NCBI GenBank assembly: GCA_964492335.1
Contig: CAZBJX010000003.1
Span: 26,919 to 90,918 of the forward strand
Reading direction: 5' to 3'
DNA length: 64,000 bases
From: an uncultured Dehalococcoidia bacterium
Lineage (GTDB): Bacteria; Chloroflexota; Dehalococcoidia; UBA2247; RBG-13-53-26
In this document: positions 1 through 64,000 of the stretch, one piece after another
How positions within the stretch are numbered: position 1 is the first letter of the stretch
Layout of the letters: every line of letters starts with the position of its first letter
Translations under genes and position numbers: made by a program
The notes under the pieces: generated by a model
What the model saw: the letters and a program-made list of their open reading frames with translations, nothing else
The model's database searches: none
What the model was told of the DNA's origin: nothing

Positions 1-460
1 TGGCGATGAAGATGACCTTGGCCCCCAGGGCGGTGGCCCGGGTCACCGCCGGGACGTCAAGGCCGAAGCGCTCATCGCGGGGGACGTTGATCACCTTGCC
101 CCCCCAGGCATCGGTGCTGAACTGGTACATGCCGAAGGTGGGCACGCAGTTGATGACGCTGTCGCCGGGGTCGATGAACAGGCGCATGATGAACTCGATC
201 AGCTCGTCGCTGCCGCTGCCGGGGATGATGGTCTGGGCCGCCGCCCCCGTGTACTCCTGCAGGGCCCGCCGCAGCTGGTGCTGCTCCGAGTCCGGGTAGA
301 TGTGGTAGTGGGGGAACTCGGCCAGCGCCCGCTTCACCCTGGGGGAGCAGCCATAGGGGTTCTCGTTGCCGTCCAGCTTGATGATGCGGTCGGGGGCCAC
401 CCCGCTCTGGGCGCTGACGGAGTCCAGGGGGGGGACCCAGGCATAGGGCTTCACGTCCAT
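1..460 (-). CDS. hisC: histidinol-phosphate aminotransferase, 5' part only (3' end runs off window start)
   Basis: Reverse-complement translation from ATG (458-460): MDVKPYAWVPPLDSVSAQSGVAPDRIIKLDGNENPYGCSPRVKRALAEF...HIYPDSEQHQLRRALQEYTG, the class-II aminotransferase HisC N-terminus. Absent from ORF track because it has no stop inside the window. Confidence 0.8.
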   Translation of the reverse strand, partial: MDVKPYAWVPPLDSVSAQSGVAPDRIIKLDGNENPYGCSPRVKRALAEFPHYHIYPDSEQHQLRRALQEYTGAAAQTIIPGSGSDELIEFIMRLFIDPGDSVINCVPTFGMYQFSTDAWGGKVINVPRDERFGLDVPAVTRATALGAKVIFIA

Positions 461-524
461 GAGGTGGGACCGGACCAGTCCCTCCGGCCCTCTGTCAGGT
501 CTAAACGTCTGTCTACCTTCCTCT

Positions 525-1523
525 CTATGGCAGATTGAGCAGCAGGACTTCCAGGGCCAGGCGGGGGCTGGCGTTGCGCTCCAGGTCCCGGACGGTCCCG
601 CTGATGGCCCGCAGGAAGCCCCGGATGCTGCCCGGGGTGACCGCCTCCGCCTGGCGCCGCAGAGCCTCCTCCTGGTCAATGTTGACTATCCAGCGGGCGC
701 CGCCGCACTGGATGAGCATGACGTCCCGCCACCACTGCTGCCACGCGGAAAGGGCCTGGAGCGCCCGGTCCCGTCCCTTGCCGAAGATGGCGGCCAGGCC
801 GGCCGCGTAGGCCAGGCGCTCGTGGGTGCCGGCGCCGCAGAGGCGGGCGAAGTCCGCCATTTGCTGCTCCCGTTCGGCCAGCACCTCCTGGTCCTCCAGG
901 GCCCGGATGGCCCATCCGGGGCGGCCTCCGGACAGCCTGGCCAGAAGGTCGGCCCTGTCCGGGGCGGCCTGGTGGCGGGCGATGAGCGCCTCGCGGACCA
1001 TGGCCGTGGGCAGGGGCCGCAGCTCCACGCGCTGGCAGCGCGAGGCGATGGTGGGCAGCAGGTCGCTCTCCCTGGCCGTCAGCAGGATGATGAGAACGCG
1101 CGGCGGGGGCTCCTCCAGGGGCTTCAGCAGGGAGTTGGCCGCTTCGTGAGAGAGCATCTCCGCCCCGTCGACGATGAACACCTTGCAGCGCCCCTCGAAG
1201 GGGGGGAGGTGGATGGCGGCCTGCATCTGGTCCACCTGCCGGACGCCGATGTTCTTCTTCTCGACGGAGAGCAGGTTGAGGAGGTGAACGTCGGGGTGCC
1301 TGGCGGCGGCGATGCGCCGGCAGGGGGCGCACTGCTGGCACGGAGGGTCCTCGGAGGAGCAGTTGACGGCCCGGGCCAGGTCAAGGGCCAGGGTGAGCTT
1401 GCCGACATGGGCCGGGCCGACGAAGAGGTAGGCGTGCGAGAGCTGGCCGCTCGCCAGGCTCCGCCGGAGAAGGCCGGTGGCCCTGGAATGCCCCGTTACC
1501 TGCCACATGGTAGTGCCACTCAA
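525..1523 (-). CDS. holB: DNA polymerase III delta-prime subunit
   Basis: 332 aa; Walker-A-like AYLFVGPAHVGKLTLALDLARAVNC, Zn-module CQQCAPCRR, HPDVHLL, FIVDGAEML; clamp-loader AAA+ fold. Confidence 0.85.
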   Translation of the reverse strand: MSGTTMWQVTGHSRATGLLRRSLASGQLSHAYLFVGPAHVGKLTLALDLARAVNCSSEDPPCQQCAPCRRIAAARHPDVHLLNLLSVEKKNIGVRQVDQMQAAIHLPPFEGRCKVFIVDGAEMLSHEAANSLLKPLEEPPPRVLIILLTARESDLLPTIASRCQRVELRPLPTAMVREALIARHQAAPDRADLLARLSGGRPGWAIRALEDQEVLAEREQQMADFARLCGAGTHERLAYAAGLAAIFGKGRDRALQALSAWQQWWRDVMLIQCGGARWIVNIDQEEALRRQAEAVTPGSIRGFLRAISGTVRDLERNASPRLALEVLLLNLP

Positions 1524-1535
1524 GACGGTCCACCA

Positions 1536-1796
1536 TCACTCGTCGGCAGCGCCCAGGTCGGTGATGTAGTCGACGGCGTCCTGCACCGTCACTATTCTCC
1601 GGGCATCCTCGTCGGGGATCTCCACCTTCTTGCCGCCCTTGCTGAACTCCTCCTCCATCGCCATCATCAGCTCGACCAGGTCGAGCGAGTCAGCGTTGAA
1701 ATCCTCGATGAAGGAGGCCTTGGGGGTCACCTCTTCGTCCTTCACGCCCAGCTGGTCGACGATGATCCGCCTGACTCTCTCATAAACCGTAGCCAC
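1536..1796 (-). CDS. acpP: acyl carrier protein
   Basis: 86 aa; phosphopantetheine-attachment motif [36 protein letters not shown] (DSLD serine). Confidence 0.9.
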
Positions 1797-1812
1797 TGTT
1801 AACTGACCCTCC

Positions 1813-2316
1813 TCATTTGGTTTTCGATTGGCAAAGCTCAGTATACAACGATCCCAGGACTCCGTTCACGAACTTGAAGGAACTCTCTCCTCCGTAGGTC
1901 TTGGCCAGCTCCACCGCCTCGTTGATGGCCACCTTCACCGGCACGAGGTCGAAGATGATCTCGGCGATGCCCAGGCGCAGTATGTTGCGGTCAACGATGG
2001 CTATCTGGTCCAGCGGCCATGCCGGGGCGTAGCGGGCGATGAGGCTGTCGATGCGCTCCCTGTTCTCAACCACCGTGGACACCAGCTCCCGGGTGAAGGC
2101 GACGGTGTCCCCGGGCAGCGCGGAGCGCTCCAGGGCCCGCTCCAGCGCCGGGGCGTAGTCATGGCCGGCGCAGTCAACCTCGAAGAGGACCTGCAGCGCC
2201 AGGGCCCTCCCCTTGCGACGGGCGGCTACAGCCGTTCCCCCCACTGTCTTCTCCTGTCTTCTCTGCTGAGGCTCGCCGGCGATGCCGGCGGCAGCTTCGG
2301 CACCATAGTATATCAC
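1813..2316 (-). CDS. nusB: transcription antitermination factor NusB
   Basis: 167 aa; [12 protein letters not shown]...[16 protein letters not shown]...[27 protein letters not shown] matches NusB family signature. Confidence 0.85.
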
Positions 2317-2361
2317 TGCCTGGCGGGCAAGTGAAGATTGCCAGTGCGGAGGCCGATGCCG

Positions 2362-3270
2362 TCACGGCCTCCGGGCTTCGGTGCTCACGGCCCGGACATC
2401 CCTGCTTATCCGCTTGATCAGCCCGGTGAGCACCTGGCCGGGGCCGATTTCCACCAGCTCCACGACGCCCCCGCTGATCATCGTCTCCACGGACTTCTGC
2501 CACAGCACGGAGTGGCACAGTTGCTGCAGGAGCTCTTCTTTGAGCGCGCCGCCGGCGGTCACCGGCTCCGCGGTGGTGTTGGCCACGATGGGGATCGAGG
2601 CATCGCGGAATGCCAGGTTGGCCACGGCCCTGGCCATCCCCTCCGCGGCGGGCTGCATCAGCCTGGAGTGGAAGGCGCCGCTCACCGGGAGGGGGACCAC
2701 CCTCTGGGCTCCCTTCTCCCTGGCGAGCAGGGTGGCCTTCTCCAGCGCCTCCGCCGGGCCGCTGATGGCGATCTGGCCCGGGGAGTTGATGTTGGCGATC
2801 TCCATCCCGGAGGCGGCGCACACCTCGCGCACCCCGGTCTCGTCCAGGCCGATGATGGCCAGCATGCCGCCGGGGGCCAGGTCCCCGGCCTCCTGCATGA
2901 GGCGGCCCCTCTCGCGGGCCAGCCGCAGGGCGTCGGCGAAGGAGAGCGTGCCGGCGGCCACCAGGGCGGTGTACTCCCCCAGGCTGTGCCCCGCCAGGAA
3001 GGAAGGCTGCGGCCGGTCCGCCAGAAGCGGGCTGGTCCGCAGGTGGGCGATGCTCATGGCCAGGATGGCCGGCTGGGCGTTGACGGTCTGGCGCAGGACC
3101 TCCTCCGGCCCTTCGAAGCACAGCCCGGAGAGCGAGAAGCCCAGGACGGAGTCAGCCTCCTCGAAGACGGCCCTGGCCCCGGGCAGGGCGGCGAAGAGGT
3201 CCTTCCCCATGCCGGCCCACTGGGAGCCCTGGCCGGGAAACACGTAGGCGGTCTTCTGGTCAGCAGCCAT
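2362..3270 (-). CDS. fabD: malonyl-CoA:ACP transacylase
   Basis: 302 aa; FPGQGSQWAGMG, active-site GHSLGEY, AFHSRLM motifs. Confidence 0.9.
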   Translation of the reverse strand: MAADQKTAYVFPGQGSQWAGMGKDLFAALPGARAVFEEADSVLGFSLSGLCFEGPEEVLRQTVNAQPAILAMSIAHLRTSPLLADRPQPSFLAGHSLGEYTALVAAGTLSFADALRLARERGRLMQEAGDLAPGGMLAIIGLDETGVREVCAASGMEIANINSPGQIAISGPAEALEKATLLAREKGAQRVVPLPVSGAFHSRLMQPAAEGMARAVANLAFRDASIPIVANTTAEPVTAGGALKEELLQQLCHSVLWQKSVETMISGGVVELVEIGPGQVLTGLIKRISRDVRAVSTEARRP

Positions 3271-3433
3271 CTGGGAACCTCCTCAAGGTGTCATCGCTGC
3301 CCGGCAATGCGGCGCCCTGCCGGCGGGCCGGTGGCGCCGCACCCGGGGGCCGGCAGGGCCCGCCACGGCCCTGCTTCACGCCGGACCTGCGTGGCCGGGC
3401 GCCACTCTCCGTCCGCCGCTTCAGCGCGTTGAG

Positions 3434-3492
3434 ACGTTGACGTTCTCCCCATGGCTGAAGCCAGGGGCTTGCGGCCTTCGTTCTCCTGGTCA
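3434..3492. repeat. ~59-nt conserved intergenic element, copy A (second copy at 23181..23239)
   Basis: Shared core CGTTCTCCCCATGGCTGAAGCCAGGGGCTTGCGGCCTTCGTTCTCCTGGTCA, identical in both copies, with ~13 more nt of 80% identity. Begins at the rpmF stop codon and contains a hairpin CCCCAUGG-CUGAAG-CCAGGGG. Confidence 0.6.
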
Positions 3493-3690
3493 GGACTTCT
3501 TGGAGGCCCTGGACTTGCCCTCGGTGATCTCCTTGCCGGCATAGGTCCCGCAGGTGGGGCAGACGGTGTGCGAGAGCTTCAGGGTGTGGCACTTGGAGCA
3601 CGGCTGGGTGGGTGGCGCAGATGGGGCCAGGTGGCTGCGCCTCTCACCCTGGCGGGCCTTGGAGGTCTTGCGTTTCGGTAGTGGTGGCAT
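3490..3690 (-). CDS. rpmF: 50S ribosomal protein L32
   Basis: Internal Met of ORF 3490..3801: MPPLPKRKTSKARQGERRSHLAPSAPPTQPCSKCHTLKLSHTVCPTCGTYAGKEI; L32 signature PKRKTSK...R.H plus C4 zinc ribbon. Confidence 0.85.
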   Translation of the reverse strand: MPPLPKRKTSKARQGERRSHLAPSAPPTQPCSKCHTLKLSHTVCPTCGTYAGKEITEGKSRASKKS

Positions 3691-3694
3691 GTGA

Positions 3695-4288
3695 TTACCC
3701 CTGCTTTCTTCGAGACTTGGCCCGGCCTGCCGCCCTGGCCCGGTCCAGCGCCTGAGCGTGTTCCAGGGCCTCAGCCAGGGCCGACCGGGGGGCCTGCGCA
3801 CAGCGGCACTGGCCCTCGTTCAGATTGGCGCCGCAGTGGGGGCAGAGCCCGGCGCAGTCCGCCCGGCAGAGAGGCTTCATGGGAATGGCCAGGAGAGAGT
3901 ATTGACGAATCATCTCGCTGGTGTCAAGTACGTGATGCGCGTCGATGGTGAAACTGGCGCTGCCGTCCTCGTCCGGCAGGGCCAGCGGCAGCCCGGTGAG
4001 GATATCCGTGGACGGGTAGAACATCTCCTCCACATCGAACGCCGCGGAGTGAGGGAAGGAGGCCAGGCAGCGGACGCAGGTCAGGCTGACGTGGCAGGAG
4101 AAGGCCCCCTGGAGCAGAATGCCGCGGGCCGCCCGGGTGAGGGTGGCCCTGCCCTCCACGCGCGACTCCTGGCCGGCCTGGCCGGGGCCCCCGGCTGAGA
4201 CGTTCTCCAGGCACAGGCAGCCGTCCACGTCGTGGGTGCGGGTGGCCCCGGTGCCTTCTTTCAGCAGTTGTGCGACATTAATCTGCAT
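3695..4288 (-). CDS. yceD: YceD/DUF177 family protein (large-subunit rRNA accumulation protein), typical partner of rpmF
   Basis: 197 aa; C-terminal CxxC...CxxC (CRADCAGLCPHCGANLNEGQCRC); conserved position immediately upstream of rpmF. Confidence 0.75.
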   Translation of the reverse strand: MQINVAQLLKEGTGATRTHDVDGCLCLENVSAGGPGQAGQESRVEGRATLTRAARGILLQGAFSCHVSLTCVRCLASFPHSAAFDVEEMFYPSTDILTGLPLALPDEDGSASFTIDAHHVLDTSEMIRQYSLLAIPMKPLCRADCAGLCPHCGANLNEGQCRCAQAPRSALAEALEHAQALDRARAAGRAKSRRKQG

Positions 4289-5132
4289 GATGGCTTTCCA
4301 ATTTTAGCATAACTTCGTCGATGACGTTGTCCGGTATCGAGGTGCCGCTGGTGACCCCCACGGACCGGCCTCGGGCCAGCCACTCCCGGCGGATCTCGCC
4401 GGCGGTCTCGATGTGATGGGTCTCGGTGCCGGCGGAGGCGCATATCTCGGCCAGGATGCGGGTGTTGGCGCTGCTGCGCCCGCCCACCACTATCATCAGG
4501 TCCACCTGGCGCGCCAGGTCCAGGGCCGCCGACTGCCGTCTCCTGGTCACGTCGCACAGGGTGTTGAGGACCGAGATCTCCTGCACGCGGGGCAGCAGCA
4601 GGGACACCAGGTCCTTCACGAACCTGGTGAACTCGGCCTCGTTGCGGGTGGTCTGGGAGAGCACCCCCACCCGTTTGGGGAAGCCGCTGCGCCCGGCGAT
4701 GCCCCGGCCCTCCAGGGTGGCCTCCCCCTGCCCGCCGGCCCAGCCGAGTATGCCCTTGACCTCCGGGTGGGCCGGGTCGCCGAAGACCACCAGCCAGAAC
4801 CCCTCCGCGGCCAGCCTCCCGGCGGCCGTCTGGGCGCGACGGACGTTGGGGCAGGTGGTGTCCACCACGGTCAGGCCCCGGCCCTCCAGCTTCCGGGACT
4901 CCAGCGGCGGCAGGCCGTGCGAGGAGATGAGGGCCACCGCCCCCTTGACCTCCTCGGGGCGGGCCACCACCCTGACCCCCAGGCGGGCGAACTGGTCCAC
5001 CACCTGCTGATTGTGGACCACCGGGCCCACCGTCTCCACCTCGCCGTACCTGAGGGCCGCCTCCTCCAGGCTCTTCAGGGCGCGCTTGACCCCGAAGCAG
5101 AAGCCGGTCTCCTCAGCCTTGAGGATGCGCAT
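4278..5132 (-). CDS. ispH: 4-hydroxy-3-methylbut-2-enyl diphosphate reductase (MEP pathway)
   Basis: Start at MRILKAEETGFCFGVKRA; three conserved Cys regions (GFCFGV, DTTCPNV, NTLCDVT) of LytB/IspH; VVGGRSSANT. Confidence 0.88.
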   Translation of the reverse strand: MRILKAEETGFCFGVKRALKSLEEAALRYGEVETVGPVVHNQQVVDQFARLGVRVVARPEEVKGAVALISSHGLPPLESRKLEGRGLTVVDTTCPNVRRAQTAAGRLAAEGFWLVVFGDPAHPEVKGILGWAGGQGEATLEGRGIAGRSGFPKRVGVLSQTTRNEAEFTRFVKDLVSLLLPRVQEISVLNTLCDVTRRRQSAALDLARQVDLMIVVGGRSSANTRILAEICASAGTETHHIETAGEIRREWLARGRSVGVTSGTSIPDNVIDEVMLKLESHHAD

Positions 5133-5778
5133 TGTTCCCGTACACCCCGCGATAGCTCTCGGGCAGGAGCTCGGCAATGCGGTGCATTATGATGTCGGTG
5201 CACTGGTCGCGCACCACCCGCGGGGGATGGCCATGGCTGTCCGGCAGCTTGAAGGGCTCCCCGATGTTGATCACCACCTTGGGCCGGTAGAGGATGCGGG
5301 TCATCCCCTCGAACTTGTGCCTGACCAGCTCGGTGCCCGAGATGCCGATGGGCAGTATGTGGGCGTTCTTGTGAAGGGCGATGAAGGCCGTGCCGACATG
5401 CCCCTTCTGCAGCTTGAAGCTCCTGCTCCGGGTCCCCTCCGGGAATATGCCCAGGCAGCGCCCTTCGTCCAGGACCGTGAAGGCCTTCCTGAGCGCGGTC
5501 CCGTCCACGGCGCCCCGCTCCACCGTGAAGCCCCCGTAGAGGTCCACCAGCCGCCGGTGGAAGGGGGAGTGGAAGTACTCCTTCTTGGCGACGAAGGTGA
5601 TGTGCCGCGATATCCCCAGGCCGATGAGCGGTATGTCCAGCCAGCTGAGGTGGTTGGACGCCACGATGAGCGGCCCCTGGGGCAGCTTCCTCTTCCGGTT
5701 GCGGTACTCGTACCGGCAGAGGAACCTCAGGCCCACCGCCGCGAAGGGCCTGGTGCAGTCGTACACAGAGAGCTTCAC
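5113..5778 (-). CDS. plsC: 1-acyl-sn-glycerol-3-phosphate acyltransferase
   Basis: 221 aa; acyltransferase HXXXXD block (VASNHLSWLDIP) and FPEGTRS motif. Confidence 0.85.
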   Translation of the reverse strand: MKLSVYDCTRPFAAVGLRFLCRYEYRNRKRKLPQGPLIVASNHLSWLDIPLIGLGISRHITFVAKKEYFHSPFHRRLVDLYGGFTVERGAVDGTALRKAFTVLDEGRCLGIFPEGTRSRSFKLQKGHVGTAFIALHKNAHILPIGISGTELVRHKFEGMTRILYRPKVVINIGEPFKLPDSHGHPPRVVRDQCTDIIMHRIAELLPESYRGVYGNNAHPQG

Positions 5779-5915
5779 ATGGCCTCCTTTGCCATGACGT
5801 CACGTTCAATTGCCGCGGGCGGGGCCTTCCCGCAGAGCGCCGGCGCCGGCTGGCGCCGCACGGGGGGGGGGCGCCAGCCGGCCGGGTGAGAGCGCGGCAA
5901 GGGTCGCCGCCGCCG

Positions 5916-6749
5916 TCACTTGTCCTGGAAGCTGGGCGCCCGCTTGTGGGCGAAGGACTTCAGGGCCTCCCTGTGGTCCGCGGAGCCCGTGGCGATGGTC
6001 ACGCAGGCCAGGGCCACGCCCAGCGCGGTCTCCAGGTCCATCTGCAGGCCCTTGTACACCTGGAACTTGGACAGCCTGAAGGCGATCGGCGCCCCGTTGA
6101 CCACCTTGCCGGCGAACTTCATCGCCTCCTCCTGCAACTGGTCCACGGGTATGATGCGGTTCAGCAGGCCGATGCGGTGGGCTTCGTCGGCCAGGCACGG
6201 CTCGCCGCTGTATATGAACTCCAGCGTCTTGGCGATGCCCATGATGCGCGGCATGAACCAGGTCCCGCCGCTGTCCGGGGCCACGCCGGCGCCGGTGTAG
6301 CCGATGACGAAGGTGGACTTGGGGCTGCCCAGCCGGATGTCGCAGGACAGGGCCAGGTCGAAGCCGAAGCCGGCGGCCACGCCGTTGACTACGGCGATGG
6401 TGGGGATGGGGAGGTTCTGCAGGCCCAGCATGACCTTCCTCTGCACCGTGGGGAGCAGGATGCCCTTTCTCACCTGGCCGGTGGTCTTGGGCCAGAAGGC
6501 GATGTCGTCCTGGGTGATCTCTTCCTTGTCCTTGAACTTGCTGAAGTCCAGGTCGCCGCCGGCGCAGAAGGCCCGGCCGGCGCCGGTCACCAGGACCACC
6601 CTGGTCCCGGTGTCCTCCGCCAGGCTGTCCACGGCCGCCGCCAGCTCCAGCCCCATCTCCTCGCTCACGCCGTTGAGGACCTCCGGGCGGTTGAGGGTGA
6701 TGGTGGCGATCCCCCCCTCTCTCTTCAGTATGATGGTCTTGAAATCCAT
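5916..6749 (-). CDS. enoyl-CoA hydratase/isomerase (crotonase) family protein
   Basis: 277 aa; ITLNRPEVLNGV, oxyanion-hole region AFCAGGDL, GFGFDLALSCDIR. Confidence 0.8.
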   Translation of the reverse strand: MDFKTIILKREGGIATITLNRPEVLNGVSEEMGLELAAAVDSLAEDTGTRVVLVTGAGRAFCAGGDLDFSKFKDKEEITQDDIAFWPKTTGQVRKGILLPTVQRKVMLGLQNLPIPTIAVVNGVAAGFGFDLALSCDIRLGSPKSTFVIGYTGAGVAPDSGGTWFMPRIMGIAKTLEFIYSGEPCLADEAHRIGLLNRIIPVDQLQEEAMKFAGKVVNGAPIAFRLSKFQVYKGLQMDLETALGVALACVTIATGSADHREALKSFAHKRAPSFQDK

Positions 6750-6762
6750 GTACTCCTCCTTC

Positions 6763-8247
6763 TTACTGACTTTGGTTCAACGTTCTTTGCAGTCGCTCTA
6801 CTATGGCGGCGGCCCTGCGGTCCCTGAGGGCCCGGTCCTGCCCGGCCCCGGCCGGCCCTCCCCCGCCCGGGCACGCCGGGGCCCCCGCCGGCTGGCGGCC
6901 GGGCGCCCGGCCGATGAGGCAGGCCGAGGAGGAGAAAAGGGTGTCGATTATCCGCAGGCCAAGCTGGGCCACGGTCCGGCCCGTCTGGGTGTTCTCGATG
7001 AGCAGGTCGGCATCCTCGGGCAGGAAGGCCTCGGTCGCCCCCCAGGTGGGTATGAGGCGGTACGGGCTGAGGCGGCTCTCCCTGGCGTACCGGTCGGCGA
7101 TGTTGATGTACTCCGAGGCGATGCGCAGGGCGGTGATCTCCTTGCGGCGCAGCGGCGCCTCCAGGTCCCGGGGGGCCTTGTACGGGGTGGTCCCGCTGAC
7201 CACGGCCACGATCCGCACCCCGCCGAAGGGCAGGGCCAGGAGCTTCTCCACCGGGCTGGACGGGAACCTGCAGAGGTGGTCGGCCAGCCAGTCCTCCCCG
7301 GTGATGGCCAGGTCGAAGTTGCCGTTGGCCACCTGCAGGGGCATGTCCTGGGGCCGGATGACCTTGACTCTGGTGGCCTCCAGGCTGGTCCGGGGCCGGC
7401 GCGGGTCCGCCTGGTCGTCCCGGACGGTGATCCCGGCCCGGGAGAGGAAGTCCAGGGTGGGCGCCTGCTGGTGCCCGTCGGGAAGCGCCAGCCGCACGCA
7501 GTCGGGGTCATCGGGCGCACCACGGTGCTCCCGCGCGGCCATGGCGGGCGGCGCGCCTGCGGCGGGGGGCGCCCCCGGGGGGGCGGGCAGCAGCTTCCCG
7601 GCGGCGGCGATCAGCCGGTCCAGCAGGGGGCTGAGGTCCTTCGATTCCCAGCTGGGGCGGTGGGCCACCAGGCAGGCGCCGGAGTCGAGCACCAGGCCCA
7701 CGGAGGCCAGGCCGTGATTGAGGGGGACTCCGGGGGGCCGGGCGATCAGGGCCAGGTCCGCGCTCTCGGGCGGGTAGGCCTCGGCTCCGCCCCAAAGGGG
7801 GAATACGGCAAACCGGGGCAGCCGGCGCCGCAGGGCGAAGGACTCGGCCAGGTTGGGGTACTCCGTGGCGATGCGGATGGTGCCGGGGTGGCTGCCGAGC
7901 TCCTCCAGGCTGCCGGGCCCGGTGGCCCGGTCGGCCGCCATCGACAGCTGTCTCCAGCCGTAGCCCAGGTCCAGCACCTTGACCAGGGCGCTGGAGCGGT
8001 ACCTGGCCAGCAGCTCGGCCACCCAGTCCAGGCCGCAGATACCCAGCTCGTAGTTGCCCACGGCCACCTGGATGGGGATGTCCTTCTCGTGGAAGACCTT
8101 CATGGTGACGCCGGGCAGGGTGCGGCACTCCGGCCGGTAGGAGCGGGACTGCTCGTCGTAGCCGGCCACTTCCAGGCCGGAGCGATGCAGGAGGGCGCTG
8201 GTCTCCGCCAGGAGCTGTCCTTTAGGAAGGGCCAGTCTTAGTTGCAT
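6763..8247 (-). CDS. hisG: ATP phosphoribosyltransferase, tandem-duplicated HisG catalytic domains; N-terminal copy degenerate
   Basis: 494 aa. Two HisG-like halves (MQLRLALPKGQLLAETSALLHRSGLEV... and VRLALPDGHQQAPTLDFLSRAGITV...) joined by a Pro/Ala-rich linker. PRPP-binding motif intact only in the C-terminal half (LLIENTQTGRTV); the corresponding N-half position reads LALIARPPGVPL. Confidence 0.75.
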   Translation of the reverse strand: MQLRLALPKGQLLAETSALLHRSGLEVAGYDEQSRSYRPECRTLPGVTMKVFHEKDIPIQVAVGNYELGICGLDWVAELLARYRSSALVKVLDLGYGWRQLSMAADRATGPGSLEELGSHPGTIRIATEYPNLAESFALRRRLPRFAVFPLWGGAEAYPPESADLALIARPPGVPLNHGLASVGLVLDSGACLVAHRPSWESKDLSPLLDRLIAAAGKLLPAPPGAPPAAGAPPAMAAREHRGAPDDPDCVRLALPDGHQQAPTLDFLSRAGITVRDDQADPRRPRTSLEATRVKVIRPQDMPLQVANGNFDLAITGEDWLADHLCRFPSSPVEKLLALPFGGVRIVAVVSGTTPYKAPRDLEAPLRRKEITALRIASEYINIADRYARESRLSPYRLIPTWGATEAFLPEDADLLIENTQTGRTVAQLGLRIIDTLFSSSACLIGRAPGRQPAGAPACPGGGGPAGAGQDRALRDRRAAAIVERLQRTLNQSQ

Positions 8248-9487
8248 TGGCTACCTGCAGAATGCCCAGTATCTCCGATATGGAATCCAGCTCCGTGGTG
8301 TTCCCGGTCGACTGGTTGGTCAGTATGAAGCCGGGCCTGCCCTTCTCGCCCCGGATCGAGAGGACCCAGCGGTGCCTGGTGGCCCCCTTGAAGCCCTGGT
8401 CCAGGTCGGCCCGGTAGCCGGCCTGCCTCAGGTGGCCGGCGGTCTCGAAGATGACCTTGTCGATGGGGCCTGCGCCGTCGGCCCGGACCAGGATGGTGGA
8501 CCGCCCGTTGTCCGGGGTGCTGGCGATGGCGGCCAGCTGGTCCAGGTCCAGGGCGAAGCCGCAGGCGGCCGCGTCTCCCCCTCCCAGGAGCGGTATGAGG
8601 TCGTCATAGCGCCCGCCTCCGCCCAGCCGGCGGCCGTCGTCGGTCTCGAAGCGGAAGATGGCGCCGGTGTAGTACTCGAAGCCCTTGCCCATGGCCATGT
8701 CCACCTGGTAGAGGCAGCCCATGTCCGTCAGCAGCCGGGCGATGGCCAGGAAGTCCTCCATGCCGGCCTCCAGGCTGGGGAAGTCCCTCACCAGGGCCGC
8801 CCTGGCGTTCTGGATGAAGCCCGCGGAGCTGCCGCTCATCCCGAAGAGCAGGGACAGGGAGTCCTTCAGGCGCGGGCTCTGCGCCCCCACGGCCTCTATC
8901 ACCGCGGCGGTGTTGCCGTCCATGATCTGGTTGAAAAGGCGGCGCAGCCGGGCCTGGTCAACCCCCAGTTCGCGCAGCAGCGACCTGATGAGCCCGGCAT
9001 GGGACAGGTACAGCGTGGTGCCGGTGATGTCCAGCTTCCGCAGGACCTCCTGGGCCAGCAGGACGAGCTCCACGTCCGCCGAGGGGCCGGCGCCGCCCGG
9101 CAGCTCGGCCCCGCACTGCCACCGCTCCCGGGACTCCGCGCCCGTCTCCTCGAAGCTGAAGACGTTCTCCACGTAGAACAGCTTCGCCGGCGAGCCCTGC
9201 TGCAGGCTGTCGATGTAGAGGCGCGCCGCGGGGATGGTGCCGTCGGGCCGCAGGACCACCCTCTCGCCGCTCCAGCCGTCCCAGTCCAGGAACGAGTAGA
9301 CCCGGCTCAGCCTCTGGGGAGTCAGGGTGCCGGCGGAGGTGAAGAGGTGCAGGTACTCCAGCGTGGGCGTCCGTATCTCCTGGTACCCCCATTTGAGGCA
9401 GCAGGAGCGGAAGGCCTCCTCGACATGCCGGAAGCTCTCCATATCCGGGGGAAGAAGGTCGCGATTGCCTTTGCACCTTTTCTGCAT
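8222..9487 (-). CDS. hisZ: ATP phosphoribosyltransferase regulatory subunit (HisRS paralog)
   Basis: Class-II aaRS-like catalytic core: DMESFRHVEEAFRSCCLKWGYQEIRTPTLEYLHLF, GGGRYDDL, FALDLD. No anticodon-binding-type C-terminus. Adjacent to hisG. Start chosen at MQKRCKG (ATG 9485-9487); MESFRHV also possible. Confidence 0.75.
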   Translation of the reverse strand: MQKRCKGNRDLLPPDMESFRHVEEAFRSCCLKWGYQEIRTPTLEYLHLFTSAGTLTPQRLSRVYSFLDWDGWSGERVVLRPDGTIPAARLYIDSLQQGSPAKLFYVENVFSFEETGAESRERWQCGAELPGGAGPSADVELVLLAQEVLRKLDITGTTLYLSHAGLIRSLLRELGVDQARLRRLFNQIMDGNTAAVIEAVGAQSPRLKDSLSLLFGMSGSSAGFIQNARAALVRDFPSLEAGMEDFLAIARLLTDMGCLYQVDMAMGKGFEYYTGAIFRFETDDGRRLGGGGRYDDLIPLLGGGDAAACGFALDLDQLAAIASTPDNGRSTILVRADGAGPIDKVIFETAGHLRQAGYRADLDQGFKGATRHRWVLSIRGEKGRPGFILTNQSTGNTTELDSISEILGILQVANATKTGPS

Positions 9488-9659
9488 GTGTCGCCTGTGG
9501 GGCCGCCGGGTGGAGCCGCAAGCTATTGTAGCATGGGCCACACACCGGGGCAATCGCGGCTGCGGCCTGTTCTCCGGGGGCGGTTGGCCCTGGCTTCCAG
9601 GGGCTGGCCGCAGGGCATGGGACGGGCGGCAGCGCGGGGCCCGGGGCAGCCGCCCCGGG

Positions 9660-9938
9660 TCAGCAGCCCAGGGGGCCGGTGTCGATGGGGGACTGGGTGA
9701 CGGACTCTATGATCTCCTGGGTGCGGCGCAGGTGGCTGAGGCTGAAGGAGAACCCCAGTTTCCTGAGGTCCCGGTAGCGGAGCCCCTGGTAGAGGCCCTG
9801 GCCGGCAACGCGGCACATCTCGTCGTAGATATGGGGCCAGTCCCGCCTCTCCCGGGTGCAGTAGAGGATGAAGCCGATGAGCCTGGGATCGAGTTCCATG
9901 ACTGCCAAGACTATAGTGCCGGCCGCCGGATAAGGCAA
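9660..9938 (-). CDS. hypothetical small protein (92 aa)
   Basis: Codon usage consistent with neighbours. MELDPRLIGFILYCTRERRDWPHIYDEMCRVAGQG...; no family recognised. Confidence 0.4.
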   Translation of the reverse strand: MPYPAAGTIVLAVMELDPRLIGFILYCTRERRDWPHIYDEMCRVAGQGLYQGLRYRDLRKLGFSFSLSHLRRTQEIIESVTQSPIDTGPLGC

Positions 9939-10071
9939 AGCGGCTGGAAGCGGTTGGCCTTCCTGTCCCGGCGGGGAGGCGGGGCCTTCGGCATGCGCCT
10001 CCCCGCCGCAAAGCTCAGTTTTTCATGCCCTCCACGTGGGGGAAACGCCCCTGGTCATATGTGGGGTCTAC

Positions 10072-10108
10072 ATAAAACGCAACGCAGAGACCGTAATCCG
10101 CGTTGCAA
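10072..10108 (-). terminator. rho-independent terminator (minus strand) ~200 nt beyond rnpB 3' end
   Basis: Minus-strand RNA: cuuuGCAACGCG-gauuacggucucu-GCGUUGC-GUUUUAUGUAG; 7-8 bp GC stem followed by a U-run. Confidence 0.5.
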
Positions 10109-10309
10109 AGTGGGGCTGGTGCCGGGTATCCGCGGGTCCGGGGGGGAAGGCCTCCGGCGGGGCGCCGGGCCGCGAGTGCCCGGGCCGTCCGCGCGCCCGG
10201 GGGGGAAGACGGCTTGCAGGGATGCTGACAAATTGTCGCATGCGTCCCACGGGCCGTGCGCGCGCCCCGGGGGGGAAGATGGCCGGGGGCGCCTTGGGGC
10301 GCCCCCGGT

Positions 10310-10700
10310 GACCAAGTAGACCTGTAAGCCGGGTTCTGTGGTCCTGCGTGACAGGACCGGTGACCATCTGTCTAGCCCTGCAGTTGCCCACAGGGTCAAG
10401 CAACCAACCCGAGGACATTCGGTCGGGCGGCCTTAGAGTCCTCCTATTCGGTCTTGCTCCAGGTGGGGTTTGCCTAGCCCGCCGGTCACCCGGCGGCTGG
10501 TGAGCTCTTGCCTCACCTTTTCACCCTTACCCCGGCGGGGCCGGGGCGGTATGTCTCTGTAGCACTTTCCGTAGAGTCGCCTCTCCTGGGCGTTACCCAG
10601 CACCCTGCCCGATGGAGCCCGGACTTTCCTCCCTTCCAGGATGAGGTCCCGAAACGGCGGTCACCCGGCCTGCTTGGTTCGGCCCCAGTTTACCACTTCG
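10310..10700 (-). ncRNA. rnpB: RNase P RNA (bacterial type A)
   Basis: Reverse complement contains the universal blocks GGAAAGTCCGGGCTCCATCGGGCAGGGTGCTGGGTAACGCCCAGG, GAAAGTGCTACAGAGA, GTAAGGGTGAAAAGGTGAGGCAAGAGCTCACC, GGAGCAAGACCGAATAGG, ACAGAACCCGGCTTA. Ends are approximate (+/-10 nt). Confidence 0.9.
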
Positions 10701-10710
10701 AGGGGAGAAA

Positions 10711-11121
10711 TCAAGGCCTGGCCAGCCTGTCCAGCGCCTCGTTGGCCAGGGCGTCGGCTTCGGCGTTCTGCTGGCGCGGTATGTGGACGATGCCGTAGCT
10801 GGCAAACCCGGCCAGCAGCCGCATGGCCTCTTCGTAGAGAGGACGGATATTCTCGTTGCGGACCTTGTACTGGCCGAGTATCTGCCGCGCCATGAGCTGG
10901 GAGTCGGTCCTGATGTCCAGCCGCAGGGCTCCCAGGCGGCCGGCCTCCTCCAGGGCGGCGATGAGCGCCGTGTACTCGGCCTGGTTGTTGGTGGTGCGGC
11001 CGATGAAGGCGGAGAGCCTGACGACGGTGGCGCCGCCCTCATCCCTCATGACGATGCCGATGGCCGCCGGCCCGGGGTTCCCCCGGGAGGCGCCGTCGAC
11101 GTAGACGGTCAGCCTCTTCAT
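10711..11121 (-). CDS. rnhA: ribonuclease HI
   Basis: Start [24 protein letters not shown]; RNase H type-1 catalytic residues (DGAS...E...D...NAEADALAN). Confidence 0.85.
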   Translation of the reverse strand: MKRLTVYVDGASRGNPGPAAIGIVMRDEGGATVVRLSAFIGRTTNNQAEYTALIAALEEAGRLGALRLDIRTDSQLMARQILGQYKVRNENIRPLYEEAMRLLAGFASYGIVHIPRQQNAEADALANEALDRLARP

Positions 11122-11822
11122 GAAACGCACAGCACGCGGCTGCAGCTGCCGCACTGCACCAGGTCTCCGGCCCGTGCCTGGGTCAGCTCGCTGACGGGTA
11201 TGGAGATGCGGCAGCCCTGGCACCTTCCCTGCTCTATCCGGGCCACGGCGCTGCCCTGCTTCGTCTGGCGCAGCTTCTCATAGAGATTGAGGTGCGCGGG
11301 GTCGATCCGGGACAGGGCCTCGTCCCTCATCCTGCGGTCCGCCTCCACGGCGGCCGCCAGCTCCGCCTGCTCGGCCTGCAGCGGGCCGCGACGCCGGGCC
11401 CAGTCCTGCTCTATGGCGTCGATCTCGGCCGCCTTGGCGGCCGCATCGCTCTGCCACGCCTCCGCCTGCCCCATCATCTCCAGGATGCGGTCCTCCTCCT
11501 CCCGGACCTGGGCCCGCAGCAGCTGCGCCTGCTTATCCATCAGGGCCAGCTCCCTGGGGGTGCTGCCGGAGACCCTGACCAGCTTCTCCTCGATGGGCTT
11601 GAGCCTGGCCAGCAGGTCGTCCACCGCGTACTCGGCCGTCCGCTGCTCCTGCTGCAGGGAGGCCTGCTCCTGGCGGATGGAGTCGAGCTCGGCCCTGGCC
11701 CTCTCCAGGTCCTCGTTGCAGGTGAGCTCACGCTCCATGCGGGACAGCTTCTCGGCGGTCTGCTCCAGGCGGACATCGATCTGCTGGAGGTCGTAGAGCC
11801 GCCTGCCCAGATTGACTGACAT
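11118..11822 (-). CDS. C4-type zinc-ribbon / coiled-coil protein (DUF164 family)
   Basis: 234 aa from [21 protein letters not shown]. Long coiled coil, C-terminal [10 protein letters not shown]...CGSCSRVL zinc ribbon. 4-nt ATGA overlap with rnhA. The upstream extension of ORF 11118..12698 is judged non-coding. Confidence 0.75.
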
Positions 11823-11894
11823 TCTCACCCCGATCACCCCGGCCACCGGGAAGGGATTCCCCTGCCCGCGAACGGGCGACGCCGCGCCTGTCGG

Positions 11895-11924
11895 TTGAAA
11901 AGCGCGCTCGGTTTCCATTATAAT
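11895..11924 (+). promoter_or_regulatory. sigma70-like promoter of aspS (TTGAAA-18-TATAAT)
   Basis: TTGAAA 11895-11900, 18-nt spacer, TATAAT 11919-11924; GAGG RBS at 11937-40. Confidence 0.55.
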
Positions 11925-11948
11925 CCTTCCGAGAGCAAGAGGAAAACT

Positions 11949-13736
11949 TTGCTTAGAAGCCATAGCTCGGGCGATCTGACCACGGACCGCATCGGTCAGA
12001 CGGTGACGCTGGCAGGGTGGGTGCACAGGCGGAGGGACCACGGGGGGCTGATCTTCATCGATCTCAGGGACAGGGATGGCCTTGTCCAGGTCGTGTTCGA
12101 TCCGAAGGTGTCCCAGGGCGGGCACCGCGTGGCCGAGGGCCTGCGCAACGAGTTTGTCTTCCAGGTCACCGGGGTGGTGCGGCCGCGCCCCGAGGGAAGC
12201 CGGAACCCTGAGATGCCCACCGGCCTGATCGAGGTGGCGGCCAGCGAGTGCCGGGTGCTCAACGCGTCCAGGACCCCCCCGTTCTACATCAACGAGGAGC
12301 AGGAAGTGGACGAGGGGCTGCGCCTCAGGTACCGCTACCTGGACCTGCGCCGCCGGAGAATGAAGGAGAACATCATCCTGCGGCACCGGGTGATCAAGTG
12401 CATGCGGGACTTCCTGGATGAGCGGGGCTTCGTGGAGATCGAGACACCCATCCTCATCAAGAGCACCCCCGAGGGGGCCCGGGACTTCCTGGTCCCCAGC
12501 CGCCTGCAGCCCGGGAAGTTCTACGCGCTGCCGCAGTCGCCGCAGCAGATGAAGCAGCTGCTGATGGTGGCCGGGTTCGAGAAGTACTACCAGGTGGCCA
12601 GGTGCTTCAGGGACGAGGACCTGCGGGCCGACCGCCAGCTGGAGTTCACCCAGCTGGACATAGAGATGAGCTTCGTGGACGAGAACGACATCCTGCAACT
12701 GATGGAGGAGATGCTTGTGGAGCTGGTGGGCCGGGTCAGGCCCGGCCTGAAGCTGGCCAGGCCCTTCCCGCGCCTCAGCTACGATGAGGTTATGGAGCGC
12801 TACGGGACGGACAAGCCGGACACCAGGTTCGGCCTGGAGCTGGCGGACCTGACGGACATCGTGGCCGGCTCTGAGTTCGGCGTGTTCCAGGGCGCCATCA
12901 AGGGCGGCGGCAGGGTCAGGGGCTTCTGTGCGCCGGGGTGCGGCGGGTACACCCGCAAGCAGATGGACGGGCTCACAGAGCTGGCCAGGTCGGCGGGCGC
13001 CAGGGGGCTGGTGTGCCTGGCCCTGGTGGAGGGGCCGGGGGGGCCGTCCCCGGACCGGGCCAGCTCCGCCGCGGCCAAGTTCATCAGCGCGGAAGAGACC
13101 GGGGAGATGGCCCGGCGGCTGGGGGCCGGGGCGGGGGACCTGCTGCTGCTGGTGGCGGACCTGCCGGAGGTGGCCAACAAGGTGCTGGACCTGCTGCGGC
13201 GGGAGATGGCCCGGCGGCTGGGGCTAATGGACCGGGGCACGCTGGCCGTGGTGTTCGTGGTGGACTTCCCCCTGTTTGAATGGGACCCGGCAGAGGGGCG
13301 GTGGCAGTCATCGCACCACCCCTTCACCGCCCCGCGGGAGGAGGACCTGCCGCTGCTGGAGACCGACCCGGGCAGGGTGCGCGCCCGGTGCTACGACATC
13401 GTGTGCAACGGATACGAGTTGTCCAGCGGCAGCATTCGAATACATAATAGAGATGTGCAGGAGAAGGTGTTCGCCCTGCTGGGCTACGACCGGGAGCGGG
13501 TGCAGAGCCTCTTCGGCCACATGCTGGAGGCCTTTGAGTACGGGGCCCCTCCGCACGGGGGCATTGCCCCCGGCATTGACAGGGTGGCCATGCTGCTGGC
13601 CGGGGAGGAGAGCATACGGGAGGTGATCCCCTTCCCCAAGAACCAGGCCGGCTGCGACCTCACTTTCGACGCGCCTTCCGAGGTGTCGGATGAGCAACTG
13701 CGGGAGCTGCATCTGGCCAGGCGGGACGGCCCCTGA
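11949..13736 (+). CDS. aspS: aspartyl-tRNA synthetase
   Basis: Class-IIb aaRS: [24 protein letters not shown] (anticodon-binding OB), [23 protein letters not shown] (motif 2), [14 protein letters not shown] (motif 3). Likely TTG start at 11949 ([10 protein letters not shown]..., cf. MRTHYCG). The ORF-finder start 11895 lies inside the -35 box. Confidence 0.9.
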
Positions 13737-13791
13737 CGGTCCCGCAACGCGCCGGCGGCTGACGCCGGCAGAAGAAAGGGATGGGTGACAG

Positions 13792-15135
13792 GTGAAGACA
13801 TCAACAGAGAGCACCGAGAACTGCCAGGTGGTGATGAGGGTCGAGGTCGGTCCGGAGGAGATGGACGCTTCGCTCAAGCACGCCTACCAGCACGTGGTGA
13901 AGGAGGTGGCCATCCCCGGCTTCCGGAAGGGGAAGGCGCCCCGCACCGTGGTGGAGGGCTACGTTGGCCGGCAGGCGCTGCGCAAGGAGGCCCTGGACCA
14001 TCTGCTGCCCGAGATGTGCATGGAGATCGTCAAAGAGGAGAAGCTGGAGGTGGTGGCCCCGCCGCAGGTGGAGATGGTGCAGGAGGACCCGGTGGTCTTC
14101 AGGGCCACCTTCTCCCTGCGCCCGGTGATAGAGCTGGGGGACCACCGCGCCCTGCGGATGGAAAGGCCGGACCCCCGGGTGGAGGACAGCCAGTTGGACG
14201 GCTTCCTGGAGAACCTCCGGGAGCGCCACGGCGCCTGGGCGCCGGCGCCCCGGGCGGCGCAGTTCGATGACCTGGTGATCATCGATGTCACCCAGGCGCA
14301 GAAGGGGGGCGAGACCCGCAAGCACGAGGGCCAGCAGGTCCTGCTGATGAAGGACTCCGTTATGCCCCTGCCGGGCTTCTCGGAGCACTTGGTGGGCCTG
14401 TCCGCGGGGGAGGAGAAGGAGTTCACCCTGACCTATCCCGAGGACCACCGGTTGAAGGAGCTGGCCGGCAAGGAGTTCGACTTCCAGGTCAGGGTCATCG
14501 AGATCAAGGAGAAGCGCCTCCCCGAGCTGAGTGACGAGTTCGCCAGGAGCCTGGGGGAGGGCCTGGACTCCGTGGAGGCCCTGCGCACCCACGCCGCCGA
14601 CGTCTTAAGGAGGATGGAGCAGGAGCGCATCACCCGGGAGCACGAGCGCAAGGTGCTGGCGGCGGTGGTCGATTCGGCCGTCAGGCTGGAGTACCCGCCG
14701 GTGTTCGTGGAAGAGGAGATCAACCGGCTGATGAGGGACCGCGATATGGCCACCAGGGACCGGGGGGGCCTGCGGGCCTACATGGCGGCCCTCGGGAAGT
14801 CCGAGGAGGACCTGCGGGAAGAACTGCGGCCCAGGGCCGAGGAGCAGGTGAGGCACGACCTGGTGCTGGGCAAGGTGGCCGAGGCGGAGCAGATCACGGT
14901 GGAGCCGGCCGAAGTTGATGCCGACGTGGAGGCCATGAAGAAGGGGGCCGGCGAGGGCAACCCCGGACTCCAGGAGCTCTTCGGGACGGCGCAGGCCCGC
15001 GAGGTGCTGGAGAACAGGCTGTATGCCCGGAAGGCGCTCTTGCGGCTGGTGGATATCGCCCTGGGCAATGCCCCTGGCGGAGTGGAAGAGCCGGCGGAAG
15101 CCGGGAAGGAGGCTAATGATGGTGAAGCGGCCTAG
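13792..15135 (+). CDS. tig: trigger factor
   Basis: 447 aa, GTG start. Signature [15 protein letters not shown]; ribosome-binding N-domain, central PPIase, C-terminal arm. Confidence 0.88.
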
Positions 15136-15739
15136 AGACATCATCCCCATGGTGGTGGAGACGGGGGCCAGGGGCGAGCGGGCCTTCGACATCTACTCGC
15201 TCCTGCTGAGGGAGCGGATCGTCTTCCTGGGCACCCCCATAGACGACCAGGTGGCCAACGTGATCGTGGCCCAGTTGCTCTACCTGGACCGGGAGGACGC
15301 GGACAAGGACATCAGCCTGTACATCCACAGCCCCGGCGGGTACGTGCACTCGGGACTGGCCATCTATGATGCCATGCAGCTGATCCGGTGCGACGTGTCC
15401 ACCATATGCATCGGCATGACGGCCAGCCTGGCTGCCATACTGCTCTGCGCCGGGGTCAAGGGGAAGCGCCACGCCCTCCCCCATGCCAAGATCATGCTGC
15501 ATCAGCCCTCGGGCGGGCTGGGGGGGCAGGCCGCCGACATCAAGATCCAGGCTGACGAGATCATCAGGACTAAGAACACGCTGGACGAGCTGGTGGCCAG
15601 GCACACCGGCCAGACCCTGGAGAGGGTGCAGAAGGAGACCCAGCGCGACCGGTACATGACCGCCCAGGAGGCCCTGGAGTGGGGCATCATCGACGAGATC
15701 ATAACCGGGAAAGAGGCCAAGAGCGAGGGGGCGAAGTGA
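15116..15739 (+). CDS. clpP: ATP-dependent Clp protease proteolytic subunit 1
   Basis: [30 protein letters not shown]; catalytic Ser in GMTASLAA, His in MLHQP, Asp in IIDEI. Confidence 0.88.
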
Positions 15740-15768
15740 GCGGGGACGTTATCGGGAGGAAAAGGACC

Positions 15769-16362
15769 ATGTCCAACGGCACGCCCATTGTGATAGAGCC
15801 CGGCGAGGGCGGTGAGCGCGCATATGACATCTACTCCCGGCTGCTCAAGGACCGGATAATCTTCCTGGGCGGAGTGGTGGAGGACGAGAAGGCCAACCTC
15901 ATCGTGGCCCAGATGCTGCTCCTGAACAGCCAGGACCCCAAGAAGGACATCCGCTTCTTCATCAACTCCCCCGGTGGCTCGGTCTCGGCGGGCCTGGCCG
16001 TCTATGACGCCATGCAGTCGCTGGGCTGCGACGTCAGCACCTACTGCGTCGGCCTGGCGGCCAGCATGGGGGCGGTGCTGCTGATGGGGGGCCGGAAGGG
16101 CAAGCGCTTCGCCTTGCCCAACTCCAGTGTCCTGCTGCACCAGCCCCTGATCCGCGGCAGCATCACCGGCCCGGCGACGGACCTGCAGATCGAGGCGGAA
16201 GAGATGCTCCGGGTGCAGTCCAGGCTGTACCGGATCATCAGCGCCAACACCGGCAAGCCCCTCACGCAGATCGAAGAGGACTGCGACCGCAACTACTGGC
16301 TGGATGCCGACCAGGCCCGGCAGTACGGGGTGGTGGACAGGGTCCTGGAGAAGATCGGCTAG
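15769..16362 (+). CDS. clpP: ATP-dependent Clp protease proteolytic subunit 2
   Basis: [35 protein letters not shown]; canonical GLAASMGA Ser, LLHQP His, VVDRV Asp. Confidence 0.88.
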
Positions 16363-16453
16363 CCGGGGCCGGCCGGTCACGCCGGTCCCCCGGGCGACCC
16401 GTCACGTCGCCGGGAGTCCCTGCGGATGCCGCGGAGTCCTCGAGGGGGGCCCG

Positions 16454-17254
16454 TCACCCCGTCAGGCGGTCGATCTCCTCGGTCAGGTCGTAGCCGGGGA
16501 TGGCCCGTCCGTGGCGGTCCACTACCTTCTCGCCCTCGATGCGCACCTCTCCCCGGCTGAAGGCCTTGATGGTGGACAGGACCAGCGGATGCTCCCGGAT
16601 GACGCCCTGCTGCCGTATCAGCTTGAAGAGGGCGTTGTCCTCTCCCTCCCGGGCCTTCACCTGCTCCACCGGCAGGCCCTCGATCCGGGCCCAGAGCCGG
16701 TCGTAGGCCCCGCCGCGCAGCGGGAAGGTGCAGTAGGCCACCGGCGGGCCCTGGTCCAGCTCCGGCGTCACCAGGTGCATCATGGCCCCGGTGCCGGCGG
16801 CCTTCTCTGCGATCAGCTGCCAGATCACCTCCTGCCAGGTGCCCCTGGGCCCGCCGGGGGCGGCGGGGTGCAGGTTGACCATCTGGTAGCGGCGGCACAT
16901 CTCGGCGCCCACCACCAGCATGTATCCGGCCAGCACCGCCAGGTCCTGGCGCAGCCCCTCCGCCGCGAGCAGCCGCATCACCTCGCGGTCGTACTCCAGG
17001 CGCCACCGGTCCGGGGACCGGGCCTTGAGCTCGCGCCGGTACTTCCTCGACGAGAAGCAGACCAGGGGGATGCGGTAGCTCCTGACCAGGTCGATGAACT
17101 GGTCGCTGCCGGGCGCCTCGCCGGGATCGCGGCTGCAGAACACGAAGGAGATGGCAGCCCCCAGCGTCCCCTCGCGGGCCCTCTCCTGTGCGGCGGTGAG
17201 CAGCCCGCGGGAGCCCGGGCCGCGACCGGTGGAGAACCAGCCTACCCGATACAC
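16454..17254 (-). CDS. formyltransferase, PurN-like (phosphoribosylglycinamide formyltransferase family) with ~70-aa C-terminal extension
   Basis: 266 aa; WFSTGRGPGSRGLL (cf. LISGRGSNL), VLAGYMLVVGAEMCRRYQMVNLHPAAPGG (cf. VLAGFM...NIHPSLLP), GAMMHLVTPELDQGPPV (cf. HFVTDELDGGPVI). Confidence 0.7.
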   Translation of the reverse strand: MYRVGWFSTGRGPGSRGLLTAAQERAREGTLGAAISFVFCSRDPGEAPGSDQFIDLVRSYRIPLVCFSSRKYRRELKARSPDRWRLEYDREVMRLLAAEGLRQDLAVLAGYMLVVGAEMCRRYQMVNLHPAAPGGPRGTWQEVIWQLIAEKAAGTGAMMHLVTPELDQGPPVAYCTFPLRGGAYDRLWARIEGLPVEQVKAREGEDNALFKLIRQQGVIREHPLVLSTIKAFSRGEVRIEGEKVVDRHGRAIPGYDLTEEIDRLTG

Positions 17255-17263
17255 CCGGTCACC

Positions 17264-17926
17264 TCAGCTCCTGATGATTTTCTTCTTGATGTGCCTGATG
17301 AGGCCGGCCGTGTGCACCATGGGGCAGGTGTAGCGGCCGTGGACCCTTCCCCGGGCCAGGGACTGGCGGAAGGAAGCGATGTCGTCGAACTCGGGCATCT
17401 CCACGTATGCGTGGCCGATCTCGCCGGGGGTGTGGGCGTCGCTGCCCGCGCTCTGCAGCAGACCGTGCCTGGCGGCGAAGGCCAGCGCCTTGCCGTTGGG
17501 GTTGCCCAGCCGCAGTGCCCGGGCGTTGAAGACCTCCACCACGTCCAGGTCCTTGATGGAGGCCTCTATGCGCTGCTGGCCGCGCCCGGCGATGCCCCTC
17601 ATGTAGTCGAAGGGGTGCGGCAGGCAGACCAGGCCGCCCTGGGACTTGATGTGCTTGATGGCCTCCTCCACCGGGATGTTGCCGGGCACCTGCCTGGTGA
17701 GGAACATCCCCATGATCTCCCCCTGCGGGGTGATGAGGACCTCCTGGGCCACGATCACCCGGAAGGGGGAGATCTCCCGCAGCCGCAGGGCCCCCTCAAT
17801 GGTGCCGTGGTCGGCCACGGCGATGCAGTTGATGCCCAGGCGCTGGCAGCGCTCGATGACGGCCTCCGGGGACGTGTCGCAGTCGAACGAGGCGCTGGTG
17901 TGAAGGTGCAGGTCGGCCTTCAGCAT
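17264..17926 (-). CDS. PHP-domain metal-dependent phosphoesterase
   Basis: 220 aa; MLKADLHLHTSASFDCD...VADHG...PHPFD...GSDAHTP, the His/Asp metal-ligand pattern of the PHP family. Confidence 0.8.
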   Translation of the reverse strand: MLKADLHLHTSASFDCDTSPEAVIERCQRLGINCIAVADHGTIEGALRLREISPFRVIVAQEVLITPQGEIMGMFLTRQVPGNIPVEEAIKHIKSQGGLVCLPHPFDYMRGIAGRGQQRIEASIKDLDVVEVFNARALRLGNPNGKALAFAARHGLLQSAGSDAHTPGEIGHAYVEMPEFDDIASFRQSLARGRVHGRYTCPMVHTAGLIRHIKKKIIRS

Positions 17927-17972
17927 GGCGGCCTCCCCCGCCCCCGTGACGGGGCGGCGCGGCGGGCCGGCC

Positions 17973-19070
17973 TCACGGGGCCTCCATCGGGGGGGCGTCC
18001 TTGAGGGCCCTGGTCAGCGGCTGCGCCCGGCCGCTCCTGAGGGCCACCGTGTCCTCGATCCGCACCCCTCCCCAGTCGGTGATGTAGACCCCCGGCTCCA
18101 CGGTGAAGACCATGTTCTCCTCGATGACGTCAGCCGAGCCGGCGGAGACCCTGGGGCTCTCGTGGACGGCCAGCCCCACGCCGTGGCCCAGGCCGTGGCC
18201 GAAGGCCTCGCCGTACCCTGCCCGGGTGATGACGGCCCGGGCGATGCCGTCCGCCTGGGCGCCCGTCATGCCGGCCCGGATGCCGTCCAGGGCCGCCAGT
18301 TGCGCCTGCAGGACCAGGCCGTAGATGGTGCGGAACCGCTCGGGGGGCTGGCCCAGGCACAGCGTGCGGCTGAGGTCGCTGCAGTAGCCCCTCCAGCGGG
18401 CGCCGATGTCGAAGATGATGGGCTCCCCCTCGGCGAAGGGGCGGTGGGTCGGCCTGGCGTGGGGCAGGGCGGCGTTCGGGCCGGAGGCCACGATGACGTC
18501 GAAAGGCAGCGGCTCGCTGCCGCCTTCACGCAGGCACTTCTCCACCTCCCATGCCGCCTCCTTCTCCGTCATCCCCGGGCGGGCGCGGGCGGCGATCTCG
18601 TTCATGGCCATGTCGGCGATGAAGGCGGCCCGCAGTATGCAGGAGACCTCCTCTTCGTCCTTGACCGCCCGCAGGGCATCGACGATCCCCTCGGTGGGCA
18701 CCAGCTCCACTCCGGCCTTCTCCGCATCCTCCGACAGGCGGCGGAACCGGGCCACCGGGACCAGGTTGGCCTCAAACCCCACCCTGGCCCCCGGGGAGAG
18801 CCCCGAGACCAGGGCGGCGGACCCGGTGGCAGAGGCAGTCAGCGGGAGGACGGTGAAGCCGGGGGCCTCCTGCCTGGCCTGCTCATGGTAGATGAAGTCC
18901 GTGGCCAGCATGGCCCTGTCCTGCGAGACCAGCAGGGTGGCCGCAGGCCCGCCGGAGCCGGTGAACCCGCTGACGTAGCGGCAGTCCTCCGGCCTGGTCA
19001 TCAGGATGGCGTCCAGGCCCCGCTCCGCCAGCCGGAGGCGGAGCGCGTCAAGCCGCCGGTCTACTCCCAA
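17973..19070 (-). CDS. M24 family peptidase (Xaa-Pro aminopeptidase-like)
   Basis: 365 aa; creatinase N-domain plus pita-bread C-domain with GHGLGHGVGLAVHE and VFTVEPGVY motifs. Confidence 0.82.
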   Translation of the reverse strand: MGVDRRLDALRLRLAERGLDAILMTRPEDCRYVSGFTGSGGPAATLLVSQDRAMLATDFIYHEQARQEAPGFTVLPLTASATGSAALVSGLSPGARVGFEANLVPVARFRRLSEDAEKAGVELVPTEGIVDALRAVKDEEEVSCILRAAFIADMAMNEIAARARPGMTEKEAAWEVEKCLREGGSEPLPFDVIVASGPNAALPHARPTHRPFAEGEPIIFDIGARWRGYCSDLSRTLCLGQPPERFRTIYGLVLQAQLAALDGIRAGMTGAQADGIARAVITRAGYGEAFGHGLGHGVGLAVHESPRVSAGSADVIEENMVFTVEPGVYITDWGGVRIEDTVALRSGRAQPLTRALKDAPPMEAP

Positions 19071-19507
19071 GCCTTTCCCCTCAGCTCGGCCACCAGGGCC
19101 CTCAGGGCGGCGATGTAGCCCCTCCAGCCCAGCCCGGTGACCTGGCCCCGGGCGATGGGGGCGATGATCGACCTCTGGCGGAACTCCTCCCGGGCGTAGA
19201 TGTTGGACAGGTGCACCTCGACGACGGGGAGGTTGGTGTCCAGCAGCGCGTCGCGCAGCGACAGGCCGTAGTGGGTGAGGGCCCCGGCGTTGATCAGGAT
19301 GCCGTCCGCCCCGCCCCCCTCCGTCTGCAGGAAGTCCACCAGGTCGGCCTCGCTGTTGGACTGGAAGGCGGCCACCTCCGTGTCGATCTCGGCGGCGTGC
19401 TGCTCGATGAGCTCGTTGATGTCGTCCAGGGACTTCTCGCCGTAGATGACCTTGCTTCTCTTGCCCAGGATGTTCAGGTTGGGTCCGTGCACGATGAGGA
19501 TCTTCAT
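19061..19507 (-). CDS. aroQ: 3-dehydroquinate dehydratase, type II
   Basis: 148 aa from MKILIVHGPNLNILGKR...; type-II DHQase signature through LINAGALTHYGLSLRDAL and HLSNIYAREEFR. Confidence 0.88.
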   Translation of the reverse strand: MKILIVHGPNLNILGKRSKVIYGEKSLDDINELIEQHAAEIDTEVAAFQSNSEADLVDFLQTEGGGADGILINAGALTHYGLSLRDALLDTNLPVVEVHLSNIYAREEFRQRSIIAPIARGQVTGLGWRGYIAALRALVAELRGKAWE

Positions 19508-21510
19508 TTCTTCTTCTCCGAAGGCGTTTTTCGCTTCTTTCGCGAGCCCCTGCGCCCGTAGCGCCCCTTGAAGGTCTTCTCTCTTTCCTCGCCCTCGCCG
19601 GCCCCGTCGGCCCGGGGCAGGGCCCTGGTGGTGCGGCACTTGGGGAAGCCGGTGCAGGCCACGAAGCGGCCGAAGCGCCCCATCCTGATGACCATGGGCA
19701 TGCCGCAGTCGGGGCAGACCTCGTCGGTGGGCTGGTCCGGCTCCTTCATCTTGACCATCTCCACGTTGGCCTTCTGGAGGGTGACCTCGAAGGGAGTGTA
19801 GAACTCGCGGATGGTCTCTTCCCACGCCTGCCTGCCCTGGGCGATCTCGTCCAGCTCCTCCTCCATGTGCGCGGTGAAGCCGGTGTCCACGATCGACGGG
19901 AAGTGGGCCACCAGCACCTTGTTCACCGTTTCGCCCAGCTCCAGGGGGTGCAGGCGCCCCTCCCTGGTCCGGACGTAGCCCCTCTGGCGGATGGTGCTGA
20001 TGATGGGGGCATAGGTGCTGGGGCGGCCGATGCCCTTCTCTTCCAGGGACTTGATCAGGGTGGCCTCGGTGTACCTCGGCGGGGGCTCGGTGAAGTGCTG
20101 GTCCGGGGTCACCCGCAGGGCCTTCAAGGCGTCGCCCTCCGCCAGGGGCGGCAGGGCGGACTTGCCCTCCTCCGCGTCCCCGTTGGGCTCGTCCTTGCCC
20201 TCGCTGTACAGCACCAGGAAGCCCCGGAAATGGGGCACGGACCCGGCGGCCTTGAAGAGGTAGGTGGGGGCCGCCCCCGCCTCCGGCGGCCTGGCCTCGA
20301 TGTCCACGGACGTGGTGTCGAACTGGGCGGCCGCCATCTGGCTGGCCATCATGCGTTCCCAGATGAGGCGGTAGAGCCTGGCCTGCTCGTTGGACAGGTG
20401 GGCCTTGACGGTGTCCGGGTGGCGGTCGATCCTGGTGGGCCGGATGGCCTCGTGGGCCTCCTGGGCGCCCTTGGCCTTCTTGGTGAAGACCCTGGCGTGC
20501 GGGGGCACGAACTCCTTGCCGAACCTGTCGGCAATGAAGCGGCGGGTCTCGGCCAGGGCCGACTCGGCCACCCGGGTGGAGTCCGTGCGCATGTAGGTGA
20601 TCAGGCCCGCCTGGCCCTCGCCGCCGATGGGCAACCCTTCATAGAGCTGCTGCGCCACGGCCATGGTGCGCTGGGCTGTGAACCGCAGCTTGCGCCAGGC
20701 CTCCTGCTGGAGGGTGCTGGTGATGAAGGGCGGAGATGGCTGGCGGGAGACCCTCTTCTTCTTCACCCGGGTGACGGAGTAGGCCGCCTGCTCCAGCAAC
20801 GCGGCCAGCGGGACCGCCTCCGCCTCCCGGGTGATCTCCAGCTTCGCTTTCTCCCCCTTGATGCCGGACAGCCTGGCGATGAAGGGGGAGGGCTTCTTTT
20901 CGTGGCCCTCGCGGGCCAGCTCGGCCTCGATGGTCCAGTACTCCTGCTGCACGAAGCGGCGGATCTCGTCCTCGCGCTCCACGATCATCCTCAGGGCCAC
21001 GGACTGGACGCGACCGGCGGACAGCCCGCTCCTCACCTTCTTCCACAGCAGGGGGCTGATCTTGTAGCCCACCAGCCGGTCCAGCACGCGGCGGGCCTGC
21101 TGGGCGTTCACCAGGTTCATGTTGATGTGCCGCGGGTGCCGGAAGGCGTCCTTGATGGCTTCGTCGGTGATCTCGTGGAAGACCACGCGGAAGGTGGGGG
21201 TGTCCTCCATGCCTACGGCCTCGATGAGGTGCCAGGAGATGGCCTCGCCCTCGCGGTCCGGGTCCGTGGCCAGGTAGATGGCCTTGGCCTTGGCGGCGGC
21301 CTCCTTGATCTCCTTGACCACCGTCCTCTTGGCCTGGGGGACCACGTAGCGGGGCACGACCCCCTCGTTGAGCGACACCCCGAGGCTCTTCTGCGGCAGG
21401 TCCCGCACGTGCCCCATAGAGGCCTTGACGGTGTACTGGCTGCCCATGATCTTGTCCAGAGTCCTGGCCTTGGCCGGGGACTCCACTACTACCAGGTTCT
21501 TCTTGGCCAT
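19504..21510 (-). CDS. topA: DNA topoisomerase I
   Basis: 668 aa; TOPRIM N-terminus MAKKNLVVVESPAKARTLDKI, catalytic-Tyr region GLITYMRTDSTRV, C-terminal zinc ribbon CPDCGMPMVIRMGRFGRFVACTGFPKC. Confidence 0.92.
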   Translation of the reverse strand: MAKKNLVVVESPAKARTLDKIMGSQYTVKASMGHVRDLPQKSLGVSLNEGVVPRYVVPQAKRTVVKEIKEAAAKAKAIYLATDPDREGEAISWHLIEAVGMEDTPTFRVVFHEITDEAIKDAFRHPRHINMNLVNAQQARRVLDRLVGYKISPLLWKKVRSGLSAGRVQSVALRMIVEREDEIRRFVQQEYWTIEAELAREGHEKKPSPFIARLSGIKGEKAKLEITREAEAVPLAALLEQAAYSVTRVKKKRVSRQPSPPFITSTLQQEAWRKLRFTAQRTMAVAQQLYEGLPIGGEGQAGLITYMRTDSTRVAESALAETRRFIADRFGKEFVPPHARVFTKKAKGAQEAHEAIRPTRIDRHPDTVKAHLSNEQARLYRLIWERMMASQMAAAQFDTTSVDIEARPPEAGAAPTYLFKAAGSVPHFRGFLVLYSEGKDEPNGDAEEGKSALPPLAEGDALKALRVTPDQHFTEPPPRYTEATLIKSLEEKGIGRPSTYAPIISTIRQRGYVRTREGRLHPLELGETVNKVLVAHFPSIVDTGFTAHMEEELDEIAQGRQAWEETIREFYTPFEVTLQKANVEMVKMKEPDQPTDEVCPDCGMPMVIRMGRFGRFVACTGFPKCRTTRALPRADGAGEGEEREKTFKGRYGRRGSRKKRKTPSEKKK

Positions 21511-21520
21511 TCTCTCCGAT

Positions 21521-22675
21521 CTAGTTCAGTATGTAGTTCATGCCGCCCACCTGCCGGGCCAGTCCCTTGATCTCCAGCATAGCCAGGGTGCTGGTCACGG
21601 TTGGCGTCGGCAGTCCGCTGGCGCGGCAGAGCGCATCGATGTGGGTGGCCTCCCGGGTGAGGTGCATCAGCACCCGGGCCTCGGTGTCGGTGGCGGCCGC
21701 CGCGTCCTTCAACTCCAGCTGGCGCGCTGTCCTCGTCAGCTGGAGCTCATCGAAGATGTCGCGGGTGTGGCGCACCAGCTTGGCCCCCTGCAGTATCAGG
21801 GAGTTGGTGCCGCTGGAGAGCGGCGAGAATATGCTGCCCGGGATGGCGAAGACCTCGCGGTTCTGGTCCGCGGCGAGCTTGGCGGTCAGCAGCGCCCCGC
21901 TGCCCTCGCCGGCCTCTGCCACCAGGACCCCCAGGCTTATCCCGCTGATGATGCGGTTGCGGCGGGGGAAGTGCTCCGGCCGGGGCCCCATGCCGAGGGG
22001 GTACTCGCTGATGAGGGCGCCCTGGAGCGCTATCCTGCGGGCCAGGGGGGCGTGGCCGGCGGGGTAGACCGTGTCCAGCCCGCACCCGGTGACGGCCAGG
22101 GTGCGCCCCCCGGCGTCCAGGGCGGCTCGATGGGCAACGCCGTCGATGCCGGCGGCCAGGCCGCTGACCACGGTGACCCGGTGGCGTGCCAGGTCCCGGC
22201 TGATCTCCTCCGCCGCCTGCCGGCCGTACTGGGACGGCCGCCTGGTGCCCACCACCCCCACCGCCGCCTCGTCATCGGGCAGGAGCGTGCCCATCACGTA
22301 GAGCAGGATGGGGCAGTCGGAGATCTCCCTGAGCCGGGGCGGGAAGAGGGGATCGTCCGGGGACAACGCCTTCACCTGGAGCCGCTGCATCTTCTCCATC
22401 TCGTGGTCCAGGGAGAGCGCGGCCCGCGTGGCCGCCAGGGCCTCGGCCGCAGCGGCGGGCAGCCCGGCGGACTTGAGCCCCTGCGGCGTGCCGTGCCACG
22501 CCCTCTCCAGATCGCCGAAGTGGCGCAGCAGGAGGGAGAGCCTCGCCCGCCCGATGCCCGGAACGTGGGTGAAGCCGACGAGGTAGGGCAGCTGTTCAGG
22601 ACTGATTCTCACGGGGCTGCTCGATTCGTCTTGCCCTTGAAGCCCGGCCTCCCGCCCGGACCCCCGGCGGGACAT
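21521..22675 (-). CDS. dprA: DNA-processing protein DprA (Smf)
   Basis: Start MSRRGSG; Rossmann-like DprA core VVSGLAAGIDGVAHRAAL...GRTLAVTGCGLD...EYPLGMGP...FPRRNRIISGIS...LVAEAGEGSGAL; C-terminal winged helix. Confidence 0.85.
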   Translation of the reverse strand: MSRRGSGREAGLQGQDESSSPVRISPEQLPYLVGFTHVPGIGRARLSLLLRHFGDLERAWHGTPQGLKSAGLPAAAAEALAATRAALSLDHEMEKMQRLQVKALSPDDPLFPPRLREISDCPILLYVMGTLLPDDEAAVGVVGTRRPSQYGRQAAEEISRDLARHRVTVVSGLAAGIDGVAHRAALDAGGRTLAVTGCGLDTVYPAGHAPLARRIALQGALISEYPLGMGPRPEHFPRRNRIISGISLGVLVAEAGEGSGALLTAKLAADQNREVFAIPGSIFSPLSSGTNSLILQGAKLVRHTRDIFDELQLTRTARQLELKDAAAATDTEARVLMHLTREATHIDALCRASGLPTPTVTSTLAMLEIKGLARQVGGMNYILN

Positions 22676-22723
22676 CGGTGCAAGAGGTAATGTTATCACA
22701 GAGGGCAAGGGGAAGGAAGGCGG

Positions 22724-22808
22724 CGGAGAGGGTGGGATTCGAACCCACGGTCGCTTGCGCGACACACGCTCTCCAGGCGTGCCTGATCGTCCACTCCAGC
22801 ACCTCTCC
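22724..22808 (-). tRNA. tRNA-Ser (anticodon GGA)
   Basis: 85 nt; GGAGAGG acceptor, anticodon loop CUGGAGA, long variable arm, T-loop GGGTTCGAATCCCAC, discriminator G. Confidence 0.85.
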
Positions 22809-22901
22809 CGCGCCGGCACCTACTATGATATCCTATCCGGTCCTCAACATGGTAGTCGCGGCCCGCGGCGCCGGCCGGCTGCCTGTTCCCTGAAGGCCCG
22901 G

Positions 22902-23020
22902 CCCGGTGATGGGCCGTCAAGCCTGGCCCTCGTGGATGGGCGGCCCGGTGATGGGCCGTCAGGCCCGGCCCTCGTGGATGGGTGGCCCGGTGATGGGCCG
23001 TCAGGCCCGGCCCCGGGGAT
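22902..23020. repeat. 42-bp direct tandem repeat, ~2.8 copies, between the two tRNA-Ser genes
   Basis: Unit CCCGGTGATGGGCCGTCARGCCYGGCCCTCGTGGATGGGYGG at 22902, 22944, 22986 (third copy partial, merges into tRNA flank). Confidence 0.8.
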
Positions 23021-23022
23021 GG

Positions 23023-23109
23023 CGGAGAGGGTGGGATTCGAACCCACGCTCCACTTACGCGGAGACCGCTTTTCGAGAGCGGCACCATCAACCACTCGGT
23101 CACCTCTCC
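23023..23109 (-). tRNA. tRNA-Ser (anticodon CGA)
   Basis: 87 nt; same acceptor/T-arm as the neighbouring tRNA-Ser, anticodon loop CUCGAAA, long variable arm. Confidence 0.85.
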
Positions 23110-23180
23110 GCGGGGCTGTCTGAAACGCCGGCCCGGCCTGCCGGGCCGGCGACGGACCGGACAGAATTCCAAAGGACCAA

Positions 23181-23239
23181 CGGTTGGCGTTCTCCCCATG
23201 GCTGAAGCCAGGGGCTTGCGGCCTTCGTTCTCCTGGTCA
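23181..23239. repeat. ~59-nt conserved intergenic element, copy B (see 3434..3492)
   Basis: Identical 52-nt core to copy A; lies between tRNA-Ser(CGA) and the 3' end of the ArsB/NhaD permease gene. Confidence 0.6.
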
Positions 23240-23385
23240 ATTGTATCCGACGTCGAAAGCCTCGTCAAAGGGCCTGATTGACTCATAAGCGGTGTTACCG
23301 GGACCGGTGCGGCTCCCCCCGCCGCATGCCGACGGCCGGGATTGCGGTCGCAGGGGCGCCATGGTCTATCGACGGGGGCCGCCGG

Positions 23386-24765
23386 CTACGCGTACCTGAT
23401 GACCAGCAGGACGTTGCACAGCCCGATCACCAGTATCGTGGCCGGCACGGCGTACCTGAGGTACCGGCCCCAGGTGATGCGGTAGCCCTCCTTCTCCGCG
23501 ATGGCGGTCCCCACTACGTTGGCCGAGGCGCCGATGGGGGTGGCGTTGCCCCCGATGTCCGTGCCCAGCGCCAGGGACCAGGACAGCGGCCTGATGGGGA
23601 GGTCCTGTGTGGCCGACAGGGAGGCGATCACCGGGCACATGGTGGCGGCGAAGGGGATGTTGTCCACCAGGGCCGAGGCGAAGGCCGAGAGCCACAGGAT
23701 GAAGGTCAGGGCCACGGCCAGGTTGTCGCCGGAAGCCCGGGCGATGAGGTCCGCCAGCTCCCGGAGGACCCCGGTGACCTCCAGCCCCCCCACGCAGACA
23801 AACAGGCCCAGGAAGAAGAGCAGGGTGCGCCAGTCCAGCCCCCGGATGATTTGGCCCGGCTGGCTCCCCACCGTGAAGGCCGCCAGGATGGTCAGCCCCG
23901 CGGCGATCACCCCGATCAGGCCCACCGACAGCCCGCTCTGGGCGTGGGTCACCAGCAGGGCGATGACCAGCAGGAAGATGGCGGTGCTGGCAGCGAACAG
24001 GCGGGGGTTGGTGATGGCCTCCTTCGGCTCCGGGTAATGGGGCTGGTCCTGGCCCGGCCTGGCGGTCGACTGCCGCAGGGCCTTGCGGAACATGAAGTAG
24101 AAGAGGACCACCACCACGACCATGCCGATCCAGGCGATGGGCCCGGTGTTGACCAGGAAGTCCAGGAAGGTGTAGTGGAAGTGCGTGCCGATGATGATGT
24201 TGGGGGGGTCGCCGGACATGGTGGCGGCGCCACCGGTGTTGGAGGCGAATATCTCGGCGATGATGAGCGGCACCGGGTCGAACTTCAGCATTCGGGCCAG
24301 CTCGACGGTGACCGTGGCCATGAACAGCATGACCGTGATGCTGTCGATGAACATGGACAGGAAGCCGGAGAGTAACATGAAGGTCACCAGGATGGGGATG
24401 ATGCGGTACTTCACCAGCCGGGCCACCACCAGGCAGATCCAGCGGAAGAAGCCCGCCGCCCCCAGTCCCTCCACCATGATCATCATGCCCCCGATGAACA
24501 GCATGGTCTGCCAGTTGACGCCGCCCACCTCCGACACCTGCGCCTCCCCGGCGTGCCGGCTGAACCACCAGCTCCCTTCGACGAAGTCCGGCAGGCGCAG
24601 CACCTGCCACAGGCTGTGTGGCCCGTCGTCGACCAGCGTCAGGACCAGAATGGCGGTGAGCGCGGCGCCGATGAGGGCGGGGATGTAGCGGTGGACCTTG
24701 CCCCACATGATGGCGGCGAACATGGCCGCGAAGATGACAATGGCCAGGACCTGCTCTATGCTCAT
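23386..24765 (-). CDS. ArsB/NhaD-superfamily anion permease
   Basis: 459 aa, ~12 TM; inverted-repeat topology with SNTGGAATMSGDPPNIIIG and LALGTDIGGNATPIGASANVV motifs typical of ArsB/NhaD/DASS transporters. Confidence 0.75.
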   Translation of the reverse strand: MSIEQVLAIVIFAAMFAAIMWGKVHRYIPALIGAALTAILVLTLVDDGPHSLWQVLRLPDFVEGSWWFSRHAGEAQVSEVGGVNWQTMLFIGGMMIMVEGLGAAGFFRWICLVVARLVKYRIIPILVTFMLLSGFLSMFIDSITVMLFMATVTVELARMLKFDPVPLIIAEIFASNTGGAATMSGDPPNIIIGTHFHYTFLDFLVNTGPIAWIGMVVVVVLFYFMFRKALRQSTARPGQDQPHYPEPKEAITNPRLFAASTAIFLLVIALLVTHAQSGLSVGLIGVIAAGLTILAAFTVGSQPGQIIRGLDWRTLLFFLGLFVCVGGLEVTGVLRELADLIARASGDNLAVALTFILWLSAFASALVDNIPFAATMCPVIASLSATQDLPIRPLSWSLALGTDIGGNATPIGASANVVGTAIAEKEGYRITWGRYLRYAVPATILVIGLCNVLLVIRYA

Positions 24766-24786
24766 AGGCTTACAATGAGGGTGATC

Positions 24787-26001
24787 TTACCCCGTTTGGC
24801 CCCGGGTTATCAAGTGGTGGGCGACCACCAGGAAGGCGGCCAGGGCGAAGGGGATGGGGCTGATGACGTAGTAGTAGGTGGCGGCGGCCAGGTGCGGGGC
24901 CCCCACGGGCGCGCTCTCCAGCAGGCCCACTGCCAGGGTGGCGATGCAGGCCAGGACCACGCCGATGCCCAGCCCGTAGGCGGGGTGGCTGCGGGGAGAG
25001 GTGATGATCCCGATGGACAGCCTGGCGCCGATGACCAGGGCCAGGGCCAGGGCCAGCGCTCCGAGGACGCCGGTGTCGCAGTAGAGCTCCAGGTAGGCGT
25101 TGTGCGGGTGGGAGACCTCCCAGAAATCGGGAGCGTTCCACAGGTCCATCCGGCCATAGTACGCCCGGGCCCAGCAGCCCAGGCCCAGGCCGGTCCACGG
25201 GGCCCCGGCCACCGGCGACGCCGAGAGCAGGTCCACGGTGTCGCGCCACAGCTCCAGCCTGCCGGAGTTGCCATCCTGGCCGGAGATGCTCTGCCCCGAG
25301 ACCAGGCTCAGCAGCGAGTCTTTGGTGATGGCCAGGACGACGATGACGGTGGCGGCTGACACCAGGGCCATCAGCACCCTGGTCCTGCCCCGCGTGCCGA
25401 AGCAGGCCACCCCGAAGAGGATGGCCGCGGCCACGGCCAGCATCATGGCCATGCCGTGGTTGGTGTCCTTGCTGGCGGACTCGGGGCCCCACTGGTTGTA
25501 CACGTGCGGGTTCCCGGTGAGGATGAGCAGCAGGACGATGGCGAGTCCCGCCACCAGCAGCACCACCAGCACCTTCATCCAGAAGGCGGGGCGGCTGTCG
25601 CTGGTGAGGACGCAGCAGGCGATGAGCGTCGCCAGGAGGCACTGGAAGGCCCCCAGGCTCATGGTCCGCTCCGGCGAGACGCAGAGGCCGACGAAGGCCC
25701 CCAGGACCAGCAGGGCCGCGGGTATATCGAAGGGTGTCCGGGAGACCATCGCCTGGCCGCTCAGGTACCTGGCGGGGAAGGGCAGGCAGGCCAGGGCCAG
25801 GGCGGCCCAGGTCAGGGCCGGGCTCCAGTGCATCAGGTAGGAGGCATAGACCAGGATGCCCCAGAGGATGCTCCAGGGCGGGGCGGCCGCCGCCACCGCG
25901 CCGGCGGCCCTGGACAGCCAGGCCGGGGCGGGGTCCGCCCGGCGGGGGGCGGGTGATGGCGGGGGATGGGGCGCACCGGGGGGGCCTGGAGCGGATTGCA
26001 T
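24787..26001 (-). CDS. O-antigen ligase (Wzy_C) family membrane protein
   Basis: 404 aa polytopic; periplasmic-loop motif WEVSHPHNAYLELYCDTGVLGAL matches O-antigen ligase/polymerase domain; Pro-rich N-terminus. Confidence 0.65.
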   Translation of the reverse strand: MQSAPGPPGAPHPPPSPAPRRADPAPAWLSRAAGAVAAAAPPWSILWGILVYASYLMHWSPALTWAALALACLPFPARYLSGQAMVSRTPFDIPAALLVLGAFVGLCVSPERTMSLGAFQCLLATLIACCVLTSDSRPAFWMKVLVVLLVAGLAIVLLLILTGNPHVYNQWGPESASKDTNHGMAMMLAVAAAILFGVACFGTRGRTRVLMALVSAATVIVVLAITKDSLLSLVSGQSISGQDGNSGRLELWRDTVDLLSASPVAGAPWTGLGLGCWARAYYGRMDLWNAPDFWEVSHPHNAYLELYCDTGVLGALALALALVIGARLSIGIITSPRSHPAYGLGIGVVLACIATLAVGLLESAPVGAPHLAAATYYYVISPIPFALAAFLVVAHHLITRGQTG

Positions 26002-26145
26002 GATCGTGATGTACCATCATATTATGGCGCCCGGGCCATTGCAAACGGGCCCGGGCCGCCGGGGCCTTTGCCCGCGGCCGGGGCCGGCCCTATAATGGGT
26101 GCTCGATGCCATGAGTGGAGCAATGTGCAGACCGGGCCAGGGCGC

Positions 26146-27522
26146 ATGATGCCCGGCCGCCTCTTTCGCGGCCTGGCCCAGGCGTACCGCGACCCGCTGC
26201 GCCGCAACTCCACCTACCTCATGGCCACCCACGGGGTGATCGGCCTCTTCGGCTTCTTCTTCTGGAAGATCGCCGATATGCAGTACGGCACCCCCGCCGT
26301 CAGCCAGGCGACTACCCTGGTGTCCGCCGTGCTGCTGCTGCATGTGCTGTCCCGCCTGGGCCTGGACATCGCCCTGATCCGCTTCCTGCCGGGGGAGGAG
26401 GACAAGCCGGGGATGATCAACACAGCGTTCACCATCGTGGGGCTGGGATCCGGGATGCTGGCCGTGGCGGTGATCGCGGGAGTGGGGATATGGGCCCCCC
26501 CGTCCTCCGAGCTCCACGTGGTGGCCGACAACCTGGGCTACTCCTTCCTCTTCGTGGTCTTCACCGTGGCCTCCAGCCTGGCGGGGCTCATGCGGCAGGG
26601 GGTGTTCGTGGCCGGGCGCAGCACCCAGTCTTCGCTGGCCATTGAGGTGGTGGCGGGGGTGAGGCTGCTCCTGCTGCCGGCCCTGATCGCCCTGGGGGCC
26701 GTCGGCATCTTCGTCTCCTGGGGCCTGGCGGGCATGGCCTCCCTGGCGGTAGGCATGGGGCTGGTGGTCATCTTCCAGAGGGACTACCGCCCGGTCCTCA
26801 ATATCCGCCGCGGCGTGGTGGGCCGGATGGTGCGGTTCTCCGCGGGCAACTACGTCGCCGAGACCCTGCGGGAGATGCCCGGCTTCCTGCTGCCCCTCAT
26901 CGTCTCCTTCGTGTTCGCCGGCGCCGTCTCCTCGGGGCAGGCCTCCTCCATGACCGCCTACTTCTACATCTCCTGGACCATAGCCAGCGGGATCATGATG
27001 ATCGCCCATGCCACCGGCTCCTCGCTGCTTGCGGAGGGCGCGCTGGACCCGCGGCGCTTCGGCGCCACCTCGCTGCGGGCCTTGCAGTTCATGTTGCTGC
27101 TGCTGGCGGCGGGCATAGCGGCGGTGTTCCTGCTGGGCCGCCCGCTGCTGTCCTGGTTCGACGGGGGCCGGGGCATGTACGCCGAGAAGGGGCTGTGGCT
27201 GCTGCGGCTCCTGAGCCTCTCGGGGGTGCCCATTGCCATCAACACCATCTACGTCACCTACCAGAGGATGCAGCGCCGGCTGGCGCCGGTGGTCGGGGTG
27301 TACGGGTTTGTGGCCGTCTTCACCATCGGGGTGGGATGGGCCCTGCTGAGGCGGATGGAGCTCACCGGGATCGGCCTGGCCTGGCTGGCCAGCAACAGCG
27401 CGGCGGCCCTGGTGGCCGGCGGCCTGATGACCTCGGGCTGGCTGCGGGCGCGCCGCAAGAGGCGTCAGGGCGGTGAGCGCCCCGGGCCCCCTCAGGGGAG
27501 CGGGGCGGCCAGCACCTCGTAG
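26146..27522 (+). CDS. polysaccharide/oligosaccharide flippase (Wzx-like, MOP superfamily)
   Basis: Start MMPGRLFRGLAQAYRDPLRRNSTYLMATHGVIGLFGFFFW; ~12-14 TM, typical Wzx organisation. Divergent from the ligase-like gene. Confidence 0.65.
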   Translation: MMPGRLFRGLAQAYRDPLRRNSTYLMATHGVIGLFGFFFWKIADMQYGTPAVSQATTLVSAVLLLHVLSRLGLDIALIRFLPGEEDKPGMINTAFTIVGLGSGMLAVAVIAGVGIWAPPSSELHVVADNLGYSFLFVVFTVASSLAGLMRQGVFVAGRSTQSSLAIEVVAGVRLLLLPALIALGAVGIFVSWGLAGMASLAVGMGLVVIFQRDYRPVLNIRRGVVGRMVRFSAGNYVAETLREMPGFLLPLIVSFVFAGAVSSGQASSMTAYFYISWTIASGIMMIAHATGSSLLAEGALDPRRFGATSLRALQFMLLLLAAGIAAVFLLGRPLLSWFDGGRGMYAEKGLWLLRLLSLSGVPIAINTIYVTYQRMQRRLAPVVGVYGFVAVFTIGVGWALLRRMELTGIGLAWLASNSAAALVAGGLMTSGWLRARRKRRQGGERPGPPQGSGAASTS

Positions 27523-27549
27523 ATGCGGACGTCGCGGCCGGGCCTTCGA

Positions 27550-29847
27550 CTACACGGCCGCCGCCACCGCCAGCACCTCGTAGATGCGGACGTCGCCCTC
27601 GGCGTGGACGAACCTGTAGTAGGGGCAGGCGTCCAGCCACTCCTGCAGACCCGGCGGCATGTCGCTCCACATGGGCGAGCCCGGCCTGAAGTCGACGGCC
27701 AGGTAGTCTATGCCGTGTTCCCTGAGGAGCCGGGGGACCTCGAAGGCCGAGACCTGCTCGCTGGCGGGCGGGGGGGTGGTGGCGGAGAAGTCGAAGGACA
27801 GGGTGATGGTCGCAGTGGCGCTGACGACGTCGAAGGTCAGGGGGACGCCGTCGTCTGATGGCCGGCCGGGTGCCCGGAGGATGGCTCCTTGGCACTGCAC
27901 CAGGAGGGTGGTGGTTACCGGGACCACCCCGTCGAAGGGCGTCTTCAGCTCCTGCACCACCTCGATGCGCCCGTCCGGCAGGAAGGCCGGGGTCCGGACC
28001 GGCTCATAACAGAGAAGGAGCGGTATCTCCAGCCCGGTTACGGCCTGATGGCCGCTGTGGATGAAGCAGGTGATGACCGCTGACCCGCTGCCCTCGTCCA
28101 GCGTGGCCGTGGTGACTATGGCGGCATCGTCCAGGCGGTAGGTGGTCACCATCTGCATCCGGGAGCCGTCTCCGTCCAGGCTGAACTCCGGGCGGGGCAG
28201 CTGGTCCAGGCGGAGTGCTCCGCTCCCCTCGACCTGGACGGTGCTCCGGTGGTCGTCGAACATGAGAAGGTCCTGGTACCGGCCCCCGACGTAGGACCCG
28301 ATGACCGGGTTGCCGGGCAGGTCCGTGTACGGGTAGGAGGTGGCCAGCCTCACCCGTCCGTTGCTGAGGCCGCGGTTGCGGGACAGGACCAGCTCCGCCA
28401 CTAAGGAGCGCTGCTTCTCCATGGTGTTGGCCTCCATGTTCCTCTCGGTCACCTCGTAGGTCGCGCGGTGGCCGATGCCCTGTATCCACCACCCCAGGTT
28501 CTCCGGGTAGGCGGCCACGGTGGCCTCCCCGGGCGTGCTCTGCTTGATCCACTGCACCGCGGCCAGGCGGTCGCCGTCCAGGTAGGAGTAGTAGTCCAGC
28601 CCCTGGCGGAGCTCCATCTGCGACGCGACGGCCATGGAGGTGATGAGGGACAGCACGATGACCGCCGCGGCCAGCGCGGGGATGCGGCGGCGCAGGCCCC
28701 GCAGGGCCGCCGGCCGCCACGACCAGAGGAGCGATAGCGCGAATGCGGCGCTGGCCCAGAGGGGGACGTACAGGAAGTACTGGGCGCGGCGGTTCAGCTC
28801 GACGAACGGCGGCGGGAGCGTGAAAACGGTAAGGGCCAGCGAGAAGGCCAGCAGGGCCCCCAGCAGGATGGCCATGCCCCTGTCGTAGCGCTGCAGCCAT
28901 ACCAGGCTGCCCGCGGCCAGGGCCAGCGCCGGGACCATGAGCCACACCGACCCCGTGAGCCCGATGCCCGACGCGAACAGCAGGAAGGGGGCGGCCGACA
29001 TGCCGGCTTCGCCCCCCTGTGAAGACTGCATGTCCAGCAGGTGAAGGTAGACCGGGAGGTAAGGCAGGCTGAGGAGGACGGCCAGGACCAGGGCGGCCGT
29101 GAAGGGCCGCACGCTCCGTCGCAGCCGGTCACGGTCCAGCAGCACCAGACCGAGGACCAGGACTGCCAGGAGGGGCACGAAGAAAGCGGCCGTCAACTGG
29201 TGGAAGCCCAGCACGAGGGAGGCGCACAGGCCCGCCAGGATGACATTGTGCCTGGCGGGTGAGTCCAGTATGGAAACGAAGAAGTAAGCCGCCAGCATGG
29301 TGAAGAAGAGGCCGAACATGGTTATGTAGCCCCAGGAGAGCATCTTGGCATACGCCGGCGTGAGCACGAAGAGGACGGTGGCCGCCACGGCCATCCATGG
29401 GTGTGACATGCGGCGGACGATGAGGTAGAAGGGCAGGCCGATGGCCACCGAGACCAGCACGCCCAGCAGCCTGGCGCCGGTCAGGTCCCCGAAGACGAGG
29501 GCCAGCGCCTTCAGCGGAAGGGCGATGAGAGGGGGCCGCAGGAGCCCGGTCCCGGCAACGTCGTTTCCGAAGAACGTGTTCATGGTGCTCAGGTAGTTGG
29601 CGATATCCGGCCCCATGTCGATGTGCTGGCGCACGGCCAGGTACCTGGCAATGGCGATGGCGGCCAGCGCCGCCAGGAGGACTATCAGGGGCAGGCGGCG
29701 CCTGAGGTTGTCCGGCGGGGTGCCGGCCGGCCCGGCGGCCTGGCCGGGCCCCGGCAGCTTCAGTTCCGGCGGGGGTGACAGCGCCCCGGCGGCCCTCCGC
29801 CGGAGGCGGAGGAAGACGGGCGTATCATCGGGCATCGGAGGCTCCAT
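27550..29847 (-). CDS. GT-C fold glycosyltransferase, ArnT/PMT-like (polyprenyl-phosphate-sugar dependent), with large C-terminal extracytoplasmic domain
   Basis: 765 aa; N-terminal ~11 TM with LRPPLIALPLKALALVFGDLTGARLLGVL (cf. ArnT/GT83 KPPL.YW...lfG.ne.a.Rl). ~330-aa soluble C-terminal domain. Confidence 0.6.
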   Translation of the reverse strand: MEPPMPDDTPVFLRLRRRAAGALSPPPELKLPGPGQAAGPAGTPPDNLRRRLPLIVLLAALAAIAIARYLAVRQHIDMGPDIANYLSTMNTFFGNDVAGTGLLRPPLIALPLKALALVFGDLTGARLLGVLVSVAIGLPFYLIVRRMSHPWMAVAATVLFVLTPAYAKMLSWGYITMFGLFFTMLAAYFFVSILDSPARHNVILAGLCASLVLGFHQLTAAFFVPLLAVLVLGLVLLDRDRLRRSVRPFTAALVLAVLLSLPYLPVYLHLLDMQSSQGGEAGMSAAPFLLFASGIGLTGSVWLMVPALALAAGSLVWLQRYDRGMAILLGALLAFSLALTVFTLPPPFVELNRRAQYFLYVPLWASAAFALSLLWSWRPAALRGLRRRIPALAAAVIVLSLITSMAVASQMELRQGLDYYSYLDGDRLAAVQWIKQSTPGEATVAAYPENLGWWIQGIGHRATYEVTERNMEANTMEKQRSLVAELVLSRNRGLSNGRVRLATSYPYTDLPGNPVIGSYVGGRYQDLLMFDDHRSTVQVEGSGALRLDQLPRPEFSLDGDGSRMQMVTTYRLDDAAIVTTATLDEGSGSAVITCFIHSGHQAVTGLEIPLLLCYEPVRTPAFLPDGRIEVVQELKTPFDGVVPVTTTLLVQCQGAILRAPGRPSDDGVPLTFDVVSATATITLSFDFSATTPPPASEQVSAFEVPRLLREHGIDYLAVDFRPGSPMWSDMPPGLQEWLDACPYYRFVHAEGDVRIYEVLAVAAAV

Positions 29848-29851
29848 GCTG

Positions 29852-30973
29852 TCAGCCCAGGGCCTTACGGTAGGCCGCCTCGGCCTGATCGGCTATGCGG
29901 TCCCAGTCGTAGGCGGCGGCCAGCTCCCGGCATCCCTTCTCCCAGTCGGACCGGCCCAGGGCCTGCCGGACCCTGTCCGCCACGTCCTCCGGCGAGAGGC
30001 TGCAGACGTAGCCGTTGCGCCCGTCGGCGATCAGGTCCTGCGCCGCGTTCTGGGGGTGATTGACGGTGACCACCGGTATGCCGCAGGCGTTGGCCTCCAG
30101 CACCACGTGGCTGAACCCCTCCCGCACGGATGGCTGGACCAGGACCCGGGAGGCCTTCATATGGGAGTAGACCCCGGCGTCGCTGTCCACCGGGCCCAGG
30201 AAGCGGACGCTACCGGAGATGCCCATCTCGCGGGCCAGCAGCTCCAGCCGCTGCCTGTCCGGTCCCTGCCCGATGATGATGCAGCCCGTCTCCTGCCCCC
30301 GCTCCTTCAGGACGGCCGCAGCCTGGAGGAGCAGGGCGACGTTCTTCTCCCGGGCCAGGCGGCCGGCGAAGATGATGCCGTTGGGCTCCGGCCACACGGG
30401 GGCCGCCTCGATGGCGGCGATGTCGATGCCGCAGCCTACGGTGGCCGCCGGCCGGCAACCCAGCTTCTCCAGCCTCTTGCCGGTGTGGGGCGAGATGGCG
30501 ACAGCCCGCTGCGGCAGGCGGGCCGCCAGGCGCTCGACGGCCCTGCCCAGCGCGCCCTTCCTTCCCAGGTACTCGTACCAGTAGCCGTCCCACACCTCGT
30601 GCCAGGTGATTACCAGCCGGGAGCGCCTGGCCAGGGTGGAGAACCAGGCCGCGAAGCAGGGGAAATAGGGGAAATTGGCCACCTCCACCACGTCGAACCT
30701 CTCCTTCATCAGGGGTGGCAGCACCCTGACGGCGAAGTAGAGGGCCCCCTTGATGGAGCGGCGGCCTTCGGTGAAGAGGGGCTGCGGCGGGCAGACGCCC
30801 CGGAAGCGGACCCCTTCCCGGTGCATGACGCTGCCGCCCTCCCAGTACTTCATGCCGAAGATGGTCACCTGGTGGCCCTTCCTGACCAGGCGCCGGCCGA
30901 TCTCCCAGTTGCGCTTCTGCACTCCTCCGGCCACATAGGGGTGGACGACGTCGTATACCAGGGCCAGCTTCAC
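29852..30973 (-). CDS. glycosyltransferase family 4
   Basis: Likely GTG start at VKLALVYDVVHPYVAGGVQ (4-nt overlap with upstream GT2). GT-B fold with C-terminal EGFSHVVLEANACGIPVV motif. Confidence 0.8.
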   Translation of the reverse strand: MKLALVYDVVHPYVAGGVQKRNWEIGRRLVRKGHQVTIFGMKYWEGGSVMHREGVRFRGVCPPQPLFTEGRRSIKGALYFAVRVLPPLMKERFDVVEVANFPYFPCFAAWFSTLARRSRLVITWHEVWDGYWYEYLGRKGALGRAVERLAARLPQRAVAISPHTGKRLEKLGCRPAATVGCGIDIAAIEAAPVWPEPNGIIFAGRLAREKNVALLLQAAAVLKERGQETGCIIIGQGPDRQRLELLAREMGISGSVRFLGPVDSDAGVYSHMKASRVLVQPSVREGFSHVVLEANACGIPVVTVNHPQNAAQDLIADGRNGYVCSLSPEDVADRVRQALGRSDWEKGCRELAAAYDWDRIADQAEAAYRKALG

Positions 30974-31677
30974 CGGACCACCCTCTTCTTGGCGATGTGC
31001 AGCAGGTCGATGAGGCCCACCTTCCAGGCGTTGGACAGCTTGGTCCGGCCGACACGGGCCCGGTACTCTATAGGCACCTCCTTCCAGCGGCACCCGCTGT
31101 AGTAGCAGGCCTCTATCTTGATCTCGTGGGACAGCGGCCACGAGTCTGAGTGCAGCCTGAGCCGGGGCAGGAGGTCCTTCCGGAAGAGCCACATGCCGGA
31201 CTCGGCATCGGCCAGGTCCAGGCCGAAGAGGGCCCGGGTGGCCAGGGACAGCACCCGGTTGCCGGCCCGGTTCAGGGCCGGCATGGCGGCCCGGTCCAGG
31301 GAGGCGAAGCGGTTGGTGGTGAGGAAGTCCAGGCCCTCGCGGTCCAGGGTCTCCAGCAGCGACGGGATGGCCTCCAGGGGATAGGTGGCGTCGGCGTCCG
31401 CGGTCACGATCACGCTTCCGGCCGCGGAGGCGAAGCCCTTCTTCAGGGCGCTGCCGTAGCCGCGCACCGGCTGCGGCACCACGTCCGCCCCGGCCTGCCG
31501 GGCCAGCTGCGCGGTCCGGTCCGTCGAGCCGTTGTCCACCACCAGCACCTGCACCCCGTAGCCCAGAGCCTGTATGGCTTCCCGGGGGACGGCCCTGATG
31601 GTCTGCTCGATGCCCTGCTCCTCGTTGAGGGCGGGGATCACGATGGTCAGGAGTCTGGTGTCCGTCATCCTGTGCAT
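30970..31677 (-). CDS. glycosyltransferase family 2 (DPM1/polyprenyl-phosphate glycosyltransferase-like)
   Basis: LTIVIPALNEEQGIEQT...VVDNGSTDRT...VTADADATYP (DXD). Confidence 0.8.
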   Translation of the reverse strand: MHRMTDTRLLTIVIPALNEEQGIEQTIRAVPREAIQALGYGVQVLVVDNGSTDRTAQLARQAGADVVPQPVRGYGSALKKGFASAAGSVIVTADADATYPLEAIPSLLETLDREGLDFLTTNRFASLDRAAMPALNRAGNRVLSLATRALFGLDLADAESGMWLFRKDLLPRLRLHSDSWPLSHEIKIEACYYSGCRWKEVPIEYRARVGRTKLSNAWKVGLIDLLHIAKKRVVR

Positions 31678-31730
31678 GCGGCCGAAAGCCGGCAATGATG
31701 CCCTATCTTAGCCCGAAAGGCGCCGGCAGG

Positions 31731-31818
31731 CAACGTGTTGCGCGGGCAAGGGCCGGGCGGCGCCGTCCCTGTCAGCGGAGTGGACAACGCCAACGTGTTG
31801 CGCGGGCAAGGGCCGGGC
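31731..31818. promoter_or_regulatory. two perfect 28-bp direct repeats (60-bp period) upstream of the GT2-GT4-GT-C operon
   Basis: CAACGTGTTGCGCGGGCAAGGGCCGGGC at 31731-31758 and 31791-31818; in the 171-bp region between the GT2 start and the propeller-protein stop. Confidence 0.5.
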
Positions 31819-31848
31819 CCCGTGCGGCAGCAGCCACCGCCCGGCAGG

Positions 31849-33513
31849 TCACCCGGCGTGCTTCCCGCGGCGGGCCAGCAGTAAGGCGCCGGCGGCCGCG
31901 GCGAGGAAGGCCCCGCCGGCTGCGCCGGCGCCCACCCAGCCCCAGGGTGTGAGGCGGCTGGGGGCTGCGGCCACCTCGAAGGCCCCGGGCAGGGTGCCGC
32001 TGCCCCCCGGTGCCACAACCGTGGCGTCGCGCCACCTGAGGGCGGCCTCCGGGGCGATGAAGATGCTGGCGGTTATCCGGTTGTGGTCGTGCACCTTGAA
32101 GTCGTCCACCGTGATGCCTTCACCGAAATCCAGGGAGATGGCCTCGGCCAGGTAGCGGCCGATGGCGGTGAACCAGACCCTCTCACCTCTTCGCGCCCGG
32201 GTGAAATCCACCGACAGCAGGACCGGCGGGGCGGGCTCGACCGTGAAGGCGGAGCGCAGGGTAGCACTGCCGCCCTCCGTCTTCAGCGCTATGTCCCTCG
32301 GCCCCGGCCCGGCGGTCTGGCCGACCTCGATGGAGGCCGTCAGCAGGCTGGCGCTTTCGATGACCAGGCCTTCCACCGAGATGCCCTCCCCGAAGCTGAC
32401 CACGGAGGTGGTGTCGAGATTCGTGCCGGCAATGGCTATCGACGCCGAATCCCCCTGGGCGGCCCGGGTGGCGGATATCTGCTGGATGGCAGGCGGCCGC
32501 GACTGCAGGATGGTCCCGTCATCGCCCACGGCGAACACATCGCCCCCCGGGCTGCTCCAGACGCCGTAGAGGTCCTTTCCCGCGCTCCAGGCGCTCCAGG
32601 CGCTCCAGGCCCCGCCGTCCCAGTGGAGGTTGCCGCCGCTGCCCACCGCGTATACGTCGGATGGCGAGCGGCCCCAGACGGCGTTGAGGGACACGGGGGA
32701 GATGCCATCCGGCAGGGGCACGCCGGTCCAGCCCTGGCCATCGTAGCGGGTGATGCAGCCACCGCCCACCGCAATCACGTTTGAGGCTGAGCCTGCCCAG
32801 ACACCGGTCAGGCCGCAATCGTCGATGCCGTGCTTTGTGGTCCAGGCATCACCGTCATAGTGCCGGACGTAGCCTGCCAGCGACGGGCACGGGGACGCTG
32901 CCGCCACGGGGCACACCGGGTGCCGGTCGGTGCCGGCGGCGTAGACGTCCGTGGAGGTGGTGCCGCAGACCGATTTCAGGTCGATGCTTGTATCGCTGAC
33001 CATGGCGGCCCAGGCGGTGCCGTTGCAGTGCAGGATGCTGCCATTGTCCCCCACGGCGAAGACGTCCGAGGAAGTGGCCCCCCAAACCCCGTTCAGGGTC
33101 TCGGCTGTGCCCGATGTCATCGCGGTCCAGGCGGCGCCGTCGTAGTGCAGGATGGTCCCGCCGGTGCCGACGGCGTAAACGTTGTCCGCGGAAGTTCCCC
33201 AGACGCCATTGAGTGTTCTCGTGGTGCCCGACGCCATCCCGGTCCAGGCGGCGCCGTCGTAGTGCAGGATGGTGCCGCCTGAGCCGACGGCGAACAGGTC
33301 GGACGACGAGGTGCCCCACAGGGCCAGCAGCCGGGCTGCAGTGCCGCTGGCCATGGGCCGCCAGGCGGCCAGGCTGTCGCCGGCCCTCACGGCCGGGGGA
33401 GAGGCGGCCAGGGCCAGGCAGGCCGCCAGGACCAGGCAGGCCGCCAGGGACAGGAGCAGCGTCCCCGGGACGGGGGCCGGTCTCCGGCGCTTCATCAGGT
33501 CCAATGTCCTCAT
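31849..33513 (-). CDS. secreted 7-bladed beta-propeller repeat protein (Ycf48/BNR-like repeats) with C-terminal W-rich motif + TM anchor
   Basis: Signal peptide MRTLDLMKRRRPAPVPGTLLLSLAACLVLAACLALAA. About 7 repeats of L.GVWG.S.SDV.AVG..GTILHYDG.AWT.M.SGT. C-terminal Ig-like region then PWGWVGAGAAGGAFLAAAAGALLLARRGKHAG. Confidence 0.7.
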   Translation of the reverse strand: MRTLDLMKRRRPAPVPGTLLLSLAACLVLAACLALAASPPAVRAGDSLAAWRPMASGTAARLLALWGTSSSDLFAVGSGGTILHYDGAAWTGMASGTTRTLNGVWGTSADNVYAVGTGGTILHYDGAAWTAMTSGTAETLNGVWGATSSDVFAVGDNGSILHCNGTAWAAMVSDTSIDLKSVCGTTSTDVYAAGTDRHPVCPVAAASPCPSLAGYVRHYDGDAWTTKHGIDDCGLTGVWAGSASNVIAVGGGCITRYDGQGWTGVPLPDGISPVSLNAVWGRSPSDVYAVGSGGNLHWDGGAWSAWSAWSAGKDLYGVWSSPGGDVFAVGDDGTILQSRPPAIQQISATRAAQGDSASIAIAGTNLDTTSVVSFGEGISVEGLVIESASLLTASIEVGQTAGPGPRDIALKTEGGSATLRSAFTVEPAPPVLLSVDFTRARRGERVWFTAIGRYLAEAISLDFGEGITVDDFKVHDHNRITASIFIAPEAALRWRDATVVAPGGSGTLPGAFEVAAAPSRLTPWGWVGAGAAGGAFLAAAAGALLLARRGKHAG

Positions 33514-33533
33514 ATGGTCGGCCCCGAGGCCGG

Positions 33534-35429
33534 CTACCGCCGGCCCAGGCTGTACCCCGCGATGGCGGAGATGGAGACCAGGGCCAGCGCACCCGCCGCG
33601 CCCAGGAGGCCCCAGGCCCACCCCGGGAATGGGGAACGCCCGGCGCCGCCCCCCCTGGCGACGATGGCCCACCGACTGAAGTGGCTGGTGGAGGCCATCA
33701 GAGTCTGACCCTCCGCATCCACCGTGGTATCGGCCACTACCCACTTGCCGGCCACCGCGTCAAGGTAGCACAGGGCGAGGTTGCCCGGTTCTCCCTTCGC
33801 TGCGTCCAGGTCGCTGTCGGAGTACCTGGCCCATATGGTCACTTCCCGGTTAAGCTGGTCCGGGCCCTCGATGTCGAAGAAGGTATCCGCGGAACGGTAG
33901 CCGGACACGCCCTGGAGGGGATCATCCCCGGTCCCCTCCGCAATCACCAGGGTGAAGGCCCGGCCGGCGGCGCCGGCGGGGATGTGGAGGGTGATGGCCC
34001 CGTCGCTGGTCTGGATGATGGCGGGGTTGTCGGCGCCCACCGTGGTCCAGGCCAGCGCGTCCATGACCAGCACGCATGCTCTCTTGATCCTGGTGTCGGA
34101 CCCGGACCTGCCCGTGACCGTCAGGGTCACCGTATAGGCCCCCGTTTCCTCGTAAGTGAACGAGGGGTTCCGCTCGGTGCTGTCCGTGATGTCGTCGCCG
34201 TCAAGGTCCCATTCCCAGGTGAGAATGTCCCCCAGGGAGCGGTCCTCGAACCGGACTTCGAGCGGGGCCAGCCCCGCGGCCCGGGCAGCCGCGAAATCCG
34301 CCTTGACCCCCATGATGGTCATCAGCGGGCAGCCGTCCGAGGCCCCGTAGACCCCGGTGTACGGCAGGTGCGTGTCACCGATCCCGTCGCCGGCGGCCCT
34401 GCCGCCGGTGCCGTCGTCCAATCCGGTGTAGTCGCTCCAGTAGTTCCCCACGATGCCGGAGTACTTCTGTCCCTGGTATGCGTAGTAGATGGGCTGCGGC
34501 GACACCCAGGAGTTGGCGACCTCGTTGCCGGCCACGACGTTACCCAGGGCATTGTCCGACAGGGTGTTGAGGTACACCGCGTGGCCCCCGGTCAGCCCCG
34601 CCATGTCGATCCCGTAGCGACCGTTGTTGGAGATGGTGTTGGAGGCGATGGTGTTTCCGGGGTTGCCGGCAATGAGTATCCCGTTGCCCCGGTTATCGTT
34701 GAAGGCGTTGTTCATGATGGTGATCCGGGCGGTCATGCTCCGGAGTGCTATGCCGTGCTCGCCGTTGGAGCTGCAGGCATTGTCCATGACGCTGCTGTTG
34801 TACGTATCGATCATGCAGATCCCGGTCTGCACAGAGGAGCAGATGACATTGCGGCGGATGAGCCAGTCGTCGCAGCCCTCCACGTAGACTCCGTGCAGGT
34901 TACGGTGCTGGGGGTCCCAGCCGATGCGACAGTCCTCGATCACCGAGCCGCTGGAGTGCGTGGCCAGCACCCCCGCCCTCTGGCTGTACCCCGGCGTCAT
35001 CATCTCTGCCGGGGCGTCCGCACCGTAGATGTCCAGGTTCTTGAGGATGACCCCGTCGGCATAGGATATCTCGAATACCGGCGCCAGCGGGCTCTTGGCC
35101 CTCACCTGGGGCCTGGCGCCCGCCTGGTCGTAGCTGGTTATGGTGACGGGCTTGTCGATCAACACGTTCTCGACGTAGTCATCGGTCTCCTCGTTGTTGT
35201 CATCCGCCAGCCGTATCGTGTCCCCGGGGTCGACCCGGGAGACCGCGTGGGAGATGGTCCGCCACGGGTTGCCCTCGCTGCCCGTCCCCCTTATGTTGCT
35301 TCCCAGGTAGCTGACGTAGTAGGTATTGCCGGCTGCCCGGGCCGGGGCCGGCGCGGCGGAGATGGAGGACATGGCGGCGGCACCGGCGAGCGCCACCAGC
35401 ATCAGGAGCGCCAGGCCCTTCCTAATCAT
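33534..35429 (-). CDS. secreted right-handed parallel beta-helix (pectin-lyase fold) + PKD-domain protein with C-terminal W-rich motif + TM anchor
   Basis: Signal peptide MIRKGLALLMLVALAGAAA. NosD-like PbH1 repeats (GI.L..S....I..N.I..N...GI). PKD domain PLEVRFEDRSLGDILTWEWDLDGD...YTVTLTVTG. C-terminus FPGWAWGLLGAAGALALVSISAIAGYSLGRR. Confidence 0.7.
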   Translation of the reverse strand: MIRKGLALLMLVALAGAAAMSSISAAPAPARAAGNTYYVSYLGSNIRGTGSEGNPWRTISHAVSRVDPGDTIRLADDNNEETDDYVENVLIDKPVTITSYDQAGARPQVRAKSPLAPVFEISYADGVILKNLDIYGADAPAEMMTPGYSQRAGVLATHSSGSVIEDCRIGWDPQHRNLHGVYVEGCDDWLIRRNVICSSVQTGICMIDTYNSSVMDNACSSNGEHGIALRSMTARITIMNNAFNDNRGNGILIAGNPGNTIASNTISNNGRYGIDMAGLTGGHAVYLNTLSDNALGNVVAGNEVANSWVSPQPIYYAYQGQKYSGIVGNYWSDYTGLDDGTGGRAAGDGIGDTHLPYTGVYGASDGCPLMTIMGVKADFAAARAAGLAPLEVRFEDRSLGDILTWEWDLDGDDITDSTERNPSFTYEETGAYTVTLTVTGRSGSDTRIKRACVLVMDALAWTTVGADNPAIIQTSDGAITLHIPAGAAGRAFTLVIAEGTGDDPLQGVSGYRSADTFFDIEGPDQLNREVTIWARYSDSDLDAAKGEPGNLALCYLDAVAGKWVVADTTVDAEGQTLMASTSHFSRWAIVARGGGAGRSPFPGWAWGLLGAAGALALVSISAIAGYSLGRR

Positions 35430-38031
35430 CTTGACCCTCCTTCATGAAGTGATGCCATTTTAGCACAGGGCCGCGGTCCTTCGACCGCATGCGACGGGCC
35501 CGGAGCGCCAGGAGCAGGGCGGCGGACGCCAGGAGCAGCAACAGGCTGGCCCCGCTGAGGATGCATCCGGCGGCCCGCAGGGGGGAAGGGGTGTACTCCA
35601 GGACCACGTCGTACTCCCCGGCGGGGAGGTCGAAGCCGTTGATGCACTCGAAGCACGCAGAGGCCGGCACGCAGGCTCCCCCGGCTGTCGCCGTCCAACC
35701 TGGGTGATAGGATTCGCTGAGGACCAGGCGGAACGGCGACGGCTGGTCCACGTGTACCGAGTACCTCCCGCTGCCGGTGTGGCGGTACTCCAGGCCGGTA
35801 TCGATGGCGGCTGACATCACGGCCACCCGGTCGAACCAGAGGGTGAAATCGCCGGGCATGTCCCCCCCGGCCCGCTCCCGGATGCCGAACCGGACCTCGG
35901 TGGTCCTGCCCGGGTCAATGGCGGGGCCTCCATCCGCCGGGTCCCGTCGAAGCAGGAGCCGGAGCGGGATCTCAACGTCGTTCCATCCGGCTGCGATGCC
36001 ATCGGCGATTCGCAGATCCATGCCGTAGCGGCTACCGTCGGCCTCCAGGGCATCGATGGTGATGCAGGCGCCTGCGATGGCCTGCTCGCTGTAGAAGCCC
36101 AGGCAGATGCAATCATCGCCGTCCATCGCCATGTGGCTGACATCAACGCCCAGGGATGCCCACTGCTCACCGGCCCCGGTGCACCGGAAGCGCGCCGCCA
36201 GGGAGGGGGCCGCAGAACGGGTCCGGGCCTCATCCAGGGACAACGTGACGGCCAGGCCCAGCCCCGCGCCGGCCAGCCTCACGCCGTCGGGCGGCAGTTC
36301 CCGCCTGTCGGAATAGCTGACCGCGAAGGCCCGGGGCATGCAGGCCGGCGACTCGTAGATGTCGAGGGACTCGCCCGACCAGGCCAGGGAGTAGCCCCGG
36401 CCCGGCCCGATGGGGCCGGCATCTGCTCCCGCCCGGTGGCGCACCACGTATCTGACGCCGAAGAGCCTGAGCCATTCGTCCAGGCTGGCCCCCTGGTCCC
36501 GGCTGCTGCTGAGGAAGTCCAGGATGTCGGCAGTGCAGGCCAGGGCGGTCGCGGGGACGCCTCCGTAGACGCAGGCCTTGTCGTGCAGCCAGGTCCAGCA
36601 GATGGGGTTGATCACCCAGCGCCCTTCGGCGGTGAGGGACCAGGTGGACAATGGGAGGTCGGTGATGCGGTAGTCCCCGTCCTCCTGCTCCTCGAGCCAT
36701 TGGCAGGCGCTCTGCTGCTCGGGTGTCAGGGTGAAGGTGCTCAGGGCCTCCCTCGTCTCCCGCCAGGTGTTGGCCAGCAGGAGCAGGACGGCGAGCACGA
36801 GGAAGCATGCTGCGGCGGCGCCGGCGCGGGGGGGGCGAAGGGAGAGCCCCCGCAGCCGCCGCACAGCGGCGCCGACGAAGAAGCCGATCAGGACGGCGTA
36901 GCTCAGGCTGCCGAAAAGGAGGAAGCGCCACGGAGTCCTCAGGCCGTCGAAGAAGGGGACCAGCCGGTAGGCCAGGCTGAAGAGCTTGACGGGCGAATCC
37001 GGGCCCATGGACAGGAGGACGGCCACGGCCAGGGAGCCGCAGAAGAACCAGACGTGCCACCGACGGCGGTCCAGCAGCATCGCCCCGAGGACCATGACGA
37101 AGGGGGCCGCGCGGAGCGTTTCGGTGAGGGCACTGCCGGAGGCCCCGAAGGCGCTGCCCGGGGCGCAGCAGAAGGCCGGCCGGAGGGTGATCGCCTGGCA
37201 GAAGGTGGCGCTGAAGCCCCTTGCATCCTCCAGGGGGAAGGCGGTGGCGGCGAAATACCGCAGGTCGTCAATCAGGGGCAGCCACCAGAAGGCGGTCAGC
37301 AGGAGCGAGAGCCCGACGGCCCCCGCGGTGGCGGCCGAAACGGTCTTGAGGTACCCGCCGCCTCTCCGCCTCTCCCGCAGCGCACCCACCATGGCGTAGA
37401 GCACGTAGAAGGGCCCCACCAGGATGGGAAAGACCTGGGGGTAGGTGAGGACCAGCGCGGCCAGCAGCAGTGCATTGAGCAGGATGTACCCCGGGCCGGG
37501 CTTCCGGAGCAGCCTCTCCAGGGCCAGGAAGAGCAGCGGGGCGAGCATATAGGGCAGCCCGAAGGCCCCGTGATGGCCTTCGAAGGCGACCTCGAGGACG
37601 TGGTAGGGCAGGAACACGTAGGCCAGGCCGGCGGCGAAGCCGGCGACGCGGCTTCTGGTCAGCTCATATACGTACAGGTAGGCGAAGGTGCCGGAGAGCA
37701 CCCAGAAGCACAGGTAGACCAGCTTGAGACCGGCTGTCCAGCCCATGGCGCAGCTGAGGGCCCTGATGAGGAAGCTGACCAGGGGCGCATGCACGTAGAA
37801 GAGCGGTGTCCCCAGGTACCAGTTGCCGGACCAGCCCGACAGCAGCCCCTGCAGCGAGACGGTATGGGCGGATGAGTATGCCATGAGGGCGTCCGCCAGG
37901 GTGTCGTGACCGTTCGGGACCCCCGGGTTGAACCAGCCCCGGGCTGCCAGCAGGGTGATGGCGGCGATGAGGACCAGGTCCCAGCGCTTGTGGGAGGCCA
38001 GGTGGTCCCAGGCCCGGCGGAGCGCGGTCAT
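35422..38031 (-). CDS. large polytopic membrane protein, YfhO-like putative GT-C glycosyltransferase (paralog 1)
   Basis: 869 aa; ~14 TM N-terminal region, extracytoplasmic C-terminal domain, terminal TM + RR. Weak similarity to the downstream YfhO paralog. Confidence 0.55.
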   Translation of the reverse strand: MTALRRAWDHLASHKRWDLVLIAAITLLAARGWFNPGVPNGHDTLADALMAYSSAHTVSLQGLLSGWSGNWYLGTPLFYVHAPLVSFLIRALSCAMGWTAGLKLVYLCFWVLSGTFAYLYVYELTRSRVAGFAAGLAYVFLPYHVLEVAFEGHHGAFGLPYMLAPLLFLALERLLRKPGPGYILLNALLLAALVLTYPQVFPILVGPFYVLYAMVGALRERRRGGGYLKTVSAATAGAVGLSLLLTAFWWLPLIDDLRYFAATAFPLEDARGFSATFCQAITLRPAFCCAPGSAFGASGSALTETLRAAPFVMVLGAMLLDRRRWHVWFFCGSLAVAVLLSMGPDSPVKLFSLAYRLVPFFDGLRTPWRFLLFGSLSYAVLIGFFVGAAVRRLRGLSLRPPRAGAAAACFLVLAVLLLLANTWRETREALSTFTLTPEQQSACQWLEEQEDGDYRITDLPLSTWSLTAEGRWVINPICWTWLHDKACVYGGVPATALACTADILDFLSSSRDQGASLDEWLRLFGVRYVVRHRAGADAGPIGPGRGYSLAWSGESLDIYESPACMPRAFAVSYSDRRELPPDGVRLAGAGLGLAVTLSLDEARTRSAAPSLAARFRCTGAGEQWASLGVDVSHMAMDGDDCICLGFYSEQAIAGACITIDALEADGSRYGMDLRIADGIAAGWNDVEIPLRLLLRRDPADGGPAIDPGRTTEVRFGIRERAGGDMPGDFTLWFDRVAVMSAAIDTGLEYRHTGSGRYSVHVDQPSPFRLVLSESYHPGWTATAGGACVPASACFECINGFDLPAGEYDVVLEYTPSPLRAAGCILSGASLLLLLASAALLLALRARRMRSKDRGPVLKWHHFMKEGQDD

Positions 38032-38273
38032 TCCCTGTGCCTGCGCCGGCGGATACTGTCTGCCAGCAACAGCGCGGCGCCCGCCAGGAGGAAGTAGAAG
38101 GCGCAGAAGGCCAGGCGGTCCGACAGGCCGCGCAGTGGCCAGGTCACGGCGCTGAGAAGGAGAAGCCCGAAGGCGGCCAGGATGGGGCCGCGAGGCTCCC
38201 AGCGGTGCCGCACCGCCAGGGCGCAGTACAGGGCTATCAGGGCCGGCGGGACCAGGTCAAAGACGTAATTCAT
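38028..38273 (-). CDS. small membrane protein (2 TM)
   Basis: 81 aa, two hydrophobic helices; 4-nt overlaps with both flanking YfhO-like genes suggest translational coupling. Confidence 0.45.
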   Translation of the reverse strand: MNYVFDLVPPALIALYCALAVRHRWEPRGPILAAFGLLLLSAVTWPLRGLSDRLAFCAFYFLLAGAALLLADSIRRRRHRE

Positions 38274-38280
38274 GGCAGGT

Positions 38281-40608
38281 CTACTTCCCGGCCCCGGCCA
38301 CCAGGCTTGTCACCGAGGGGTAATCGAATACGAACTCGATGTGGTGCTGGCCGCCGGTGACATACGCTCCGGCCAGGACCCCGTTGACCCGCAGCAGGCC
38401 GGACCGCTGGCCGTCGATGTACACCTTCCACCACGGGTTGTGGAAGTAGCAGAGGGAAACGATGCCGTTCCCGCCTGCGTCTACGTCGAAGGACAGCCCG
38501 CGGGCCGTTATCGTGTACCCGCTGATGCGGGTCTCCGGGAGGGCTGTCTGCTGCCCTCGCGTCTTCATGAGACGGGGAATATCGCTGTACCGGGACCACT
38601 GGAAGGAGGGGTCGGTGATGGAGGCCACGTCTCCCCAGACCGCGGCCACGCTGCTCTGGAAGTAGTCGGTGCTGAAGTGTCGCTTCAGTCCGCTCCAGGA
38701 GCGGAAGAGATACAGGGAGATGAAGGGGTCCTCGCTGGGTATGAAGATGGTCGAGTCCATCGAGTAGAACCGGACCTCCTCCGGTGACTTCTTCACTTCG
38801 TAGAGGTAGATCCTGTAGTAGTCGTTGTCCAGGACCCCCCGGAAGATGAGGGGGTCGGCCGGACCGTTGGAGAGCGCGGACAGCTGCTCTATCTTGTCCC
38901 GGTGGTAGTCCGTCATGGTCTCCGGGGCCGGGGGGAGCTTCCCCCATATGACTGCGTAGTAGTCGATGGCCAGCAGGTTCGAGTAGTAGGCCAGATGGTC
39001 CTCGTCCCTGACCAGGCGCTCCTCCATGGCGTGGGAGAAGGTGGTGACCTCCGTGGTCTGGTTCCAGGGAAGAGAAGTGGAAGCCATCTCTACCAGGCGC
39101 ACCTCCCCATTCATATCGAAGACGCCGGTGCAGTACTCCGCCTGGACGCCGAGGCTGGGGTAGAACTGTATGCGGACATTGCCCTCGGTCCCGGCTATGG
39201 AGTCCAGGACGTAGTGCTGCCACTGGTCGAACTGGTCCCTCTCGACGATCCGTTGGTGGTAGAAACCGAAGTAGGGCGAGAAGTCCAACACCATGACCAG
39301 CACCAGCACGGCCGGGATCAGGCGGCCCGGCCGCAGCCGGCCGGCAGAGAAGCGCCGGGGGCCGCGCCACCGCAGGGACCTGGCAGACTGGCAGGCCAGG
39401 GCGAAGACCACCGGCAGGCAGAGAGCGAAGCAGTAGTAGAACCGGAGTGTGACCCGCATTCCTTTGAGGACCGGCACGGCCTGCCTCAGGATGGGGAAGA
39501 GCGGGCCGTAGATGCCCATTGACAGGAGCAGGAAAGCCAGTGAAGCCGCCACGAAGAAGAGGAGCCTGGCGGCATGGCGACGGTTCTTCTCCAGACTTAC
39601 CAGGAGGACCGCCCCCAGCAGGATAGCGAAGGCGATGGGCCCCGAGTAGTGCTCGGCGTGCGGCATGGTCCAGGTGTCCATGGCCGAATACGCCCTGGAT
39701 CCGAAGGTCTGCATGAAGTTGTGGAAGGTGAAGTAGCGCAGGCCCGCCCCTATCTCCTCGGCAGTCAGGCCGCTGAAGTAGTCGTATTCCCGGATCACCG
39801 TGACATAGAAGGAGAACGGGACCAGCAGGAGCAGGGCGGTGAGCAGGACCCACAGCTTGTTGGCCCGGGCGATGGAGAGGAGCTGCCGGGGACCTGTTCT
39901 CCTGGCCCACAGGGAGAGCAGGGCGTAGGGGATGTAGAACAACAGGAAGATGACCGCATACTCGATCTGGCTGAGCAGGACGAAGGTGATGCAGACGGCC
40001 AGCAGGAACAGGGCGAGCCCCGATCTCCTTTTGAGGAAGAGGTCCGTCAGCAGAAGGATCAACGGCATGATGGCATAGGCGCCCAGTATCTCGAAGAGCC
40101 CCCAGAACATCATGGACTGGGTATGGACCGGCAGCACGATGTAGATCACCGCGCCCAGGAAGGCCGTCAGCGCATCTGCCGTGAGGTGTTTCAGGTAGAA
40201 GTACATGGACAGCCCGGCCAGGGCGAACAGGCCTATCAGCGCGATGTTGTAGGCGACAGCGGTGGAACTGGTGACCAGGTAGAGGGGAAGCATCGCGTAG
40301 AACACCCCCGGCGGCACCATGCCGAAGAAGGGCATGCCCCCCATCCACAGCGGGCTCCACGTGGGCAGCTGATGGAAGGTGACCACGGACTCCTTGAACC
40401 AGTCGAGCCAGGCCGCGCTCATGGTGATGTCTCCGAACGTGGTCTGGCCGAGGTTCAGAAGGGGCCTGGTGAGGTACAGGGAGATGGCTGTCAGCAGGAG
40501 GACGGCCAGGATATCGCTTCTGTATCGGCGCAGGGTCCGGACCACGCGGGAACACAGCCGCTCCGGTGCCCGCGCTGTCTGACCTGCTTCATGGTGCTCT
40601 CGGCTCAT
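38281..40608 (-). CDS. YfhO family membrane protein (putative polyprenyl-phosphate-sugar-dependent glycosyltransferase, paralog 2)
   Basis: 775 aa; multi-TM N-domain, C-terminal beta-rich domain ending YFHNPWWKVYIDGQRSGLLRVNGVLAGAYVTGGQHHIEFVFDYPS, characteristic of YfhO C-termini. Confidence 0.65.
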   Translation of the reverse strand: MSREHHEAGQTARAPERLCSRVVRTLRRYRSDILAVLLLTAISLYLTRPLLNLGQTTFGDITMSAAWLDWFKESVVTFHQLPTWSPLWMGGMPFFGMVPPGVFYAMLPLYLVTSSTAVAYNIALIGLFALAGLSMYFYLKHLTADALTAFLGAVIYIVLPVHTQSMMFWGLFEILGAYAIMPLILLLTDLFLKRRSGLALFLLAVCITFVLLSQIEYAVIFLLFYIPYALLSLWARRTGPRQLLSIARANKLWVLLTALLLLVPFSFYVTVIREYDYFSGLTAEEIGAGLRYFTFHNFMQTFGSRAYSAMDTWTMPHAEHYSGPIAFAILLGAVLLVSLEKNRRHAARLLFFVAASLAFLLLSMGIYGPLFPILRQAVPVLKGMRVTLRFYYCFALCLPVVFALACQSARSLRWRGPRRFSAGRLRPGRLIPAVLVLVMVLDFSPYFGFYHQRIVERDQFDQWQHYVLDSIAGTEGNVRIQFYPSLGVQAEYCTGVFDMNGEVRLVEMASTSLPWNQTTEVTTFSHAMEERLVRDEDHLAYYSNLLAIDYYAVIWGKLPPAPETMTDYHRDKIEQLSALSNGPADPLIFRGVLDNDYYRIYLYEVKKSPEEVRFYSMDSTIFIPSEDPFISLYLFRSWSGLKRHFSTDYFQSSVAAVWGDVASITDPSFQWSRYSDIPRLMKTRGQQTALPETRISGYTITARGLSFDVDAGGNGIVSLCYFHNPWWKVYIDGQRSGLLRVNGVLAGAYVTGGQHHIEFVFDYPSVTSLVAGAGK

Positions 40609-40635
40609 CTTCGCTTTGCGGCCGCCGTGGCCGGA

Positions 40636-41421
40636 CTATTCAGCGCCCGGCCGGGGCCTCTGCTTGACGACTCTGGCCGGGGACCCCACGGCAATGGTGA
40701 AGGGGGGGATGTCCCCGGTGACCACGGACCCGGCCCCTACCACCGCCGCCTTGCCCACGGTCACGCCGGGCAGGACCACCGTGTTCAGGCTGATGAAGGA
40801 GTACTCCCCGATGGACACCGGTTCCTCCACCACGTACTGCATGCGCAGCGGCGATGCGGCGGACATGCTCAGCAGCGGCGCATCGGGGTTGGCCGGGTCG
40901 GTGTGGTAGTTGCTGCCGCTGTAGATCCTGCTCCCGGCGGCCACCGCGCAGTAGTCGCCCAGGCTCACGCCGCCCCGCCCGGAGAGGACGCAGCAACTGG
41001 CCACGTGGACGTATTTCCCGATGCGGACCGATCCGTGCCCCTCCGCGCCGCCGAGTATGGTGACGTAGGTGTCTATGTGGGAGCCGTCGCCGATCTCCAC
41101 GTTCTCGGGCTGCCAGATGTTGACCCCCAGGTCCAGGAACACGTTGCGGCCCATGCTCTTGAGCCTGCCCTTGTGGTAGGCCCCCCGCAGGAAGAAGCCT
41201 ATGGCCCCGCGCGTGTAGCTCCTGGCGAACGTCTCGAAGAGCGAAGACAGCACGGGTATTCTGGAGATGGCCAGGATGATGGCCTGGCAGACCGCCATGC
41301 CGGCCTTGACCAGCCAGAAGATGAGCCTCTCATGAGGGCGCAGGTCCGGTGGCGTGTCATCCGAGTACGCCCCCTTGATGCCCCTGGCTATGTAGTCGTC
41401 GTCGTAGAGAAGGAAGCTCAT
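40636..41421 (-). CDS. hexapeptide-repeat (left-handed beta-helix) acetyltransferase, sugar N/O-acetyltransferase-like
   Basis: 261 aa; repeated [LIV]G..xx[LIV] hexads (VEIGDGSHIDTYVTILGG...IGKYVHVASCCVLSG...LGDYCAVAAGSRIY). Confidence 0.75.
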   Translation of the reverse strand: MSFLLYDDDYIARGIKGAYSDDTPPDLRPHERLIFWLVKAGMAVCQAIILAISRIPVLSSLFETFARSYTRGAIGFFLRGAYHKGRLKSMGRNVFLDLGVNIWQPENVEIGDGSHIDTYVTILGGAEGHGSVRIGKYVHVASCCVLSGRGGVSLGDYCAVAAGSRIYSGSNYHTDPANPDAPLLSMSAASPLRMQYVVEEPVSIGEYSFISLNTVVLPGVTVGKAAVVGAGSVVTGDIPPFTIAVGSPARVVKQRPRPGAE

Positions 41422-41448
41422 GGCGGGGACGGTCCCTGGTACCCGGAT

Positions 41449-42174
41449 CTACTGGAGTCCCAGTCTGAGTATGATGGCTCTCCTGGCATAGGTCAATCCT
41501 GCGTTGAGGTACCTGGTCTTGGTCATCCCGTCATGCCGCGGGTAGTAGGCGAAGGGGACCTCCTGGAGCCGCAGCCCGCGCTTGAAGCCCTTGTACAGCA
41601 GGGCGAAGGAGTAGTCGCCGTAGCCGGTGAAGACGGTCTCCGACTCCAGCCCCTGCAGGGAACGGCGCCTGGCGGCGAAGAAGCCCCCCGTGAGGTCCTT
41701 CACTGGTATTCCCAGGACGGTCCTGACGAAGAGGTTCAGGGCCCGGCTGCCCAGGCTGAGGTGCGGGGAGGAGACCATCTTGCCCCCGTTGACGTATCGG
41801 GAGGCGATGGCGATGTCGGCGGCGCCGCTCTCCACCACGGAGGCCAGTTGCGGGATGACGTCGCAGTCGTGGCTGAAGTCGGCGTCCATCACCACTATGG
41901 TGTCCCCGTCCGACTCCAGGATGCCCCGCCGCACGGCGCTGCCCAGACCCCTGGCATCGGTGCGGACCACCGTCTTCAGGGAGGGGTACTTGCCGGTGAG
42001 GGACAGGCACATGTCCCCCGTGCCGTCGGGGCTGTTGTCGTCGATCACCACCACCTGGGTGGCATTCCTCAGCCGGCGCTCCGAATACATCCTCTGGTAG
42101 ATCCGGTCTATGAGAAGGGCGATGTTGCCCGCCTCGTTGTAGGTGGGGATGACGATGGACAGTCTGCTGCTCAC
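41449..42174 (-). CDS. glycosyltransferase family 2, polyprenyl-phosphate glycosyltransferase (DPM1/CsbB/GtrB-like)
   Basis: LSIVIPTYNEAGNI...VVVIDDNSPDGTG...VVMDADFSHD, the DPM1-type layout. Expected partner of GtrA and YfhO/GT-C enzymes. Confidence 0.8.
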   Translation of the reverse strand: MSSRLSIVIPTYNEAGNIALLIDRIYQRMYSERRLRNATQVVVIDDNSPDGTGDMCLSLTGKYPSLKTVVRTDARGLGSAVRRGILESDGDTIVVMDADFSHDCDVIPQLASVVESGAADIAIASRYVNGGKMVSSPHLSLGSRALNLFVRTVLGIPVKDLTGGFFAARRRSLQGLESETVFTGYGDYSFALLYKGFKRGLRLQEVPFAYYPRHDGMTKTRYLNAGLTYARRAIILRLGLQ

Positions 42175-43313
42175 TCTCGACGTCCTCCTGTGTTCTTAGT
42201 TCCCCGCATGGAGGCTACTGCGCCCGCTATCCTGTCCACTTCCTCCCGGCTGACCATGGGGCCGCTGGGGAGGTTCAGCCCCCGCCGGCTGAGGTCCTCG
42301 GCCACCGGGAAGCGCGTGTTGCCGTCGCCCTCGTAGGGCGGCATGAGGTGCAGCGGGTAGAACAGCGGCCGGGTCTCTATACCCCGGTCCTTGAGGGCGC
42401 TGATCACCCGGTCCCTGGTCATGCCGAAGGCGTCCTCCAGAAGGATGGAGTACATCCAGTAGACGCTCCCGGCCCAGGGCATCCGGGGCGGCCGGGTGAT
42501 GAGCCCCTGGTCCGCCAGGGGGGCCAGCGCTTCATCGTACCATTTCGCCAGCTGGCGCCGCCGGGCCACCAGCATGTCCAGCCGGTCCACCTGGGCCGCT
42601 CCCACCGCCGCCTGCAGGTTGGTCATCCGGTAGTTGAAGCCCACAACGTCGTACCAGTATCTCCTGCCGGGATCCATGCCATGGTCCCTCAGGACCCGCA
42701 TCCTGCGGTCCAGATCGTCGTCATCGGTCAGGCACATGCCGCCTTCCCCGGTGCTGATGATCTTGTTGCCGAAGAAGGAGAAGCAGTTGACCTGCCCGAA
42801 GGAGCCGACCTTCCGGCCGCGATAGAGCGCCCCGTGGGCCTCGGCCGCATCCTCTATGACATGCAGGCCGTGCCGGCGGGCGATGTCCCCGATGGCGTCC
42901 ATGTCGCAGGGGTGGCCATAGAGGTGCACCGGCATGACGGCCCTGGTCCGGGGGGTGATGCTCTCCTCCAGCCTGGCGGGGTCCATGCACCAGTATTGCG
43001 GGTCGGAGTCCACCAGGACGGGCCGGGCATTGCAGTAGGCCACGGTGTTGGCCGTGGCGATGAAGGTCAGCGCCGGGACCAGCACCTCGTGGCCCTCCCC
43101 GATGCCCAGGGCCTTCAGGGCCAGGTGCAGGGCCACCGTGCCGTTGGCCGTGGCCACCCCGTGGCGCGTGCCGCAGTACCGGGCGAACTTCTGCTCGAAC
43201 TCCAGGATGAACCTGCCCTGGGAGCTGATCCAGCCGCTCCTGATGGCCTCGACGGCGTTGGCCAGCTCCTCTTCGCCCAGGAAGGGCTCCGCCACAGGGA
43301 TGACGTCTCTCAC
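42171..43313 (-). CDS. DegT/DnrJ/EryC1/StrS family PLP-dependent sugar aminotransferase (perosamine-synthetase-like)
   Basis: 380 aa; GTVALHLAL, SFFGNKIISTGEGG (PLP-Lys region), DHGMD. Confidence 0.82.
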   Translation of the reverse strand: MRDVIPVAEPFLGEEELANAVEAIRSGWISSQGRFILEFEQKFARYCGTRHGVATANGTVALHLALKALGIGEGHEVLVPALTFIATANTVAYCNARPVLVDSDPQYWCMDPARLEESITPRTRAVMPVHLYGHPCDMDAIGDIARRHGLHVIEDAAEAHGALYRGRKVGSFGQVNCFSFFGNKIISTGEGGMCLTDDDDLDRRMRVLRDHGMDPGRRYWYDVVGFNYRMTNLQAAVGAAQVDRLDMLVARRRQLAKWYDEALAPLADQGLITRPPRMPWAGSVYWMYSILLEDAFGMTRDRVISALKDRGIETRPLFYPLHLMPPYEGDGNTRFPVAEDLSRRGLNLPSGPMVSREEVDRIAGAVASMRGTKNTGGRRE

Positions 43314-43317
43314 GCTG

Positions 43318-44364
43318 CTACACTCTCAGGGACCGGGTCATTATGCGGGCCTCGCTGGGATAGCTGGGGGCATCCCAGGGGAAGGCTTCGCCCCGCAGGC
43401 AGCGCTGCCAGCGGGACAGGTCCGCCTCCACCATGATCTCGACCAGCCTGTCGAACTTGACCGTGGGCTGCCACCCCAGCGTCCGGCGGGCCTTGGAGCA
43501 GTCGCCCTCCAGGTGGTCTACGTCCAGGGGCCTCAGGAACCGCTCGTCCACCTCCACGTATTGCTGCCAGTCCAGCCCCACCACGTCGAAGGCCTTGCGG
43601 GCAAACTCCTGGACCGAGTGGGTCTCGCCGGTGCTGATGACGTAGTCATCGGGCCTGTCCTGCTGCAGCATAAGCCACATGGACTCCACGTACTCGGGCG
43701 CATAGCCCCAGTCTCGCTTGGCCTCCAGGTTGCCCAGGGAGAGCTTGTCCCTCAGGCCCAGCTTGATCTTGGCAGCCGCATTGGATATCTTGCGGGTGAC
43801 GAACTCGATGCCGCGCAGCGGCGACTCGTGGTTGAAGAGGATGCCGTTGCAGGCGAACATCCCGTAGCCCTCCCGGTATATGGTGGTCAGCCAGTATCCG
43901 TAGAGCTTGGCCGCCGCGTAAGGGCTGGAGGGCCGGAACGGCGTGAGCTCACTCTGCGGGGCCGAGTTGGACTTGCCGTAGAGCTCGCTGGTGGACGCCT
44001 GGTAGAAGCGGATGCTGCGGTCGGCCTCCTTGATGGACTCCAGCACCCTGGTGACGCCGAGCCCGGTCACCTCGCCGGCCCCGACCGGCTGGTCGAAGGA
44101 AGCGCCCACGAAGCTCTGGGCGGCCAGGTGATAGACCTCCTGCGGCTGCGAGATGTTGAGGGCCCCTATAATGGAGGAGGAATCCACCAGGTCGGCGGGG
44201 ATGAGGGTGACCTGGTCGAATACGTCCAGGTACTGCAGCCTCCAGAAGTTGGGCGTCGAAAGCCGGCGGTAGGTGCCGAACACCCTGTATCCCTTCTGCA
44301 GGAGCAGATGGGCCAGGTACGCGCCGTCCTGGCCGGTAATCCCGGTAATCAAAGCATTCTTCAC
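43318..44364 (-). CDS. gmd: GDP-mannose 4,6-dehydratase
   Basis: [26 protein letters not shown]; SDR catalytic YAAAK; ASTSELYG. Confidence 0.88.
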
Positions 44365-44847
44365 TCAACGCTCCTTGGGTGCATCGTTGCGGGCGATCGC
44401 CGGGGAGTGCCTCCATACCCAGAAATTGCTGACCAGGAAATTCAGCGGCGTGGCCACGGCGATGGCGCACACTGCCGAGAGGAGGTAGTACAGGCCGAAC
44501 ACCTCCGTCAGCAGCGTCAGCACCGCCAGGTTCACCGCCAGCGCCAGGGAAGAGGAGAGCAGGTACTTGGACCACTCCCAGGCCAGGGTCGCCGGGGTGT
44601 TCTGCTTGGGCCGGTCGCCGAAGGTCCACACCCGGTTCAGGGCGAAGTTGCTGGTGGCCGATGTGACCTGCGCTATCAGGGCCGAGGCAACGTAGTAGAC
44701 GCCGATCACGTCGGTGAAGAGCTTGAGCGTCCCCAGGCCGACGAAGACACCACTCCCGCCGACCAGGCAGAACTTCACCAGCCGCATCAGGTCGCGGCTC
44801 CGGAGATCCCTGGCCTGCGGGTAGCGCAACTCAGCCACAGTCTTCAT
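44365..44847 (-). CDS. gtrA: GtrA-family membrane protein (polyprenyl-P-sugar flippase accessory)
   Basis: 160 aa, 4 TM; FCLVGGSGVFVGLGTL...NFALNRVWTF motif of the GtrA family. Confidence 0.75.
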   Translation of the reverse strand: MKTVAELRYPQARDLRSRDLMRLVKFCLVGGSGVFVGLGTLKLFTDVIGVYYVASALIAQVTSATSNFALNRVWTFGDRPKQNTPATLAWEWSKYLLSSSLALAVNLAVLTLLTEVFGLYYLLSAVCAIAVATPLNFLVSNFWVWRHSPAIARNDAPKER

Positions 44848-44894
44848 GCCAAAACCGGCAAGTCGCCATCAGCGGGAGGCAACTCGCCCGTTAC

Positions 44895-44922
44895 TATATA
44901 GAGACGCTGCATCCGCCACAAT
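44895..44922 (-). promoter_or_regulatory. putative sigma70-type promoter of the gtrA-gmd-aminotransferase-GT2 operon
   Basis: Minus strand: TTGTGG-17 nt-TATAGT (44895-44900); an AT-rich island in GC-rich DNA, ~45 nt upstream of the gtrA start. Confidence 0.4.
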
Positions 44923-44942
44923 GTTCCCGGGATGCCCGGTCA

Positions 44943-45030
44943 CCGGTGCCCGCGAGCGCGGGCCCGGGCCATTGAGGCGGACGCCGTCGATGTCCAGCGA
45001 CCGCCGGTGCCCCGCGAGCGCGGGCCCGGG
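44943..45030. promoter_or_regulatory. two copies of a 26-27-bp palindrome-containing repeat upstream of the gtrA promoter
   Basis: CCGGTGCCCGCGAGCGCGGGCCCGGG at 44943-44968 and 45004-45030; internal dyad GCCCGCG-AG-CGCGGGC. Confidence 0.45.
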
Positions 45031-45041
45031 GGCGGGGGAGG

Positions 45042-46022
45042 TCACGGGCGGGCGTATCCCCGGGGGTGCTCCCTGGTCCAGGCCCAGGCGCTGGCCATGA
45101 TGTCCTCCAGGCCGGGGCGCCGGGGCGACCATCCCAGCTGCGCCCTGGCCCGCGCGGAGCTGGCCACCAGGACTGCCGGGTCGCCGGCCCGCCTGCCGGC
45201 CGGTGTGACCGCTATGCGGGCCCCGGTGATCTTCCTGGCCGCCTCTATGACCTCCAGCACGGAGTAGCCCTCGCCGTTGCCCAGGTTGAAGGCCCCGGCC
45301 CCTATGGCGTCGATCTTCTCCAGGGCCAGTATGTGCGCCGCGGCGATGTCGGCCACGTGGACGTAGTCCCGGACGCAGCTCCCGTCCGGGGTGGGGTAGT
45401 CGGTGCCGAACACCGAGACCGGCCGGCCGCTCATGGCCGCCTTGAAGATGTTGGGGACCAGGTGCGTCTCGGGCACGTGGTCCTCGCCCAGGCGGTCGGT
45501 GGCCCCGGCGGCGTTGAAATAGCGGAAGGACACGTGCTTGAGGCCGTAGGCCGTGCCGTACCAGCCCAGGACCTGCTCGAACTGGAGCTTGGAGAGGCCG
45601 TAGGCGTTGATGGGCTCCCGGGGGTGGTCCTCTTCCATGGGGGCGCTGCGGGGCTCGCCGTAGACCGCCGCTGTGGAGGAGAAGACCATGCGGCGCACGT
45701 TGTGCCGCCGCATGACGTTCAGGAGGTTCAGGCCGCCGACGATGTTGGTGGCGAAGTACCGCGCGGGGTCCGTGGTGGAGTACTCCACCACCGTCTCGCC
45801 GGCCATGTGCATCACGGCGTCGGGGGGCATTTCCGCGAAGGCGGCATCGAGGGCGGCGGCGTCGCAGATGTCCGCCTGGAGGAAGCGGGCGGCGCCGGGG
45901 ACCGCTTCGCGGTGCCCCTGCTGCAGGTTGTCGACTACCAGGACCCGGTGCCCCGCGGAGAGCAGGCCTTCGGTGACCACGCTGCCGACATAACCGGCGC
46001 CCCCGGTGACCAGGACATTCAC
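45042..46022 (-). CDS. galE: UDP-glucose 4-epimerase
   Basis: MNVLVTGGAGYVGS; SSTAAVYG; catalytic YGLSK. Confidence 0.85.
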   Translation of the reverse strand: MNVLVTGGAGYVGSVVTEGLLSAGHRVLVVDNLQQGHREAVPGAARFLQADICDAAALDAAFAEMPPDAVMHMAGETVVEYSTTDPARYFATNIVGGLNLLNVMRRHNVRRMVFSSTAAVYGEPRSAPMEEDHPREPINAYGLSKLQFEQVLGWYGTAYGLKHVSFRYFNAAGATDRLGEDHVPETHLVPNIFKAAMSGRPVSVFGTDYPTPDGSCVRDYVHVADIAAAHILALEKIDAIGAGAFNLGNGEGYSVLEVIEAARKITGARIAVTPAGRRAGDPAVLVASSARARAQLGWSPRRPGLEDIMASAWAWTREHPRGYARP

Positions 46023-46627
46023 GGCTCTCTGCCCCCCTGCCCGGCCCGCCGCCCGGGGCCGAAGAGCGAGGTCTCCACCAGGGAGCAGATGATGTGCCCG
46101 GCCAGCATATGGGCTTCCTGAATGCGGGGCGTGTCCGTCGACGGGATGGAGAGGACGTGATGGGCCAGGTCCCGGAGGGTGCCCCCGGCGCCGGTGAAGG
46201 CCACGGTGACTGCCCCCAGTTGCCGCGCCGCGTCGATGCCGCGGACCACGTTGGAGGACTCCCCGCTGGTGCTCAGGCCGACCACCACGTCGCCCCTGGC
46301 CGCCAGGCCCCGCACCTGCCGGGCGAACACCTCTTCGTAGCCGAAGTCGTTGGCGATGGCGGTCAGGGACGCCGTGCTGGCCGTCAGGGAGATGGCCGGC
46401 AGGGGCTCCCGGAACAGGGTGAACTTGCCGGCGAGCTCGCCGGCCAGGTGGTCGGCGTCGGCGGCGCTGCCGCCGTTGCCGAAGAGGAGCACCTGGTTGC
46501 CCCGCCTCAGGGCGCGCACCATGGCGTCGGCGATATCCACAATGATGCCGGCCTGCTCCTCCAGGGCGGCGCAGAGCGCGACGCTCTCCCGCACCTGGCT
46601 GGCGACGACCTTCTTCTTGCCCCTCAT
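46019..46627 (-). CDS. gmhA: sedoheptulose-7-phosphate isomerase (SIS domain)
   Basis: 202 aa; LFGNGGSAADADHLAGEL, GLSTSGES. Confidence 0.8.
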   Translation of the reverse strand: MRGKKKVVASQVRESVALCAALEEQAGIIVDIADAMVRALRRGNQVLLFGNGGSAADADHLAGELAGKFTLFREPLPAISLTASTASLTAIANDFGYEEVFARQVRGLAARGDVVVGLSTSGESSNVVRGIDAARQLGAVTVAFTGAGGTLRDLAHHVLSIPSTDTPRIQEAHMLAGHIICSLVETSLFGPGRRAGQGGREP

Positions 46628-46631
46628 GTGC

Positions 46632-47663
46632 CTAGTCCCCGCTCACTTCCCAGCTCTGCATGCCGCGCAGGTCGAAGGAGAAGCCCACGATCTTCCCCCC
46701 GGCCGCCTCCAGCCTCTCCGCCACGATGTGCCACTTGTCGAACTCGCACAGGAAGAGGAGGTAGCCCCCTCCGCCCGCTCCCAGGAGCTTGCCGCCGATG
46801 GCCCCGTTGTTCCTGGCCACCTCGTACAGCTCGTCGATGGCGGGGTCGCTGATCTTGGAGGAGAGCCTCTTCTTGCAGACCCAGGCCTGGTGCATGAGGG
46901 TGCCGAACTCGTGCAGGTGCCCCAGCAGGAGGGCGTTCTTCATGCTGTAGGCCAGGGCCTTCGTCTCCTGGAGGGCCTGGACCACCGTCTCCTTCTTGCG
47001 GACGTAGGAGTCCACCTGGTCGTCCAGGATGCCGGCGGAAAGCCTGGTCCCGCCGGTGTAGCACAGCATGAGCCGGTACTCCAGCTCGCTGATGGTATCC
47101 CAGTTGATGCGCAGCGGGTTGACGATGGTGGTCCTGCCCAGGAACTCGATGAAGTTGAAGCCCCCGAAGGTGGCCGCGTACTGGTCCTGCCTCCCCCCCT
47201 TGATCCTGGCCTCTTCGCGCTCGATGCGATAAGCCAGCTCGGCGATGTCGTAGGAGGTCAGCGGCATCTTCAGCATCTGCTTGAAGGCGCCCACAATGGC
47301 CACCACCAGGGCGCTGGAGGTGCCCAGACCGGAGCCCGGGGGGGCATCGGTGTGCAGGAAGAGGTCGTAGCCGCTGGTCAGGCCCATGCCCCGTATGGCC
47401 GCCTTCACCAGGTCCAGCTGCCCGTCGTACGCCAGGCCGGTGCTGACGTCGTAGCGGGTGACGATGTCGTAGTCCAGCGAGGTGACGCTGATGGAGCCGT
47501 CCTGGCGCGCCTTGAGGGTGCAGTAGGCGTACTTGCTGATGGTGGTGCTCAGGACCGCGCCGCCCTGCTCCTCGGGATAGGGGGGGACGTCGGTGCCGCC
47601 GCCGCCGAAGCTGATGCGCAGGGGCGCGCGGCTGCGTATGGTGGTGGCCTTCATCTCATGCAT
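46632..47663 (-). CDS. hddA: D-glycero-alpha-D-manno-heptose 7-phosphate kinase (GHMP kinase)
   Basis: 343 aa; APLRISFGGGGTD and PPGSGLGTSSALVVA motifs. Confidence 0.78.
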   Translation of the reverse strand: MHEMKATTIRSRAPLRISFGGGGTDVPPYPEEQGGAVLSTTISKYAYCTLKARQDGSISVTSLDYDIVTRYDVSTGLAYDGQLDLVKAAIRGMGLTSGYDLFLHTDAPPGSGLGTSSALVVAIVGAFKQMLKMPLTSYDIAELAYRIEREEARIKGGRQDQYAATFGGFNFIEFLGRTTIVNPLRINWDTISELEYRLMLCYTGGTRLSAGILDDQVDSYVRKKETVVQALQETKALAYSMKNALLLGHLHEFGTLMHQAWVCKKRLSSKISDPAIDELYEVARNNGAIGGKLLGAGGGGYLLFLCEFDKWHIVAERLEAAGGKIVGFSFDLRGMQSWEVSGD

Positions 47664-48216
47664 CTTTGAGCAGCCATTCTACCGCCTCGAAGAGGCCAAC
47701 GGCAACATGGTCCGCCTCGGCGCCGGGGCCGGAAGCGGGGTGGCCCTCCCGGTCGCGGGGCAGCTCCGCGGCGTCCGGCCTCAGCCAGACGGTGCGGCAC
47801 CCGGCGGCCCTGCCCGCCTGCACGTCCTTGATATCGTCCCCGATCATGTAGGAGCGGCCCAGGTCGATCCCCATGTCCCGGGCGGCCTGCAGCAGCAGGG
47901 CCGGTTTGGGCTTCCGGCAGGCGCACCCCTCGTCGGGGTGGTGGGGGCACAGGTAGATGGCATCGATACGGGCCTTCTCCCGGGCCAGCTCCGCCTCCAT
48001 CTTCGCGTGGATGCGCGACAGCGTCTCCAGGGTGAAGTAGCCCCGCGCCAGGCCCGACTGGTTGGTGATCACCACCACCTTGAAGCCGCGCTCGTTCAGC
48101 GCCCTGACGGCGGCGGGTACGCCGGGGAGGATTGCGAAGTCCCGGGGGTCGCGGCAGTAGTGGACGTCCGGAGCAATGGTGCCGTCCCGGTCCAGGAATG
48201 CGGCTCGGTGCGACAT
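47656..48216 (-). CDS. gmhB: D,D-heptose 1,7-bisphosphate phosphatase (HAD-IIIA)
   Basis: AAFLDRDGTI (DxD), VITNQSG, Zn-binding CxH...CxC (CPHHPDEGCACRKP), IGDDIKD. Confidence 0.8.
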   Translation of the reverse strand: MSHRAAFLDRDGTIAPDVHYCRDPRDFAILPGVPAAVRALNERGFKVVVITNQSGLARGYFTLETLSRIHAKMEAELAREKARIDAIYLCPHHPDEGCACRKPKPALLLQAARDMGIDLGRSYMIGDDIKDVQAGRAAGCRTVWLRPDAAELPRDREGHPASGPGAEADHVAVGLFEAVEWLLKDA

Positions 48217-48231
48217 GAGGACCTGCGGCGC

Positions 48232-48822
48232 CTACTCCCGCAGGCAGGAAGTGATGACGTGGCCCAGCATGAGGTGGACGTCCTCCACTTTGTCGATGTT
48301 GGCGTCCGGGACCATGATGCAGAAGTCGACCAGGTCCTTCAGGCGGCCCCCGTCCAGCCCGGTCAGGCCCACGGTGACGGCCCCGCAGGCCCGGGCCGCC
48401 ATGACGCCGTTGAGGACATTGGAGGACAGGCCGCTCCCGCTGATGCCGATGACCACGTCTCCGGGCTCGACCTGGTCCTGGACCTGCTGCGCGAAGATGC
48501 TGTCGTAGGCGGTGTCGTTGGCCCAGGCGGAGATGAGGGACATGTTGTCGGTCAGGGCCGTGGCCCGCAGCCGCGGTCTGCCGTTGCTGCCGGCGCCCTT
48601 GGCCAGGTCGCAGGCCAGGTGGGACGCAGTGGCGGCGCTGCCTCCGTTGCCGAAGAGAAAGACCCTTCTGCGGTGTGAGCGGGCCTCCCGCAGCAGGCGG
48701 ACGACCCGTTCGATCTGGTCCACGGGCAGGTTGCTCAGGGTGGCCCGCATGCCGGAGAAGTAGGCCGATATGGCCTGGCTGGTGGAGTCCAACGTCACCC
48801 GGGCCATCACTTCATACTTCAT
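48232..48822 (-). CDS. gmhA: second sedoheptulose-7-phosphate isomerase paralog (SIS domain)
   Basis: 196 aa; LFGNGGSAATASHLACDL, GISGSGLS. Confidence 0.75.
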   Translation of the reverse strand: MKYEVMARVTLDSTSQAISAYFSGMRATLSNLPVDQIERVVRLLREARSHRRRVFLFGNGGSAATASHLACDLAKGAGSNGRPRLRATALTDNMSLISAWANDTAYDSIFAQQVQDQVEPGDVVIGISGSGLSSNVLNGVMAARACGAVTVGLTGLDGGRLKDLVDFCIMVPDANIDKVEDVHLMLGHVITSCLRE

Positions 48823-48993
48823 GCCGGTCTCCTGCAGCCTCCCATGGCGGCGTCTCCCGCCCGAATGTGCACCCTGGCGGGGTGGAACGCGTATTGATAT
48901 TATGGTACCACACTAACTATAGGTGACGACGGCGGCCCGCGGAAAGTTCCGCCCGGAGGGCGGCCGCAGTGCATCGCGAGGAGGCCCGGGGCT

Positions 48994-49680
48994 ATGGACG
49001 GCAAGAGCTCTCTCTGTATATCGGATGGCGTCTACATCGTCGGCGGGGCGGACCTGTCCCACCCCCATGATTGCGCGGTGTACCTGGTGGACGGCGGCGG
49101 GCCCCTGGCCCTCATCGACGCCGGCGCCGGCGAGGGATACGAGCTTATCCTGGACAATATCAGGAGCCTGGGGCTTCTGCCCGGGAGGCTGGAGGCGGTC
49201 ATCGCCACCCACGGCCACATCGACCACATCGGCTCCCTCCATCAGCTGCGCCGGGACTTCGGCCTGCGGGTGATCGCCCACGAGCTGGACCGGCGGGCCA
49301 TCGAGACCGGTGCCGGCTGCGGCGCAGAGTACTACGGGTTGCGGTACACGCCCTGCCCGGTGGATGTCGTCCTCCGGGGGGAAGAGGAAGAGCTGGCCTG
49401 CGGCCGCCTGCGGCTGAAGGTGCTCCACATACCCGGTCACACGCCGGGGTCCATAGCCATCTACTTCGACGCGGGCAAGAAGCGGGTCCTCTTCGGCCAG
49501 GATGTCCACGGCCCCTATTTCCTGCCGGGCTCGGACACGGCCCAGGCCCGCCGCTCCCTGCGCCGGCTGGCGGACCTGGAGGCCGATGTCCTCTGCGAGG
49601 GCCATTTCGGGGTCTACGAGCCGAAGGCGGAGGTGAAGAGGTACATCGAGGGGTACCTGCGCATCCTCTGCGCCGACTGA
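48994..49680 (+). CDS. MBL-fold metallo-hydrolase
   Basis: 228 aa; HxHxDH motif ATHGHIDHIG, downstream His/Asp ligands (HIPGHTPGS, CEGH). Confidence 0.8.
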   Translation: MDGKSSLCISDGVYIVGGADLSHPHDCAVYLVDGGGPLALIDAGAGEGYELILDNIRSLGLLPGRLEAVIATHGHIDHIGSLHQLRRDFGLRVIAHELDRRAIETGAGCGAEYYGLRYTPCPVDVVLRGEEEELACGRLRLKVLHIPGHTPGSIAIYFDAGKKRVLFGQDVHGPYFLPGSDTAQARRSLRRLADLEADVLCEGHFGVYEPKAEVKRYIEGYLRILCAD

Positions 49681-49711
49681 CGCGGAGGGCCGGGGCCGCA
49701 GGCCCGCCCCT

Positions 49712-50542
49712 TCAGCCCATGGCCCGGGTCATGATCAGCGCGGCTGCCACCATAGGGAGGACGACCAGGGCCGCGAAGGCCAGGGCGCCCACCGCCGCGG
49801 CCCTGGCGGGGGACAGAGAGTAGTTGTGCCGGATGGCGGTCACCCCCAGGAAGAAGACCCACAGGCAGAAGAGCGGGAAGGCCACCTGGTAGGCGGCGTT
49901 GGCCCGGTTGGAGGCCAGCAGGGCCCGGAGCATGATCAGGGGGGCGGCGAAGAGCCCCGGGAGGTAGGCCAGGCACAGCCCGCAGAAGATGCCGCGGAGC
50001 CCTCCCCGGGGGGCCGGTGCGGGCCCGGGGCGGGGCGCCGCCGGCTCTCCCGGAGCGTTGACAGGGCCTTCCCGGGGGCCCGCCGGCTCTCCCGGAGCGT
50101 TGACGGGGTCTTCCCGGGGGCCGGCGCACGGCTCGCGGAAGGGGCCGCCGGGCCCGTCCCGGGGCCCCTCCTGAAGGGCGCTCCTGTCCCTGAGGGCGGC
50201 GGCCGCCAGGTGCACGAAGGCCGCCTGCAGGGACAGCACGGCCATGAACAGGGCCACCCAGAGGGGCAGGATGGACCAGAGGGTGAGGGTCCCCTTCGGC
50301 AGGTCCAGGATGTCCTCGAAGAGCTCAGGGGGGCTGGGCACCAGGACCAGACCGGTGACGACGGCCACCGACAGGGCCGTCAGCAGGGACAGGGCCACGG
50401 GCCGGCGGCGGCTGGCCTGGGCCAGGGTGGGTGACGGGGACAGCAGCACTCCGGCCAGGGTGTCCAGGGCCTCCAGGGCTGCCCGGCCCCATCTCGCGGG
50501 ACGGGAGAGGTCGCCGGCCTCGGTGGTGCGCATCAGCGCCAT
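49712..50542 (-). CDS. membrane protein with internal Pro-rich tandem repeat
   Basis: Start MALMRTTEAGD; 4-5 TM segments; cytoplasmic loop GPREDPVNAPGEPAGPREGPVNAPGEPAAP from a 48-bp DNA tandem duplication (~50025-50120). Confidence 0.5.
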   Translation of the reverse strand: MALMRTTEAGDLSRPARWGRAALEALDTLAGVLLSPSPTLAQASRRRPVALSLLTALSVAVVTGLVLVPSPPELFEDILDLPKGTLTLWSILPLWVALFMAVLSLQAAFVHLAAAALRDRSALQEGPRDGPGGPFREPCAGPREDPVNAPGEPAGPREGPVNAPGEPAAPRPGPAPAPRGGLRGIFCGLCLAYLPGLFAAPLIMLRALLASNRANAAYQVAFPLFCLWVFFLGVTAIRHNYSLSPARAAAVGALAFAALVVLPMVAAALIMTRAMG

Positions 50543-50603
50543 TCTACCCCATCGCCGCCGAAGACAGGAGGCGGCGCATGCGCACAAGCGAGTGCAGCCT
50601 TGG

Positions 50604-50633
50604 TTGACTTGGGAATGAGCTTTACCTTATACT
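50604..50633 (+). promoter_or_regulatory. sigma70 promoter of the tRNA-tuf operon (TTGACT-18-TATACT)
   Basis: TTGACT 50604-50609, TATACT 50628-50633, ~12 nt upstream of the first tRNA. Confidence 0.6.
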
Positions 50634-50645
50634 ATTTGGCCAGTT

Positions 50646-50718
50646 GCCCGAGTGGCGCAACGGTAGCGCAACCGATTTGTAATCGGTAGGGTAGCGGGTT
50701 CGAATCCCCTCTCGGGCT
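50646..50718 (+). tRNA. tRNA-Thr (anticodon TGT)
   Basis: Acceptor GCCCGAG/CTCGGGC, D-arm GCGC-AACGGTA-GCGC, anticodon loop TTTGTAA, T-loop TTCGAAT (one C-C mismatch in T-stem). Confidence 0.7.
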
Positions 50719-50720
50719 AC

Positions 50721-50803
50721 GGAGGGGTGGGTGAGCGGCTAATACCAACAGACTGTAAATCTGTCGCCTAACGGCTTCGCAGGTTCGAATCCTGCCCCCT
50801 CCA
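50721..50803 (+). tRNA. tRNA-Tyr (anticodon GTA)
   Basis: GGAGGGG acceptor, anticodon loop CTGTAAA, long variable arm, T-arm GCAGG-TTCGAAT-CCTGC. Confidence 0.85.
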
Positions 50804-50830
50804 GTTCGGGTATGTTAAAATTGGGAGAGT

Positions 50831-50903
50831 GCCCACATAGCTCAGTAGGTAGAGCACGCCCTTGGTAAGGGCGAGGTCACCCGTTCGAGCCGGGTTGTGG
50901 GCT
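50831..50903 (+). tRNA. tRNA-Thr (anticodon GGT)
   Basis: GCCCACA acceptor, D-loop AGCTCAGTAGGTAGAGC, anticodon loop TTGGTAA, T-loop GTTCGAG. Confidence 0.85.
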
Positions 50904-50927
50904 CTGAGATAAGAGGAGGCGTATATA

Positions 50928-52127
50928 ATGGCGAAGAAGAAGTACGAGCGTACCAAGCCCCATGTCAATATCGGCACCATCGGTCACGTGGACCACGGCA
51001 AGACGACCCTGACCTCGGCCATCACCAGGGTCCTGGCCACGCAGGGCAAGGCTCAGTTCCGTACTTATGACGCCATTGACAACGCCCCCGAAGAGAAGGC
51101 CCGGGGCCTGACCATTCAGATCTCCCACATCGAGTATGAGACGGAGAAGCGCCACTACGCTCACGTGGACTGCCCCGGCCATGCCGACTACATCAAGAAC
51201 ATGATCACCGGCGCCGCGCAGATGGACGGGGCCATCCTGGTGGTCAGCGCCTTCGACGGCCCCATGCCCCAGACCCGGGAGCACATCCTGCTGGCGCGCC
51301 AGGTGCAGGTGCCCTATATCCTGGTGGCCCTGAACAAGGTCGACATGATGGAGGACGAGGAGCTTCTCGACCTGGTGGAGCTCGAAGTCCGGGACCTGCT
51401 GACCAAGTACCAGTTCCCCGGGGACGAGACCCCCATTGTCAGGGTGAGCGGGCTCAAGGCCGGCGAGTGCGGCTGCGGCAAGAGGGATTGCCAGTGGTGC
51501 GGCCCCATCTGGAGCCTGATGGATGCGGTGGACTCCTACATCCCCGAGCCCAAGAGGGACAAGGACCGCCCGTTCCTGATGGCGGTGGAGGACGTGTTCA
51601 GCATCAAGGGGCGGGGCACCGTTCCCACCGGCCGTGTTGAGCGCGGCACCATCAAGCCGGGGGACGAGATCGAGATAGTGGGCCTGGGCCCCACCAAGAA
51701 GATCGTGGCCACCAGCCTGGAGATGTTCCACAAGACCCTGGACTACGCGGAGCCCGGGGATGCCGTGGGGGTGCTCCTGCGGGGCGCGGAGCGCGACGAT
51801 ATCCAGCGGGGCCAGGTGCTGGCGGCGCCCGGCTCCATCACCCCGCACACCGCTGCGGAGACCGAGGTCTACATACTGAGCAAGGAAGAGGGCGGGCGGC
51901 ACACCCCTTTCTTCAACGGGTACAAGCCGCAGTTCTACATTCGGACGACGGACGTGACCGGCTCCATCGAGCTTCCCCCGGGTGTCGAAATGGCCATGCC
52001 GGGCGACAATGTGAAGATGAAGATCAGGCTGATCACCCCCGTGGCCATGGACGAAGGCCTGAGGTTCGCCATCAGGGAAGGCGGGCGGACCGTTGGCTCC
52101 GGGGTGATCACCAAGATCATCGAGTAG
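50928..52127 (+). CDS. tuf: elongation factor Tu
   Basis: [33 protein letters not shown]; DCPGHADY; NKVD; AGGAGG RBS 9 nt upstream. Confidence 0.97.
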
Positions 52128-52136
52128 GGATGGTAA

Positions 52137-52304
52137 GTGGCCAAGAAAGCAGATGTCAGGGGCGTAATCTATCTGGCCTGCACACAGTGCAAGGAAAGGA
52201 CATACACTACCAGTAAGAACCGGAAGAACGACACTCAACGCCTGGAGTTGAAGAAGTTTTGTCCCCGGTGCAGGGCCCAGACCCTGCACAAGGAGACAAA
52301 ATAG
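52137..52304 (+). CDS. rpmG: 50S ribosomal protein L33
   Basis: GTG start; [55 protein letters not shown] (55 aa) is the L33 C4 zinc ribbon. Not in ORF track (too short, alternative start). Confidence 0.85.
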
Positions 52305-52522
52305 TGTCCTCCAAGAAGGTCAGCGCCATCAAGGGCCGGCTCCCCAGGTTCAGGTTCATCGGTGACATCATCGGGGAACTGAAGAAGGTGACCTGGCCCT
52401 CGCGGGATGAGGCTCTGAGGCTGACGGTGATGGTGCTGATCGTGTGCGCTGTAGTGGGTGTGATACTGGCAGTCCTGGATTATGGCTTCGGCCGGCTGGT
52501 CCAGGATGTCTTTTTGCGGTGA
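52304..52522 (+). CDS. secE: preprotein translocase subunit SecE
   Basis: GTG start overlapping the rpmG stop (TAGTG). LKKVTWPSRDEALRLTVMVLIVCAVVGVILAVLDYGFGRLV is the single-TM SecE core. The ORF-track Met at 52259 would overlap rpmG out of frame. Confidence 0.75.
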   Translation: MSSKKVSAIKGRLPRFRFIGDIIGELKKVTWPSRDEALRLTVMVLIVCAVVGVILAVLDYGFGRLVQDVFLR

Positions 52523-52528
52523 TGGGAC

Positions 52529-53077
52529 ATGGAAGATAAGGACAGGCGATGGTACATGGTGCACACCTACACCGGTCATGAGAACCAGGTGGAGGTGAAC
52601 CTGAGGCAGCGCATCAAGTCCATGGGGGCGGAGGGCGAGATCCTCGATGTCCTCATCCCCAACATCGAGGTCATCGAGATCAAGGACGGCCAGCGGCGGA
52701 CCATGTCCCGCAGGCTCTTCCCCGGGTACGTCCTGGTCCAGATGCACATGAGCGACAGGAACTGGTCTGTCGTGAGGAACACCCCGGGGGTGACCAGCTT
52801 CGTCAGCACCCAGGACGAGCAGGGGAAGCTCATCCCGGCCGCCCTGGAGCAGGAGGAAGTGGATGCCATCATGGACCGGATCAAGGCCGGGGCGCCCCAG
52901 GTCAAGGTGGGCCTGTCGAAGGGCGAGAGCGTTCGCATCGTTGACGGGCCGTTCCTCGATTTCGCCGGCGTGATTGATGAGATCAATCCCGAGAAGGGTA
53001 AGGTAAAGGTGCTGGTGTCGTTCTTCGGGCGGGAGACATCCGTCGAGCTTGATTTTCTGCAGATAGAGAAACTATAG
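52529..53077 (+). CDS. nusG: transcription termination/antitermination factor NusG
   Basis: [14 protein letters not shown] (NGN domain), C-terminal [24 protein letters not shown]. Confidence 0.9.
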
Positions 53078-53079
53078 AG

Positions 53080-53502
53080 ATGGCAAAGAAGGTAAAGGCA
53101 ATCGTCAGGATCGCGCTGCAGGCGGGCAAGGCCACGCCTGCGCCCCCTATCGGCCCCGCGCTGGGGCAGCACGGGGTCAACATCATGGCCTTCTGCAAGG
53201 AGTACAACGACCGCACGGGCACCCAGGAGGGGAGCATCATTCCGGTGGAGATCACCGTGTACGAAGACCGCTCCTTCACGTTCATCCTCAAGACCCCTCC
53301 GGCGGCGGACCTGCTGAGGAAGGCCCTGGGGGTGGAGACCGGGAGCGGAGAGCCGAAGACCAAGGTCGTGGGGAAGCTGTCCCGTGACAAGCTGCGTGAG
53401 ATCGCCAGGGCCAAGATGAAGGACCTGAACGCCGTCGACCTGGAGGCCGCCACCAGGATGGTCGAGGGCACGGCCCGCAGCATGGGAATTGAGGTTGAGT
53501 GA
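53080..53502 (+). CDS. rplK: 50S ribosomal protein L11
   Basis: [43 protein letters not shown]. Confidence 0.95.
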
Positions 53503-53505
53503 TCT

Positions 53506-54213
53506 ATGCGCAGTCGTGGTAAGAAGTATCAGGAAGCCGCCAAGCTGGTAGACCCCGGGAAGAACTACAACCTGGCCGAGGCGGTCGATCTGGCCAGGAA
53601 GACCTCGTATGTCAAGTTCGACCAGACGGTGGAGCTGCACTTCCGCATGAACCTGGACCAGCGGGCCGCGGACCAGCAGATCCGGGGCATCGCGCTGTTG
53701 CCCCACGGCCTGGGCAAGAAGATCCGGGTGCTGGTCTTCGCCCAGGGCGAGGCGGCCAGGATCGCCGAGGAGGCGGGGGCGGACACCGTCGGGGCCGAGG
53801 ACCTGATCAAGAAGATCGAGGAGGGGTGGCTGGAGTTCGATGTGGCCGTGGCCACCCCGGAGATGATGGGGAAGATCGGCAAGCTGGGCAAGACCCTGGG
53901 GCGGAAGGGGCTGATGCCCAACCCCAAGCTGGGGACCGTGGTGGGCCAGGCTGACCTGCCGCGGGTGGTCCGGGATTCCCGCAAGGGGCGGTCCGAGTTC
54001 CGGCTGGACCGCACGGGCAGCGTCCATATGGCGGTGGGCAAGGCCAGCTTCGAGCCAGGGCAACTGGTGGATAACCTGGCGGCTGCCATCGATGCCGTGG
54101 TGAGGGCCAGGCCGAGCGGCGCCAAGGGGCAGTTCATCAAGAGCGCCACCGTCACCACCTCAATGGGCCCCGGGATTCCGCTGGACCTGAGGGCTGTCGG
54201 GGCGGCAACCTAG
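53506..54213 (+). CDS. rplA: 50S ribosomal protein L1
   Basis: [11 protein letters not shown]...YNLAEAV...[12 protein letters not shown]...IRVLVFA...GAD.VG.EDL..KI..GW..FD. Confidence 0.95.
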
Positions 54214-54266
54214 GGGGCTGGACGCGCAGCCAGTCCCCACCGCCGGGTCCTGAGCCCCGCGTCCTG

Positions 54267-54298
54267 TTGCACGACCAGTCGCCGGATGCCTTATATTC
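54267..54298 (+). promoter_or_regulatory. putative promoter for the inserted HMGCS-like/thiolase operon
   Basis: TTGCAC (54267-72), 18-19 nt spacer, TTATAT/TATATT (54291-97); GGGAGG RBS at 54303-08. Confidence 0.4.
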
Positions 54299-54316
54299 GC
54301 TAGGGAGGACAGGATT

Positions 54317-55759
54317 ATGGTAGGCATAGTGTCATACGGTGCTTATGTTCCCATCTACAGGCTGAGCCGCGAGGCCATCGGGCAGATGTGGAGCAAGGGC
54401 GTCGGCAAGGGCGAGAGGGCCATTGCCAACGCGGATGAAGACAGCATCACCATGGGCGTGGAGGCGGTCATCGACTGCCTGCGCGGTATGGACCGCAGCC
54501 AGGTGGACGGGCTCTACTTCGCCACGGACTCGCCCCCGTACATCGAGAAGCAGTCGGCCAGCATTGTCCGGGCCGCCGCCGATCTGCGGGAGGACATCCT
54601 CACCTTCGACGTGTCCCACTCGCTGCGGGGCGCCGGGTCGGCCATGAGGGCGGCAGCGGACGCAGTGGGTGCCGGCAGCGCCAGCAAGGTCCTGGTGGCG
54701 GCCTCGGAGAGGCGCATACCGCCCCCGAACTCCGACTTCGAGCTGCAGGTCGGCGACGGGGCGGCGGCGTTCCTCATGGGCGACACCGACGTGGCGGCGG
54801 AGCTTGAAGGGAGCTACCACCTGAGCGCCGAGTTCCTGGATGTGTGGCGCAAGCCCGGGGACACCTACGTGCAGACCACCGAGGAGCGCTTTCTGCGGGA
54901 TGAAGCCTATATGAAGATGACGCCGCAGGCGGTGGCGGGGCTCCTCCAGAAGCTCAAGCTCACTCCGAAGGACATCACCAGGGCGGCCTTCTATGCTACC
55001 GACCCCAGGTCCCACGCCTCGATCGCCAGGGCCATGAAGCTGGACCCCAAGACCCAGGTGCAGGACCCCCTGCTGGAGAGCGTGGGCAACACCGGCACCG
55101 CCCTGGCCCCCATGGTCCTGGTGGCGGCCCTGGAGGAGTCCAGGCCGGGGGACCGGATTCTCTTCGCCACCTACGGGGACGGCGCAGATGCCTTCCTGTT
55201 CAAGGTCACCGACCAGATCGAGAAGATCAGGGACCGCCGGGGCATCAAAAAGCACGTGGCGTCCAAGATGATGCTGCCCAACTACGGCAAGTACGTGGAG
55301 ATCCGCGAGCTCATGGAGTGGGAGTCCCCGCGCCGCGGGGCGCGGCGGTCGGCGCTGCCGGTGCTCTGGCGCGAGAGGAAGATGATCTACGGCCTGTACG
55401 GCCAGGTGTGCCGGTCATGCGGCAACATACAGTACCCCCGCCAGAGGATCTGCATCTTCTGCCAGGCCAAGGACAACTTCGATCCCGTCCGGCTGTCGGA
55501 CAAGACCGGGAAGGTCTTCACCTTCAGCATGGACCAGCGGGCCCAGGAGATCGTCCTGCCCAAGGTGTTCACCGTGGTCAACCTGGACGGCGGCGGGCGC
55601 TTCTACAGCGTGATGACGGACCGCGACACCAGCAAGATAACCGTGGGCATGCCCGTGGAGATGACCTTCCGCATTCAGATGGGCCCCTCGGAGGGCCTGC
55701 CCCTGGAGGGCTCGGGGTTCTACAACTACTTCTGGCGGGTACGCCCCATCAGGTGCTAA
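54317..55759 (+). CDS. archaeal-type HMG-CoA synthase-like protein fused to C-terminal DUF35 (zinc ribbon + OB fold); canonical active-site Cys apparently absent
   Basis: N-terminus MVGIVSYGAYVPIYRLSREAIGQMW...ANADEDSITMGVEA resembles archaeal HMGCS. Last ~130 aa carry CRSCGNIQYPRQRICIFC plus a beta-rich OB region, the DUF35 layout. Only one Cys (DCLRG) in the first 350 aa; the expected catalytic Cys position reads TFDVSHSLRGAGSAM. Confidence 0.7.
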   Translation: MVGIVSYGAYVPIYRLSREAIGQMWSKGVGKGERAIANADEDSITMGVEAVIDCLRGMDRSQVDGLYFATDSPPYIEKQSASIVRAAADLREDILTFDVSHSLRGAGSAMRAAADAVGAGSASKVLVAASERRIPPPNSDFELQVGDGAAAFLMGDTDVAAELEGSYHLSAEFLDVWRKPGDTYVQTTEERFLRDEAYMKMTPQAVAGLLQKLKLTPKDITRAAFYATDPRSHASIARAMKLDPKTQVQDPLLESVGNTGTALAPMVLVAALEESRPGDRILFATYGDGADAFLFKVTDQIEKIRDRRGIKKHVASKMMLPNYGKYVEIRELMEWESPRRGARRSALPVLWRERKMIYGLYGQVCRSCGNIQYPRQRICIFCQAKDNFDPVRLSDKTGKVFTFSMDQRAQEIVLPKVFTVVNLDGGGRFYSVMTDRDTSKITVGMPVEMTFRIQMGPSEGLPLEGSGFYNYFWRVRPIRC

Positions 55760-55771
55760 GGAGAGATAACG

Positions 55772-56989
55772 ATGGAAAGCTTGAAGGACAAAGTAGCCAT
55801 AGTCGGCATGGGGTGCACCCCCTTCGGTGAGTTCTGGGACAAGGACATCGTGGACCTCATAGTGGAGGCGTCCGACGAGGCGTTCACCGACGCCGGGGTC
55901 ACGGCCAAGGACATGCAGGCGGCCTGGGTGGGGTACACCGTGCAGGACAACGCCATGACCGGGATCATTCTCTCCAGCGCCCTGCAGCTGCAGTTCATAC
56001 CGGTGACCCGGGTGGAGAACGCCTGCGGGACCGGCGCCGAGGTCATCAGGGGAGCGGTGATGTCGCTGGCCTCCAAGACCTATGACCTGGTGCTGGCGGT
56101 GGGTTTCGAGAAGATGAAGGATGCCGGGTTCGGCGGCATCGGGCAGGCCTGGCCGGGCAAGTGGCACCCGGTATACGGCGCGGCGCCCGAGGTGGGCGGC
56201 GCGGTGGGCCGGTATGCCCTGGCGGCTACCAAGTACTTCTCCACCTACGGGCTGAGCCCGGAGCAGGGCAAGACCATGCTGGCCAAGGTGTCGGTCAAGG
56301 CCCACTACAACGGCTCCCGCAATCCCCGGGCCATGCTGCGCAACCGGATCACCATCGAGCAGGTCATGAACGCCCCCATCATCGCCTGGCCCCTGGGCCT
56401 GTTCGACTGCTGCGGCATCTGCGACGGGGCGTCGGCGGCCATCCTGTGCCGCACCGAGGACGCGAAGCGCTACCGCCCCAATGGCGACTACATCACGGTG
56501 AAGGCCTCGGCCATCGCCTGCGGCCCGGGGTGGGGCAAGGAGCGGGTGAACTACGGGTACACCGTCTGGGAAGAGACCGAGGCGGCGGCCATTCAGGCCT
56601 ACGAGATGGCCGGCATCAAGGACCCCCGCAAGGAGCTCAGCATGGCCGAGGTCCACGACTGCTTCTCCATCGCCGAGGTGATAGCCTGCGAGTCCATGCA
56701 CCTGTGCGAGAAGGGCCATGCCCGGGAGGACATCGAGTCCGGCGCCTGGGAGCAGGACGGCGACCTTCCGGTCAATGTCAGCGGCGGGTTGAAGGCCTTC
56801 GGGCACCCGGCGGGCGCCTCCGGCGGCCGGGAGGTCTACGAGTTCTATAAGCAGTTCCAGGGGAAGGCCGAGGACCCCTCGCGGCAGTTGAAGAAGGACC
56901 TGAAGATGGGGCTGTCGCACAACCAGGGCGGGCACCCGGGCAACTTCGTGGCCGGGATCACCATAGTCGGCGAGCCGCCGTCCAGGTAG
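55772..56989 (+). CDS. thiolase (archaeal/SCP-x-type acetyl-CoA C-acyltransferase)
   Basis: 405 aa; VAIVGMGCTPFG, nucleophile region VENACGTGAEV, C-terminal catalytic Cys/His region (DCFSIAEV, GGHPGNF). Confidence 0.82.
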   Translation: MESLKDKVAIVGMGCTPFGEFWDKDIVDLIVEASDEAFTDAGVTAKDMQAAWVGYTVQDNAMTGIILSSALQLQFIPVTRVENACGTGAEVIRGAVMSLASKTYDLVLAVGFEKMKDAGFGGIGQAWPGKWHPVYGAAPEVGGAVGRYALAATKYFSTYGLSPEQGKTMLAKVSVKAHYNGSRNPRAMLRNRITIEQVMNAPIIAWPLGLFDCCGICDGASAAILCRTEDAKRYRPNGDYITVKASAIACGPGWGKERVNYGYTVWEETEAAAIQAYEMAGIKDPRKELSMAEVHDCFSIAEVIACESMHLCEKGHAREDIESGAWEQDGDLPVNVSGGLKAFGHPAGASGGREVYEFYKQFQGKAEDPSRQLKKDLKMGLSHNQGGHPGNFVAGITIVGEPPSR

Positions 56990-57011
56990 GAGGCACGGCG
57001 GGTCCGGTTTG

Positions 57012-57180
57012 TGATACAATCGAGTATTGCTGAAGACAGCAGGTGCCCCTGGGCCTGCCGGCGCAGGGCCGCAGACCCGGGGGCTTAATGCGGTAAGTCC
57101 GCCTGCCGAGGCGAAATGACCACAGGCAAACTGGTCCATGGGAGCCCCGGGGCGGCATGCTTCGGGGCTCATTGTTTGTG
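57012..57180 (+). promoter_or_regulatory. rplJ leader: extended -10 promoter (TGnTACAAT) and attenuator hairpin
   Basis: TGATACAAT at 57012-57020; hairpin GAGCCCCG-gggcggcaugcuu-CGGGGCUC at 57142-57170 followed by AUUGUUUGUG, the classic L10-leader arrangement. Confidence 0.5.
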
Positions 57181-57204
57181 CGAGGAGGGGACAGGGGAAG
57201 AAGG

Positions 57205-57735
57205 ATGAAGAAAGAGAAGAAACCTGAGGCGGTCCAGAGGACCCAGAAAGCGCTCACCGAGTCCCGCATGGGCGTGGTCACCGACTACCGCGGCATGACC
57301 GTGGCGCAGATGAGCAAGCTGCGGCGGATGCTGGCGGAGTCCGGCGTCGAGTATCGGGTGGTCAAGAACAACCTGGCTGTCATCGCCGCCAGGAATGCCG
57401 GCAGGGAGCAGATCACGGACCTGCTGGTGGGCCCCTCGGCGGTGGCCTTCGGCCGGGACGACGAGGTGACGGCCGCCAGGCTGCTGGTGGAGTATATCCG
57501 GGCCAACAGGCCGCCCCTCTCCATCAGGGGGGGGTTCCTGCATGACCGGGTGCTGACTGCGGACGAGGTGGCGGCGCTGGCCGCCATGCCGCCGCGGGAC
57601 TTCATGGTGGCCCGGGTGGTGTGGCAGATCAAGTCCCCGCTGAGTATGCTGGTAACCGTGCTCAGCGCCAACCTGTCGGGGCTGGCGCGTGTCTTGCAGG
57701 CCAGGAAGGAACAACTGGAAGGAGGATCCCGGTAA
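57205..57735 (+). CDS. rplJ: 50S ribosomal protein L10
   Basis: Start [13 protein letters not shown]; [33 protein letters not shown]; TAATG overlap with rplL. Confidence 0.92.
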
Positions 57736-58115
57736 TGAACAAGGAAGAGATCATCGCCGCCATCAAGGGCATGACGGTCCTGGAGCTATCCGAGCTGGTC
57801 AAGGCCCTGGAGACCGAGTTCGGGGTGAGCGCGGCGGCGGTGGCCATGGCCGCCCCTGCGGCCGGCCCGGCGGCGGCTGCCCCGGCGGCGCCGGTGGAAG
57901 AGCAGACCGCTTTCACGGTCATCCTCAAGGAGATCGGCGCCAATAAGATCAACGTGATCAAGGCGGTGAGGGAGTGCACCACCCTGGGCCTCAAGGAGGC
58001 CAAGGAACTGGTGGAGGCGGCGCCCAAGGCGGTGAAAGAGGGCGTCACCAAGGAAGAAGCGGCAGGCGTGATGTCCAAGCTGACGGCGGCCGGCGCCGTG
58101 GCGGAAATCACCTAG
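57735..58115 (+). CDS. rplL: 50S ribosomal protein L7/L12
   Basis: [31 protein letters not shown], Ala/Pro hinge, C-terminal domain [25 protein letters not shown]. Confidence 0.95.
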
Positions 58116-58147
58116 ACCGGCTGGCAGTAACGGTTTGCGGGACCCTG

Positions 58148-58180
58148 GCGGAGCCTTTTCCGAGAGGAAGGCTCCGCTTT
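58148..58180 (+). terminator. rho-independent terminator after rplL (bidirectional hairpin)
   Basis: GCGGAGCCUU-uuccgagagg-AAGGCUCCGC-UUU; perfect 10-bp stem. Confidence 0.7.
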
Positions 58181-58202
58181 CCGCTGGAGCCGGGAGGCCG
58201 GG

Positions 58203-58841
58203 CTAGCTGGAGGCGTAGTCCAGGACCACCACCCTGGTTTCCGGCGGGAGGTTGGACCGGGTCACCGTCAGCTTCGGCTGGGGGAGCACTTCCCTCATAC
58301 CCATTCCGGAGGTGAACCCCTCCAGCGGCTCCAGCCAGGGAGTGACCCCGGTGTGGTAGTGCATGGGGATGACGATCTTGGGGTTGAGCAGGCGGACGAC
58401 CTCCGCGGCCCCCCTGGCGTCAATGGTGGACACCCCGCCCACCGGGATGAACAGGACATCGATGGCGGAGAGCTCCTCGATCTGCTTCGACGACAGGGCG
58501 TGGCCCAGGTCCCCCAGGTGACAGAGCCTCAGGTCCTCCGCCTCTATCACGAAGACGGTGTTGCGGCCCCGGTTGGCCCCCTGCACTGCGTCATGGAAGG
58601 TGGGGATCCCGATGATGAAGACGCCCTTGATCTCGTATTCCCCGGGGCGGCTGACCACCCTGGGGCTGCCCTCCACGCCGCCGGGGTTGTTGTGGCCGGG
58701 ATGGGAGTGGCTGACGGTCACGATGCTGGCCGACGGGTCCGGCCACGGGTACCCCAGGGTGGCGTCGAAGGGGTCGGTGATCAAGAAGAGGTCCTTGATC
58801 TTCATGCGGAAGCACGCGTGCCCCAGCCAGGTGATGTCCAT
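58203..58841 (-). CDS. MBL-fold metal-dependent hydrolase (UPF0173-like)
   Basis: 212 aa; MDITWLGHACF, SHSHPGHNN (HxHxxH-type), later His/Asp ligands. Confidence 0.78.
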   Translation of the reverse strand: MDITWLGHACFRMKIKDLFLITDPFDATLGYPWPDPSASIVTVSHSHPGHNNPGGVEGSPRVVSRPGEYEIKGVFIIGIPTFHDAVQGANRGRNTVFVIEAEDLRLCHLGDLGHALSSKQIEELSAIDVLFIPVGGVSTIDARGAAEVVRLLNPKIVIPMHYHTGVTPWLEPLEGFTSGMGMREVLPQPKLTVTRSNLPPETRVVVLDYASS

Positions 58842-59461
58842 CAGGCCCGGTCACCCCTGCCCGGCTGGCTGGGCAGGACCGCGACGGCCACGCCGGCGGC
58901 CAGGGCCGCCTTCAGCAGGTCTCCCACCAGGAAGGGAATGACGCCCCTGGTGACCGCCTCGCTGAAGCCCATGTGGAAGGTGACGCCCAGGTAGATGGCG
59001 CCGATCGTCAGGATGACCATCATGGCCGTGGACATCAGCCAGGCCTGTCCCCAGAATCCCCGCAGGGCCGGGTGCTTCTGGGTGAGGCGGCCGACCAGGA
59101 AGGCCGCCACCACGAACCCCGCGAGGTAGCCCAGGGTGGGGGAGTGCAGAAGGTACTGGAGGCCTCCCTCGTGGGCCTGGAACCAGGGGACGCCGCAGGC
59201 CCCCAGGGCCAGGTAGAAGAGGACGCTGAGAGCGCCGAACCAGGGGCCCAGGGCCATGCCGCTGGCGAGGACTCCCAGGTTCTGGCCGGTCAGCGGAACG
59301 GGGGTGAACCCCAGGGGTATTCTCACCTGGGCCAGGAGGCCGGTGACGCAGGCCATGGCCACGGCCAGCGCTATCTTCCGGGGCACGCTCAGCTCGTTGC
59401 GCCAGGTGTAGGCGTCAAGCCGGAAGGAACGGTATCTCTGAAGATAGCTGCTGATGGCCAT
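58841..59461 (-). CDS. bioY: BioY-family biotin transporter S-component
   Basis: Start MAISSYLQ; IPLGFTPVPLTGQNLGVLASGMALGPWFGALSVLFYLALGACGVPWF typical of BioY. Confidence 0.8.
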   Translation of the reverse strand: MAISSYLQRYRSFRLDAYTWRNELSVPRKIALAVAMACVTGLLAQVRIPLGFTPVPLTGQNLGVLASGMALGPWFGALSVLFYLALGACGVPWFQAHEGGLQYLLHSPTLGYLAGFVVAAFLVGRLTQKHPALRGFWGQAWLMSTAMMVILTIGAIYLGVTFHMGFSEAVTRGVIPFLVGDLLKAALAAGVAVAVLPSQPGRGDRA

Positions 59462-59693
59462 GCTGCCTCCTCGTAACGATGAGCAAAGTATATGAGAACC
59501 GGGCTGGCCAGTCAACCGCTCCACTCCAGGCCCAAATCCGTGGATTCCTTGGGCGCAGGGTGCAGTGTGGGTGTTTTGGCAGGTTGACCAGCGTCTTTTG
59601 CCGGGTATCTACCTGTCAGGCCGGTCTGTGGGATGGGGTCCTCGTCAGTTATGTCTGCTTTGTGGCTTCGGCGCCTCAGGCGGCCCATGCCGC

Positions 59694-60794
59694 CTAGTCC
59701 CAGCGGAAGAAGCGCACCGTGACGGCCAGGCTGACGGCCACCCAGCCGGCCAGGACGGCCACATCCGTGCCCATGGAATGCAGCGGGGTGCCGCCCACCA
59801 TGATCTGCCGCAGGGCGTCGTTGAGGTAGGTCAGCGGGAGGGCCTTGATAAGGGGCTCGATGAAGGAGGGCATGCTGGTGATCTCGAAGAAGGTGCCGGA
59901 CAGGAACATCATGGGCATGGTGATGACGTTGATGACGGGTATGGCCGCCTCCTCGGTCTTCACGAAGGCGGCCGTGAGGTAGCCCAGGCTGGTGAAAACC
60001 AGGGAGCCCAGGATGACCACCCCGGCCAGCGCCAGCCAGTTGCCCACCATCTGCACGTCGAAGACGAGCCTCCCCACCAGGATGATGAGGGCGGCGGTCA
60101 GCACCACCAGTATCATGCGGAAGGCCAGGTCGCCGAAGATCAGGGTGGAGCGCCGCAGCGGCGTGCAGGAGAGGCGCTTGATGATGCGGGCCTGTCTCTG
60201 CTGGATGACGGGCAGGCCGGCGTAGATGCCGGAGAACATCAGGGACATCCCGAGGACTCCCGGGACCAGGTAGTCGATGTAGCGCAGCTCGTGGGACTGG
60301 ACGCTCAGCTGCTCGAGGCTGATCAGGGGGGCCGTGCCCTGTATGGCCTGGTCCAGGCCGGCGATCACCTGGTGCAGGATGGGGACCAGCACCTGCTGGT
60401 TGGAGGCGCGGCTGGGGTCGTAGTAGGCCCGGATGGCCGCGGGCTGCTTCGCGGCCAGGGAGGGGTCCAGGGTGGCCGGGATGACGATGACCGCGGCCAG
60501 CTTGCCGCTCTGCAGCGATGCCATGAGGTCGTCCATGGCCCCGGGCCGGACCCTGAAGACCCTGCCCCCGTCCTCCAGGACCACGCTGTCCAGGGCCTGC
60601 GTGACCATGGAGGCGGCCTGCGGCGAGCCCTCGTCCACCAGCCCGACATCGAAGCTCTGGGCTCCCACGTTGCGGAAGGCCCACCCGAAGAGGAGGATGA
60701 ACATGATGGGGAAGATGAAGGTGAAGAAGAGGGCGCCGCGGTCCCTGATGAACTGCAGGTAGTGGGAGCGGAAGACGGCGCGGAAGGCCTTCAA
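59694..60794 (-). CDS. ABC-2 type transporter permease
   Basis: Probable TTG start overlapping the ATPase stop (TTGA). 6 TM ABC-2 exporter layout with periplasmic loop between TM1 and TM2. The N-terminal extension of ORF 59694..61202 runs through the ATPase gene in another frame and is rejected. Confidence 0.7.
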   Translation of the reverse strand: MKAFRAVFRSHYLQFIRDRGALFFTFIFPIMFILLFGWAFRNVGAQSFDVGLVDEGSPQAASMVTQALDSVVLEDGGRVFRVRPGAMDDLMASLQSGKLAAVIVIPATLDPSLAAKQPAAIRAYYDPSRASNQQVLVPILHQVIAGLDQAIQGTAPLISLEQLSVQSHELRYIDYLVPGVLGMSLMFSGIYAGLPVIQQRQARIIKRLSCTPLRRSTLIFGDLAFRMILVVLTAALIILVGRLVFDVQMVGNWLALAGVVILGSLVFTSLGYLTAAFVKTEEAAIPVINVITMPMMFLSGTFFEITSMPSFIEPLIKALPLTYLNDALRQIMVGGTPLHSMGTDVAVLAGWVAVSLAVTVRFFRWD

Positions 60795-61741
60795 TCCCGT
60801 ATCCTCTTCCCGGTCAGCTTGAGGAAGACGTCCTCCAGCGTGGCCTGGCGGACGAACAGCTCGGACAGCTTCGCGGAGCGCTCCTCCGCCAGGGCCAGCA
60901 GCCCGGCGATGGCGGAGGGGATGTCGTTGGTGTAAACGATGATCTCGTCCTGGTCCCGGTGGACCTTGCAGACGGCGGGCAGGCTGCCGATCACGTCGTC
61001 GCCGGGGTAGCCCTCCATCTTGAACTGGATGGCGCTTTCCCTGATGTGGGACTCGATGAGCCGCCCGGGGGTGTCCAGGGCGATGATCTGCCCGTAGTCC
61101 ATAATGGCGATGCGGTCGCAGAGCCGCTGCGCCTCCTCCATGTAGTGGGTGGTCAGCACCACCGTCTTTCCCGTGTGGCTGAAGGTGTCGATCACGTCCC
61201 ACATGGCGCGCCGCGCCTGGGGGTCCAGCCCGGTGGTGGGTTCGTCCAGGAAGATGATCTCCGGGTCGTTGATGAAGGCCAGGGCCACCGAGAGCCGCTG
61301 CTGCTGGCCCCCGGAGAGGTTCTTGAACCGCACGTTGCGGCTGGCCTCCATGGCCGCCATTCGGATTATCTGCGAAGCTGGCAGCGACTTGCGGTACAGG
61401 CCGCAGAAGAACCCCACCATCTCCCGGACGGTGAGGTTGGGGAAGAGGGCCGGGCTCTGCGGCTGGACGCCGATGCGCTCCTTCACCGCCCGGGAGTCCT
61501 TCGAGACGTCTATGCCCAGCACGGTGGCAGTGCCCCTGTCGGCCGGGCGCAGGCCCTCCACGATCTCCACGGTGGTGGTCTTGCCGGCCCCGTTGGGGCC
61601 CAGCATGCCGAACACCTCCCCCCGGAAGACCTGAAAGCTGATGCCGTCCACGGCCTTGACGGCGCCGTAGGACTTGACCAGGCCGGCGACCTCGATGACG
61701 CTGTTGCCTTGTGCGGTCATGTCTTCAGCGGAGGGGCTCAC
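60791..61741 (-). CDS. ABC transporter ATP-binding protein
   Basis: Walker A GPNGAGKTT, signature LSGGQQQRL, Walker B IIFLDEPTTGLD, H-loop TTHYM. Confidence 0.9.
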   Translation of the reverse strand: MSPSAEDMTAQGNSVIEVAGLVKSYGAVKAVDGISFQVFRGEVFGMLGPNGAGKTTTVEIVEGLRPADRGTATVLGIDVSKDSRAVKERIGVQPQSPALFPNLTVREMVGFFCGLYRKSLPASQIIRMAAMEASRNVRFKNLSGGQQQRLSVALAFINDPEIIFLDEPTTGLDPQARRAMWDVIDTFSHTGKTVVLTTHYMEEAQRLCDRIAIMDYGQIIALDTPGRLIESHIRESAIQFKMEGYPGDDVIGSLPAVCKVHRDQDEIIVYTNDIPSAIAGLLALAEERSAKLSELFVRQATLEDVFLKLTGKRIRD

Positions 61742-62388
61742 CCTTCCCGCTCGTTCCAGGCATCTTCGCCGATGAGGGGGACCCAGCGGCAGGGGCCCAG
61801 GTCCTCCATCACCGTGTCGCTCTCTCTCTTGACCACCCTGATCAGGTTCTGCTCGTATCGCGAGCCCACGGGCACGATGAGCCGGCCGCCCACGGCCAGC
61901 TGGTCCACCAGGGCCTGCGGCACCCGGGGTGCGCCGGCGCTGACCACCATGGCGTCATAGGGGGCCTCTGACGGCCAGCCCAGCGTGTCCCCGGCCAGGT
62001 GGACCTCTATGTTGCGGTAGCCCAGCCTGTGCAGGGTCTGGGCGGCCTGGCGGGCCAGCGCGGCGTGACGCTCCACGGTAACCACCCGGCGGGCCAGCTC
62101 CCCCAGGATGGCGGCCTGGTAGCCGCTGCCGGTGCCCACCTCCAGCACCTTCTCCGGGCCCTGCAGGTCGAGGGCCGCGGTCATTATGGCCACGATCAGC
62201 GGCTGCGAGATGGTCTGCCCGTGGCCAATGGGAAGGGGCCGGTCTTCGTAGGCGGAGGGCCACTGGCCGCTGTCGACGAACATCTCGCGGGGCACGCGGG
62301 CCATGGCCGCCAGCACCCGGTCGTCCCGGACTTCGCGGCGCAGGAGGTCCACGAGGCGGTGGCGCTCTGCGGAGAAATCGGTGGTCAA
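61738..62388 (-). CDS. pcm: protein-L-isoaspartate O-methyltransferase
   Basis: ISQPLIVAIMT, SAM motif VLEVGTGSGYQAAIL, VVSAGAP...LVDQLAVGGRLIVPVG. Confidence 0.88.
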   Translation of the reverse strand: MTTDFSAERHRLVDLLRREVRDDRVLAAMARVPREMFVDSGQWPSAYEDRPLPIGHGQTISQPLIVAIMTAALDLQGPEKVLEVGTGSGYQAAILGELARRVVTVERHAALARQAAQTLHRLGYRNIEVHLAGDTLGWPSEAPYDAMVVSAGAPRVPQALVDQLAVGGRLIVPVGSRYEQNLIRVVKRESDTVMEDLGPCRWVPLIGEDAWNEREG

Positions 62389-62501
62389 GGAGCTGCCCTC
62401 CCGTCTTCTTTAGATTCTAGTTGATGGGGCGGGCCCAGTCCAGAGGGGCGGGCCGGCCTGCGCCGGGCGGCATCGCCGGCCGTGTGTTATGATGTAGGAA
62501 G

Positions 62502-62525
62502 CCGCCGGCCGTTAACGGCCGGCGG
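62502..62525. promoter_or_regulatory. perfect 24-bp palindrome in the leader of the sulfatase-like gene
   Basis: CCGCCGGCCGTTAACGGCCGGCGG; preceded by an extended -10 TGTTATGAT (62485-62493) and 36 nt upstream of the ATG. Confidence 0.45.
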
Positions 62526-62561
62526 CCCTGGCTGGGCGCCATCCGCCCGGCCCCGGAGGAG

Positions 62562-64000
62562 ATGGAAGATAAGCGCACTGGGACAGGCCTTGGCATCCGG
62601 GTGCTCTCTGTCGTCCACCCGGTGCTCTTCGCCGCCCTGCCCATCCTCTTTCTGTATGCCCAGAACACGGGCGAGGTGTCCGGCAGCCAGGTCCGCAAGC
62701 CCCTGCTGTGGTCCGTGCTGGGGGCGGCCGGCCTGTGGCTCCTGCTGAGGCCCCTGATGAAGGACCCGGTGCGCACGGGCGTGGCCACGTCTATGTGCGT
62801 GGTGCTCTTCTTCTCCTACGGCCGGCTGTACGATGCCCTGTCGGGCTGGGGCCTTTTCGAGCCCCGGCACTGCTATCTGTTCCCGGCCATGCTGCTGCTG
62901 CTCGGCTACGGCATCTACTTCATCAGGGCCTTGAGGGCCAACTGGAGCAAGCCGGCCAGGGTGATGAGCGTGGTGGCCGTGGTGCTGGTCCTGGTGAACG
63001 TTGTCGGCGCGTCATGGAGCGCCCGCGGCCAGGGGCTGTCGACGGATAGTGGGCCCGGCCTTCAGGAGGTGGCCGCGACGGAGCCCGGTGAAGCAGGGAC
63101 CATGCCGGACATCTACTACATCATCCTCGACGAATACGCGCACCCGGACACCATGATGGAGTACTACGATCACGACAACTCCGGGTTCTTCGACGCCCTG
63201 GCCGGCATGGGGTTCTTCGTGGCCTCCGGCAGCCGCTCCTCCTACAATGTGACCCAGTGGTCGCTGGCGGCGTCGCTCAACATGGAGTACCTGCCCGCCG
63301 GGTCCTACCACCAGGAAGCCTGTGACAGAATGGCCCGCGGCACGGTGGTCAGCCTGCTCAAGTCGCTGGGGTACAGGTATGTCTACTCCGGGGTGTGGTT
63401 CACCCAGGAAGAGGTCGGCGCTGACGTCTTCTACAACTTCTACCGCCAGCCCGACGGCGGCTCGGTGGTCAGCGACCTGTCCCGGACGCTGTGGAACACC
63501 ACCATGGCCCGGCCGTTCTATGACTACCTGACGGGGGACACGTACATGGGCCGCTTCCGGTCCTCGATAGCCGACCAGATAGAGTGCCTGAAGGCCATGC
63601 CCGATGTCGAGGGGCCCAAGTTCGTGTTCACCCACATCCTGTGCCCGCATGACCCCTTCGGTTTCGGCCCCAACGGGGAGCCGGTGGACCCGGCCAGGGC
63701 CTTTGACTACCAGGACAAGGAGCTGTACCTGGGCCAGTACATCTACATCACGCGGCAGATCCAAGAGGTGGTGGCCGGCATACTGGAGCGGTCGGCCACC
63801 GAGCCCATCATCATCCTCCAGTCGGACCACGGGTTGAGGCAGCACATCGGCCTGGAGATCGACGGGAATGAGTGGCGCAAGATCCTCAATGCCTATTACC
63901 TGCCCGGCGATGGCGCGCAGGCGCTGTATGACTCCATATCACCGGTCAATTCCTTTCGGGTGATATTCGACCGCTATTTCGGGACCGACTACGGTCTGCT
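62562..64000 (+). CDS. membrane-anchored sulfatase/alkaline-phosphatase-superfamily protein (LTA-synthase/phosphoglycerol-transferase-like), 3' end beyond window
   Basis: Manual translation from ATG 62562: MEDKRTGTGLGIRVLSVVHPVLFAALPILFLYAQ... (5 TM) then PDIYYIILDEYAHPD...SYNVTQWSLAASLNMEY...ILQSDHG. Absent from ORF track because it has no stop in the window. Confidence 0.65.
   Translation, partial: MEDKRTGTGLGIRVLSVVHPVLFAALPILFLYAQNTGEVSGSQVRKPLLWSVLGAAGLWLLLRPLMKDPVRTGVATSMCVVLFFSYGRLYDALSGWGLFEPRHCYLFPAMLLLLGYGIYFIRALRANWSKPARVMSVVAVVLVLVNVVGASWSARGQGLSTDSGPGLQEVAATEPGEAGTMPDIYYIILDEYAHPDTMMEYYDHDNSGFFDALAGMGFFVASGSRSSYNVTQWSLAASLNMEYLPAGSYHQEACDRMARGTVVSLLKSLGYRYVYSGVWFTQEEVGADVFYNFYRQPDGGSVVSDLSRTLWNTTMARPFYDYLTGDTYMGRFRSSIADQIECLKAMPDVEGPKFVFTHILCPHDPFGFGPNGEPVDPARAFDYQDKELYLGQYIYITRQIQEVVAGILERSATEPIIILQSDHGLRQHIGLEIDGNEWRKILNAYYLPGDGAQALYDSISPVNSFRVIFDRYFGTDYGL

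Follow-up and report, generated by a model that had tools for sequence, protein, structure and literature searches.

What does a ~24-kb gene cluster of an uncultured Dehalococcoidia bacterium (Chloroflexi) build, and which molecule receives its sugars? The cluster is a real locus for sugar synthesis and sugar attachment, and it lies within a stretch of 64,000 nucleotides (here called the window) with a GC content of 68%. A sequence-only reading of this DNA had described an island that glycosylates two embedded secreted proteins from polyprenyl-phosphate sugars. The open reading frames (ORFs) that it listed were all present at the same positions and showed the codon-position GC pattern of real genes (GC1>GC2<<GC3). 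Eighteen glycan-related and surface-protein genes run on one strand, from 48822 down to 27550. The gaps between them range from -8 to +27 nt, with two exceptions (194 and 153 nt). A third is the GT2a/GT4 pair: taken at its longest, the GT4 ORF shares 223 nt with GT2a. This tight same-strand spacing is far from chance and shows an operon structure; the genes below are on this minus strand unless stated otherwise. Protein families were called with Pfam and NCBIfam profile searches, in which bit scores were compared with the family cutoffs, and the PDB was used for solved relatives. As had been claimed, these searches found no lipopolysaccharide (LPS) or outer-membrane genes anywhere in the window.

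Lipid-carrier, extracytoplasmic glycosylation, the core of the earlier proposal, is well supported by the protein families, the GT-C models and a gene fusion. Two soluble polyprenyl-phosphate glycosyltransferases, GT2a (30970..31695, DPM1/AglJ/ArnC-like; Glycos_transf_2, 6e-24) and GT2b (41449..42174, DPM1/ArnC-like; Glycos_transf_2, 4.3e-28), were confirmed as DPM1-like. The nearest solved relative of both was the Pyrococcus Dol-P-Man synthase 5mlz (3.5e-15 for GT2a and 2e-33 for GT2b), followed by ArnC and GtrB. The top NCBIfam matches of GT2a were a Dol-P-hexose transferase (2.6e-37) and AglJ, both below their cutoffs. No transmembrane (TM) helices were predicted in GT2a or GT2b. The small membrane protein GtrA (44365..44847; GtrA/DPMS-TM family, PF04138, 94.9 bits versus a cutoff of 26.1), whose stop abuts the gmd start with a gap of 0, may be either a flippase for polyprenyl-phosphate sugars or a membrane partner for these GT2s. 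In one relative (P0009, locus L019), GT-C869 and GT2a form a single polypeptide. This fusion links a donor synthase to a transferase; therefore, GT2a is a functional partner of GT-C869.

The 869- and 765-aa proteins, GT-C869 (35422..38031) and GT-C765 (27550..29847), have clear predicted GT-C folds. The AF2 model of GT-C869 had a pLDDT of 77, and Foldseek placed AftD at the top (8e-15), followed by Emb, STT3, DPY19, AftA, PglB and ArnT. Its C-terminal beta-sandwich (CBM-like) ectodomain, structurally like CBM11, CBM30 and CBM4, is followed by a terminal TM helix. GT-C765, of the PMT_2/ArnT class, has a C-terminal globular domain similar in structure to the super-sandwich domains with which glycoside hydrolases and phosphorylases bind carbohydrates. 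Acidic motifs following TM1 are invariant in both proteins, and so is G41-H42-D43 in GT-C869. The label of two YfhO paralogs held in part: GT-C869 passed the Pfam YfhO cutoff (29.7 bits versus 28.5), with the match confined to the last ~70 residues, but GT-C775 (38281..40608; ~12 TM helices), a distant GT-C869 paralogue with ~26% identity over the TM domain, stayed below cutoff for both PTPS_related (6e-6) and YfhO (3.8e-5, 22.7 bits). Similarly, the ArnT/PMT-like label of GT-C765 agrees with its fold and with its family, in which 28 of the 29 members match PMT_2, but its own weak matches to PMT_2, GtrII and STT3 are all below cutoff. The gene directly upstream of GT-C869 (38028..38273), always present in that place, encodes a conserved protein of 81 aa for which three TM helices are predicted. 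There is a 4-nt overlap between its stop and the start of GT-C869, and homologues of 70-83 aa are equally placed in L003, L004, L005, L006 and L019.

A cytoplasmic GT4 and an O-antigen-ligase-like protein were both found as described earlier. The GT4 gene (29852..31192) matched Glycos_transf_1 (4e-34) and Glyco_transf_4 (1e-20). Its homologues are 371-385 aa long and their alignments begin at residue 74; on this basis, the real start is probably at ~30973, which would give ~373 aa. The Wzy_C-domain membrane protein (24787..26001; PF04932, 3.5e-17, 63 bits versus a cutoff of 31.7), whose gene is kept at the end of the locus adjoining CitMHS, may act as polymerase, ligase or O-oligosaccharyltransferase, roles that its sequence does not tell apart. 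The proposed Wzx flippase, a Wzx/MOP-like multi-TM candidate on the plus strand (25966..27522), gave no family match itself in the profile searches, but five of seven orthologues matched Polysacc_synt (best E value, 3e-10) and two matched MurJ. Its gene is convergent with GT-C765 in every locus compared. It probably starts at ~26146, and there is a promoter-like site at 26068-26096.

A GDP-N-acetyl-perosamine-like route and a GDP-heptose set had also been proposed, and for each of them one enzyme passed a specific cutoff. For the former, it was GDP-mannose 4,6-dehydratase (gmd, 43318..44364; TIGR01472, 415.3 bits versus 415). The DegT-family sugar aminotransferase (42171..43313; PF01041, 443 bits) passed no specific NCBIfam equivalog cutoff; since its gene adjoins gmd, we infer that it is a GDP-perosamine synthase. 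The hexapeptide-repeat acyltransferase (40636..41421; Hexapep 4e-14), with an N-terminal TM helix at residues 34-52, had NeuD/PglB/VioB and WbbJ-type acetyltransferases as its best NCBIfam matches, none reaching cutoff. GT-C775 was found together with this perosamine module in L003, L005, L006 and L019. In the heptose set, the GmhB-type heptose-1,7-bisphosphate phosphatase, a HAD protein (47656..48216), passed NF006506 (178.2 bits versus 178). Two SIS-domain, gmhA-like proteins, one phosphoheptose isomerase-like (46019..46627; SIS_2 1.1e-24; gmhA 5.9e-49, 166 bits) and the other sedoheptulose-7-P isomerase-like (48232..48822; SIS_2 1.5e-20; gmhA as top NCBIfam match, 122.5 bits), fell below the gmhA cutoff of 209. 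The HddA-like heptose-7-P kinase (46632..47663; GHMP_kinases_N and GHMP_kinases_C) had HddA as its top NCBIfam match (7e-90), at 301.8 bits versus a cutoff of 600. No hddC, encoding the heptose-1-P nucleotidyltransferase, was found anywhere in the window, and the activated heptose is therefore not defined. The UDP-glucose 4-epimerase GalE (45042..46022) was verified by TIGR01179 (378.9 bits versus 262.3). Together, these cytoplasmic enzymes would supply three nucleotide sugars: an amino sugar of the GDP-perosamine type that may be N-acylated, a derivative of D-glycero-D-manno-heptose and a UDP-hexose 4-epimer.

The relatives of the locus were all found in Dehalococcoidia/Chloroflexi MAGs. Their shared core runs GT-C869, GT2a, GT4, GT-C765, Wzx-like and Wzy_C, and the full recurring order, GT-C869-(Epim)-GT2a-GT4-(GFO/DegT/MT/GT4)-GT-C765(x1-2)-Wzx-like(rev)-Wzy_C-CitMHS...DprA, was seen in >20 Chloroflexi loci, including some with 55% GC. 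The core occupies one chromosomal site, marked by CitMHS and DprA, even in relatives with 42-45% identity and 55% GC. Therefore, this is a conserved envelope locus rather than the island that had been suggested. The surface-protein genes were not conserved with the core. Among the 15 loci with a visible GT-C869 downstream junction, a Sec1-like gene follows GT-C869 in 4 and a beta-helix gene in 2, and 11 have no surface-protein gene between GT-C869 and GT2a. We read the two genes as a lineage-specific insertion that is expressed together with the machinery. In the closest clade, one to several Sec1-like genes adjoin GT2a in five of the six loci (the window, L003, L005, L006 and L018, with L019 as the exception). 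They lie between GT-C869 and GT2a in the first four, and L018 has several of them together with an LRR protein.

Both embedded proteins carry an N-terminal signal peptide, in line with their description as secreted, but a C-terminal TM helix is predicted to anchor them in the membrane. In Sec1 (31849..33513; Qn_am_d_aIII 5e-5), the signal peptide, with a possible lipobox, is followed by about seven ~40-aa beta-propeller-type repeats, two Ig-like domains and the TM anchor. Its homologues number >4000, and TIG/Qn_am_d_aIII domains occur in many of those in Dehalococcoidia. The beta-helix protein (33534..35429; NosD 5e-28, Beta_helix 2e-19, PKD_4 5e-12) consists of a signal peptide, a NosD-type right-handed beta-helix, a PKD domain and the anchor, with predicted TM segments at 1-19 and 607-625. 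An 8-nt overlap between the start of its gene and the stop of GT-C869 couples the two in translation, and Sec1 begins 20 nt further on. Both proteins lack a disordered region rich in Ser/Thr. Their peak S+T contents per 30 aa were 33% and 40%, within folded repeats or the PKD domain, and they have only 2 and 1 N-X-S/T sequons.

For the acceptor, the balance tips slightly towards a surface glycan assembled on the carrier and away from the embedded proteins. About half of our confidence goes to a conserved Dehalococcoidia envelope-glycan locus for lipid-carrier extracytoplasmic glycosylation, with a carrier-linked oligo- or polysaccharide as the likeliest acceptor. GT2a and GT2b would load single sugars onto polyprenyl phosphate, and GtrA would flip the loaded carriers or anchor the GT2s. 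The three GT-C enzymes would transfer the sugars on the outside of the membrane, with GT2a serving GT-C869 and probably also GT-C765, and GT2b presumably serving GT-C775 in an Arn-like module with gmd, DegT, the acyltransferase and GtrA. The carrier-linked saccharide itself would be built by GT4, flipped by the Wzx-like protein and processed by the Wzy_C protein, and it could finally be anchored to a surface protein, a lipid or the wall. The embedded proteins, which are not demonstrably targets, might serve as additional acceptors or bind the glycan, but the system does not require them. The Wzx-like, Wzy_C and GT4 proteins and the carbohydrate-binding-like GT-C domains are no less compatible with a glycan acceptor than with a protein acceptor, and AftD, the top solved match of GT-C869, extends a polysaccharide. 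Neither the window nor four annotated related loci showed a priming phosphoglycosyltransferase, a chain-length regulator or an LCP-type ligase; therefore, the glycan-polymer part is drawn from the Wzx-like, Wzy_C and GT4 proteins only. A primer gene is also missing from many O-antigen clusters. Against this explanation, the position of Sec1 beside GT2a in the closest clade and the coupling of the beta-helix gene hint at a link to surface proteins, and some Wzy_C proteins are protein O-oligosaccharyltransferases.

Such a link is central to direct O-glycosylation of the two embedded proteins, and possibly of other surface or S-layer proteins, by the GT-C enzymes from polyprenyl-phosphate sugars, as in the streptococcal GtrB/PgtC2 and PgfS/PgfM1 systems. 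This option, the original proposal, seems to us somewhat unlikely. It has a precedent in the S. mutans pgf operon, in which a YfhO-family GT-C acts on proteins and the substrate genes cnm, cnaB and cbpA lie inside the operon (PMC12041528). BNR/Asp-box repeats are also named in the annotation of the putative S-layer protein of Dehalococcoides (PMC6646388), a possible lead for Sec1. The 8-nt overlap, the nearby Sec1, the Sec1-like genes that separate the fusion-linked partners in four loci or adjoin GT2a in L018, and the P/T/S/G-rich short linkers that precede the C-terminal anchor in some orthologues also fit. However, 11 of the 15 loci keep the core machinery without these genes, and three sampled Sec1-family members stand alone, distant from glycosylation genes. 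YfhO-type protein glycosylation has known Ser/Thr-rich acceptor regions, whereas the two proteins are without them and have few sequons. Moreover, beta-helix (CASH/NosD) and propeller domains are typically carbohydrate-binding or carbohydrate-processing modules, and the soluble GT-C domains also resemble carbohydrate binders.

Archaeal-type en bloc glycosylation of surface proteins, with GT-C765 as a divergent STT3/AglB-like oligosaccharyltransferase, appears very doubtful. GT2a, as an AglJ-like enzyme, would prime polyprenyl monophosphate with the first hexose, making a phosphoglycosyltransferase unnecessary; GT4 would extend the chain, the Wzx-like protein would flip it, and GT-C869 and GT-C775 would add terminal sugars, like Haloferax AglS. 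The best NCBIfam matches of GT2a and the absence of a priming phosphoglycosyltransferase from every locus examined are consistent with this scheme. A segment after the last TM helix with an invariant WW aligns to the STT3 WWDYG region (hhalign P = 2e-4), but at an hhalign probability of only 45%, and the sequence is YPExLGWWI(E)G, without conservation of WWDYG itself. By sequence, the GT-C765 family belongs to PMT_2, and STT3 was matched by 1 of 29 members (E value, 0.007). The invariant R-P-P-L after TM1, which we take to be an ArnT/PMT-type signature of monophosphate-sugar users, also counts against it, and the fusion suggests a monosaccharide donor as the GT2a product. A lipoglycan analogous to mycobacterial/corynebacterial PIM/LM/LAM is unlikely, too. 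GT4 would then glycosylate a membrane lipid inside, and, once this glycolipid is flipped, the three GT-Cs would extend it outside from polyprenyl-phosphate sugars. LM/LAM logic combines a GT4, a Ppm1-like GT2 and several GT-Cs, all present in the locus, and it works without a phosphoglycosyltransferase; Emb and AftA, besides AftD, rank high for GT-C869. However, LM/LAM-type pathways do not include Wzx-like and Wzy_C genes, no enzyme specific to a lipid anchor turned up, and acceptor chemistry is not readable from the structural ranking of the GT-Cs. One related locus, L004, does hold a GT87 (PimE-like) gene, which speaks for a lipoglycan.

The locus (24787-48822) consists mainly of 18 minus-strand genes running from 48822 to 27550, and all the ORFs listed in the sequence-only reading were recovered at the same positions. 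The window has a GC content of ~68%, and its real genes display a GC3 of ~0.9, with GC1 higher than GC2. Within the minus-strand run, genes are spaced by -8 to +27 nt, with three exceptions: a galE-gtrA gap of 194 nt, a gap of 153 nt between the genes for Sec1 (a propeller/Ig-like surface protein; 31849-33513, minus strand) and GT2a (one of two GT2s; 30970-31695, minus strand), and a 223-nt overlap of GT2a with the GT4 ORF in its longest form (29852-31192, minus strand). Homologue alignments placed the true start of GT4 at ~30973. A consensus scan of the 153-nt gap gave neither a promoter-like nor a terminator-like site. The locus is completed by a plus-strand multi-TM gene (25966-27522) and the minus-strand Wzy_C gene (24787-26001), and the region between these two contains promoter-like sites directed outward. 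It is flanked by CitMHS, dprA and topA on one side and by an MBL-fold hydrolase gene, tRNAs, tuf and nusG on the other. No gene for LPS, outer-membrane components, a priming phosphoglycosyltransferase or an NDP-sugar pyrophosphorylase was found in the 64-kb window; the earlier statement that LPS machinery is missing thus held over this whole length, and likewise for outer-membrane genes.

The locus proteins were compared by tblastn with 63 fetched loci, together with annotated gene lists. A conserved core occurs at one chromosomal site, in the order GT-C869 (a large membrane protein of 869 aa), an optional epimerase, GT2a, GT4, variable GFO/DegT/methyltransferase/extra GT4 genes, GT-C765 (a membrane protein of 765 aa, in one or two copies), the Wzx-like gene (reversed), Wzy_C and CitMHS, with DprA beyond. 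Since this order is kept even in relatives with 55% GC (L036 and L041), we conclude that this is a vertically inherited envelope locus whose sugar-specific middle is variable. It had been described as an island, and the synteny comparison proposed at that time gave the opposite answer: a horizontally acquired island is ruled out by the housekeeping flanks (topA, dprA, CitMHS, tuf and nusG) and by the occurrence of the same site in distant relatives. Exact copies of the locus proteins were found on an NCBI MAG contig of 145,682 bp as well as in Logan assemblies, with identical proteins in runs SRR15734601 and SRR15734604, and the relatives of GT-C869 and GT-C765 are all labelled Dehalococcoidia, Chloroflexi or Chloroflexia MAG. 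A scan of genome contigs with the single 869-aa sequence returned no relative; a profile of the GT-C869 family returned 10 loci.

One part of the locus, at 38000-45000 and carrying GT-C775 (a 775-aa membrane protein; 38281-40608, minus strand), the acyltransferase, GT2b, DegT, gmd and GtrA, has a GC content of 0.64-0.66, 3-5% lower than the 0.69-0.70 of the remaining locus. The lower GC is confined to this 38-45 kb part, and the block was found only in the clade nearest to the window (L003, L005, L006 and L019), which together suggest a later-acquired or faster-evolving module. In the comparison it was grouped as the GT-C775 paralogues, a small three-TM protein and the hexapeptide/GT2b/DegT genes. 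Related loci carry further genes between the GT-C775 paralogues and either GT2b or the acyltransferase: those for an ATP-grasp enzyme and a 581-aa protein in L003 (3887-6920) and those for two CoA-transferase subunits in L019 (943-2263). These differing tailoring genes suggest that the amino sugar is decorated, lineage by lineage, by acyl or amino-acid groups.

Both GT2s, GT2a and GT2b (41449-42174, minus strand), are 241 aa long and match Pfam GT2 with 85 and 99 bits, respectively. Their best solved relative is the Pyrococcus Dol-P-Man synthase 5mlz (3.5e-15 and 2e-33), followed by ArnC and GtrB. The nearest NCBIfam models are Dol-P-hexose transferase, AglJ, PpgS and ArnC, with scores below the equivalog cutoffs. 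The GtrA/DPMS-TM protein (44365-44847, minus strand) matches PF04138 with 94.9 bits (cutoff, 26.1). The earlier call of two DPM1-like GT2s plus GtrA was therefore borne out. No TM helix was predicted in GT2a or GT2b, and neither has the TM helices that GtrB carries at its C terminus; therefore, the GtrA/DPMS-TM protein may serve as their membrane partner, besides or in place of a role as flippase. A candidate natural fusion is found in the related locus L019, where a 1,111-aa protein (P0009; 10001-13336) joins a GT-C869 orthologue to a polyprenyl-P-sugar synthase domain of the GT2a type. The GT2 domain lies at the C terminus, after the terminal TM helix of the GT-C869 part, so that the topology fits a cytoplasmic GT2 domain. 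As a Rosetta-stone case, this fusion lends indirect support to a donor-transferase coupling in which GT2a supplies GT-C869. A small protein of 81 aa, predicted to cross the membrane three times (38028-38273, minus strand), overlaps the start of GT-C869 by 4 nt, and homologues of 70-83 aa occupy the same position in L003, L004, L005, L006 and L019. Its one match, to DUF7134, is weak; the protein may be a GT-C subunit or a small flippase.

Three large membrane proteins are the candidate transferases. GT-C869 (35422-38031, minus strand) matches Pfam YfhO (PF09586) with 29.7 bits against a cutoff of 28.5, over residues 750-820 only (profile positions 759-830 of 835), and GT-C775 stays under this cutoff with 22.7 bits. 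The N-terminal TM domains of both give PTPS_related matches under the cutoff. GT-C765 (27550-29847, minus strand) falls just under the PMT_2 and GtrII cutoffs (PMT_2, 25.0 versus 26.1 bits). In its family, PMT_2 is matched by 28 of 29 members at E <= 0.1 (best, 1.2e-9) and STT3 by one of 29 (window protein, 16.3 versus 24.5 bits); two homologues are labelled "glycosyltransferase family 39 protein" at NCBI. Searches of PDB sequences gave no match for the GT-C869 profile (29 homologues), for GT-C765 as a single sequence or profile, for GT-C775 or for the Wzy_C protein. Because Pfam support was thin and no solved relative was found by sequence, AF2 models of GT-C869 and GT-C765 were built from alignments with 29 homologues each. 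The GT-C869 model (pLDDT 77) has a GT-C fold; its best Foldseek match is mycobacterial AftD (8e-15, TM 0.51), followed by EmbB/C, STT3, DPY19, AftA, PglB and ArnT, and its beta-sandwich ectodomain resembles CBM11, CBM30 and CBM4. For the GT-C765 model (pLDDT 82), the nearest solved folds are STT3 and AglB. Pooled, the fold matches of both models comprise AftD, Emb, STT3, PglB, ArnT and PMT. Invariant acidic motifs stand directly after TM1, G-H-D (41-43) in GT-C869 and D-M-G-x-D (73-77) in GT-C765, in what we infer to be the first extracytoplasmic loop. The label "YfhO paralogs" thus needs qualification: GT-C869 and GT-C775 appear to be GT-Cs that are distantly related to the likes of YfhO, PTPS_related and AftD, but the YfhO match itself is marginal in the former (its last ~70 residues) and under the cutoff in the latter. 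For GT-C765, "ArnT/PMT-like" is a fair description given the PMT_2 matches across its family. Membership in PMT_2 does not indicate whether the acceptor is a protein.

In overall fold, down to the globular domain at the C terminus, the predicted model of GT-C765 is closest to oligosaccharyltransferases (OSTs). WWDYG, the hallmark of OSTs, is not kept in the family, where an invariant WW stands within YPExLGWWI(E)G instead; hhalign set the STT3 WWDYG over the YPExLG of GT-C765 in a match that is no more than suggestive (probability, 45%; P = 2e-4). The reading of GT-C765 as a bona fide OST was downgraded despite the fold ranking and the WW motif, because PMT_2 dominates at the sequence level and WWDYG is not conserved.

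The window copy of the Wzx candidate (518-aa ORF, 25966-27522; true start probably at ~26146) gave no family match. Its orthologues match Polysacc_synt in five of seven cases (best, 3.2e-10) and MurJ in two of seven, and the gene is always convergent with GT-C765 in the loci compared. We therefore accept it as a probable MOP/Wzx-like flippase: the earlier assignment rests on the orthologues and the invariant position, not on the window copy itself. The Wzy_C protein matches PF04932 with 63 bits (cutoff, 31.7) and is a candidate polymerase, ligase or O-oligosaccharyltransferase, functions that are indistinguishable by sequence. No priming phosphoglycosyltransferase or chain-length regulator was found among the 56 window genes (by Pfam), in the gene lists of L003, L004, L018 and L019 or among the ORFs of L041. 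Since many O-antigen clusters lack a primer gene, we rejected this as weak evidence against a polymer; the primer may be encoded elsewhere in the genome.

Among the sugar-nucleotide genes, gmd (415.3 versus 415 bits), gmhB (178.2 versus 178) and galE passed their NCBIfam equivalog cutoffs, the last as proposed from the sequence. The perosamine-like route proposed for gmd, DegT and the hexapeptide gene is a candidate one. The DegT aminotransferase is a strong family match, although the family does not give specificity. The hexapeptide acyltransferase carries an unusual TM helix at its N terminus and matches sugar N-/O-acetyltransferases in its C-terminal half only. Of the proposed GDP-heptose route (two gmhA, hddA and gmhB), it was gmhB that held: the HddA-like protein (best match, 301.8 versus 600 bits) and the two GmhA-like proteins (166 and 122 versus 209 bits) are under their cutoffs, and no NTP_transferase/HddC was found within the window. 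The route thus comes without its nucleotidyltransferase, and the four enzymes of the GDP-D-glycero-alpha-D-manno-heptose pathway (GmhA, HddA, GmhB and HddC) were not all recovered.

Two surface proteins are encoded within the locus. Counted from the ATG at 33513, Sec1 is 554 aa long. It comprises a signal peptide, in which there are possible lipoboxes, some seven propeller-type repeats of ~40 aa (LNGVWG..DVYAVG..GTILHYDG..W), two Ig-like domains and, at the C terminus, a TM helix with basic residues behind it. The Sec1 family has >4000 members, and the propeller+TIG+Qn_am_d_aIII architecture is common in Dehalococcoidia. The second protein (33534-35429, minus strand) combines a right-handed beta-helix of the NosD type with a PKD domain and has an anchor like that of Sec1. 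Common to both and to their orthologues is a C-terminal motif, P-x-W-[I/V/G]-W, followed by a hydrophobic helix of ~20 aa and an R/K-rich tail (31849-31970 and 33534-33650 in the window; also in L003, L005, L006 and L018), which looks like a sorting or anchoring signal. A known sorting signal was considered and dropped, as none of the NCBIfam C-terminal sorting models (PEP-CTERM, PGF-CTERM, LPXTG and similar) matches this anchor. Orthologues often carry a short P/T/S/G-rich linker ahead of the motif; in the window proteins, linkers of 10-15 aa precede the anchors. L018 (GCA_040961035.1), from the closest relative that has been sequenced, has a surface-protein hotspot beside the glycosylation core: upstream of GT2a, 1-8067 encodes three Sec1-like propeller proteins (709, 710 and 776 aa), a leucine-rich-repeat protein of 386 aa and a further protein, of 259 aa, that ends in this same anchor.

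It is very likely that the GT2s load sugars on polyprenyl phosphate, that these sugars are presented outside and that the GT-Cs transfer them. The polyprenyl-P-sugar intermediate itself is putative. For the acceptor, on which we are less certain than on this core mechanism, we favour a carrier-linked glycan. GT4 would build this glycan on a primer encoded elsewhere, the Wzx-like protein would flip it, the Wzy_C protein would handle the flipped glycan and the GT-Cs would add branches or extensions. The earlier proposal that the glycan is transferred directly onto the embedded surface proteins by O-glycosylation now appears unlikely to us. These genes do lie inside the operon: GT-C869 and the beta-helix gene share 8 nt, Sec1 follows 20 nt further on, and Sec1-like genes stand between the fusion-linked partners GT-C869 and GT2a in the window, L003, L005 and L006. 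In L018, several of them adjoin GT2a together with the LRR protein. There is also precedent, as YfhO-family enzymes O-glycosylate surface proteins in the S. mutans Pgf and S. pyogenes GtrB/PgtC2 systems, and the pgf operon embeds its substrate genes (PMC12041528). Like these systems, the locus combines a GT2, candidate YfhO-type GT-C(s), an epimerase and surface-protein genes among glycosylation genes in a monoderm host. However, such genes lie within the glycosylation operon in only 4 of the 15 related loci; in 11 of the 15, GT2a or an epimerase directly follows GT-C869, and three sampled Sec1-family genes elsewhere stand alone. Moreover, the known acceptors are Ser/Thr-rich disordered regions, and neither window protein has one: maximum S+T per 30 aa is 33% in Sec1 and 40% in the beta-helix/PKD protein, both inside folded repeats or the PKD domain, and sequons are almost absent. 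Beta-helix and propeller modules are themselves typical of glycan binders or processing enzymes, and the GT-C ectodomains resemble carbohydrate binders. The NCBIfam models for PgfM2 (20.9 versus 1500 bits) and PgfS (38.7 and 44.3 versus 500) were far from reached. The association of the locus with anchored surface proteins is recurring but non-essential.

Assembly of a lipoglycan in the LM/LAM fashion seems improbable. Among known systems, the mycobacterial GT-C arabinosyl/mannosyltransferases (AftD, EmbA/B/C and AftA) draw on polyprenyl-P-sugars. The predicted model of GT-C869 resembles AftD in its GT-C membrane domain and CBM-like ectodomains; the two show no detectable sequence similarity, AftD has 1300-1400 aa, and the locus has no arabinose (DPA) pathway genes. 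Very unlikely, in our judgement, is an archaeal-style en bloc pathway, in which an AglJ-like GT2a, GT4 and the Wzx-like flippase would use a polyprenyl monophosphate carrier and GT-C765 would act as a divergent bacterial STT3/AglB-like OST on the membrane-anchored propeller/beta-helix (S-layer-like) proteins, with the other GT-Cs adding terminal sugars outside the cell. N-glycosylation in Haloferax volcanii employs AglJ, AglG/I/E, AglB, AglD, AglR and AglS (PMC3871713). The locus resembles it in having an AglJ/Dol-P-hexose-transferase-like GT2, a candidate MOP-like flippase and a soluble GT. In addition, one of its GT-Cs has a predicted model nearest to STT3 and AglB, and another could, like AglS, attach a terminal sugar taken from a lipid-P-sugar. 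The locus differs in its bacterial host, in GT-C765, which lacks a conserved WWDYG and does not reach Pfam STT3, and in showing no sequon enrichment. The acceptor readings are partly compatible. In Gram-positive S-layer glycosylation, a polymer is placed on a surface protein, and a Wzy_C O-oligosaccharyltransferase could by analogy do the same here.

Each module of the locus is of a kind already known, be it three-component glycosylation, the Arn-like transfer of an amino sugar or Wzx/Wzy. Three-component transmembrane glycosylation is represented by GtrA/GtrB/GtrC in Shigella and by CsbB(GtlA)/GtcA/YfhO(GtlB) in Bacillus/Listeria (PMC8035078, PMC5836110). As in these systems, the genes are clustered, a GT2 would load the sugar on polyprenyl phosphate, a GtrA-family protein is present and a GT-C would transfer the sugar outside. 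The locus has a GT2 of the DPM1/GtrB/ArnC class in two copies, a GtrA-family small multi-TM protein and a GT-C-fold transferase with conserved acidic residues, their loop topology being predicted. It differs in that its GT2s lack the C-terminal TM helices of GtrB/CsbB, in having three GT-Cs of two very divergent families instead of one, in a YfhO match that is marginal and limited to the C terminus and in the addition of Wzx-like, Wzy_C and GT4 proteins and full sugar pathways. Chloroflexi would not be expected to have teichoic acids or O-antigen. The Arn pathway comprises the ArnB aminotransferase, the ArnA N-formyltransferase domain, the ArnC GT2, the ArnE/F flippase and the ArnT GT-C; after synthesis and N-acylation, the amino sugar is attached to polyprenyl-P, the product is flipped and a GT-C carries out the transfer. 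The block with the gene order gtrA, gmd, degT, GT2b, acyltransferase and GT-C775 mirrors this logic, and ArnC is among the top solved matches of both GT2s. In contrast to Arn, the chemistry starts from GDP-mannose (gmd) instead of UDP-glucuronate, the flippase is of the GtrA type, the GT-C is of another family and the Chloroflexi monoderm has no lipid A.

We know of nothing established experimentally on envelope construction in Dehalococcoidia and other uncultured Chloroflexi. At least some of them are without peptidoglycan and depend on a surface layer made of protein. One conserved site across a wide lineage span, together with a serotype-like variation of sugar genes, makes the locus a good candidate for the main surface-glycan pathway of this group. 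Besides this phylum with its little-known envelope biochemistry and the association with surface proteins, the interest of the locus lies in very divergent GT-Cs, for which sequence comparison detects no solved relative, and in the candidate GT-C::GT2 fusion, through which donor-transferase coupling could become open to experiment. Should the anchored surface proteins encoded nearby prove to be the acceptors, YfhO/PMT-type protein glycosylation would be extended to a new phylum.

Several other features of the window were recorded. A class A bacterial RNase P RNA (300.8 bits) lies at 10309-10676 on the minus strand, two tRNAs are found between dprA and CitMHS (22724-23109, minus strand), and three more stand upstream of tuf (50646-50903, plus strand). 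Two tandem overlapping ClpP paralogues directly follow trigger factor (15023-16362, plus strand). Finally, an ORF of 494 aa (6763-8247, minus strand) adjoining a HisS/HisZ-like gene has a HisG (ATP phosphoribosyltransferase) domain at residues 298-447 only, leaving an N-terminal region of ~290 aa outside this domain; its long start may be over-called.

Follow-up and report, generated by a model that had tools for sequence, protein, structure and literature searches.

Two adjacent genes of a cell-surface glycosylation operon, gene A (31849..33513) and gene B (33534..35429), both on the minus strand, encode secreted proteins that end in the same kind of tail, a Trp-capped and Gly/Ala-rich transmembrane (TM) helix followed by a basic end, and this tail is probably an ordinary permanent membrane anchor of type I surface proteins, not a sortase-type signal. 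The likeness between the two tails was first pointed out in an earlier note on this DNA, and both open reading frames and both C-terminal sequences (PWGWVGAGAAGGAFLAAAAGALLLARRGKHAG in A, PGWAWGLLGAAGALALVSISAIAGYSLGRR in B) agree exactly with those quoted there. The window, as used below, is the whole 64-kb stretch of DNA that was analyzed, and all of its features given with coordinates here lie on the minus strand.

Results

The start of gene A was placed at the first Met after the gene B stop, the mechanical reading frame extending to 33744, a start that would overlap gene B. The resulting 554-aa protein comprises a signal peptide, a Ycf48-like 7-bladed propeller, two Ig-like/Qn_am_d_aIII domains and a TM tail. 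The predicted signal peptide (residues 1-44; 33382..33513) reads MRTLDLMKRRRPAPVPG-TLLLSLAACLVLAACLALAAS-PPAVRA/GD and was identified from sequence, hydropathy and a helix at residues 18-36 of the AlphaFold (AF2) model. That model (pLDDT 85 overall, above 90 for residues 50-190) continues with an all-beta propeller at residues 44-338 (32500..33384), two beta-sandwiches at residues 342-515 (31969..32490) and a C-terminal helix, residues 523-550, that begins at P523-W524. The best fold match among PDB structures in Foldseek is the 7-bladed propeller Ycf48 (5ojr, 2xbg; E 5e-13; target-normalised TM-score 0.72), and the modelled ectodomain is Ycf48-like by fold resemblance only, with no function in photosystem assembly implied. 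PF09099 was found in gene A by Pfam search, a choice-of-anchor Z repeat gives a weak NCBIfam match in the Ig-like region, and homologues of the protein number more than 4000. In the tail, P523 precedes a W524-G-W526 cap, the Gly/Ala-rich helix (31873..31947) spans the 24 residues W524-A547, and the predicted cytoplasmic end, read from sequence, is the basic RRGKHAG (31852..31872).

Gene B, whose first 8 nt overlap the end of the YfhO-like gene upstream, encodes a 631-aa protein with a predicted signal peptide (approximately residues 1-32; 35334..35429; MIRKGLALLMLVALAGAAAMSSISAAPAPARA/AG, from sequence and hydropathy), a NosD-type right-handed parallel beta-helix region (residues 125-336; 34422..35057; PF05048 5e-28, PF13229 2e-19), a PKD domain (residues 386-453; 34071..34274; Pfam), a beta-rich region of about 150 aa and a TM tail, and it scores above the Pfam gathering thresholds of both PF05048/PF13229 and PF18911/PF00801. 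Its tail helix (33543..33626) carries the cap P602-G-W604-A-W606, spans 26 residues (W604-G629), has Tyr626 close to its inner edge and is followed by a predicted cytoplasmic Arg-Arg end (33537..33542; from sequence). A protein identical to B (P0001) is present in NCBI and Logan.

By hydropathy, each protein has one hydrophobic segment at either terminus, and both N-termini, with a basic n-region, a hydrophobic core and an AxA-like site, are predicted to be Sec-type signal peptides. The motif had been described as P-x-W-x-W-G; the W-x-W core is indeed common to both tails, but A does not literally fit the pattern, because its Pro lies at position -1 (P-W-G-W-V-G) and that of B at position -2 (P-G-W-A-W-G). 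In the AF2 model of A, moreover, W-x-W forms the first turn of helix 523-550, and not a separate motif ahead of it. In each of the 22 tails compared, the first basic residue follows the first Trp at a distance of 20-26 residues (24 in A, 26 in B), and in the high-GC subgroup a Tyr or Phe lies 3-4 residues ahead of the basic cluster (inner ends AGYSLGRR, GLYLLGRRR, AAYILGRS, AAFFLARK, MIYFLVRRK, TLYFLARRR and AVYLTVRR). Because this inner-edge aromatic joins the outer-edge Trp, the tail displays the two aromatic belts typical of stable helices, and W/Y flanking has been found to be strongest in simple anchoring helices (PMC5525207). Trp makes up 1.4% of the window proteome, and a boundary WxW occurs in 3 of the 83 hydrophobic segments of the window, two of the three being those of A and B; the cap is hence present in both operon tails versus approximately one of 81 other helices. 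No further ORF ends in such a tail among all those of the window. The likeness of the A and B tails exceeds chance.

Tripartite sorting domains combine a short motif, a hydrophobic TM segment and, at the C-terminus or close to it, a basic cluster (10.1101/2023.06.07.544157). Both tails show this layout, as judged from their sequences and, for A, from the AF2 helix. The suggestion that they correspond to no catalogued signal was borne out by a search against the NCBIfam sorting models at E<=10, in which six synthetic control tails all passed their own cut-offs: the sole match of the A tail was GVDTG_CTERM at 13.4 bits (cut-off 29), and the B tail matched no curated sorting model. The PGF-CTERM (archaeosortase A) and PEP-CTERM (exosortase) signals resemble the A and B tails in their spacer-less tripartite layout, with a Pro-containing motif abutting the helix and an Arg-rich end, B even reading P-G-W, and their carriers are likewise surface proteins, many of which bear glycosylated stalks and have genes next to glycan loci. 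The A and B tails differ from them in that their motif varies and their neighborhood yielded neither an exosortase nor an archaeosortase gene, and they matched neither TIGR04126 nor TIGR02595 at E<=10, for which the synthetic controls scored 51 and 38 bits. With respect to the WGxxGxxG-CTERM signal (NF038039/NF041742), B contains a literal WGLLGAAG ahead of a hydrophobic stretch and RR, and A contains WGWVGAG, but neither tail matched either model at E<=10, whereas the WGWLGLLGLLGLAGLRRR synthetic control scored 35-42 bits (35.3 bits against NF038039, cut-off 24 bits).

LPXTG substrates of sortases share with A and B the signal peptide, the C-terminal hydrophobic segment and the basic end, and the host is presumably monoderm, but the two tails contain no LPXTG-like pentapeptide or hydrophilic spacer, do not reach TIGR01167, and are accompanied by no sortase (PF04203) in the window. 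The tail of one homologue (P0053) passes the low cut-off of TIGR01167, apparently through its hydrophobic part alone. Simple type I anchors, which follow the aromatic belt and the positive-inside rule, have in common with A and B a signal peptide and one C-terminal helix of 20-26 residues, and with the family tails a Trp outer flank, a Tyr/Phe inner flank and Arg/Lys on the cytoplasmic side (PMC5525207). The tails described here stand apart from such anchors in the unusual regularity of a Pro-preceded W-x-W in the operon and the lineage, and in an unusually Gly/Ala-rich helix.

The earlier note had allowed that the motif might be private to two local paralogous tails, yet it recurs in a related syntenic locus and in many Dehalococcoidia homologues. 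In the syntenic locus of a related genome, 6 of 7 secreted proteins end in P-x-[W/Y]-x-W, a TM helix and RR, and the tail is also found on beta-helix proteins that are non-homologous to the propeller family; the carriers, two in the window and six in the syntenic locus, belong to only two ectodomain classes, propeller-family and beta-helix, which are encoded together in one operon. These recurrences span a range of base compositions, with a G+C content of 63% in the syntenic locus and 51-58% in the Dehalococcoidia MAGs, as compared to approximately 68% in the window. In relatives, the tail is preceded by Thr/Ser/Pro/Asp-rich stalks. Substrates of archaeosortases and related sorting enzymes carry similar stalks before their tails.

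The recurrent tail is far from a near-invariant signature. Among 60 TM-tailed homologues of A, a Trp lies near the helix start in 53, WxW is present in 17 and PxWxW in 11, and 7 lack Trp; in alignment A1, the sequences of which were picked by motif, W524 and W526 do not vary. Close paralogues show WxW, WW, a single W or none, and the paralogue tails of a single Dehalococcoidia MAG are mixed (TWIWIVVG, AWIWACAG, RLWLYPVAL, VPLVLFILGG). Scored against a profile built from propeller-family tails only, the B tail outscores 999 of 1000 segment-wise shuffles, and a W-less tail of the propeller family scores as well as B. A search of 1.84 billion proteins with the tail profile returned 14 new matches, five of which are unrelated proteins bearing a PxWxW helix away from a single C-terminal position: at the N-terminus (P0172), followed by 36-62 more residues (P0166, P0170 and P0176), or three times in a eukaryote-like protein (P0165). 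Conversely, WxW is missing from a 454-aa protein of the same strain (L098 5529-6893) that combines a signal peptide with a C-terminal TM helix and a basic end and is encoded outside the window, approximately 6 kb beyond its start.

Upstream of gene B, the same run of genes encodes a YfhO-like GT-C membrane protein (35422-38031) with a weak PgfM2 match, an 81-aa protein with three TM helices (38028-38273) and a PTPS-related/YfhO-like GT-C membrane protein (38281-40608). Downstream of gene A, it continues with a GT2 (30970-31695), a GT4 (29852-31192) and a PMT_2/STT3-like GT-C protein (27550-29847). The gene order of the upstream run (35422..40608) is kept in L082 and L012, that of the downstream run (27550..31695) is kept in L082/L083 at 71-84% identity, and the succession of a YfhO-like gene and a tail protein is kept in three genomes. 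In all, the operon contains three GT-C enzymes, GT2/GT4 proteins, sugar-nucleotide genes, a Wzx-like protein and a Wzy_C protein. The presence of YfhO-like and PMT_2-like GT-C proteins beside surface proteins recalls the Pgf system of Streptococcus mutans (PgfM1/PgfM2) and actinobacterial PMT O-mannosylation, and GT-C protein-glycosylation operons also share a polyprenyl-phosphate-sugar-synthase-type GT2, GtrA and sugar-nucleotide genes with this locus. The similarity to these systems lies far below family cut-offs, with the YfhO-like protein scoring 20.9 bits against the protein-glycosylating PgfM2 (cut-off 1500) and the Wzy_C protein 14.2 bits against the O-oligosaccharyltransferase TfpM (cut-off 600); the likeness is one of neighborhood, not of the tail, and the acceptor may be a protein or a polymer. 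The same tail occurs in Dehalococcoidia homologues whose genes lie in unrelated genomic settings and lack GT-C neighbors, and no tail proteins were found in the more distant YfhO-like operons examined.

No sortase, exosortase, rhomboid or CPBP gene was found in the 64 kb of the window, and the earlier remark that no sortase-like gene is visible there holds for every gene with a determined family (Pfam/NCBIfam, approximately 50 predicted genes). The families of a hexapeptide transferase, a second GT2 and a DegT protein were taken from precomputed Pfam assignments on an identical contig, and about eight housekeeping genes were identified separately, from sequence among other means (FabD, trigger factor, two ClpP, TopA, EF-Tu, NusG, L11/L1, an ABC ATPase and PCMT). 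The families listed for the relative's locus (L082/L083, 28 kb) likewise include no sorting enzyme; for L012, the comparison was limited to homologues of genes present in the window.

Discussion

In the permanent anchor model, A and B would be exported through Sec and held at the cytoplasmic membrane, in type I topology, by a single C-terminal stop-transfer helix. The Pro would break the preceding chain and the two Trp side chains would be placed in the outer lipid-water interface, with the Gly/Ala-rich helix of 20-26 residues crossing the bilayer, the inner interface marked by an aromatic side chain (Tyr626 in B and Tyr or Phe in most relatives), and the Arg/Lys cluster kept in the cytoplasm as expected from the positive-inside rule. 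The tail would not be cleaved, and would represent a lineage-typical anchor style, spread among paralogous and neighboring surface-protein genes within a cell-surface glycosylation operon whose machinery A and B may serve as substrates or partners. The enrichment of WxW, the six of seven carriers in the syntenic locus and the presence of the tail on non-homologous beta-helix proteins together indicate that something beyond generic anchoring keeps the cap, be it common descent, tail recombination or a function. B's profile score above nearly all shuffles and the stalks of relatives are observations that count against a plain anchor.

One alternative is that the tail constitutes a new tripartite sorting signal, a 'PxWxW-CTERM' cut at or near W-x-W after Sec export by an intramembrane enzyme encoded elsewhere (exosortase/archaeosortase-, rhombosortase- or CPBP-like), which would then pass the protein on to an acceptor in the form of a lipid, a glycan or the wall. 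The spacer-less layout, as in PEP-CTERM, PGF-CTERM and GlyGly-CTERM (10.1101/2023.06.07.544157), the placement of the tail at the very end of each operon protein, the several carriers per locus with propeller and beta-helix ectodomains, the Pro directly ahead of an aromatic that recalls PGF and PEF, the low-complexity T/S/P/D stalks of relatives, a glycan operon setting of the kind in which exosortase systems often lie, and the lack of coverage by any existing model are all in keeping with such a signal. The tripartite architecture proposed in the earlier note is real, but its reading as a sorting signal is weak, because the motif varies even among the paralogues of one genome and lies within the helix, paired with an inner-edge Tyr/Phe like that of stable anchors, carriers are limited to two ectodomain classes, a same-strain C-terminal anchor lacks the motif, look-alikes occur on non-C-terminal helices, and no candidate enzyme appears in the window or among the families listed for the relative's locus. 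The absence of tail proteins from distant YfhO-like operons and the W-less family tail that equals B's score against the tail profile also argue against it, and we regard a sorting signal as quite unlikely.

The tail could instead be a permanent anchor that doubles as a recognition or assembly module, in which the W-x-W cap and a small-residue face would dock the proteins to one another or to the GT-C enzymes encoded alongside (YfhO-like, PTPS-related and PMT_2-like), placing their stalks at active sites for O-glycosylation or promoting surface-layer assembly. Gly/Ala-rich helices suit helix packing, the tail is restricted to operon proteins within the sampled part of the genome, and the conserved order of YfhO-like gene and tail protein, the overlap between the B start and the YfhO-like stop and the weak PgfM2 (YfhO-like) and TfpM (Wzy_C) likenesses would fit this role; those likenesses are nonetheless far below cut-off, Dehalococcoidia homologues keep the tail without GT-C neighbors, and distant YfhO-like operons lack tail proteins, so that docking seems to us a less probable, if tentatively arguable, role. 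Because the active sites of GT-C enzymes lie at the interface in which the Trp pair would be placed, modification at or beside these Trp residues is conceivable. That the PxWxW tail is an uncatalogued Chloroflexota surface-protein targeting element, whether a sorting signal or a helix docking to co-encoded GT-C glycosyltransferases, is a doubtful proposition. A chance or high-G+C by-product on two unrelated hydrophobic tails is very improbable: the tails are short and of low complexity, and Gly, Ala, Arg and Trp codons are G+C-rich in a G+C-rich window, but helix-boundary WxW is rare in the same proteome, the shuffle tests of the tail profile speak against coincidence, and recurrence of the cap at lower G+C, in the syntenic locus and the Dehalococcoidia MAGs, effectively refutes it.

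If the tail is a plain anchor, it calls for caution, in that a signal peptide and a 'motif-TM-RR' tail would be insufficient to call a sorting signal, and Trp-capped helices would arise repeatedly as ordinary anchors. If it were a sorting signal, the sortase/exosortase-type repertoire would gain a new member; to our knowledge, no such system has been described for proteins of this kind in the Chloroflexota. This uncultured lineage, probably of the Chloroflexota, encodes putatively membrane-anchored surface proteins of the propeller and beta-helix kinds, in a set that varies, within an operon that also codes for three GT-C glycosyltransferases, which makes the locus a candidate surface-glycoprotein system in a phylum with a little-understood envelope.

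The C-terminal tails of A and B

Genes B (33534-35429(-), 631 aa) and A (31849-33513(-), 554 aa, counted from the first Met past the B stop) lie side by side in a bacterial window of about 68% G+C that also encodes class A RNase P RNA (10309-10676). According to hydropathy, each of the two proteins has one hydrophobic segment at the N-terminus and one at the C-terminus. B carries NosD/Beta_helix and PKD domains, and its start codon overlaps the stop of a YfhO-like gene by 8 nt. In the AlphaFold2 model of A (mean pLDDT 85), residues 18-36 form a signal-peptide helix, 44-338 a propeller, 342-515 a pair of beta-sandwiches and 523-550 a terminal helix with its onset at P523-W524, and the closest solved structure is Ycf48, a 7-bladed propeller. 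Translation of both ORFs returned, letter for letter, the C-termini quoted in the earlier note, and the motif proposed there, P-x-W-x-W-G, holds for its W-x-W core but not for its spacing: A reads P-W-G-W, with Pro directly before the first Trp, and B reads P-G-W-A-W, so that the two share W-x-W, preceded by Pro at a distance of one or two residues. Trp accounts for 1.4% of the window's predicted proteome, W-x-W lies at the boundary of 3 out of 83 hydrophobic segments, two of them those of A and B, and no further ORF in the window has such a C-terminal end. It is therefore extremely improbable that the likeness of the two tails reflects chance or composition.

Known sorting domains and recurrence in relatives

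NCBIfam release 20 was scanned with full-length A and B and with their isolated tails at E<=10. A matched GVDTG_CTERM alone, at 13.4 bits against a cut-off of 29, and B had no match. Synthetic controls for LPXTG, PEP-CTERM, PGF-CTERM, GlyGly-CTERM, MYXO-CTERM and WGxxGxxG-CTERM all scored above the cut-off of their own model (6/6), which makes the absence of a match for A and B meaningful and bears out the earlier view that the tails fit no named sorting signal. Membership in WGxxGxxG-CTERM and in PGF-CTERM was rejected on the same scan, although B holds the strings WGLLGAAG and P-G-W, respectively; the tails resemble the PGF-CTERM/PEP-CTERM class in layout only.

More than 4000 homologues of A were found. 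Among the few best matches with an organism name and the leading genome loci, most are Dehalococcoidia/Chloroflexota MAGs, with other phyla lower in the lists. Sixty tails among the listed homologues combine a TM helix with a basic end, and these have Trp near the helix start in 53 cases, W-x-W in 17 and P-x-W-x-W in 11; examples from the homologues include LPFWVWIA, LPLWIWLL, SPWWWVG, LPPWVWVA and MPSWVWAI. The homologue search with B recovered a comparable tail in no relative beyond its own 90% cluster, so B is uninformative for comparison. A 5-sequence alignment searched against contigs of GTDB representative genomes gave a top match about 41% identical, and the tail alignment, run as a word-index query over 5.8 billion proteins, returned 3 weak matches, low-complexity words swamping the candidates to the point that the input proteins themselves were missed. 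The tail recurs beyond the A/B pair, in a syntenic locus and in Dehalococcoidia homologues. A known domain and a private local duplication, both named beforehand as findings that would refute the proposal, hence fail to explain it.

Glycan operon and syntenic loci

A and B belong to a glycan/glycoprotein biosynthesis island of about 24 kb (24787-48822) with three large GT-C-type membrane proteins, most of it an unbroken run of minus-strand genes that starts at about 48.8 kb and extends to 27.5 kb. This run begins with two SIS proteins, a HAD phosphatase, a GHMP kinase, an epimerase, GtrA and a GDP-mannose-dehydratase-like enzyme, proceeds through DegT, GT2, a hexapeptide transferase, a PTPS-related GT-C (38281-40608(-)), an 81-aa TM protein (38028-38273(-)) and the YfhO-like GT-C (35422-38031(-)), and ends with B, A, GT2, GT4 and a PMT_2/STT3-like GT-C (27550-29847(-)); past it lie a divergent multi-TM gene (25966-27522(+)) and Wzy_C. 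The two SIS proteins, GHMP kinase and HAD protein make up a heptose-type set. The 81-aa protein, with three hydrophobic segments between two GT-C genes, matches no family above threshold and has an 83-aa counterpart at the same position in a related genome, and the YfhO-like and Wzy_C proteins show weak likeness to PgfM2 and TfpM, respectively, both far under the cut-off. The multi-TM protein was considered as an exosortase and rejected (no family match; 78% identical to its syntenic counterpart); judging from its sequence, it may be a Wzx-type flippase.

The related genome GCA_040961035.1, whose EF-Tu falls within the same 90% cluster as that of the window, has the same operon (JBFOMV010000005.1:515882-543830), in the order PTPS-related, small TM protein, YfhO-like, seven secreted proteins, GT2, GT4 and PMT_2-like, followed by an unnamed opposite-strand gene, Wzy_C and CitMHS. 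All but one of these seven secreted proteins have a C-terminal end made up of P-x-[W/Y]-x-W, a TM helix and Arg/Lys; the six are five paralogues of A (one of only 259 aa) and a 482-aa beta-helix protein that is only marginally similar to B. The remaining one is internalin-like, with LRRs and without a TM tail. In a Dehalococcoidia MAG, PTPS-related (40% identical) and YfhO-like (52.5%) proteins precede an A-family protein ending RAWIWACAGLG...RRNR. The stalks ahead of the tails in relatives are rich in Thr/Ser/Pro/Asp, a composition that would suit O-glycosylated surface proteins. With two secreted-protein genes at this slot in the window and seven in GCA_040961035.1, the slot seems to expand and contract. 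A metagenome scan with the YfhO-like protein found no secreted or tail-bearing proteins at the syntenic position of more distant YfhO-like operons, and Dehalococcoidia homologues with the same tail are located in unrelated genomic contexts; the surface-protein genes hence have the appearance of an expandable insert, specific to the lineage, within the glycan operon.

Other parts of the window yielded separate observations. Two genes at 54317-56989(+), encoding an ACP_syn_III/HMG-CoA-synthase-like (480 aa) and a thiolase-like (405 aa) protein, lie between those for ribosomal L1 (53506-54213) and L10 (57157-57735), breaking the usual L11-L1-L10-L7/L12 cluster. A 494-aa ORF at 6763-8247(-) has a HisG (ATP phosphoribosyltransferase) domain in its C-terminal part only (298-447), with no domain assigned to the N-terminal 300 residues, and adjoins a HisRS-like gene, possibly HisZ (8222-9553). 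The 98-nt tRNA-Arg(TCG) called by ARAGORN at 12793-12890(+) lies within aspS (aspartyl-tRNA synthetase, 11895-13736), lacks Rfam support and is probably a false positive.

Sorting signal or membrane anchor

The earlier note had put forward a candidate new sorting or anchoring motif. The tripartite tail is real and recurrent, but its motif varies and its look-alikes occur away from the C-terminus, so a true uncatalogued sorting signal, with its enzyme encoded at a distance, appears quite unlikely. Over the conserved ectodomain of A homologues, the tail takes the form of WxW, WW, a single W in mid-helix (IALIWxGIA) or no Trp, and paralogues within one MAG end in TWIWIVVG, AWIWACAG, RLWLYPVAL and VPLVLFILGG. 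The position of W-x-W also argues against a signal: it lies inside the helix, as its first turn, with 20-26 residues up to the first basic residue, and in a high-GC subgroup it is paired with Tyr/Phe 3-4 residues ahead of the basic cluster, so that there the helix is flanked by aromatics at both interfaces. An "aromatic belt" of this kind has been reported to be strongest for helices with anchoring as their sole role (PMC5525207). A HMMER profile of 11 tails, run against 1.84 billion representative proteins (E<=0.001), gave only 19 matches, 14 of them new, and in five of these 14 the P-x-W-x-W helix lies away from the C-terminus: it is N-terminal in P0172, is followed by 36-62 cytoplasmic residues in P0166, P0170 and P0176, and occurs three times in P0165 (472 aa, Cys-rich, eukaryote-like). 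P-x-W-x-W thus recurs as a generic helix boundary. The three modules of P0165, of about 140-190 residues each, end in TP[YF]WVWILV, a TM helix and CCC, and the protein gives the impression of a eukaryotic tandem array, or else of a gene model that has been fused.

Further evidence against a sorting signal comes from the same strain, where a 454-aa secreted protein (5529-6893(-) on a Logan contig, about 6 kb past the window start) that combines a signal peptide with a basic-ended C-terminal TM helix (…VGVFSILLGVATLLAGLGGLVWAYSRLVEAR…) has, in contrast to A and B, no outer W-x-W; its aromatics are at the inner helix edge. The tail is borne by two ectodomain classes only, propeller-family and beta-helix, adjacent within one operon. 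Scored with a second HMM, built from propeller-family tails only, B reaches 14.3 bits, above 999 of 1000 segment-wise shuffles (980 of 1000 with W-x-W fixed), and is outscored by the W-less tail of the propeller-family protein P0068 (15.3 bits), so that what the tails have in common is a style more than a specific signature. As the earlier note had stated, no cognate sortase-like gene is visible in the window: a family scan, in which most genes were scanned directly, three via precomputed Pfam and about eight housekeeping genes from sequence or other searches, detected no sortase, exosortase/archaeosortase, rhomboid or CPBP, nor do these appear among the gene families listed for the syntenic GCA_040961035.1 locus; the comparison with the Dehalococcoidia MAG covered homologues of the window's own genes. 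Compared with a sorting domain, the tail lacks a curated-model match, an invariant motif and look-alikes confined to the C-terminus. A permanent anchor whose tail would also serve in docking to, or assembly with, the GT-C machinery encoded in the same operon is somewhat more plausible but still unlikely, given the unrelated contexts of same-tail Dehalococcoidia homologues.

Permanent type I anchoring on the cell surface is the probable role of both tails, which would function in the same way as a simple type I anchor. On the evidence of its named best homologues the bacterium belongs to the Chloroflexota, and like the phylum in general it is probably monoderm. Following Sec export of A and B and cleavage of the signal peptide, the C-terminal helix would act as a stop-transfer segment, with the outer interface occupied by the Trp pair and the inner side by the Arg residues, so that the propeller protein and the beta-helix/PKD protein would remain permanently anchored, in type I orientation, on the surface. 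There is a small residual chance of something more specific, linked to the glycosylation operon; most likely, the tail represents a new, lineage-typical Trp-capped stop-transfer anchor.

Follow-up and report, generated by a model that had tools for sequence, protein, structure and literature searches.

A Tetrad-Less HMG-CoA Synthase-Like::DUF35 Fusion and Its Probable Thiolase Partner in the rplKA–rplJL Ribosomal Cluster of a Dehalococcoidia Bacterium

Introduction

Proteins resembling HMG-CoA synthase (HMGS; EC 2.3.3.10), thiolases, and DUF35 proteins act together in several described systems. In the complex from the archaeon M. thermolithotrophicus (6ESQ) the HMGS is active, with a tetrad that in the numbering of that structure comprises E82, C114, H238, and N270; DUF35 is a separate subunit of 130 aa, and the complex feeds the mevalonate pathway. 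The same three-part architecture is found in PhlACB (PpATase, 5M3K/5MG5), CsATase (9SKH), and MucABC (SmaATase, 9VBO/9VBT), which acylate phenolic or tetramate acceptors and are encoded within biosynthetic gene clusters. Their HMGS-like subunits are without the catalytic Cys and Glu, as was already known for PhlA (PMC6392133), and catalysis resides in a thiolase-like subunit that is itself without the HDxF motif; DUF35 is again unfused. In PpATase the thiolase-like PhlC alone is catalytic, and activity requires expression of the whole phlACB operon, mixing of separately made subunits being insufficient (PMC6392133). MucB on its own is insoluble and inactive. An HMGS-like dimer is clamped to a thiolase dimer by DUF35 in the archaeal complex as well as in PhlACB and MucABC.

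The HMGS-like subunit is absent from BbsAB benzoylsuccinyl-CoA thiolase (7PXP), Ltp2–ChsH2(DUF35) (6OK1), and the S. acidocaldarius thiolase/DUF35 pair. These enzymes have an SCP2-type fold and an HDxF motif and depend on DUF35, either as a free-standing partner or as part of a fusion with a MaoC hydratase, and their gene context is beta-oxidation-like.

About 1,000 bacterial loci with HMGS, thiolase, and DUF35 have been found outside secondary-metabolite gene clusters (Liao et al. 2026, Nat Commun 17:2196, PMC12960953). The representative from Pseudomonas fluorescens, PfACAT/HMGS-DUF35, consists of a fused, tetrad-less HMGS-DUF35 protein and an intact thiolase; it cleaves acetoacetyl-CoA and makes no HMG-CoA (PMC12960953). 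Judged by its sequence, the cassette described here is a further member of this tetrad-less HMGS-DUF35/thiolase kind, a type first characterised in 2026 (PMC12960953).

Results

Gene Order and Genomic Setting

The window, the 64-kb stretch of DNA analysed, contains two co-oriented genes, ORF-A and ORF-B, between the end of rplA at 54213 and the L10 leader at 57012, with rplJ following at 57205. The features of the region are as follows.

tRNA-Thr/Tyr/Thr, + strand, first in the gene order, before tuf
50928-52127, + strand, tuf
52259-52522, + strand, secE
52529-53077, + strand, nusG
53080-53502, + strand, rplK
53506-54213, + strand, rplA (L1), the upstream border of the insertion (ORF call; in relatives, its orthologues immediately precede the cassette)
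54214-54316, + strand, rplA-to-ORF-A spacer of 103 nt, with hairpin, promoter-like boxes, and Shine-Dalgarno sequence
54317-55759, + strand, ORF-A, 480 aa, HMGS-like and DUF35 fusion
54317-55321, + strand, HMGS/KAS-III-like domain of ORF-A, aa 1 to about 335 (profile matches, alignments, AF2 fold)
55385-55471, + strand, rubredoxin-like zinc ribbon of DUF35 in ORF-A, aa 357-385 (PF12172; C365, C368, C379, C382)
55487-55759, + strand, OB-fold of DUF35 in ORF-A, aa 391-480 (PF01796; conserved tail W(K/R)xRPxRC)
55772-56989, + strand, ORF-B, 405 aa, archaeal/SCP2-type thiolase
57012-57183, + strand, probable L10 leader (RF00557; 43.0 bits against a gathering score of 44), directly upstream of rplJ
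57205-57735, + strand, rplJ, downstream border
57735-58115, + strand, rplL, downstream border

The gene layout and the position of the RF00557 match confirm the placement that the initial annotation had proposed, an insertion after rplA and before the L10 leader. Only 12 nt separate the ORF-A stop from the ORF-B start. Besides ribosomal protein genes, the cassette has as neighbours a metallo-beta-lactamase-fold gene and bioY; no PKS or NRPS genes occur nearby. Composition resembles that of the adjacent genes (GC 0.62-0.69, GC3 0.92-0.94), and the position is common to relatives down to 56% identity, so that a recent horizontal insertion is ruled out. Elsewhere the window encodes IspH (4278-5177, - strand; TIGR00216, 240 bits against a cut-off of 188) and FabD and ACP, components of type II fatty-acid synthesis. 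No mevalonate kinase was found in the 64 kb, the sole GHMP kinase there being HddA-like.

The initial annotation had also given the cassette its own promoter, but this is not established. Just 3′ of the rplA stop lies a GC-rich hairpin, followed by the boxes TTGCAC (54267-54272) and TTATAT (54291-54296), 18 nt apart, and by a Shine-Dalgarno sequence, GGGAGGA (54303-54309), upstream of ORF-A. A consensus scan called no promoter in this spacer, and conservation of TTGCAC-N18-TTATAT is confined to the two or three nearest relatives, with a different spacing in L008. Neither a terminator scan nor folding found a terminator 3′ of rplA, and the spacer folds no better than shuffled sequences (z = -0.16). 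The pair may be co-transcribed with the ribosomal genes.

For the L10 leader the fold z is -2.4. Its terminal hairpin and U-rich tail (57142-57170) form a terminator-like site, and an extended -10-like sequence, TGATACAAT, lies at 57012-57020. At orthologous sites RF00557 scores 51.9 (L003), 45.4 (L001), and 42.8 (L008), the first two passing the gathering score of 44.

Domains and Fold of ORF-A

The fusion of HMGS-like and DUF35 parts noted in the initial annotation is borne out by the Pfam domains of ORF-A: ACP_syn_III and ACP_syn_III_C at residues 97-290, zf-ChsH2 at 357-385, and OB_ChsH2_C at 391-452. The best NCBIfam models are those for HMG-CoA synthase, both under cut-off (PRK04262/NF003274, 227.5 against 244; TIGR00748, 167.8 against 353). 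The top PDB sequence match is PhlA (6e-36); the OB part of DUF35 matches 6esq_E (2e-14) and PhlB (5e-6), and alignments A1 and A2 show no variation at the four zinc-ribbon Cys. An AF2 model of moderate confidence (pLDDT 69) finds 6esq_I as its best fold match (E = 4e-27, target-normalised TM-score 0.81), followed by PhlA-type and MucA chains. The model thus predicts the HMGS fold of the thiolase superfamily for ORF-A.

Loss of the HMGS Catalytic Site

The tetrad of archaeal HMGS reads D/L/Y/N in ORF-A: Glu82 is replaced by Asp71, Cys114 by Leu103, and His238 by Tyr, and Asn270 is kept. The initial annotation had reported the acyl-enzyme Cys as missing, and indeed Leu103 (TFDVSHS-L-RGAG) lies opposite Cys114 in every alignment, in phmmer comparisons with 6esq_I, 5m3k_A, and 9skh_A as in three MAFFT alignments; the triad Glu and His are also gone. 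C54 is, as had been noted, the one Cys of the whole HMGS-like domain, the remaining Cys of ORF-A being C365, C368, C379, and C382 of the zinc ribbon and C480. A Cys at the catalytic position is found in 0 of about 215 homologues, comprising 120 proteins and 95 genomic copies from Chloroflexota, Acidobacteriota, other phyla, and one archaeal genome bin. The tetrad-less HMGS-DUF35/thiolase family thereby extends to Chloroflexota and Acidobacteriota. From these alignments the HMGS-like domain is predicted to be catalytically dead, a pseudo-enzyme.

Because many ORF-A residues are invariant among relatives down to 59% identity, the protein is under selection and not decaying; fused homologues from Proteobacteria share only 31-35% identity with it. 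The S-L-R motif (S102-L103-R104 in ORF-A), which occupies the site of the former nucleophile, is strongly conserved. With this motif and the retained Asn270, the HMGS-like pocket may still bind a ligand or have taken on a new catalytic role.

The Thiolase ORF-B

ORF-B scores 482 bits with the acetyl-CoA acetyltransferase model NF004810 (cut-off 403), and its nearest solved thiolase is 6esq_A of the archaeal complex (8e-61). It keeps Cys85, HDCF (295-298), and GHP (344-346), residues that are retained in 67 of 67 relatives; the CxS motif reads C-G-T. ORF-B aligns with PhlC over residues 262-390 only, the C-terminal third. On the strength of these motifs it is predicted to be an active thiolase.

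Conserved Position and Copies Elsewhere

The initial annotation had raised the question of whether the insertion is conserved in relatives. Among Chloroflexota, 20 species-representative genomes have the cassette between rplA and rplJ, five of them as a tandem double copy. L085 has lost the L10 leader, and there rplJ begins 14 nt behind the thiolase gene. In the tandem duplicates, the first pair is 60-63% (fusion) and 65-68% (thiolase) identical to the query pair, and the second 71-76% and 78-84%, respectively. This parallel divergence of fusion and thiolase, with the genes 12 nt apart, fits a specific partnership. Strong purifying selection acts on the pseudo-enzyme subunit, which has been duplicated jointly with its thiolase. 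No second copy of the cassette occurs within the 64-kb window.

Copies outside the ribosomal cluster lie among genes of acyl-CoA metabolism. Downstream of one (L089) are genes for a hotdog protein, a MaoC+SDR fusion, a crotonase, and a CoA-transferase; another (L091) has SDR and 4HBT thioesterase genes in its neighbourhood, and proteobacterial megaplasmids carry SDR, MaoC, fusion, thiolase, acyl-CoA dehydrogenase, and CoA-transferase genes. At the ribosomal-cluster loci no adjoining beta-oxidation genes indicate a substrate. In Blastocatellia the fusion is present with no thiolase within 6 kb, and therefore the fusion need not always partner an adjoining thiolase.

Discussion

Comparison with Known Systems

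Like PfACAT/HMGS-DUF35, the cassette encodes HMGS-like and DUF35 parts in one polypeptide with the tetrad lost, together with a thiolase that has its catalytic Cys, HDxF, and GHx, and it has no PKS or NRPS neighbours. Set against the P. fluorescens proteins as described, it differs in keeping Asn270 (D-L-Y-N) and in its host, a member of the Chloroflexota; the P. fluorescens type occurs at stand-alone or catabolic loci, whereas this cassette lies inside the rplKA–rplJL cluster.

The likeness to the archaeal thiolase/HMGS/DUF35 complex that the initial annotation had recognised holds for all three parts: in structure the HMGS-like part is closest to 6ESQ, chains of that complex are also the best sequence matches of thiolase and DUF35, and ORF-B has the same HDCF and GHx motifs. 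The HMGS site of the archaeal complex is active and its DUF35 is a separate subunit, whereas here the site appears dead and DUF35 is fused; the archaeal complex feeds the mevalonate pathway, and this organism carries the MEP gene ispH. With PhlACB, CsATase, and MucABC the cassette has in common the three-part architecture and the HMGS-like part without catalytic Cys and Glu, and the thiolase would likewise be the seat of catalysis. It differs from them in its intact HDCF, its fused DUF35, and the absence of a biosynthetic gene cluster. With BbsAB, Ltp2–ChsH2, and the S. acidocaldarius pair it shares the SCP2-type thiolase fold, HDxF, the DUF35 partner, and, in the non-ribosomal copies, a beta-oxidation-like gene context.

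The novelty implied by the initial annotation was overstated, since some 1,000 such loci had been mined and one characterised (PMC12960953), and the Cys/Glu loss of PhlA was known (PMC6392133). The cassette opens no new kind of biology. We found no report in the literature of its position between rplA and rplJ, and only this location among the ribosomal genes, old and conserved, seems to be unreported.

Proposed Function and Origin

By analogy with these systems, the pair is probably a heteromeric thiolase, with ORF-B as its sole catalytic subunit and ORF-A as a non-catalytic scaffold, and would make no HMG-CoA. A 3-ketoacyl-CoA thiolase with a non-catalytic scaffold is the likeliest assignment, rather than a mevalonate step, because the architecture matches that of the P. 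fluorescens complex (PMC12960953); the scaffold role suggested in the initial annotation thus gains backing from the literature. Cys85 of ORF-B would serve as the acyl-enzyme nucleophile, with the HDCF and GHP motifs. ORF-A, with its predicted HMGS fold lacking the active-site Glu, Cys, and His and its fused DUF35 zinc-ribbon/OB module, may act as scaffold, solubility partner, and part of a shared interfacial chamber for CoA and substrate. In metabolism of the beta-oxidation type, such a complex would most likely catalyse a reversible thiolysis/condensation, the substrate being acetoacetyl-CoA or a different short 3-ketoacyl-CoA.

The cassette probably arrived between the transcription units rplKA and rplJL in an ancestor of a large Dehalococcoidia clade. 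Tandem duplication would have followed, and in the lineage of the window one copy probably moved elsewhere. This predicted second pair would be of the ‘VIND’ type, so called from V-I-N-D at the four tetrad positions.

Alternative Readings

A biosynthetic role is the most credible competitor, though an improbable one. The thiolase would run in the Claisen direction, and the pseudo-HMGS::DUF35 protein would recruit a ketoacyl-CoA reductase and a MaoC dehydratase, in a complex resembling a DUF35-mediated, ACP-independent archaeal fatty-acid synthase. The S. acidocaldarius thiolase/DUF35 pair does bind reductase and MaoC dehydratase and drives condensation (bioRxiv 10.1101/2024.07.05.601840), and many non-ribosomal copies of the cassette are flanked by SDR and MaoC genes. 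Growth-linked expression would, moreover, explain the location in a growth-regulated gene cluster. On the other side, the P. fluorescens complex gave no acetoacetyl-CoA from acetyl-CoA alone (PMC12960953), a weak test because this condensation is endergonic unless coupled; ordinary type II fatty-acid parts (FabD, ACP) are encoded in the window, and the acyl-CoA dehydrogenase and CoA-transferase neighbours in Proteobacteria suggest catabolism. Reversible thiolysis by a heteromeric thiolase remains the preferred assignment.

With its conserved embedding in rplKA–rplJL, the tandem duplication, and the single leader loss, the cassette is a neat case of a ribosomal gene cluster capturing a metabolic operon, and the position could serve as a phylogenetic marker. 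We consider it a long shot that, in a large clade of Dehalococcoidia, one ancient insertion fixed the cassette in the ribosomal-protein cluster and that the cassette took the place of the L10 leader just upstream of rplJ in at least one lineage. If so, acyl-CoA/acetyl-CoA metabolism would be truly co-regulated with ribosome synthesis, and fixation could even mean a translation-related moonlighting of pseudo-HMGS::DUF35, by analogy with the DUF35 protein Trf.

A reading in which position reflects function, through a new catalytic or regulatory function of the HMGS-like domain or through moonlighting of DUF35 in translation, is more doubtful still. It would account for the strong conservation round the former active site (S-L-R motif, retained Asn), for the position kept in 20 species-representative genomes, and for the leaderless arrangement of L085, and Trf does work in archaeal translation recovery (PMC6996347). 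However, Trf resembles other DUF35 proteins in structure and not in sequence (PMC6996347), close paralogues of the cassette lie outside the ribosomal cluster beside acyl-CoA enzymes, and the rplKA/rplJL gap is a natural transcription-unit break that tolerates insertion.

A Friedel-Crafts C-acyltransferase of the PhlACB/MucABC type, acetylating a small-molecule acceptor, is very unlikely. PhlA is the top PDB sequence match, and both PhlA and MucA are tetrad-less; but the known enzymes have lost HDxF from the thiolase subunit and have a remodelled pocket (PMC12960953), whereas HDCF is invariant here, the alignment with PhlC is limited to the C-terminal third, their DUF35 is a subunit of its own, and no PKS or NRPS genes lie nearby. 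We rejected this reading on the retained HDCF and the gene context.

A genuine start of the mevalonate pathway, with acetoacetyl-CoA thiolase and an HMGS with fused DUF35 acting as in the archaeal channelling complex, can be dismissed almost entirely: the closest solved structures of all three parts are chains of the M. thermolithotrophicus complex and some databases label relatives ‘hydroxymethylglutaryl-CoA synthase’, but Glu82, Cys114, and His238 are replaced here and in every homologue examined, replacement of the tetrad in the archaeal enzyme abolishes HMG-CoA formation (PMC12960953), both NCBIfam HMGS scores fall under cut-off, IspH is present, the only GHMP kinase of the window is HddA-like, and Dehalococcoidia are reported to be MEP-only (PMC6107057). 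The doubt that the initial annotation had cast on a mevalonate role was well placed. A likely annotation trap is corrected in this way, as the label ‘HMG-CoA synthase’, which databases often give such proteins, would wrongly suggest a mevalonate pathway in a member of the MEP-using Dehalococcoidia.

The Cassette within the Ribosomal Protein Cluster

The cassette comprises ORF-A, which encodes an HMG-CoA synthase (HMGS)-like protein fused to DUF35, and ORF-B, which encodes a thiolase. The initial annotation had placed the insertion at 54214-57204, coordinates that coincide exactly with the gap between the rplA stop and the rplJ start. In GC content and GC3 both genes match the flanking genes, and the window holds no second copy of the cassette.

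Features of the locus, of ORF-A, and of the isoprenoid gene in the window
5′ of tuf, forward: tRNA-Thr, tRNA-Tyr, tRNA-Thr, head of the gene run
50928-52127, forward: tuf, followed by secE, nusG, rplK
53506-54213, forward: rplA, 5′ neighbor of ORF-A
54317-55759, forward: ORF-A, 480 aa
55772-56989, forward: ORF-B, 405 aa
215 nt, forward: spacer from ORF-B to rplJ, containing the L10 leader
57012-57183, forward: L10 leader (Rfam model, 43.0 bits against a gathering score of 44)
57205-57735, forward: rplJ
57735-58115, forward: rplL
4278-5177, reverse: IspH
ORF-A aa 97-290: KAS-III/HMGS-like body (Pfam matches)
ORF-A aa 357-385: ChsH2-type zinc ribbon (Pfam)
ORF-A aa 391-452: OB fold (Pfam)

At the same position in relatives the L10 leader scores 51.9 bits (locus L003) and 45.4 bits (L001), both above the gathering score. 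The insertion itself extends to relatives: the order rplA-cassette-rplJ is found in 20 Chloroflexota species-representative genomes (56-92% identity to ORF-A; most carry the label Dehalococcoidia) and in additional metagenome contigs. Our literature search found no report of this conserved position inside the ribosomal cluster, which we regard as being of moderate interest.

Loss of the HMGS Active Site

The zinc ribbon and OB fold of ORF-A together make up its DUF35 portion. The nearest solved relatives are PhlA (5m3k_A, 6e-36), archaeal HMGS (6esq_I, 2e-34), and, from CsATase, the PhlA-type chain (9skh_A); the hits to the C-terminal part are the archaeal DUF35 subunit (6esq_E, 2e-14) and PhlB. 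A Foldseek search with the AF2 model (pLDDT 69) places 6esq_I first (E = 4e-27), followed by PhlA-type and MucA chains. The C-terminal tail (window 55720-55759) carries a conserved (F/Y)W(K/R)xRPxRC, whose final cysteine is invariant in the close family and has moved in more distant members (WKCRPxR).

The archaeal active-site tetrad was read from phmmer alignments and three MAFFT alignments, all in agreement. Glu82 (6ESQ numbering) is replaced by Asp71, Cys114 by Leu103, and His238 by tyrosine; Asn270 is retained. The manual alignment in the initial annotation, which found no acyl-enzyme cysteine, was therefore correct. In the AF2 model Leu103 follows strand 96-98 and directly precedes helix 105-119, approximately the expected nucleophile site of the fold. 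Cys54 is the sole cysteine of the HMGS-like part, the others being four zinc ligands and the C-terminal Cys480.

Tetrad loss is not confined to the window. No cysteine occupies the nucleophile position in any of the 120 best database homologues, or in any of 95 genomic copies of the fusion from Chloroflexota, Acidobacteriota, single bins labelled Clostridia and Desulfobacterales, and one Thermoproteota archaeon. The consensus around the former site is D-x-x-x-S-L-R, and the tetrad is likewise missing from two full-length proteobacterial homologues.

ORF-B, for its part, scores 482 bits against the NCBIfam model for acetyl-CoA acetyltransferase, NF004810 (cut-off 403), and its nearest match is the archaeal complex's thiolase (6esq_A, 8e-61). 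Cys85, HDCF, and GHP are kept in all 67 thiolase copies examined.

Relation to Characterized Complexes and Probable Function

Subunits of this kind have precedents. A 2018 report found that PhlA, a subunit of the Friedel-Crafts acylase of Pseudomonas, lacks both the cysteine and the glutamate; the thiolase-like PhlC is the only catalytic subunit, and functional assembly requires PhlA and PhlB (PMC6392133). Liao et al. (2026) mined 1,030 bacterial HMGS/thiolase (ACAT)/DUF35 loci, 1,001 of them outside secondary-metabolite gene clusters, and characterized one from P. fluorescens, in which HMGS and DUF35 are fused, the E-C-H-N tetrad is absent, and the thiolase retains Cys, HDxF, and GHx. Given acetyl-CoA, that complex formed no HMG-CoA and no acetoacetyl-CoA; it did cleave acetoacetyl-CoA, a reaction that H294Y, within HDxF, nearly abolished (PMC12960953).

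At the level of sequence, ORF-A and ORF-B agree with the P. fluorescens class in every character compared, and their architecture is of a recently characterized kind rather than a new one. They do not agree with the PhlACB/MucABC acylases, an identity rejected because HDxF is lost there and HDCF is present in ORF-B. Nor is ORF-A a true HMGS: its top NCBIfam models are HMG-CoA synthase equivalogs, but both scores fall below the cut-off, and this together with the D/L/Y/N tetrad contradicts that identity. Against a mevalonate role stand the presence of IspH, the sole GHMP kinase of the window, whose best match is heptose-7-phosphate kinase HddA rather than mevalonate kinase, and the description of Dehalococcoidia as MEP-only (PMC6107057).

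In the most likely mechanism, which we consider probable, ORF-B would be the active thiolase, and ORF-A, a dead HMGS::DUF35 subunit, would hold and complete it. The earlier idea of a non-catalytic scaffold appears to be right.

The neighbors of copies elsewhere support a role as an acyl-CoA thiolase. One Dehalococcoidia copy (L089, 70% identical), which lies outside the ribosomal cluster, has three 4HBT thioesterase genes before it and, after it, genes for a hotdog protein, a MaoC+SDR fusion, a crotonase, and a CoA-transferase; an SDR gene follows a more distant paralogue, named "VIND" after its residues at the four tetrad positions. On megaplasmids of Sphingomonas and Variovorax, full-length homologues with 31-35% identity occur in the order SDR, MaoC, fusion, thiolase, with acyl-CoA dehydrogenase and CoA-transferase next in Variovorax. 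A biosynthetic direction is also possible, since a preprint reports that in an archaeon a thiolase/DUF35 pair recruits both a ketoacyl-CoA reductase and a MaoC dehydratase (bioRxiv 10.1101/2024.07.05.601840).

In Acidobacteriota (L072:3103-7431 and other Blastocatellia loci, L059-L076) no thiolase gene lies closer than about 6 kb to the tetrad-less fusion. Genes for a family III CoA-transferase, a MaoC dehydratase, and a FAS1_DH hotdog protein lie 5′ of the fusion, and its partners there may be hydratases.

Transcription

ORF-A and ORF-B, 12 nt apart and each with a Shine-Dalgarno sequence, are almost certainly co-transcribed. The initial annotation had credited the cassette with its own promoter. 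This is unproven: the candidate 5′ of ORF-A (TTGCAC, 18 nt, TTATAT) was not called by a promoter scan, and its boxes are conserved in L006 and L007 only, the spacing differing in L008. No terminator was found after rplA. The cassette may thus have a separate promoter or be transcribed by read-through from the rplKA unit.

In the L085/L086 lineage rplJ starts 14 nt past the stop of the (second) thiolase (L085:15367-15386, GCA_040961635.1, JBFOMZ010000279.1; same in L086). No L10 leader is detectable in these two loci, whereas the window, L001, L003, and L008 retain it. Judging from this junction, rplJL must be transcribed together with the thiolase cassette.

Tandem Copies and Paralogues

Two tandem cassettes lie between rplA and rplJ in 5 of the 20 species-representative genomes and in the metagenomic/MAG lineages L003 and L085 (L003:3325-8643; L085:10001-15369; also L015, L016, L018, L019, L029). 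The tandem pairs are paralogous, and diverge from the query in parallel, each fusion in step with its own thiolase. In a crude neighbor-joining tree all ribosomal-cluster copies form one clade with two paralogue sub-clades, within which copies from outside the cluster are nested; the tree suggests one old insertion, then tandem duplication and later relocations.

In twelve genomes whose ribosomal cluster has a single cassette, a second pair lies elsewhere; these include the close relative CAYRGJ01 (L008 and L038), and the window's genome probably has such a pair too. This second pair (L030-L039, L048, L049; L038 is in the same genome as L008) is 57% identical, has V-I-N-D at the tetrad positions, and adjoins SDR and 4HBT thioesterase genes.

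Other Features of the Window

A 494-aa protein (6763-8247, reverse), in which two stretches resemble the ATP phosphoribosyltransferase HisG, is apparently a HisG duplication, and its gene adjoins a HisZ/HisS-like gene (8222-9553, reverse). A heptose-phosphate cluster (46019-48822, reverse) includes the HddA-like GHMP kinase (46632-47663), two SIS-domain proteins, and a HAD phosphatase; upstream are sugar epimerase, aminotransferase, and glycosyltransferase genes and very large membrane proteins (33534-40608). The segment 49712-50587 (reverse; GC 0.76-0.77) encodes a membrane protein with two copies of a proline-rich direct repeat, GPRE(D/G)PVNAPGEPA. The window also carries acpP and fabD, of type II fatty-acid synthesis, and a gene for an enoyl-CoA hydratase of the crotonase family (1536-3270 and 5916-6749, both reverse); from acpP and fabD, the organism has ordinary ACP-dependent fatty-acid synthesis.
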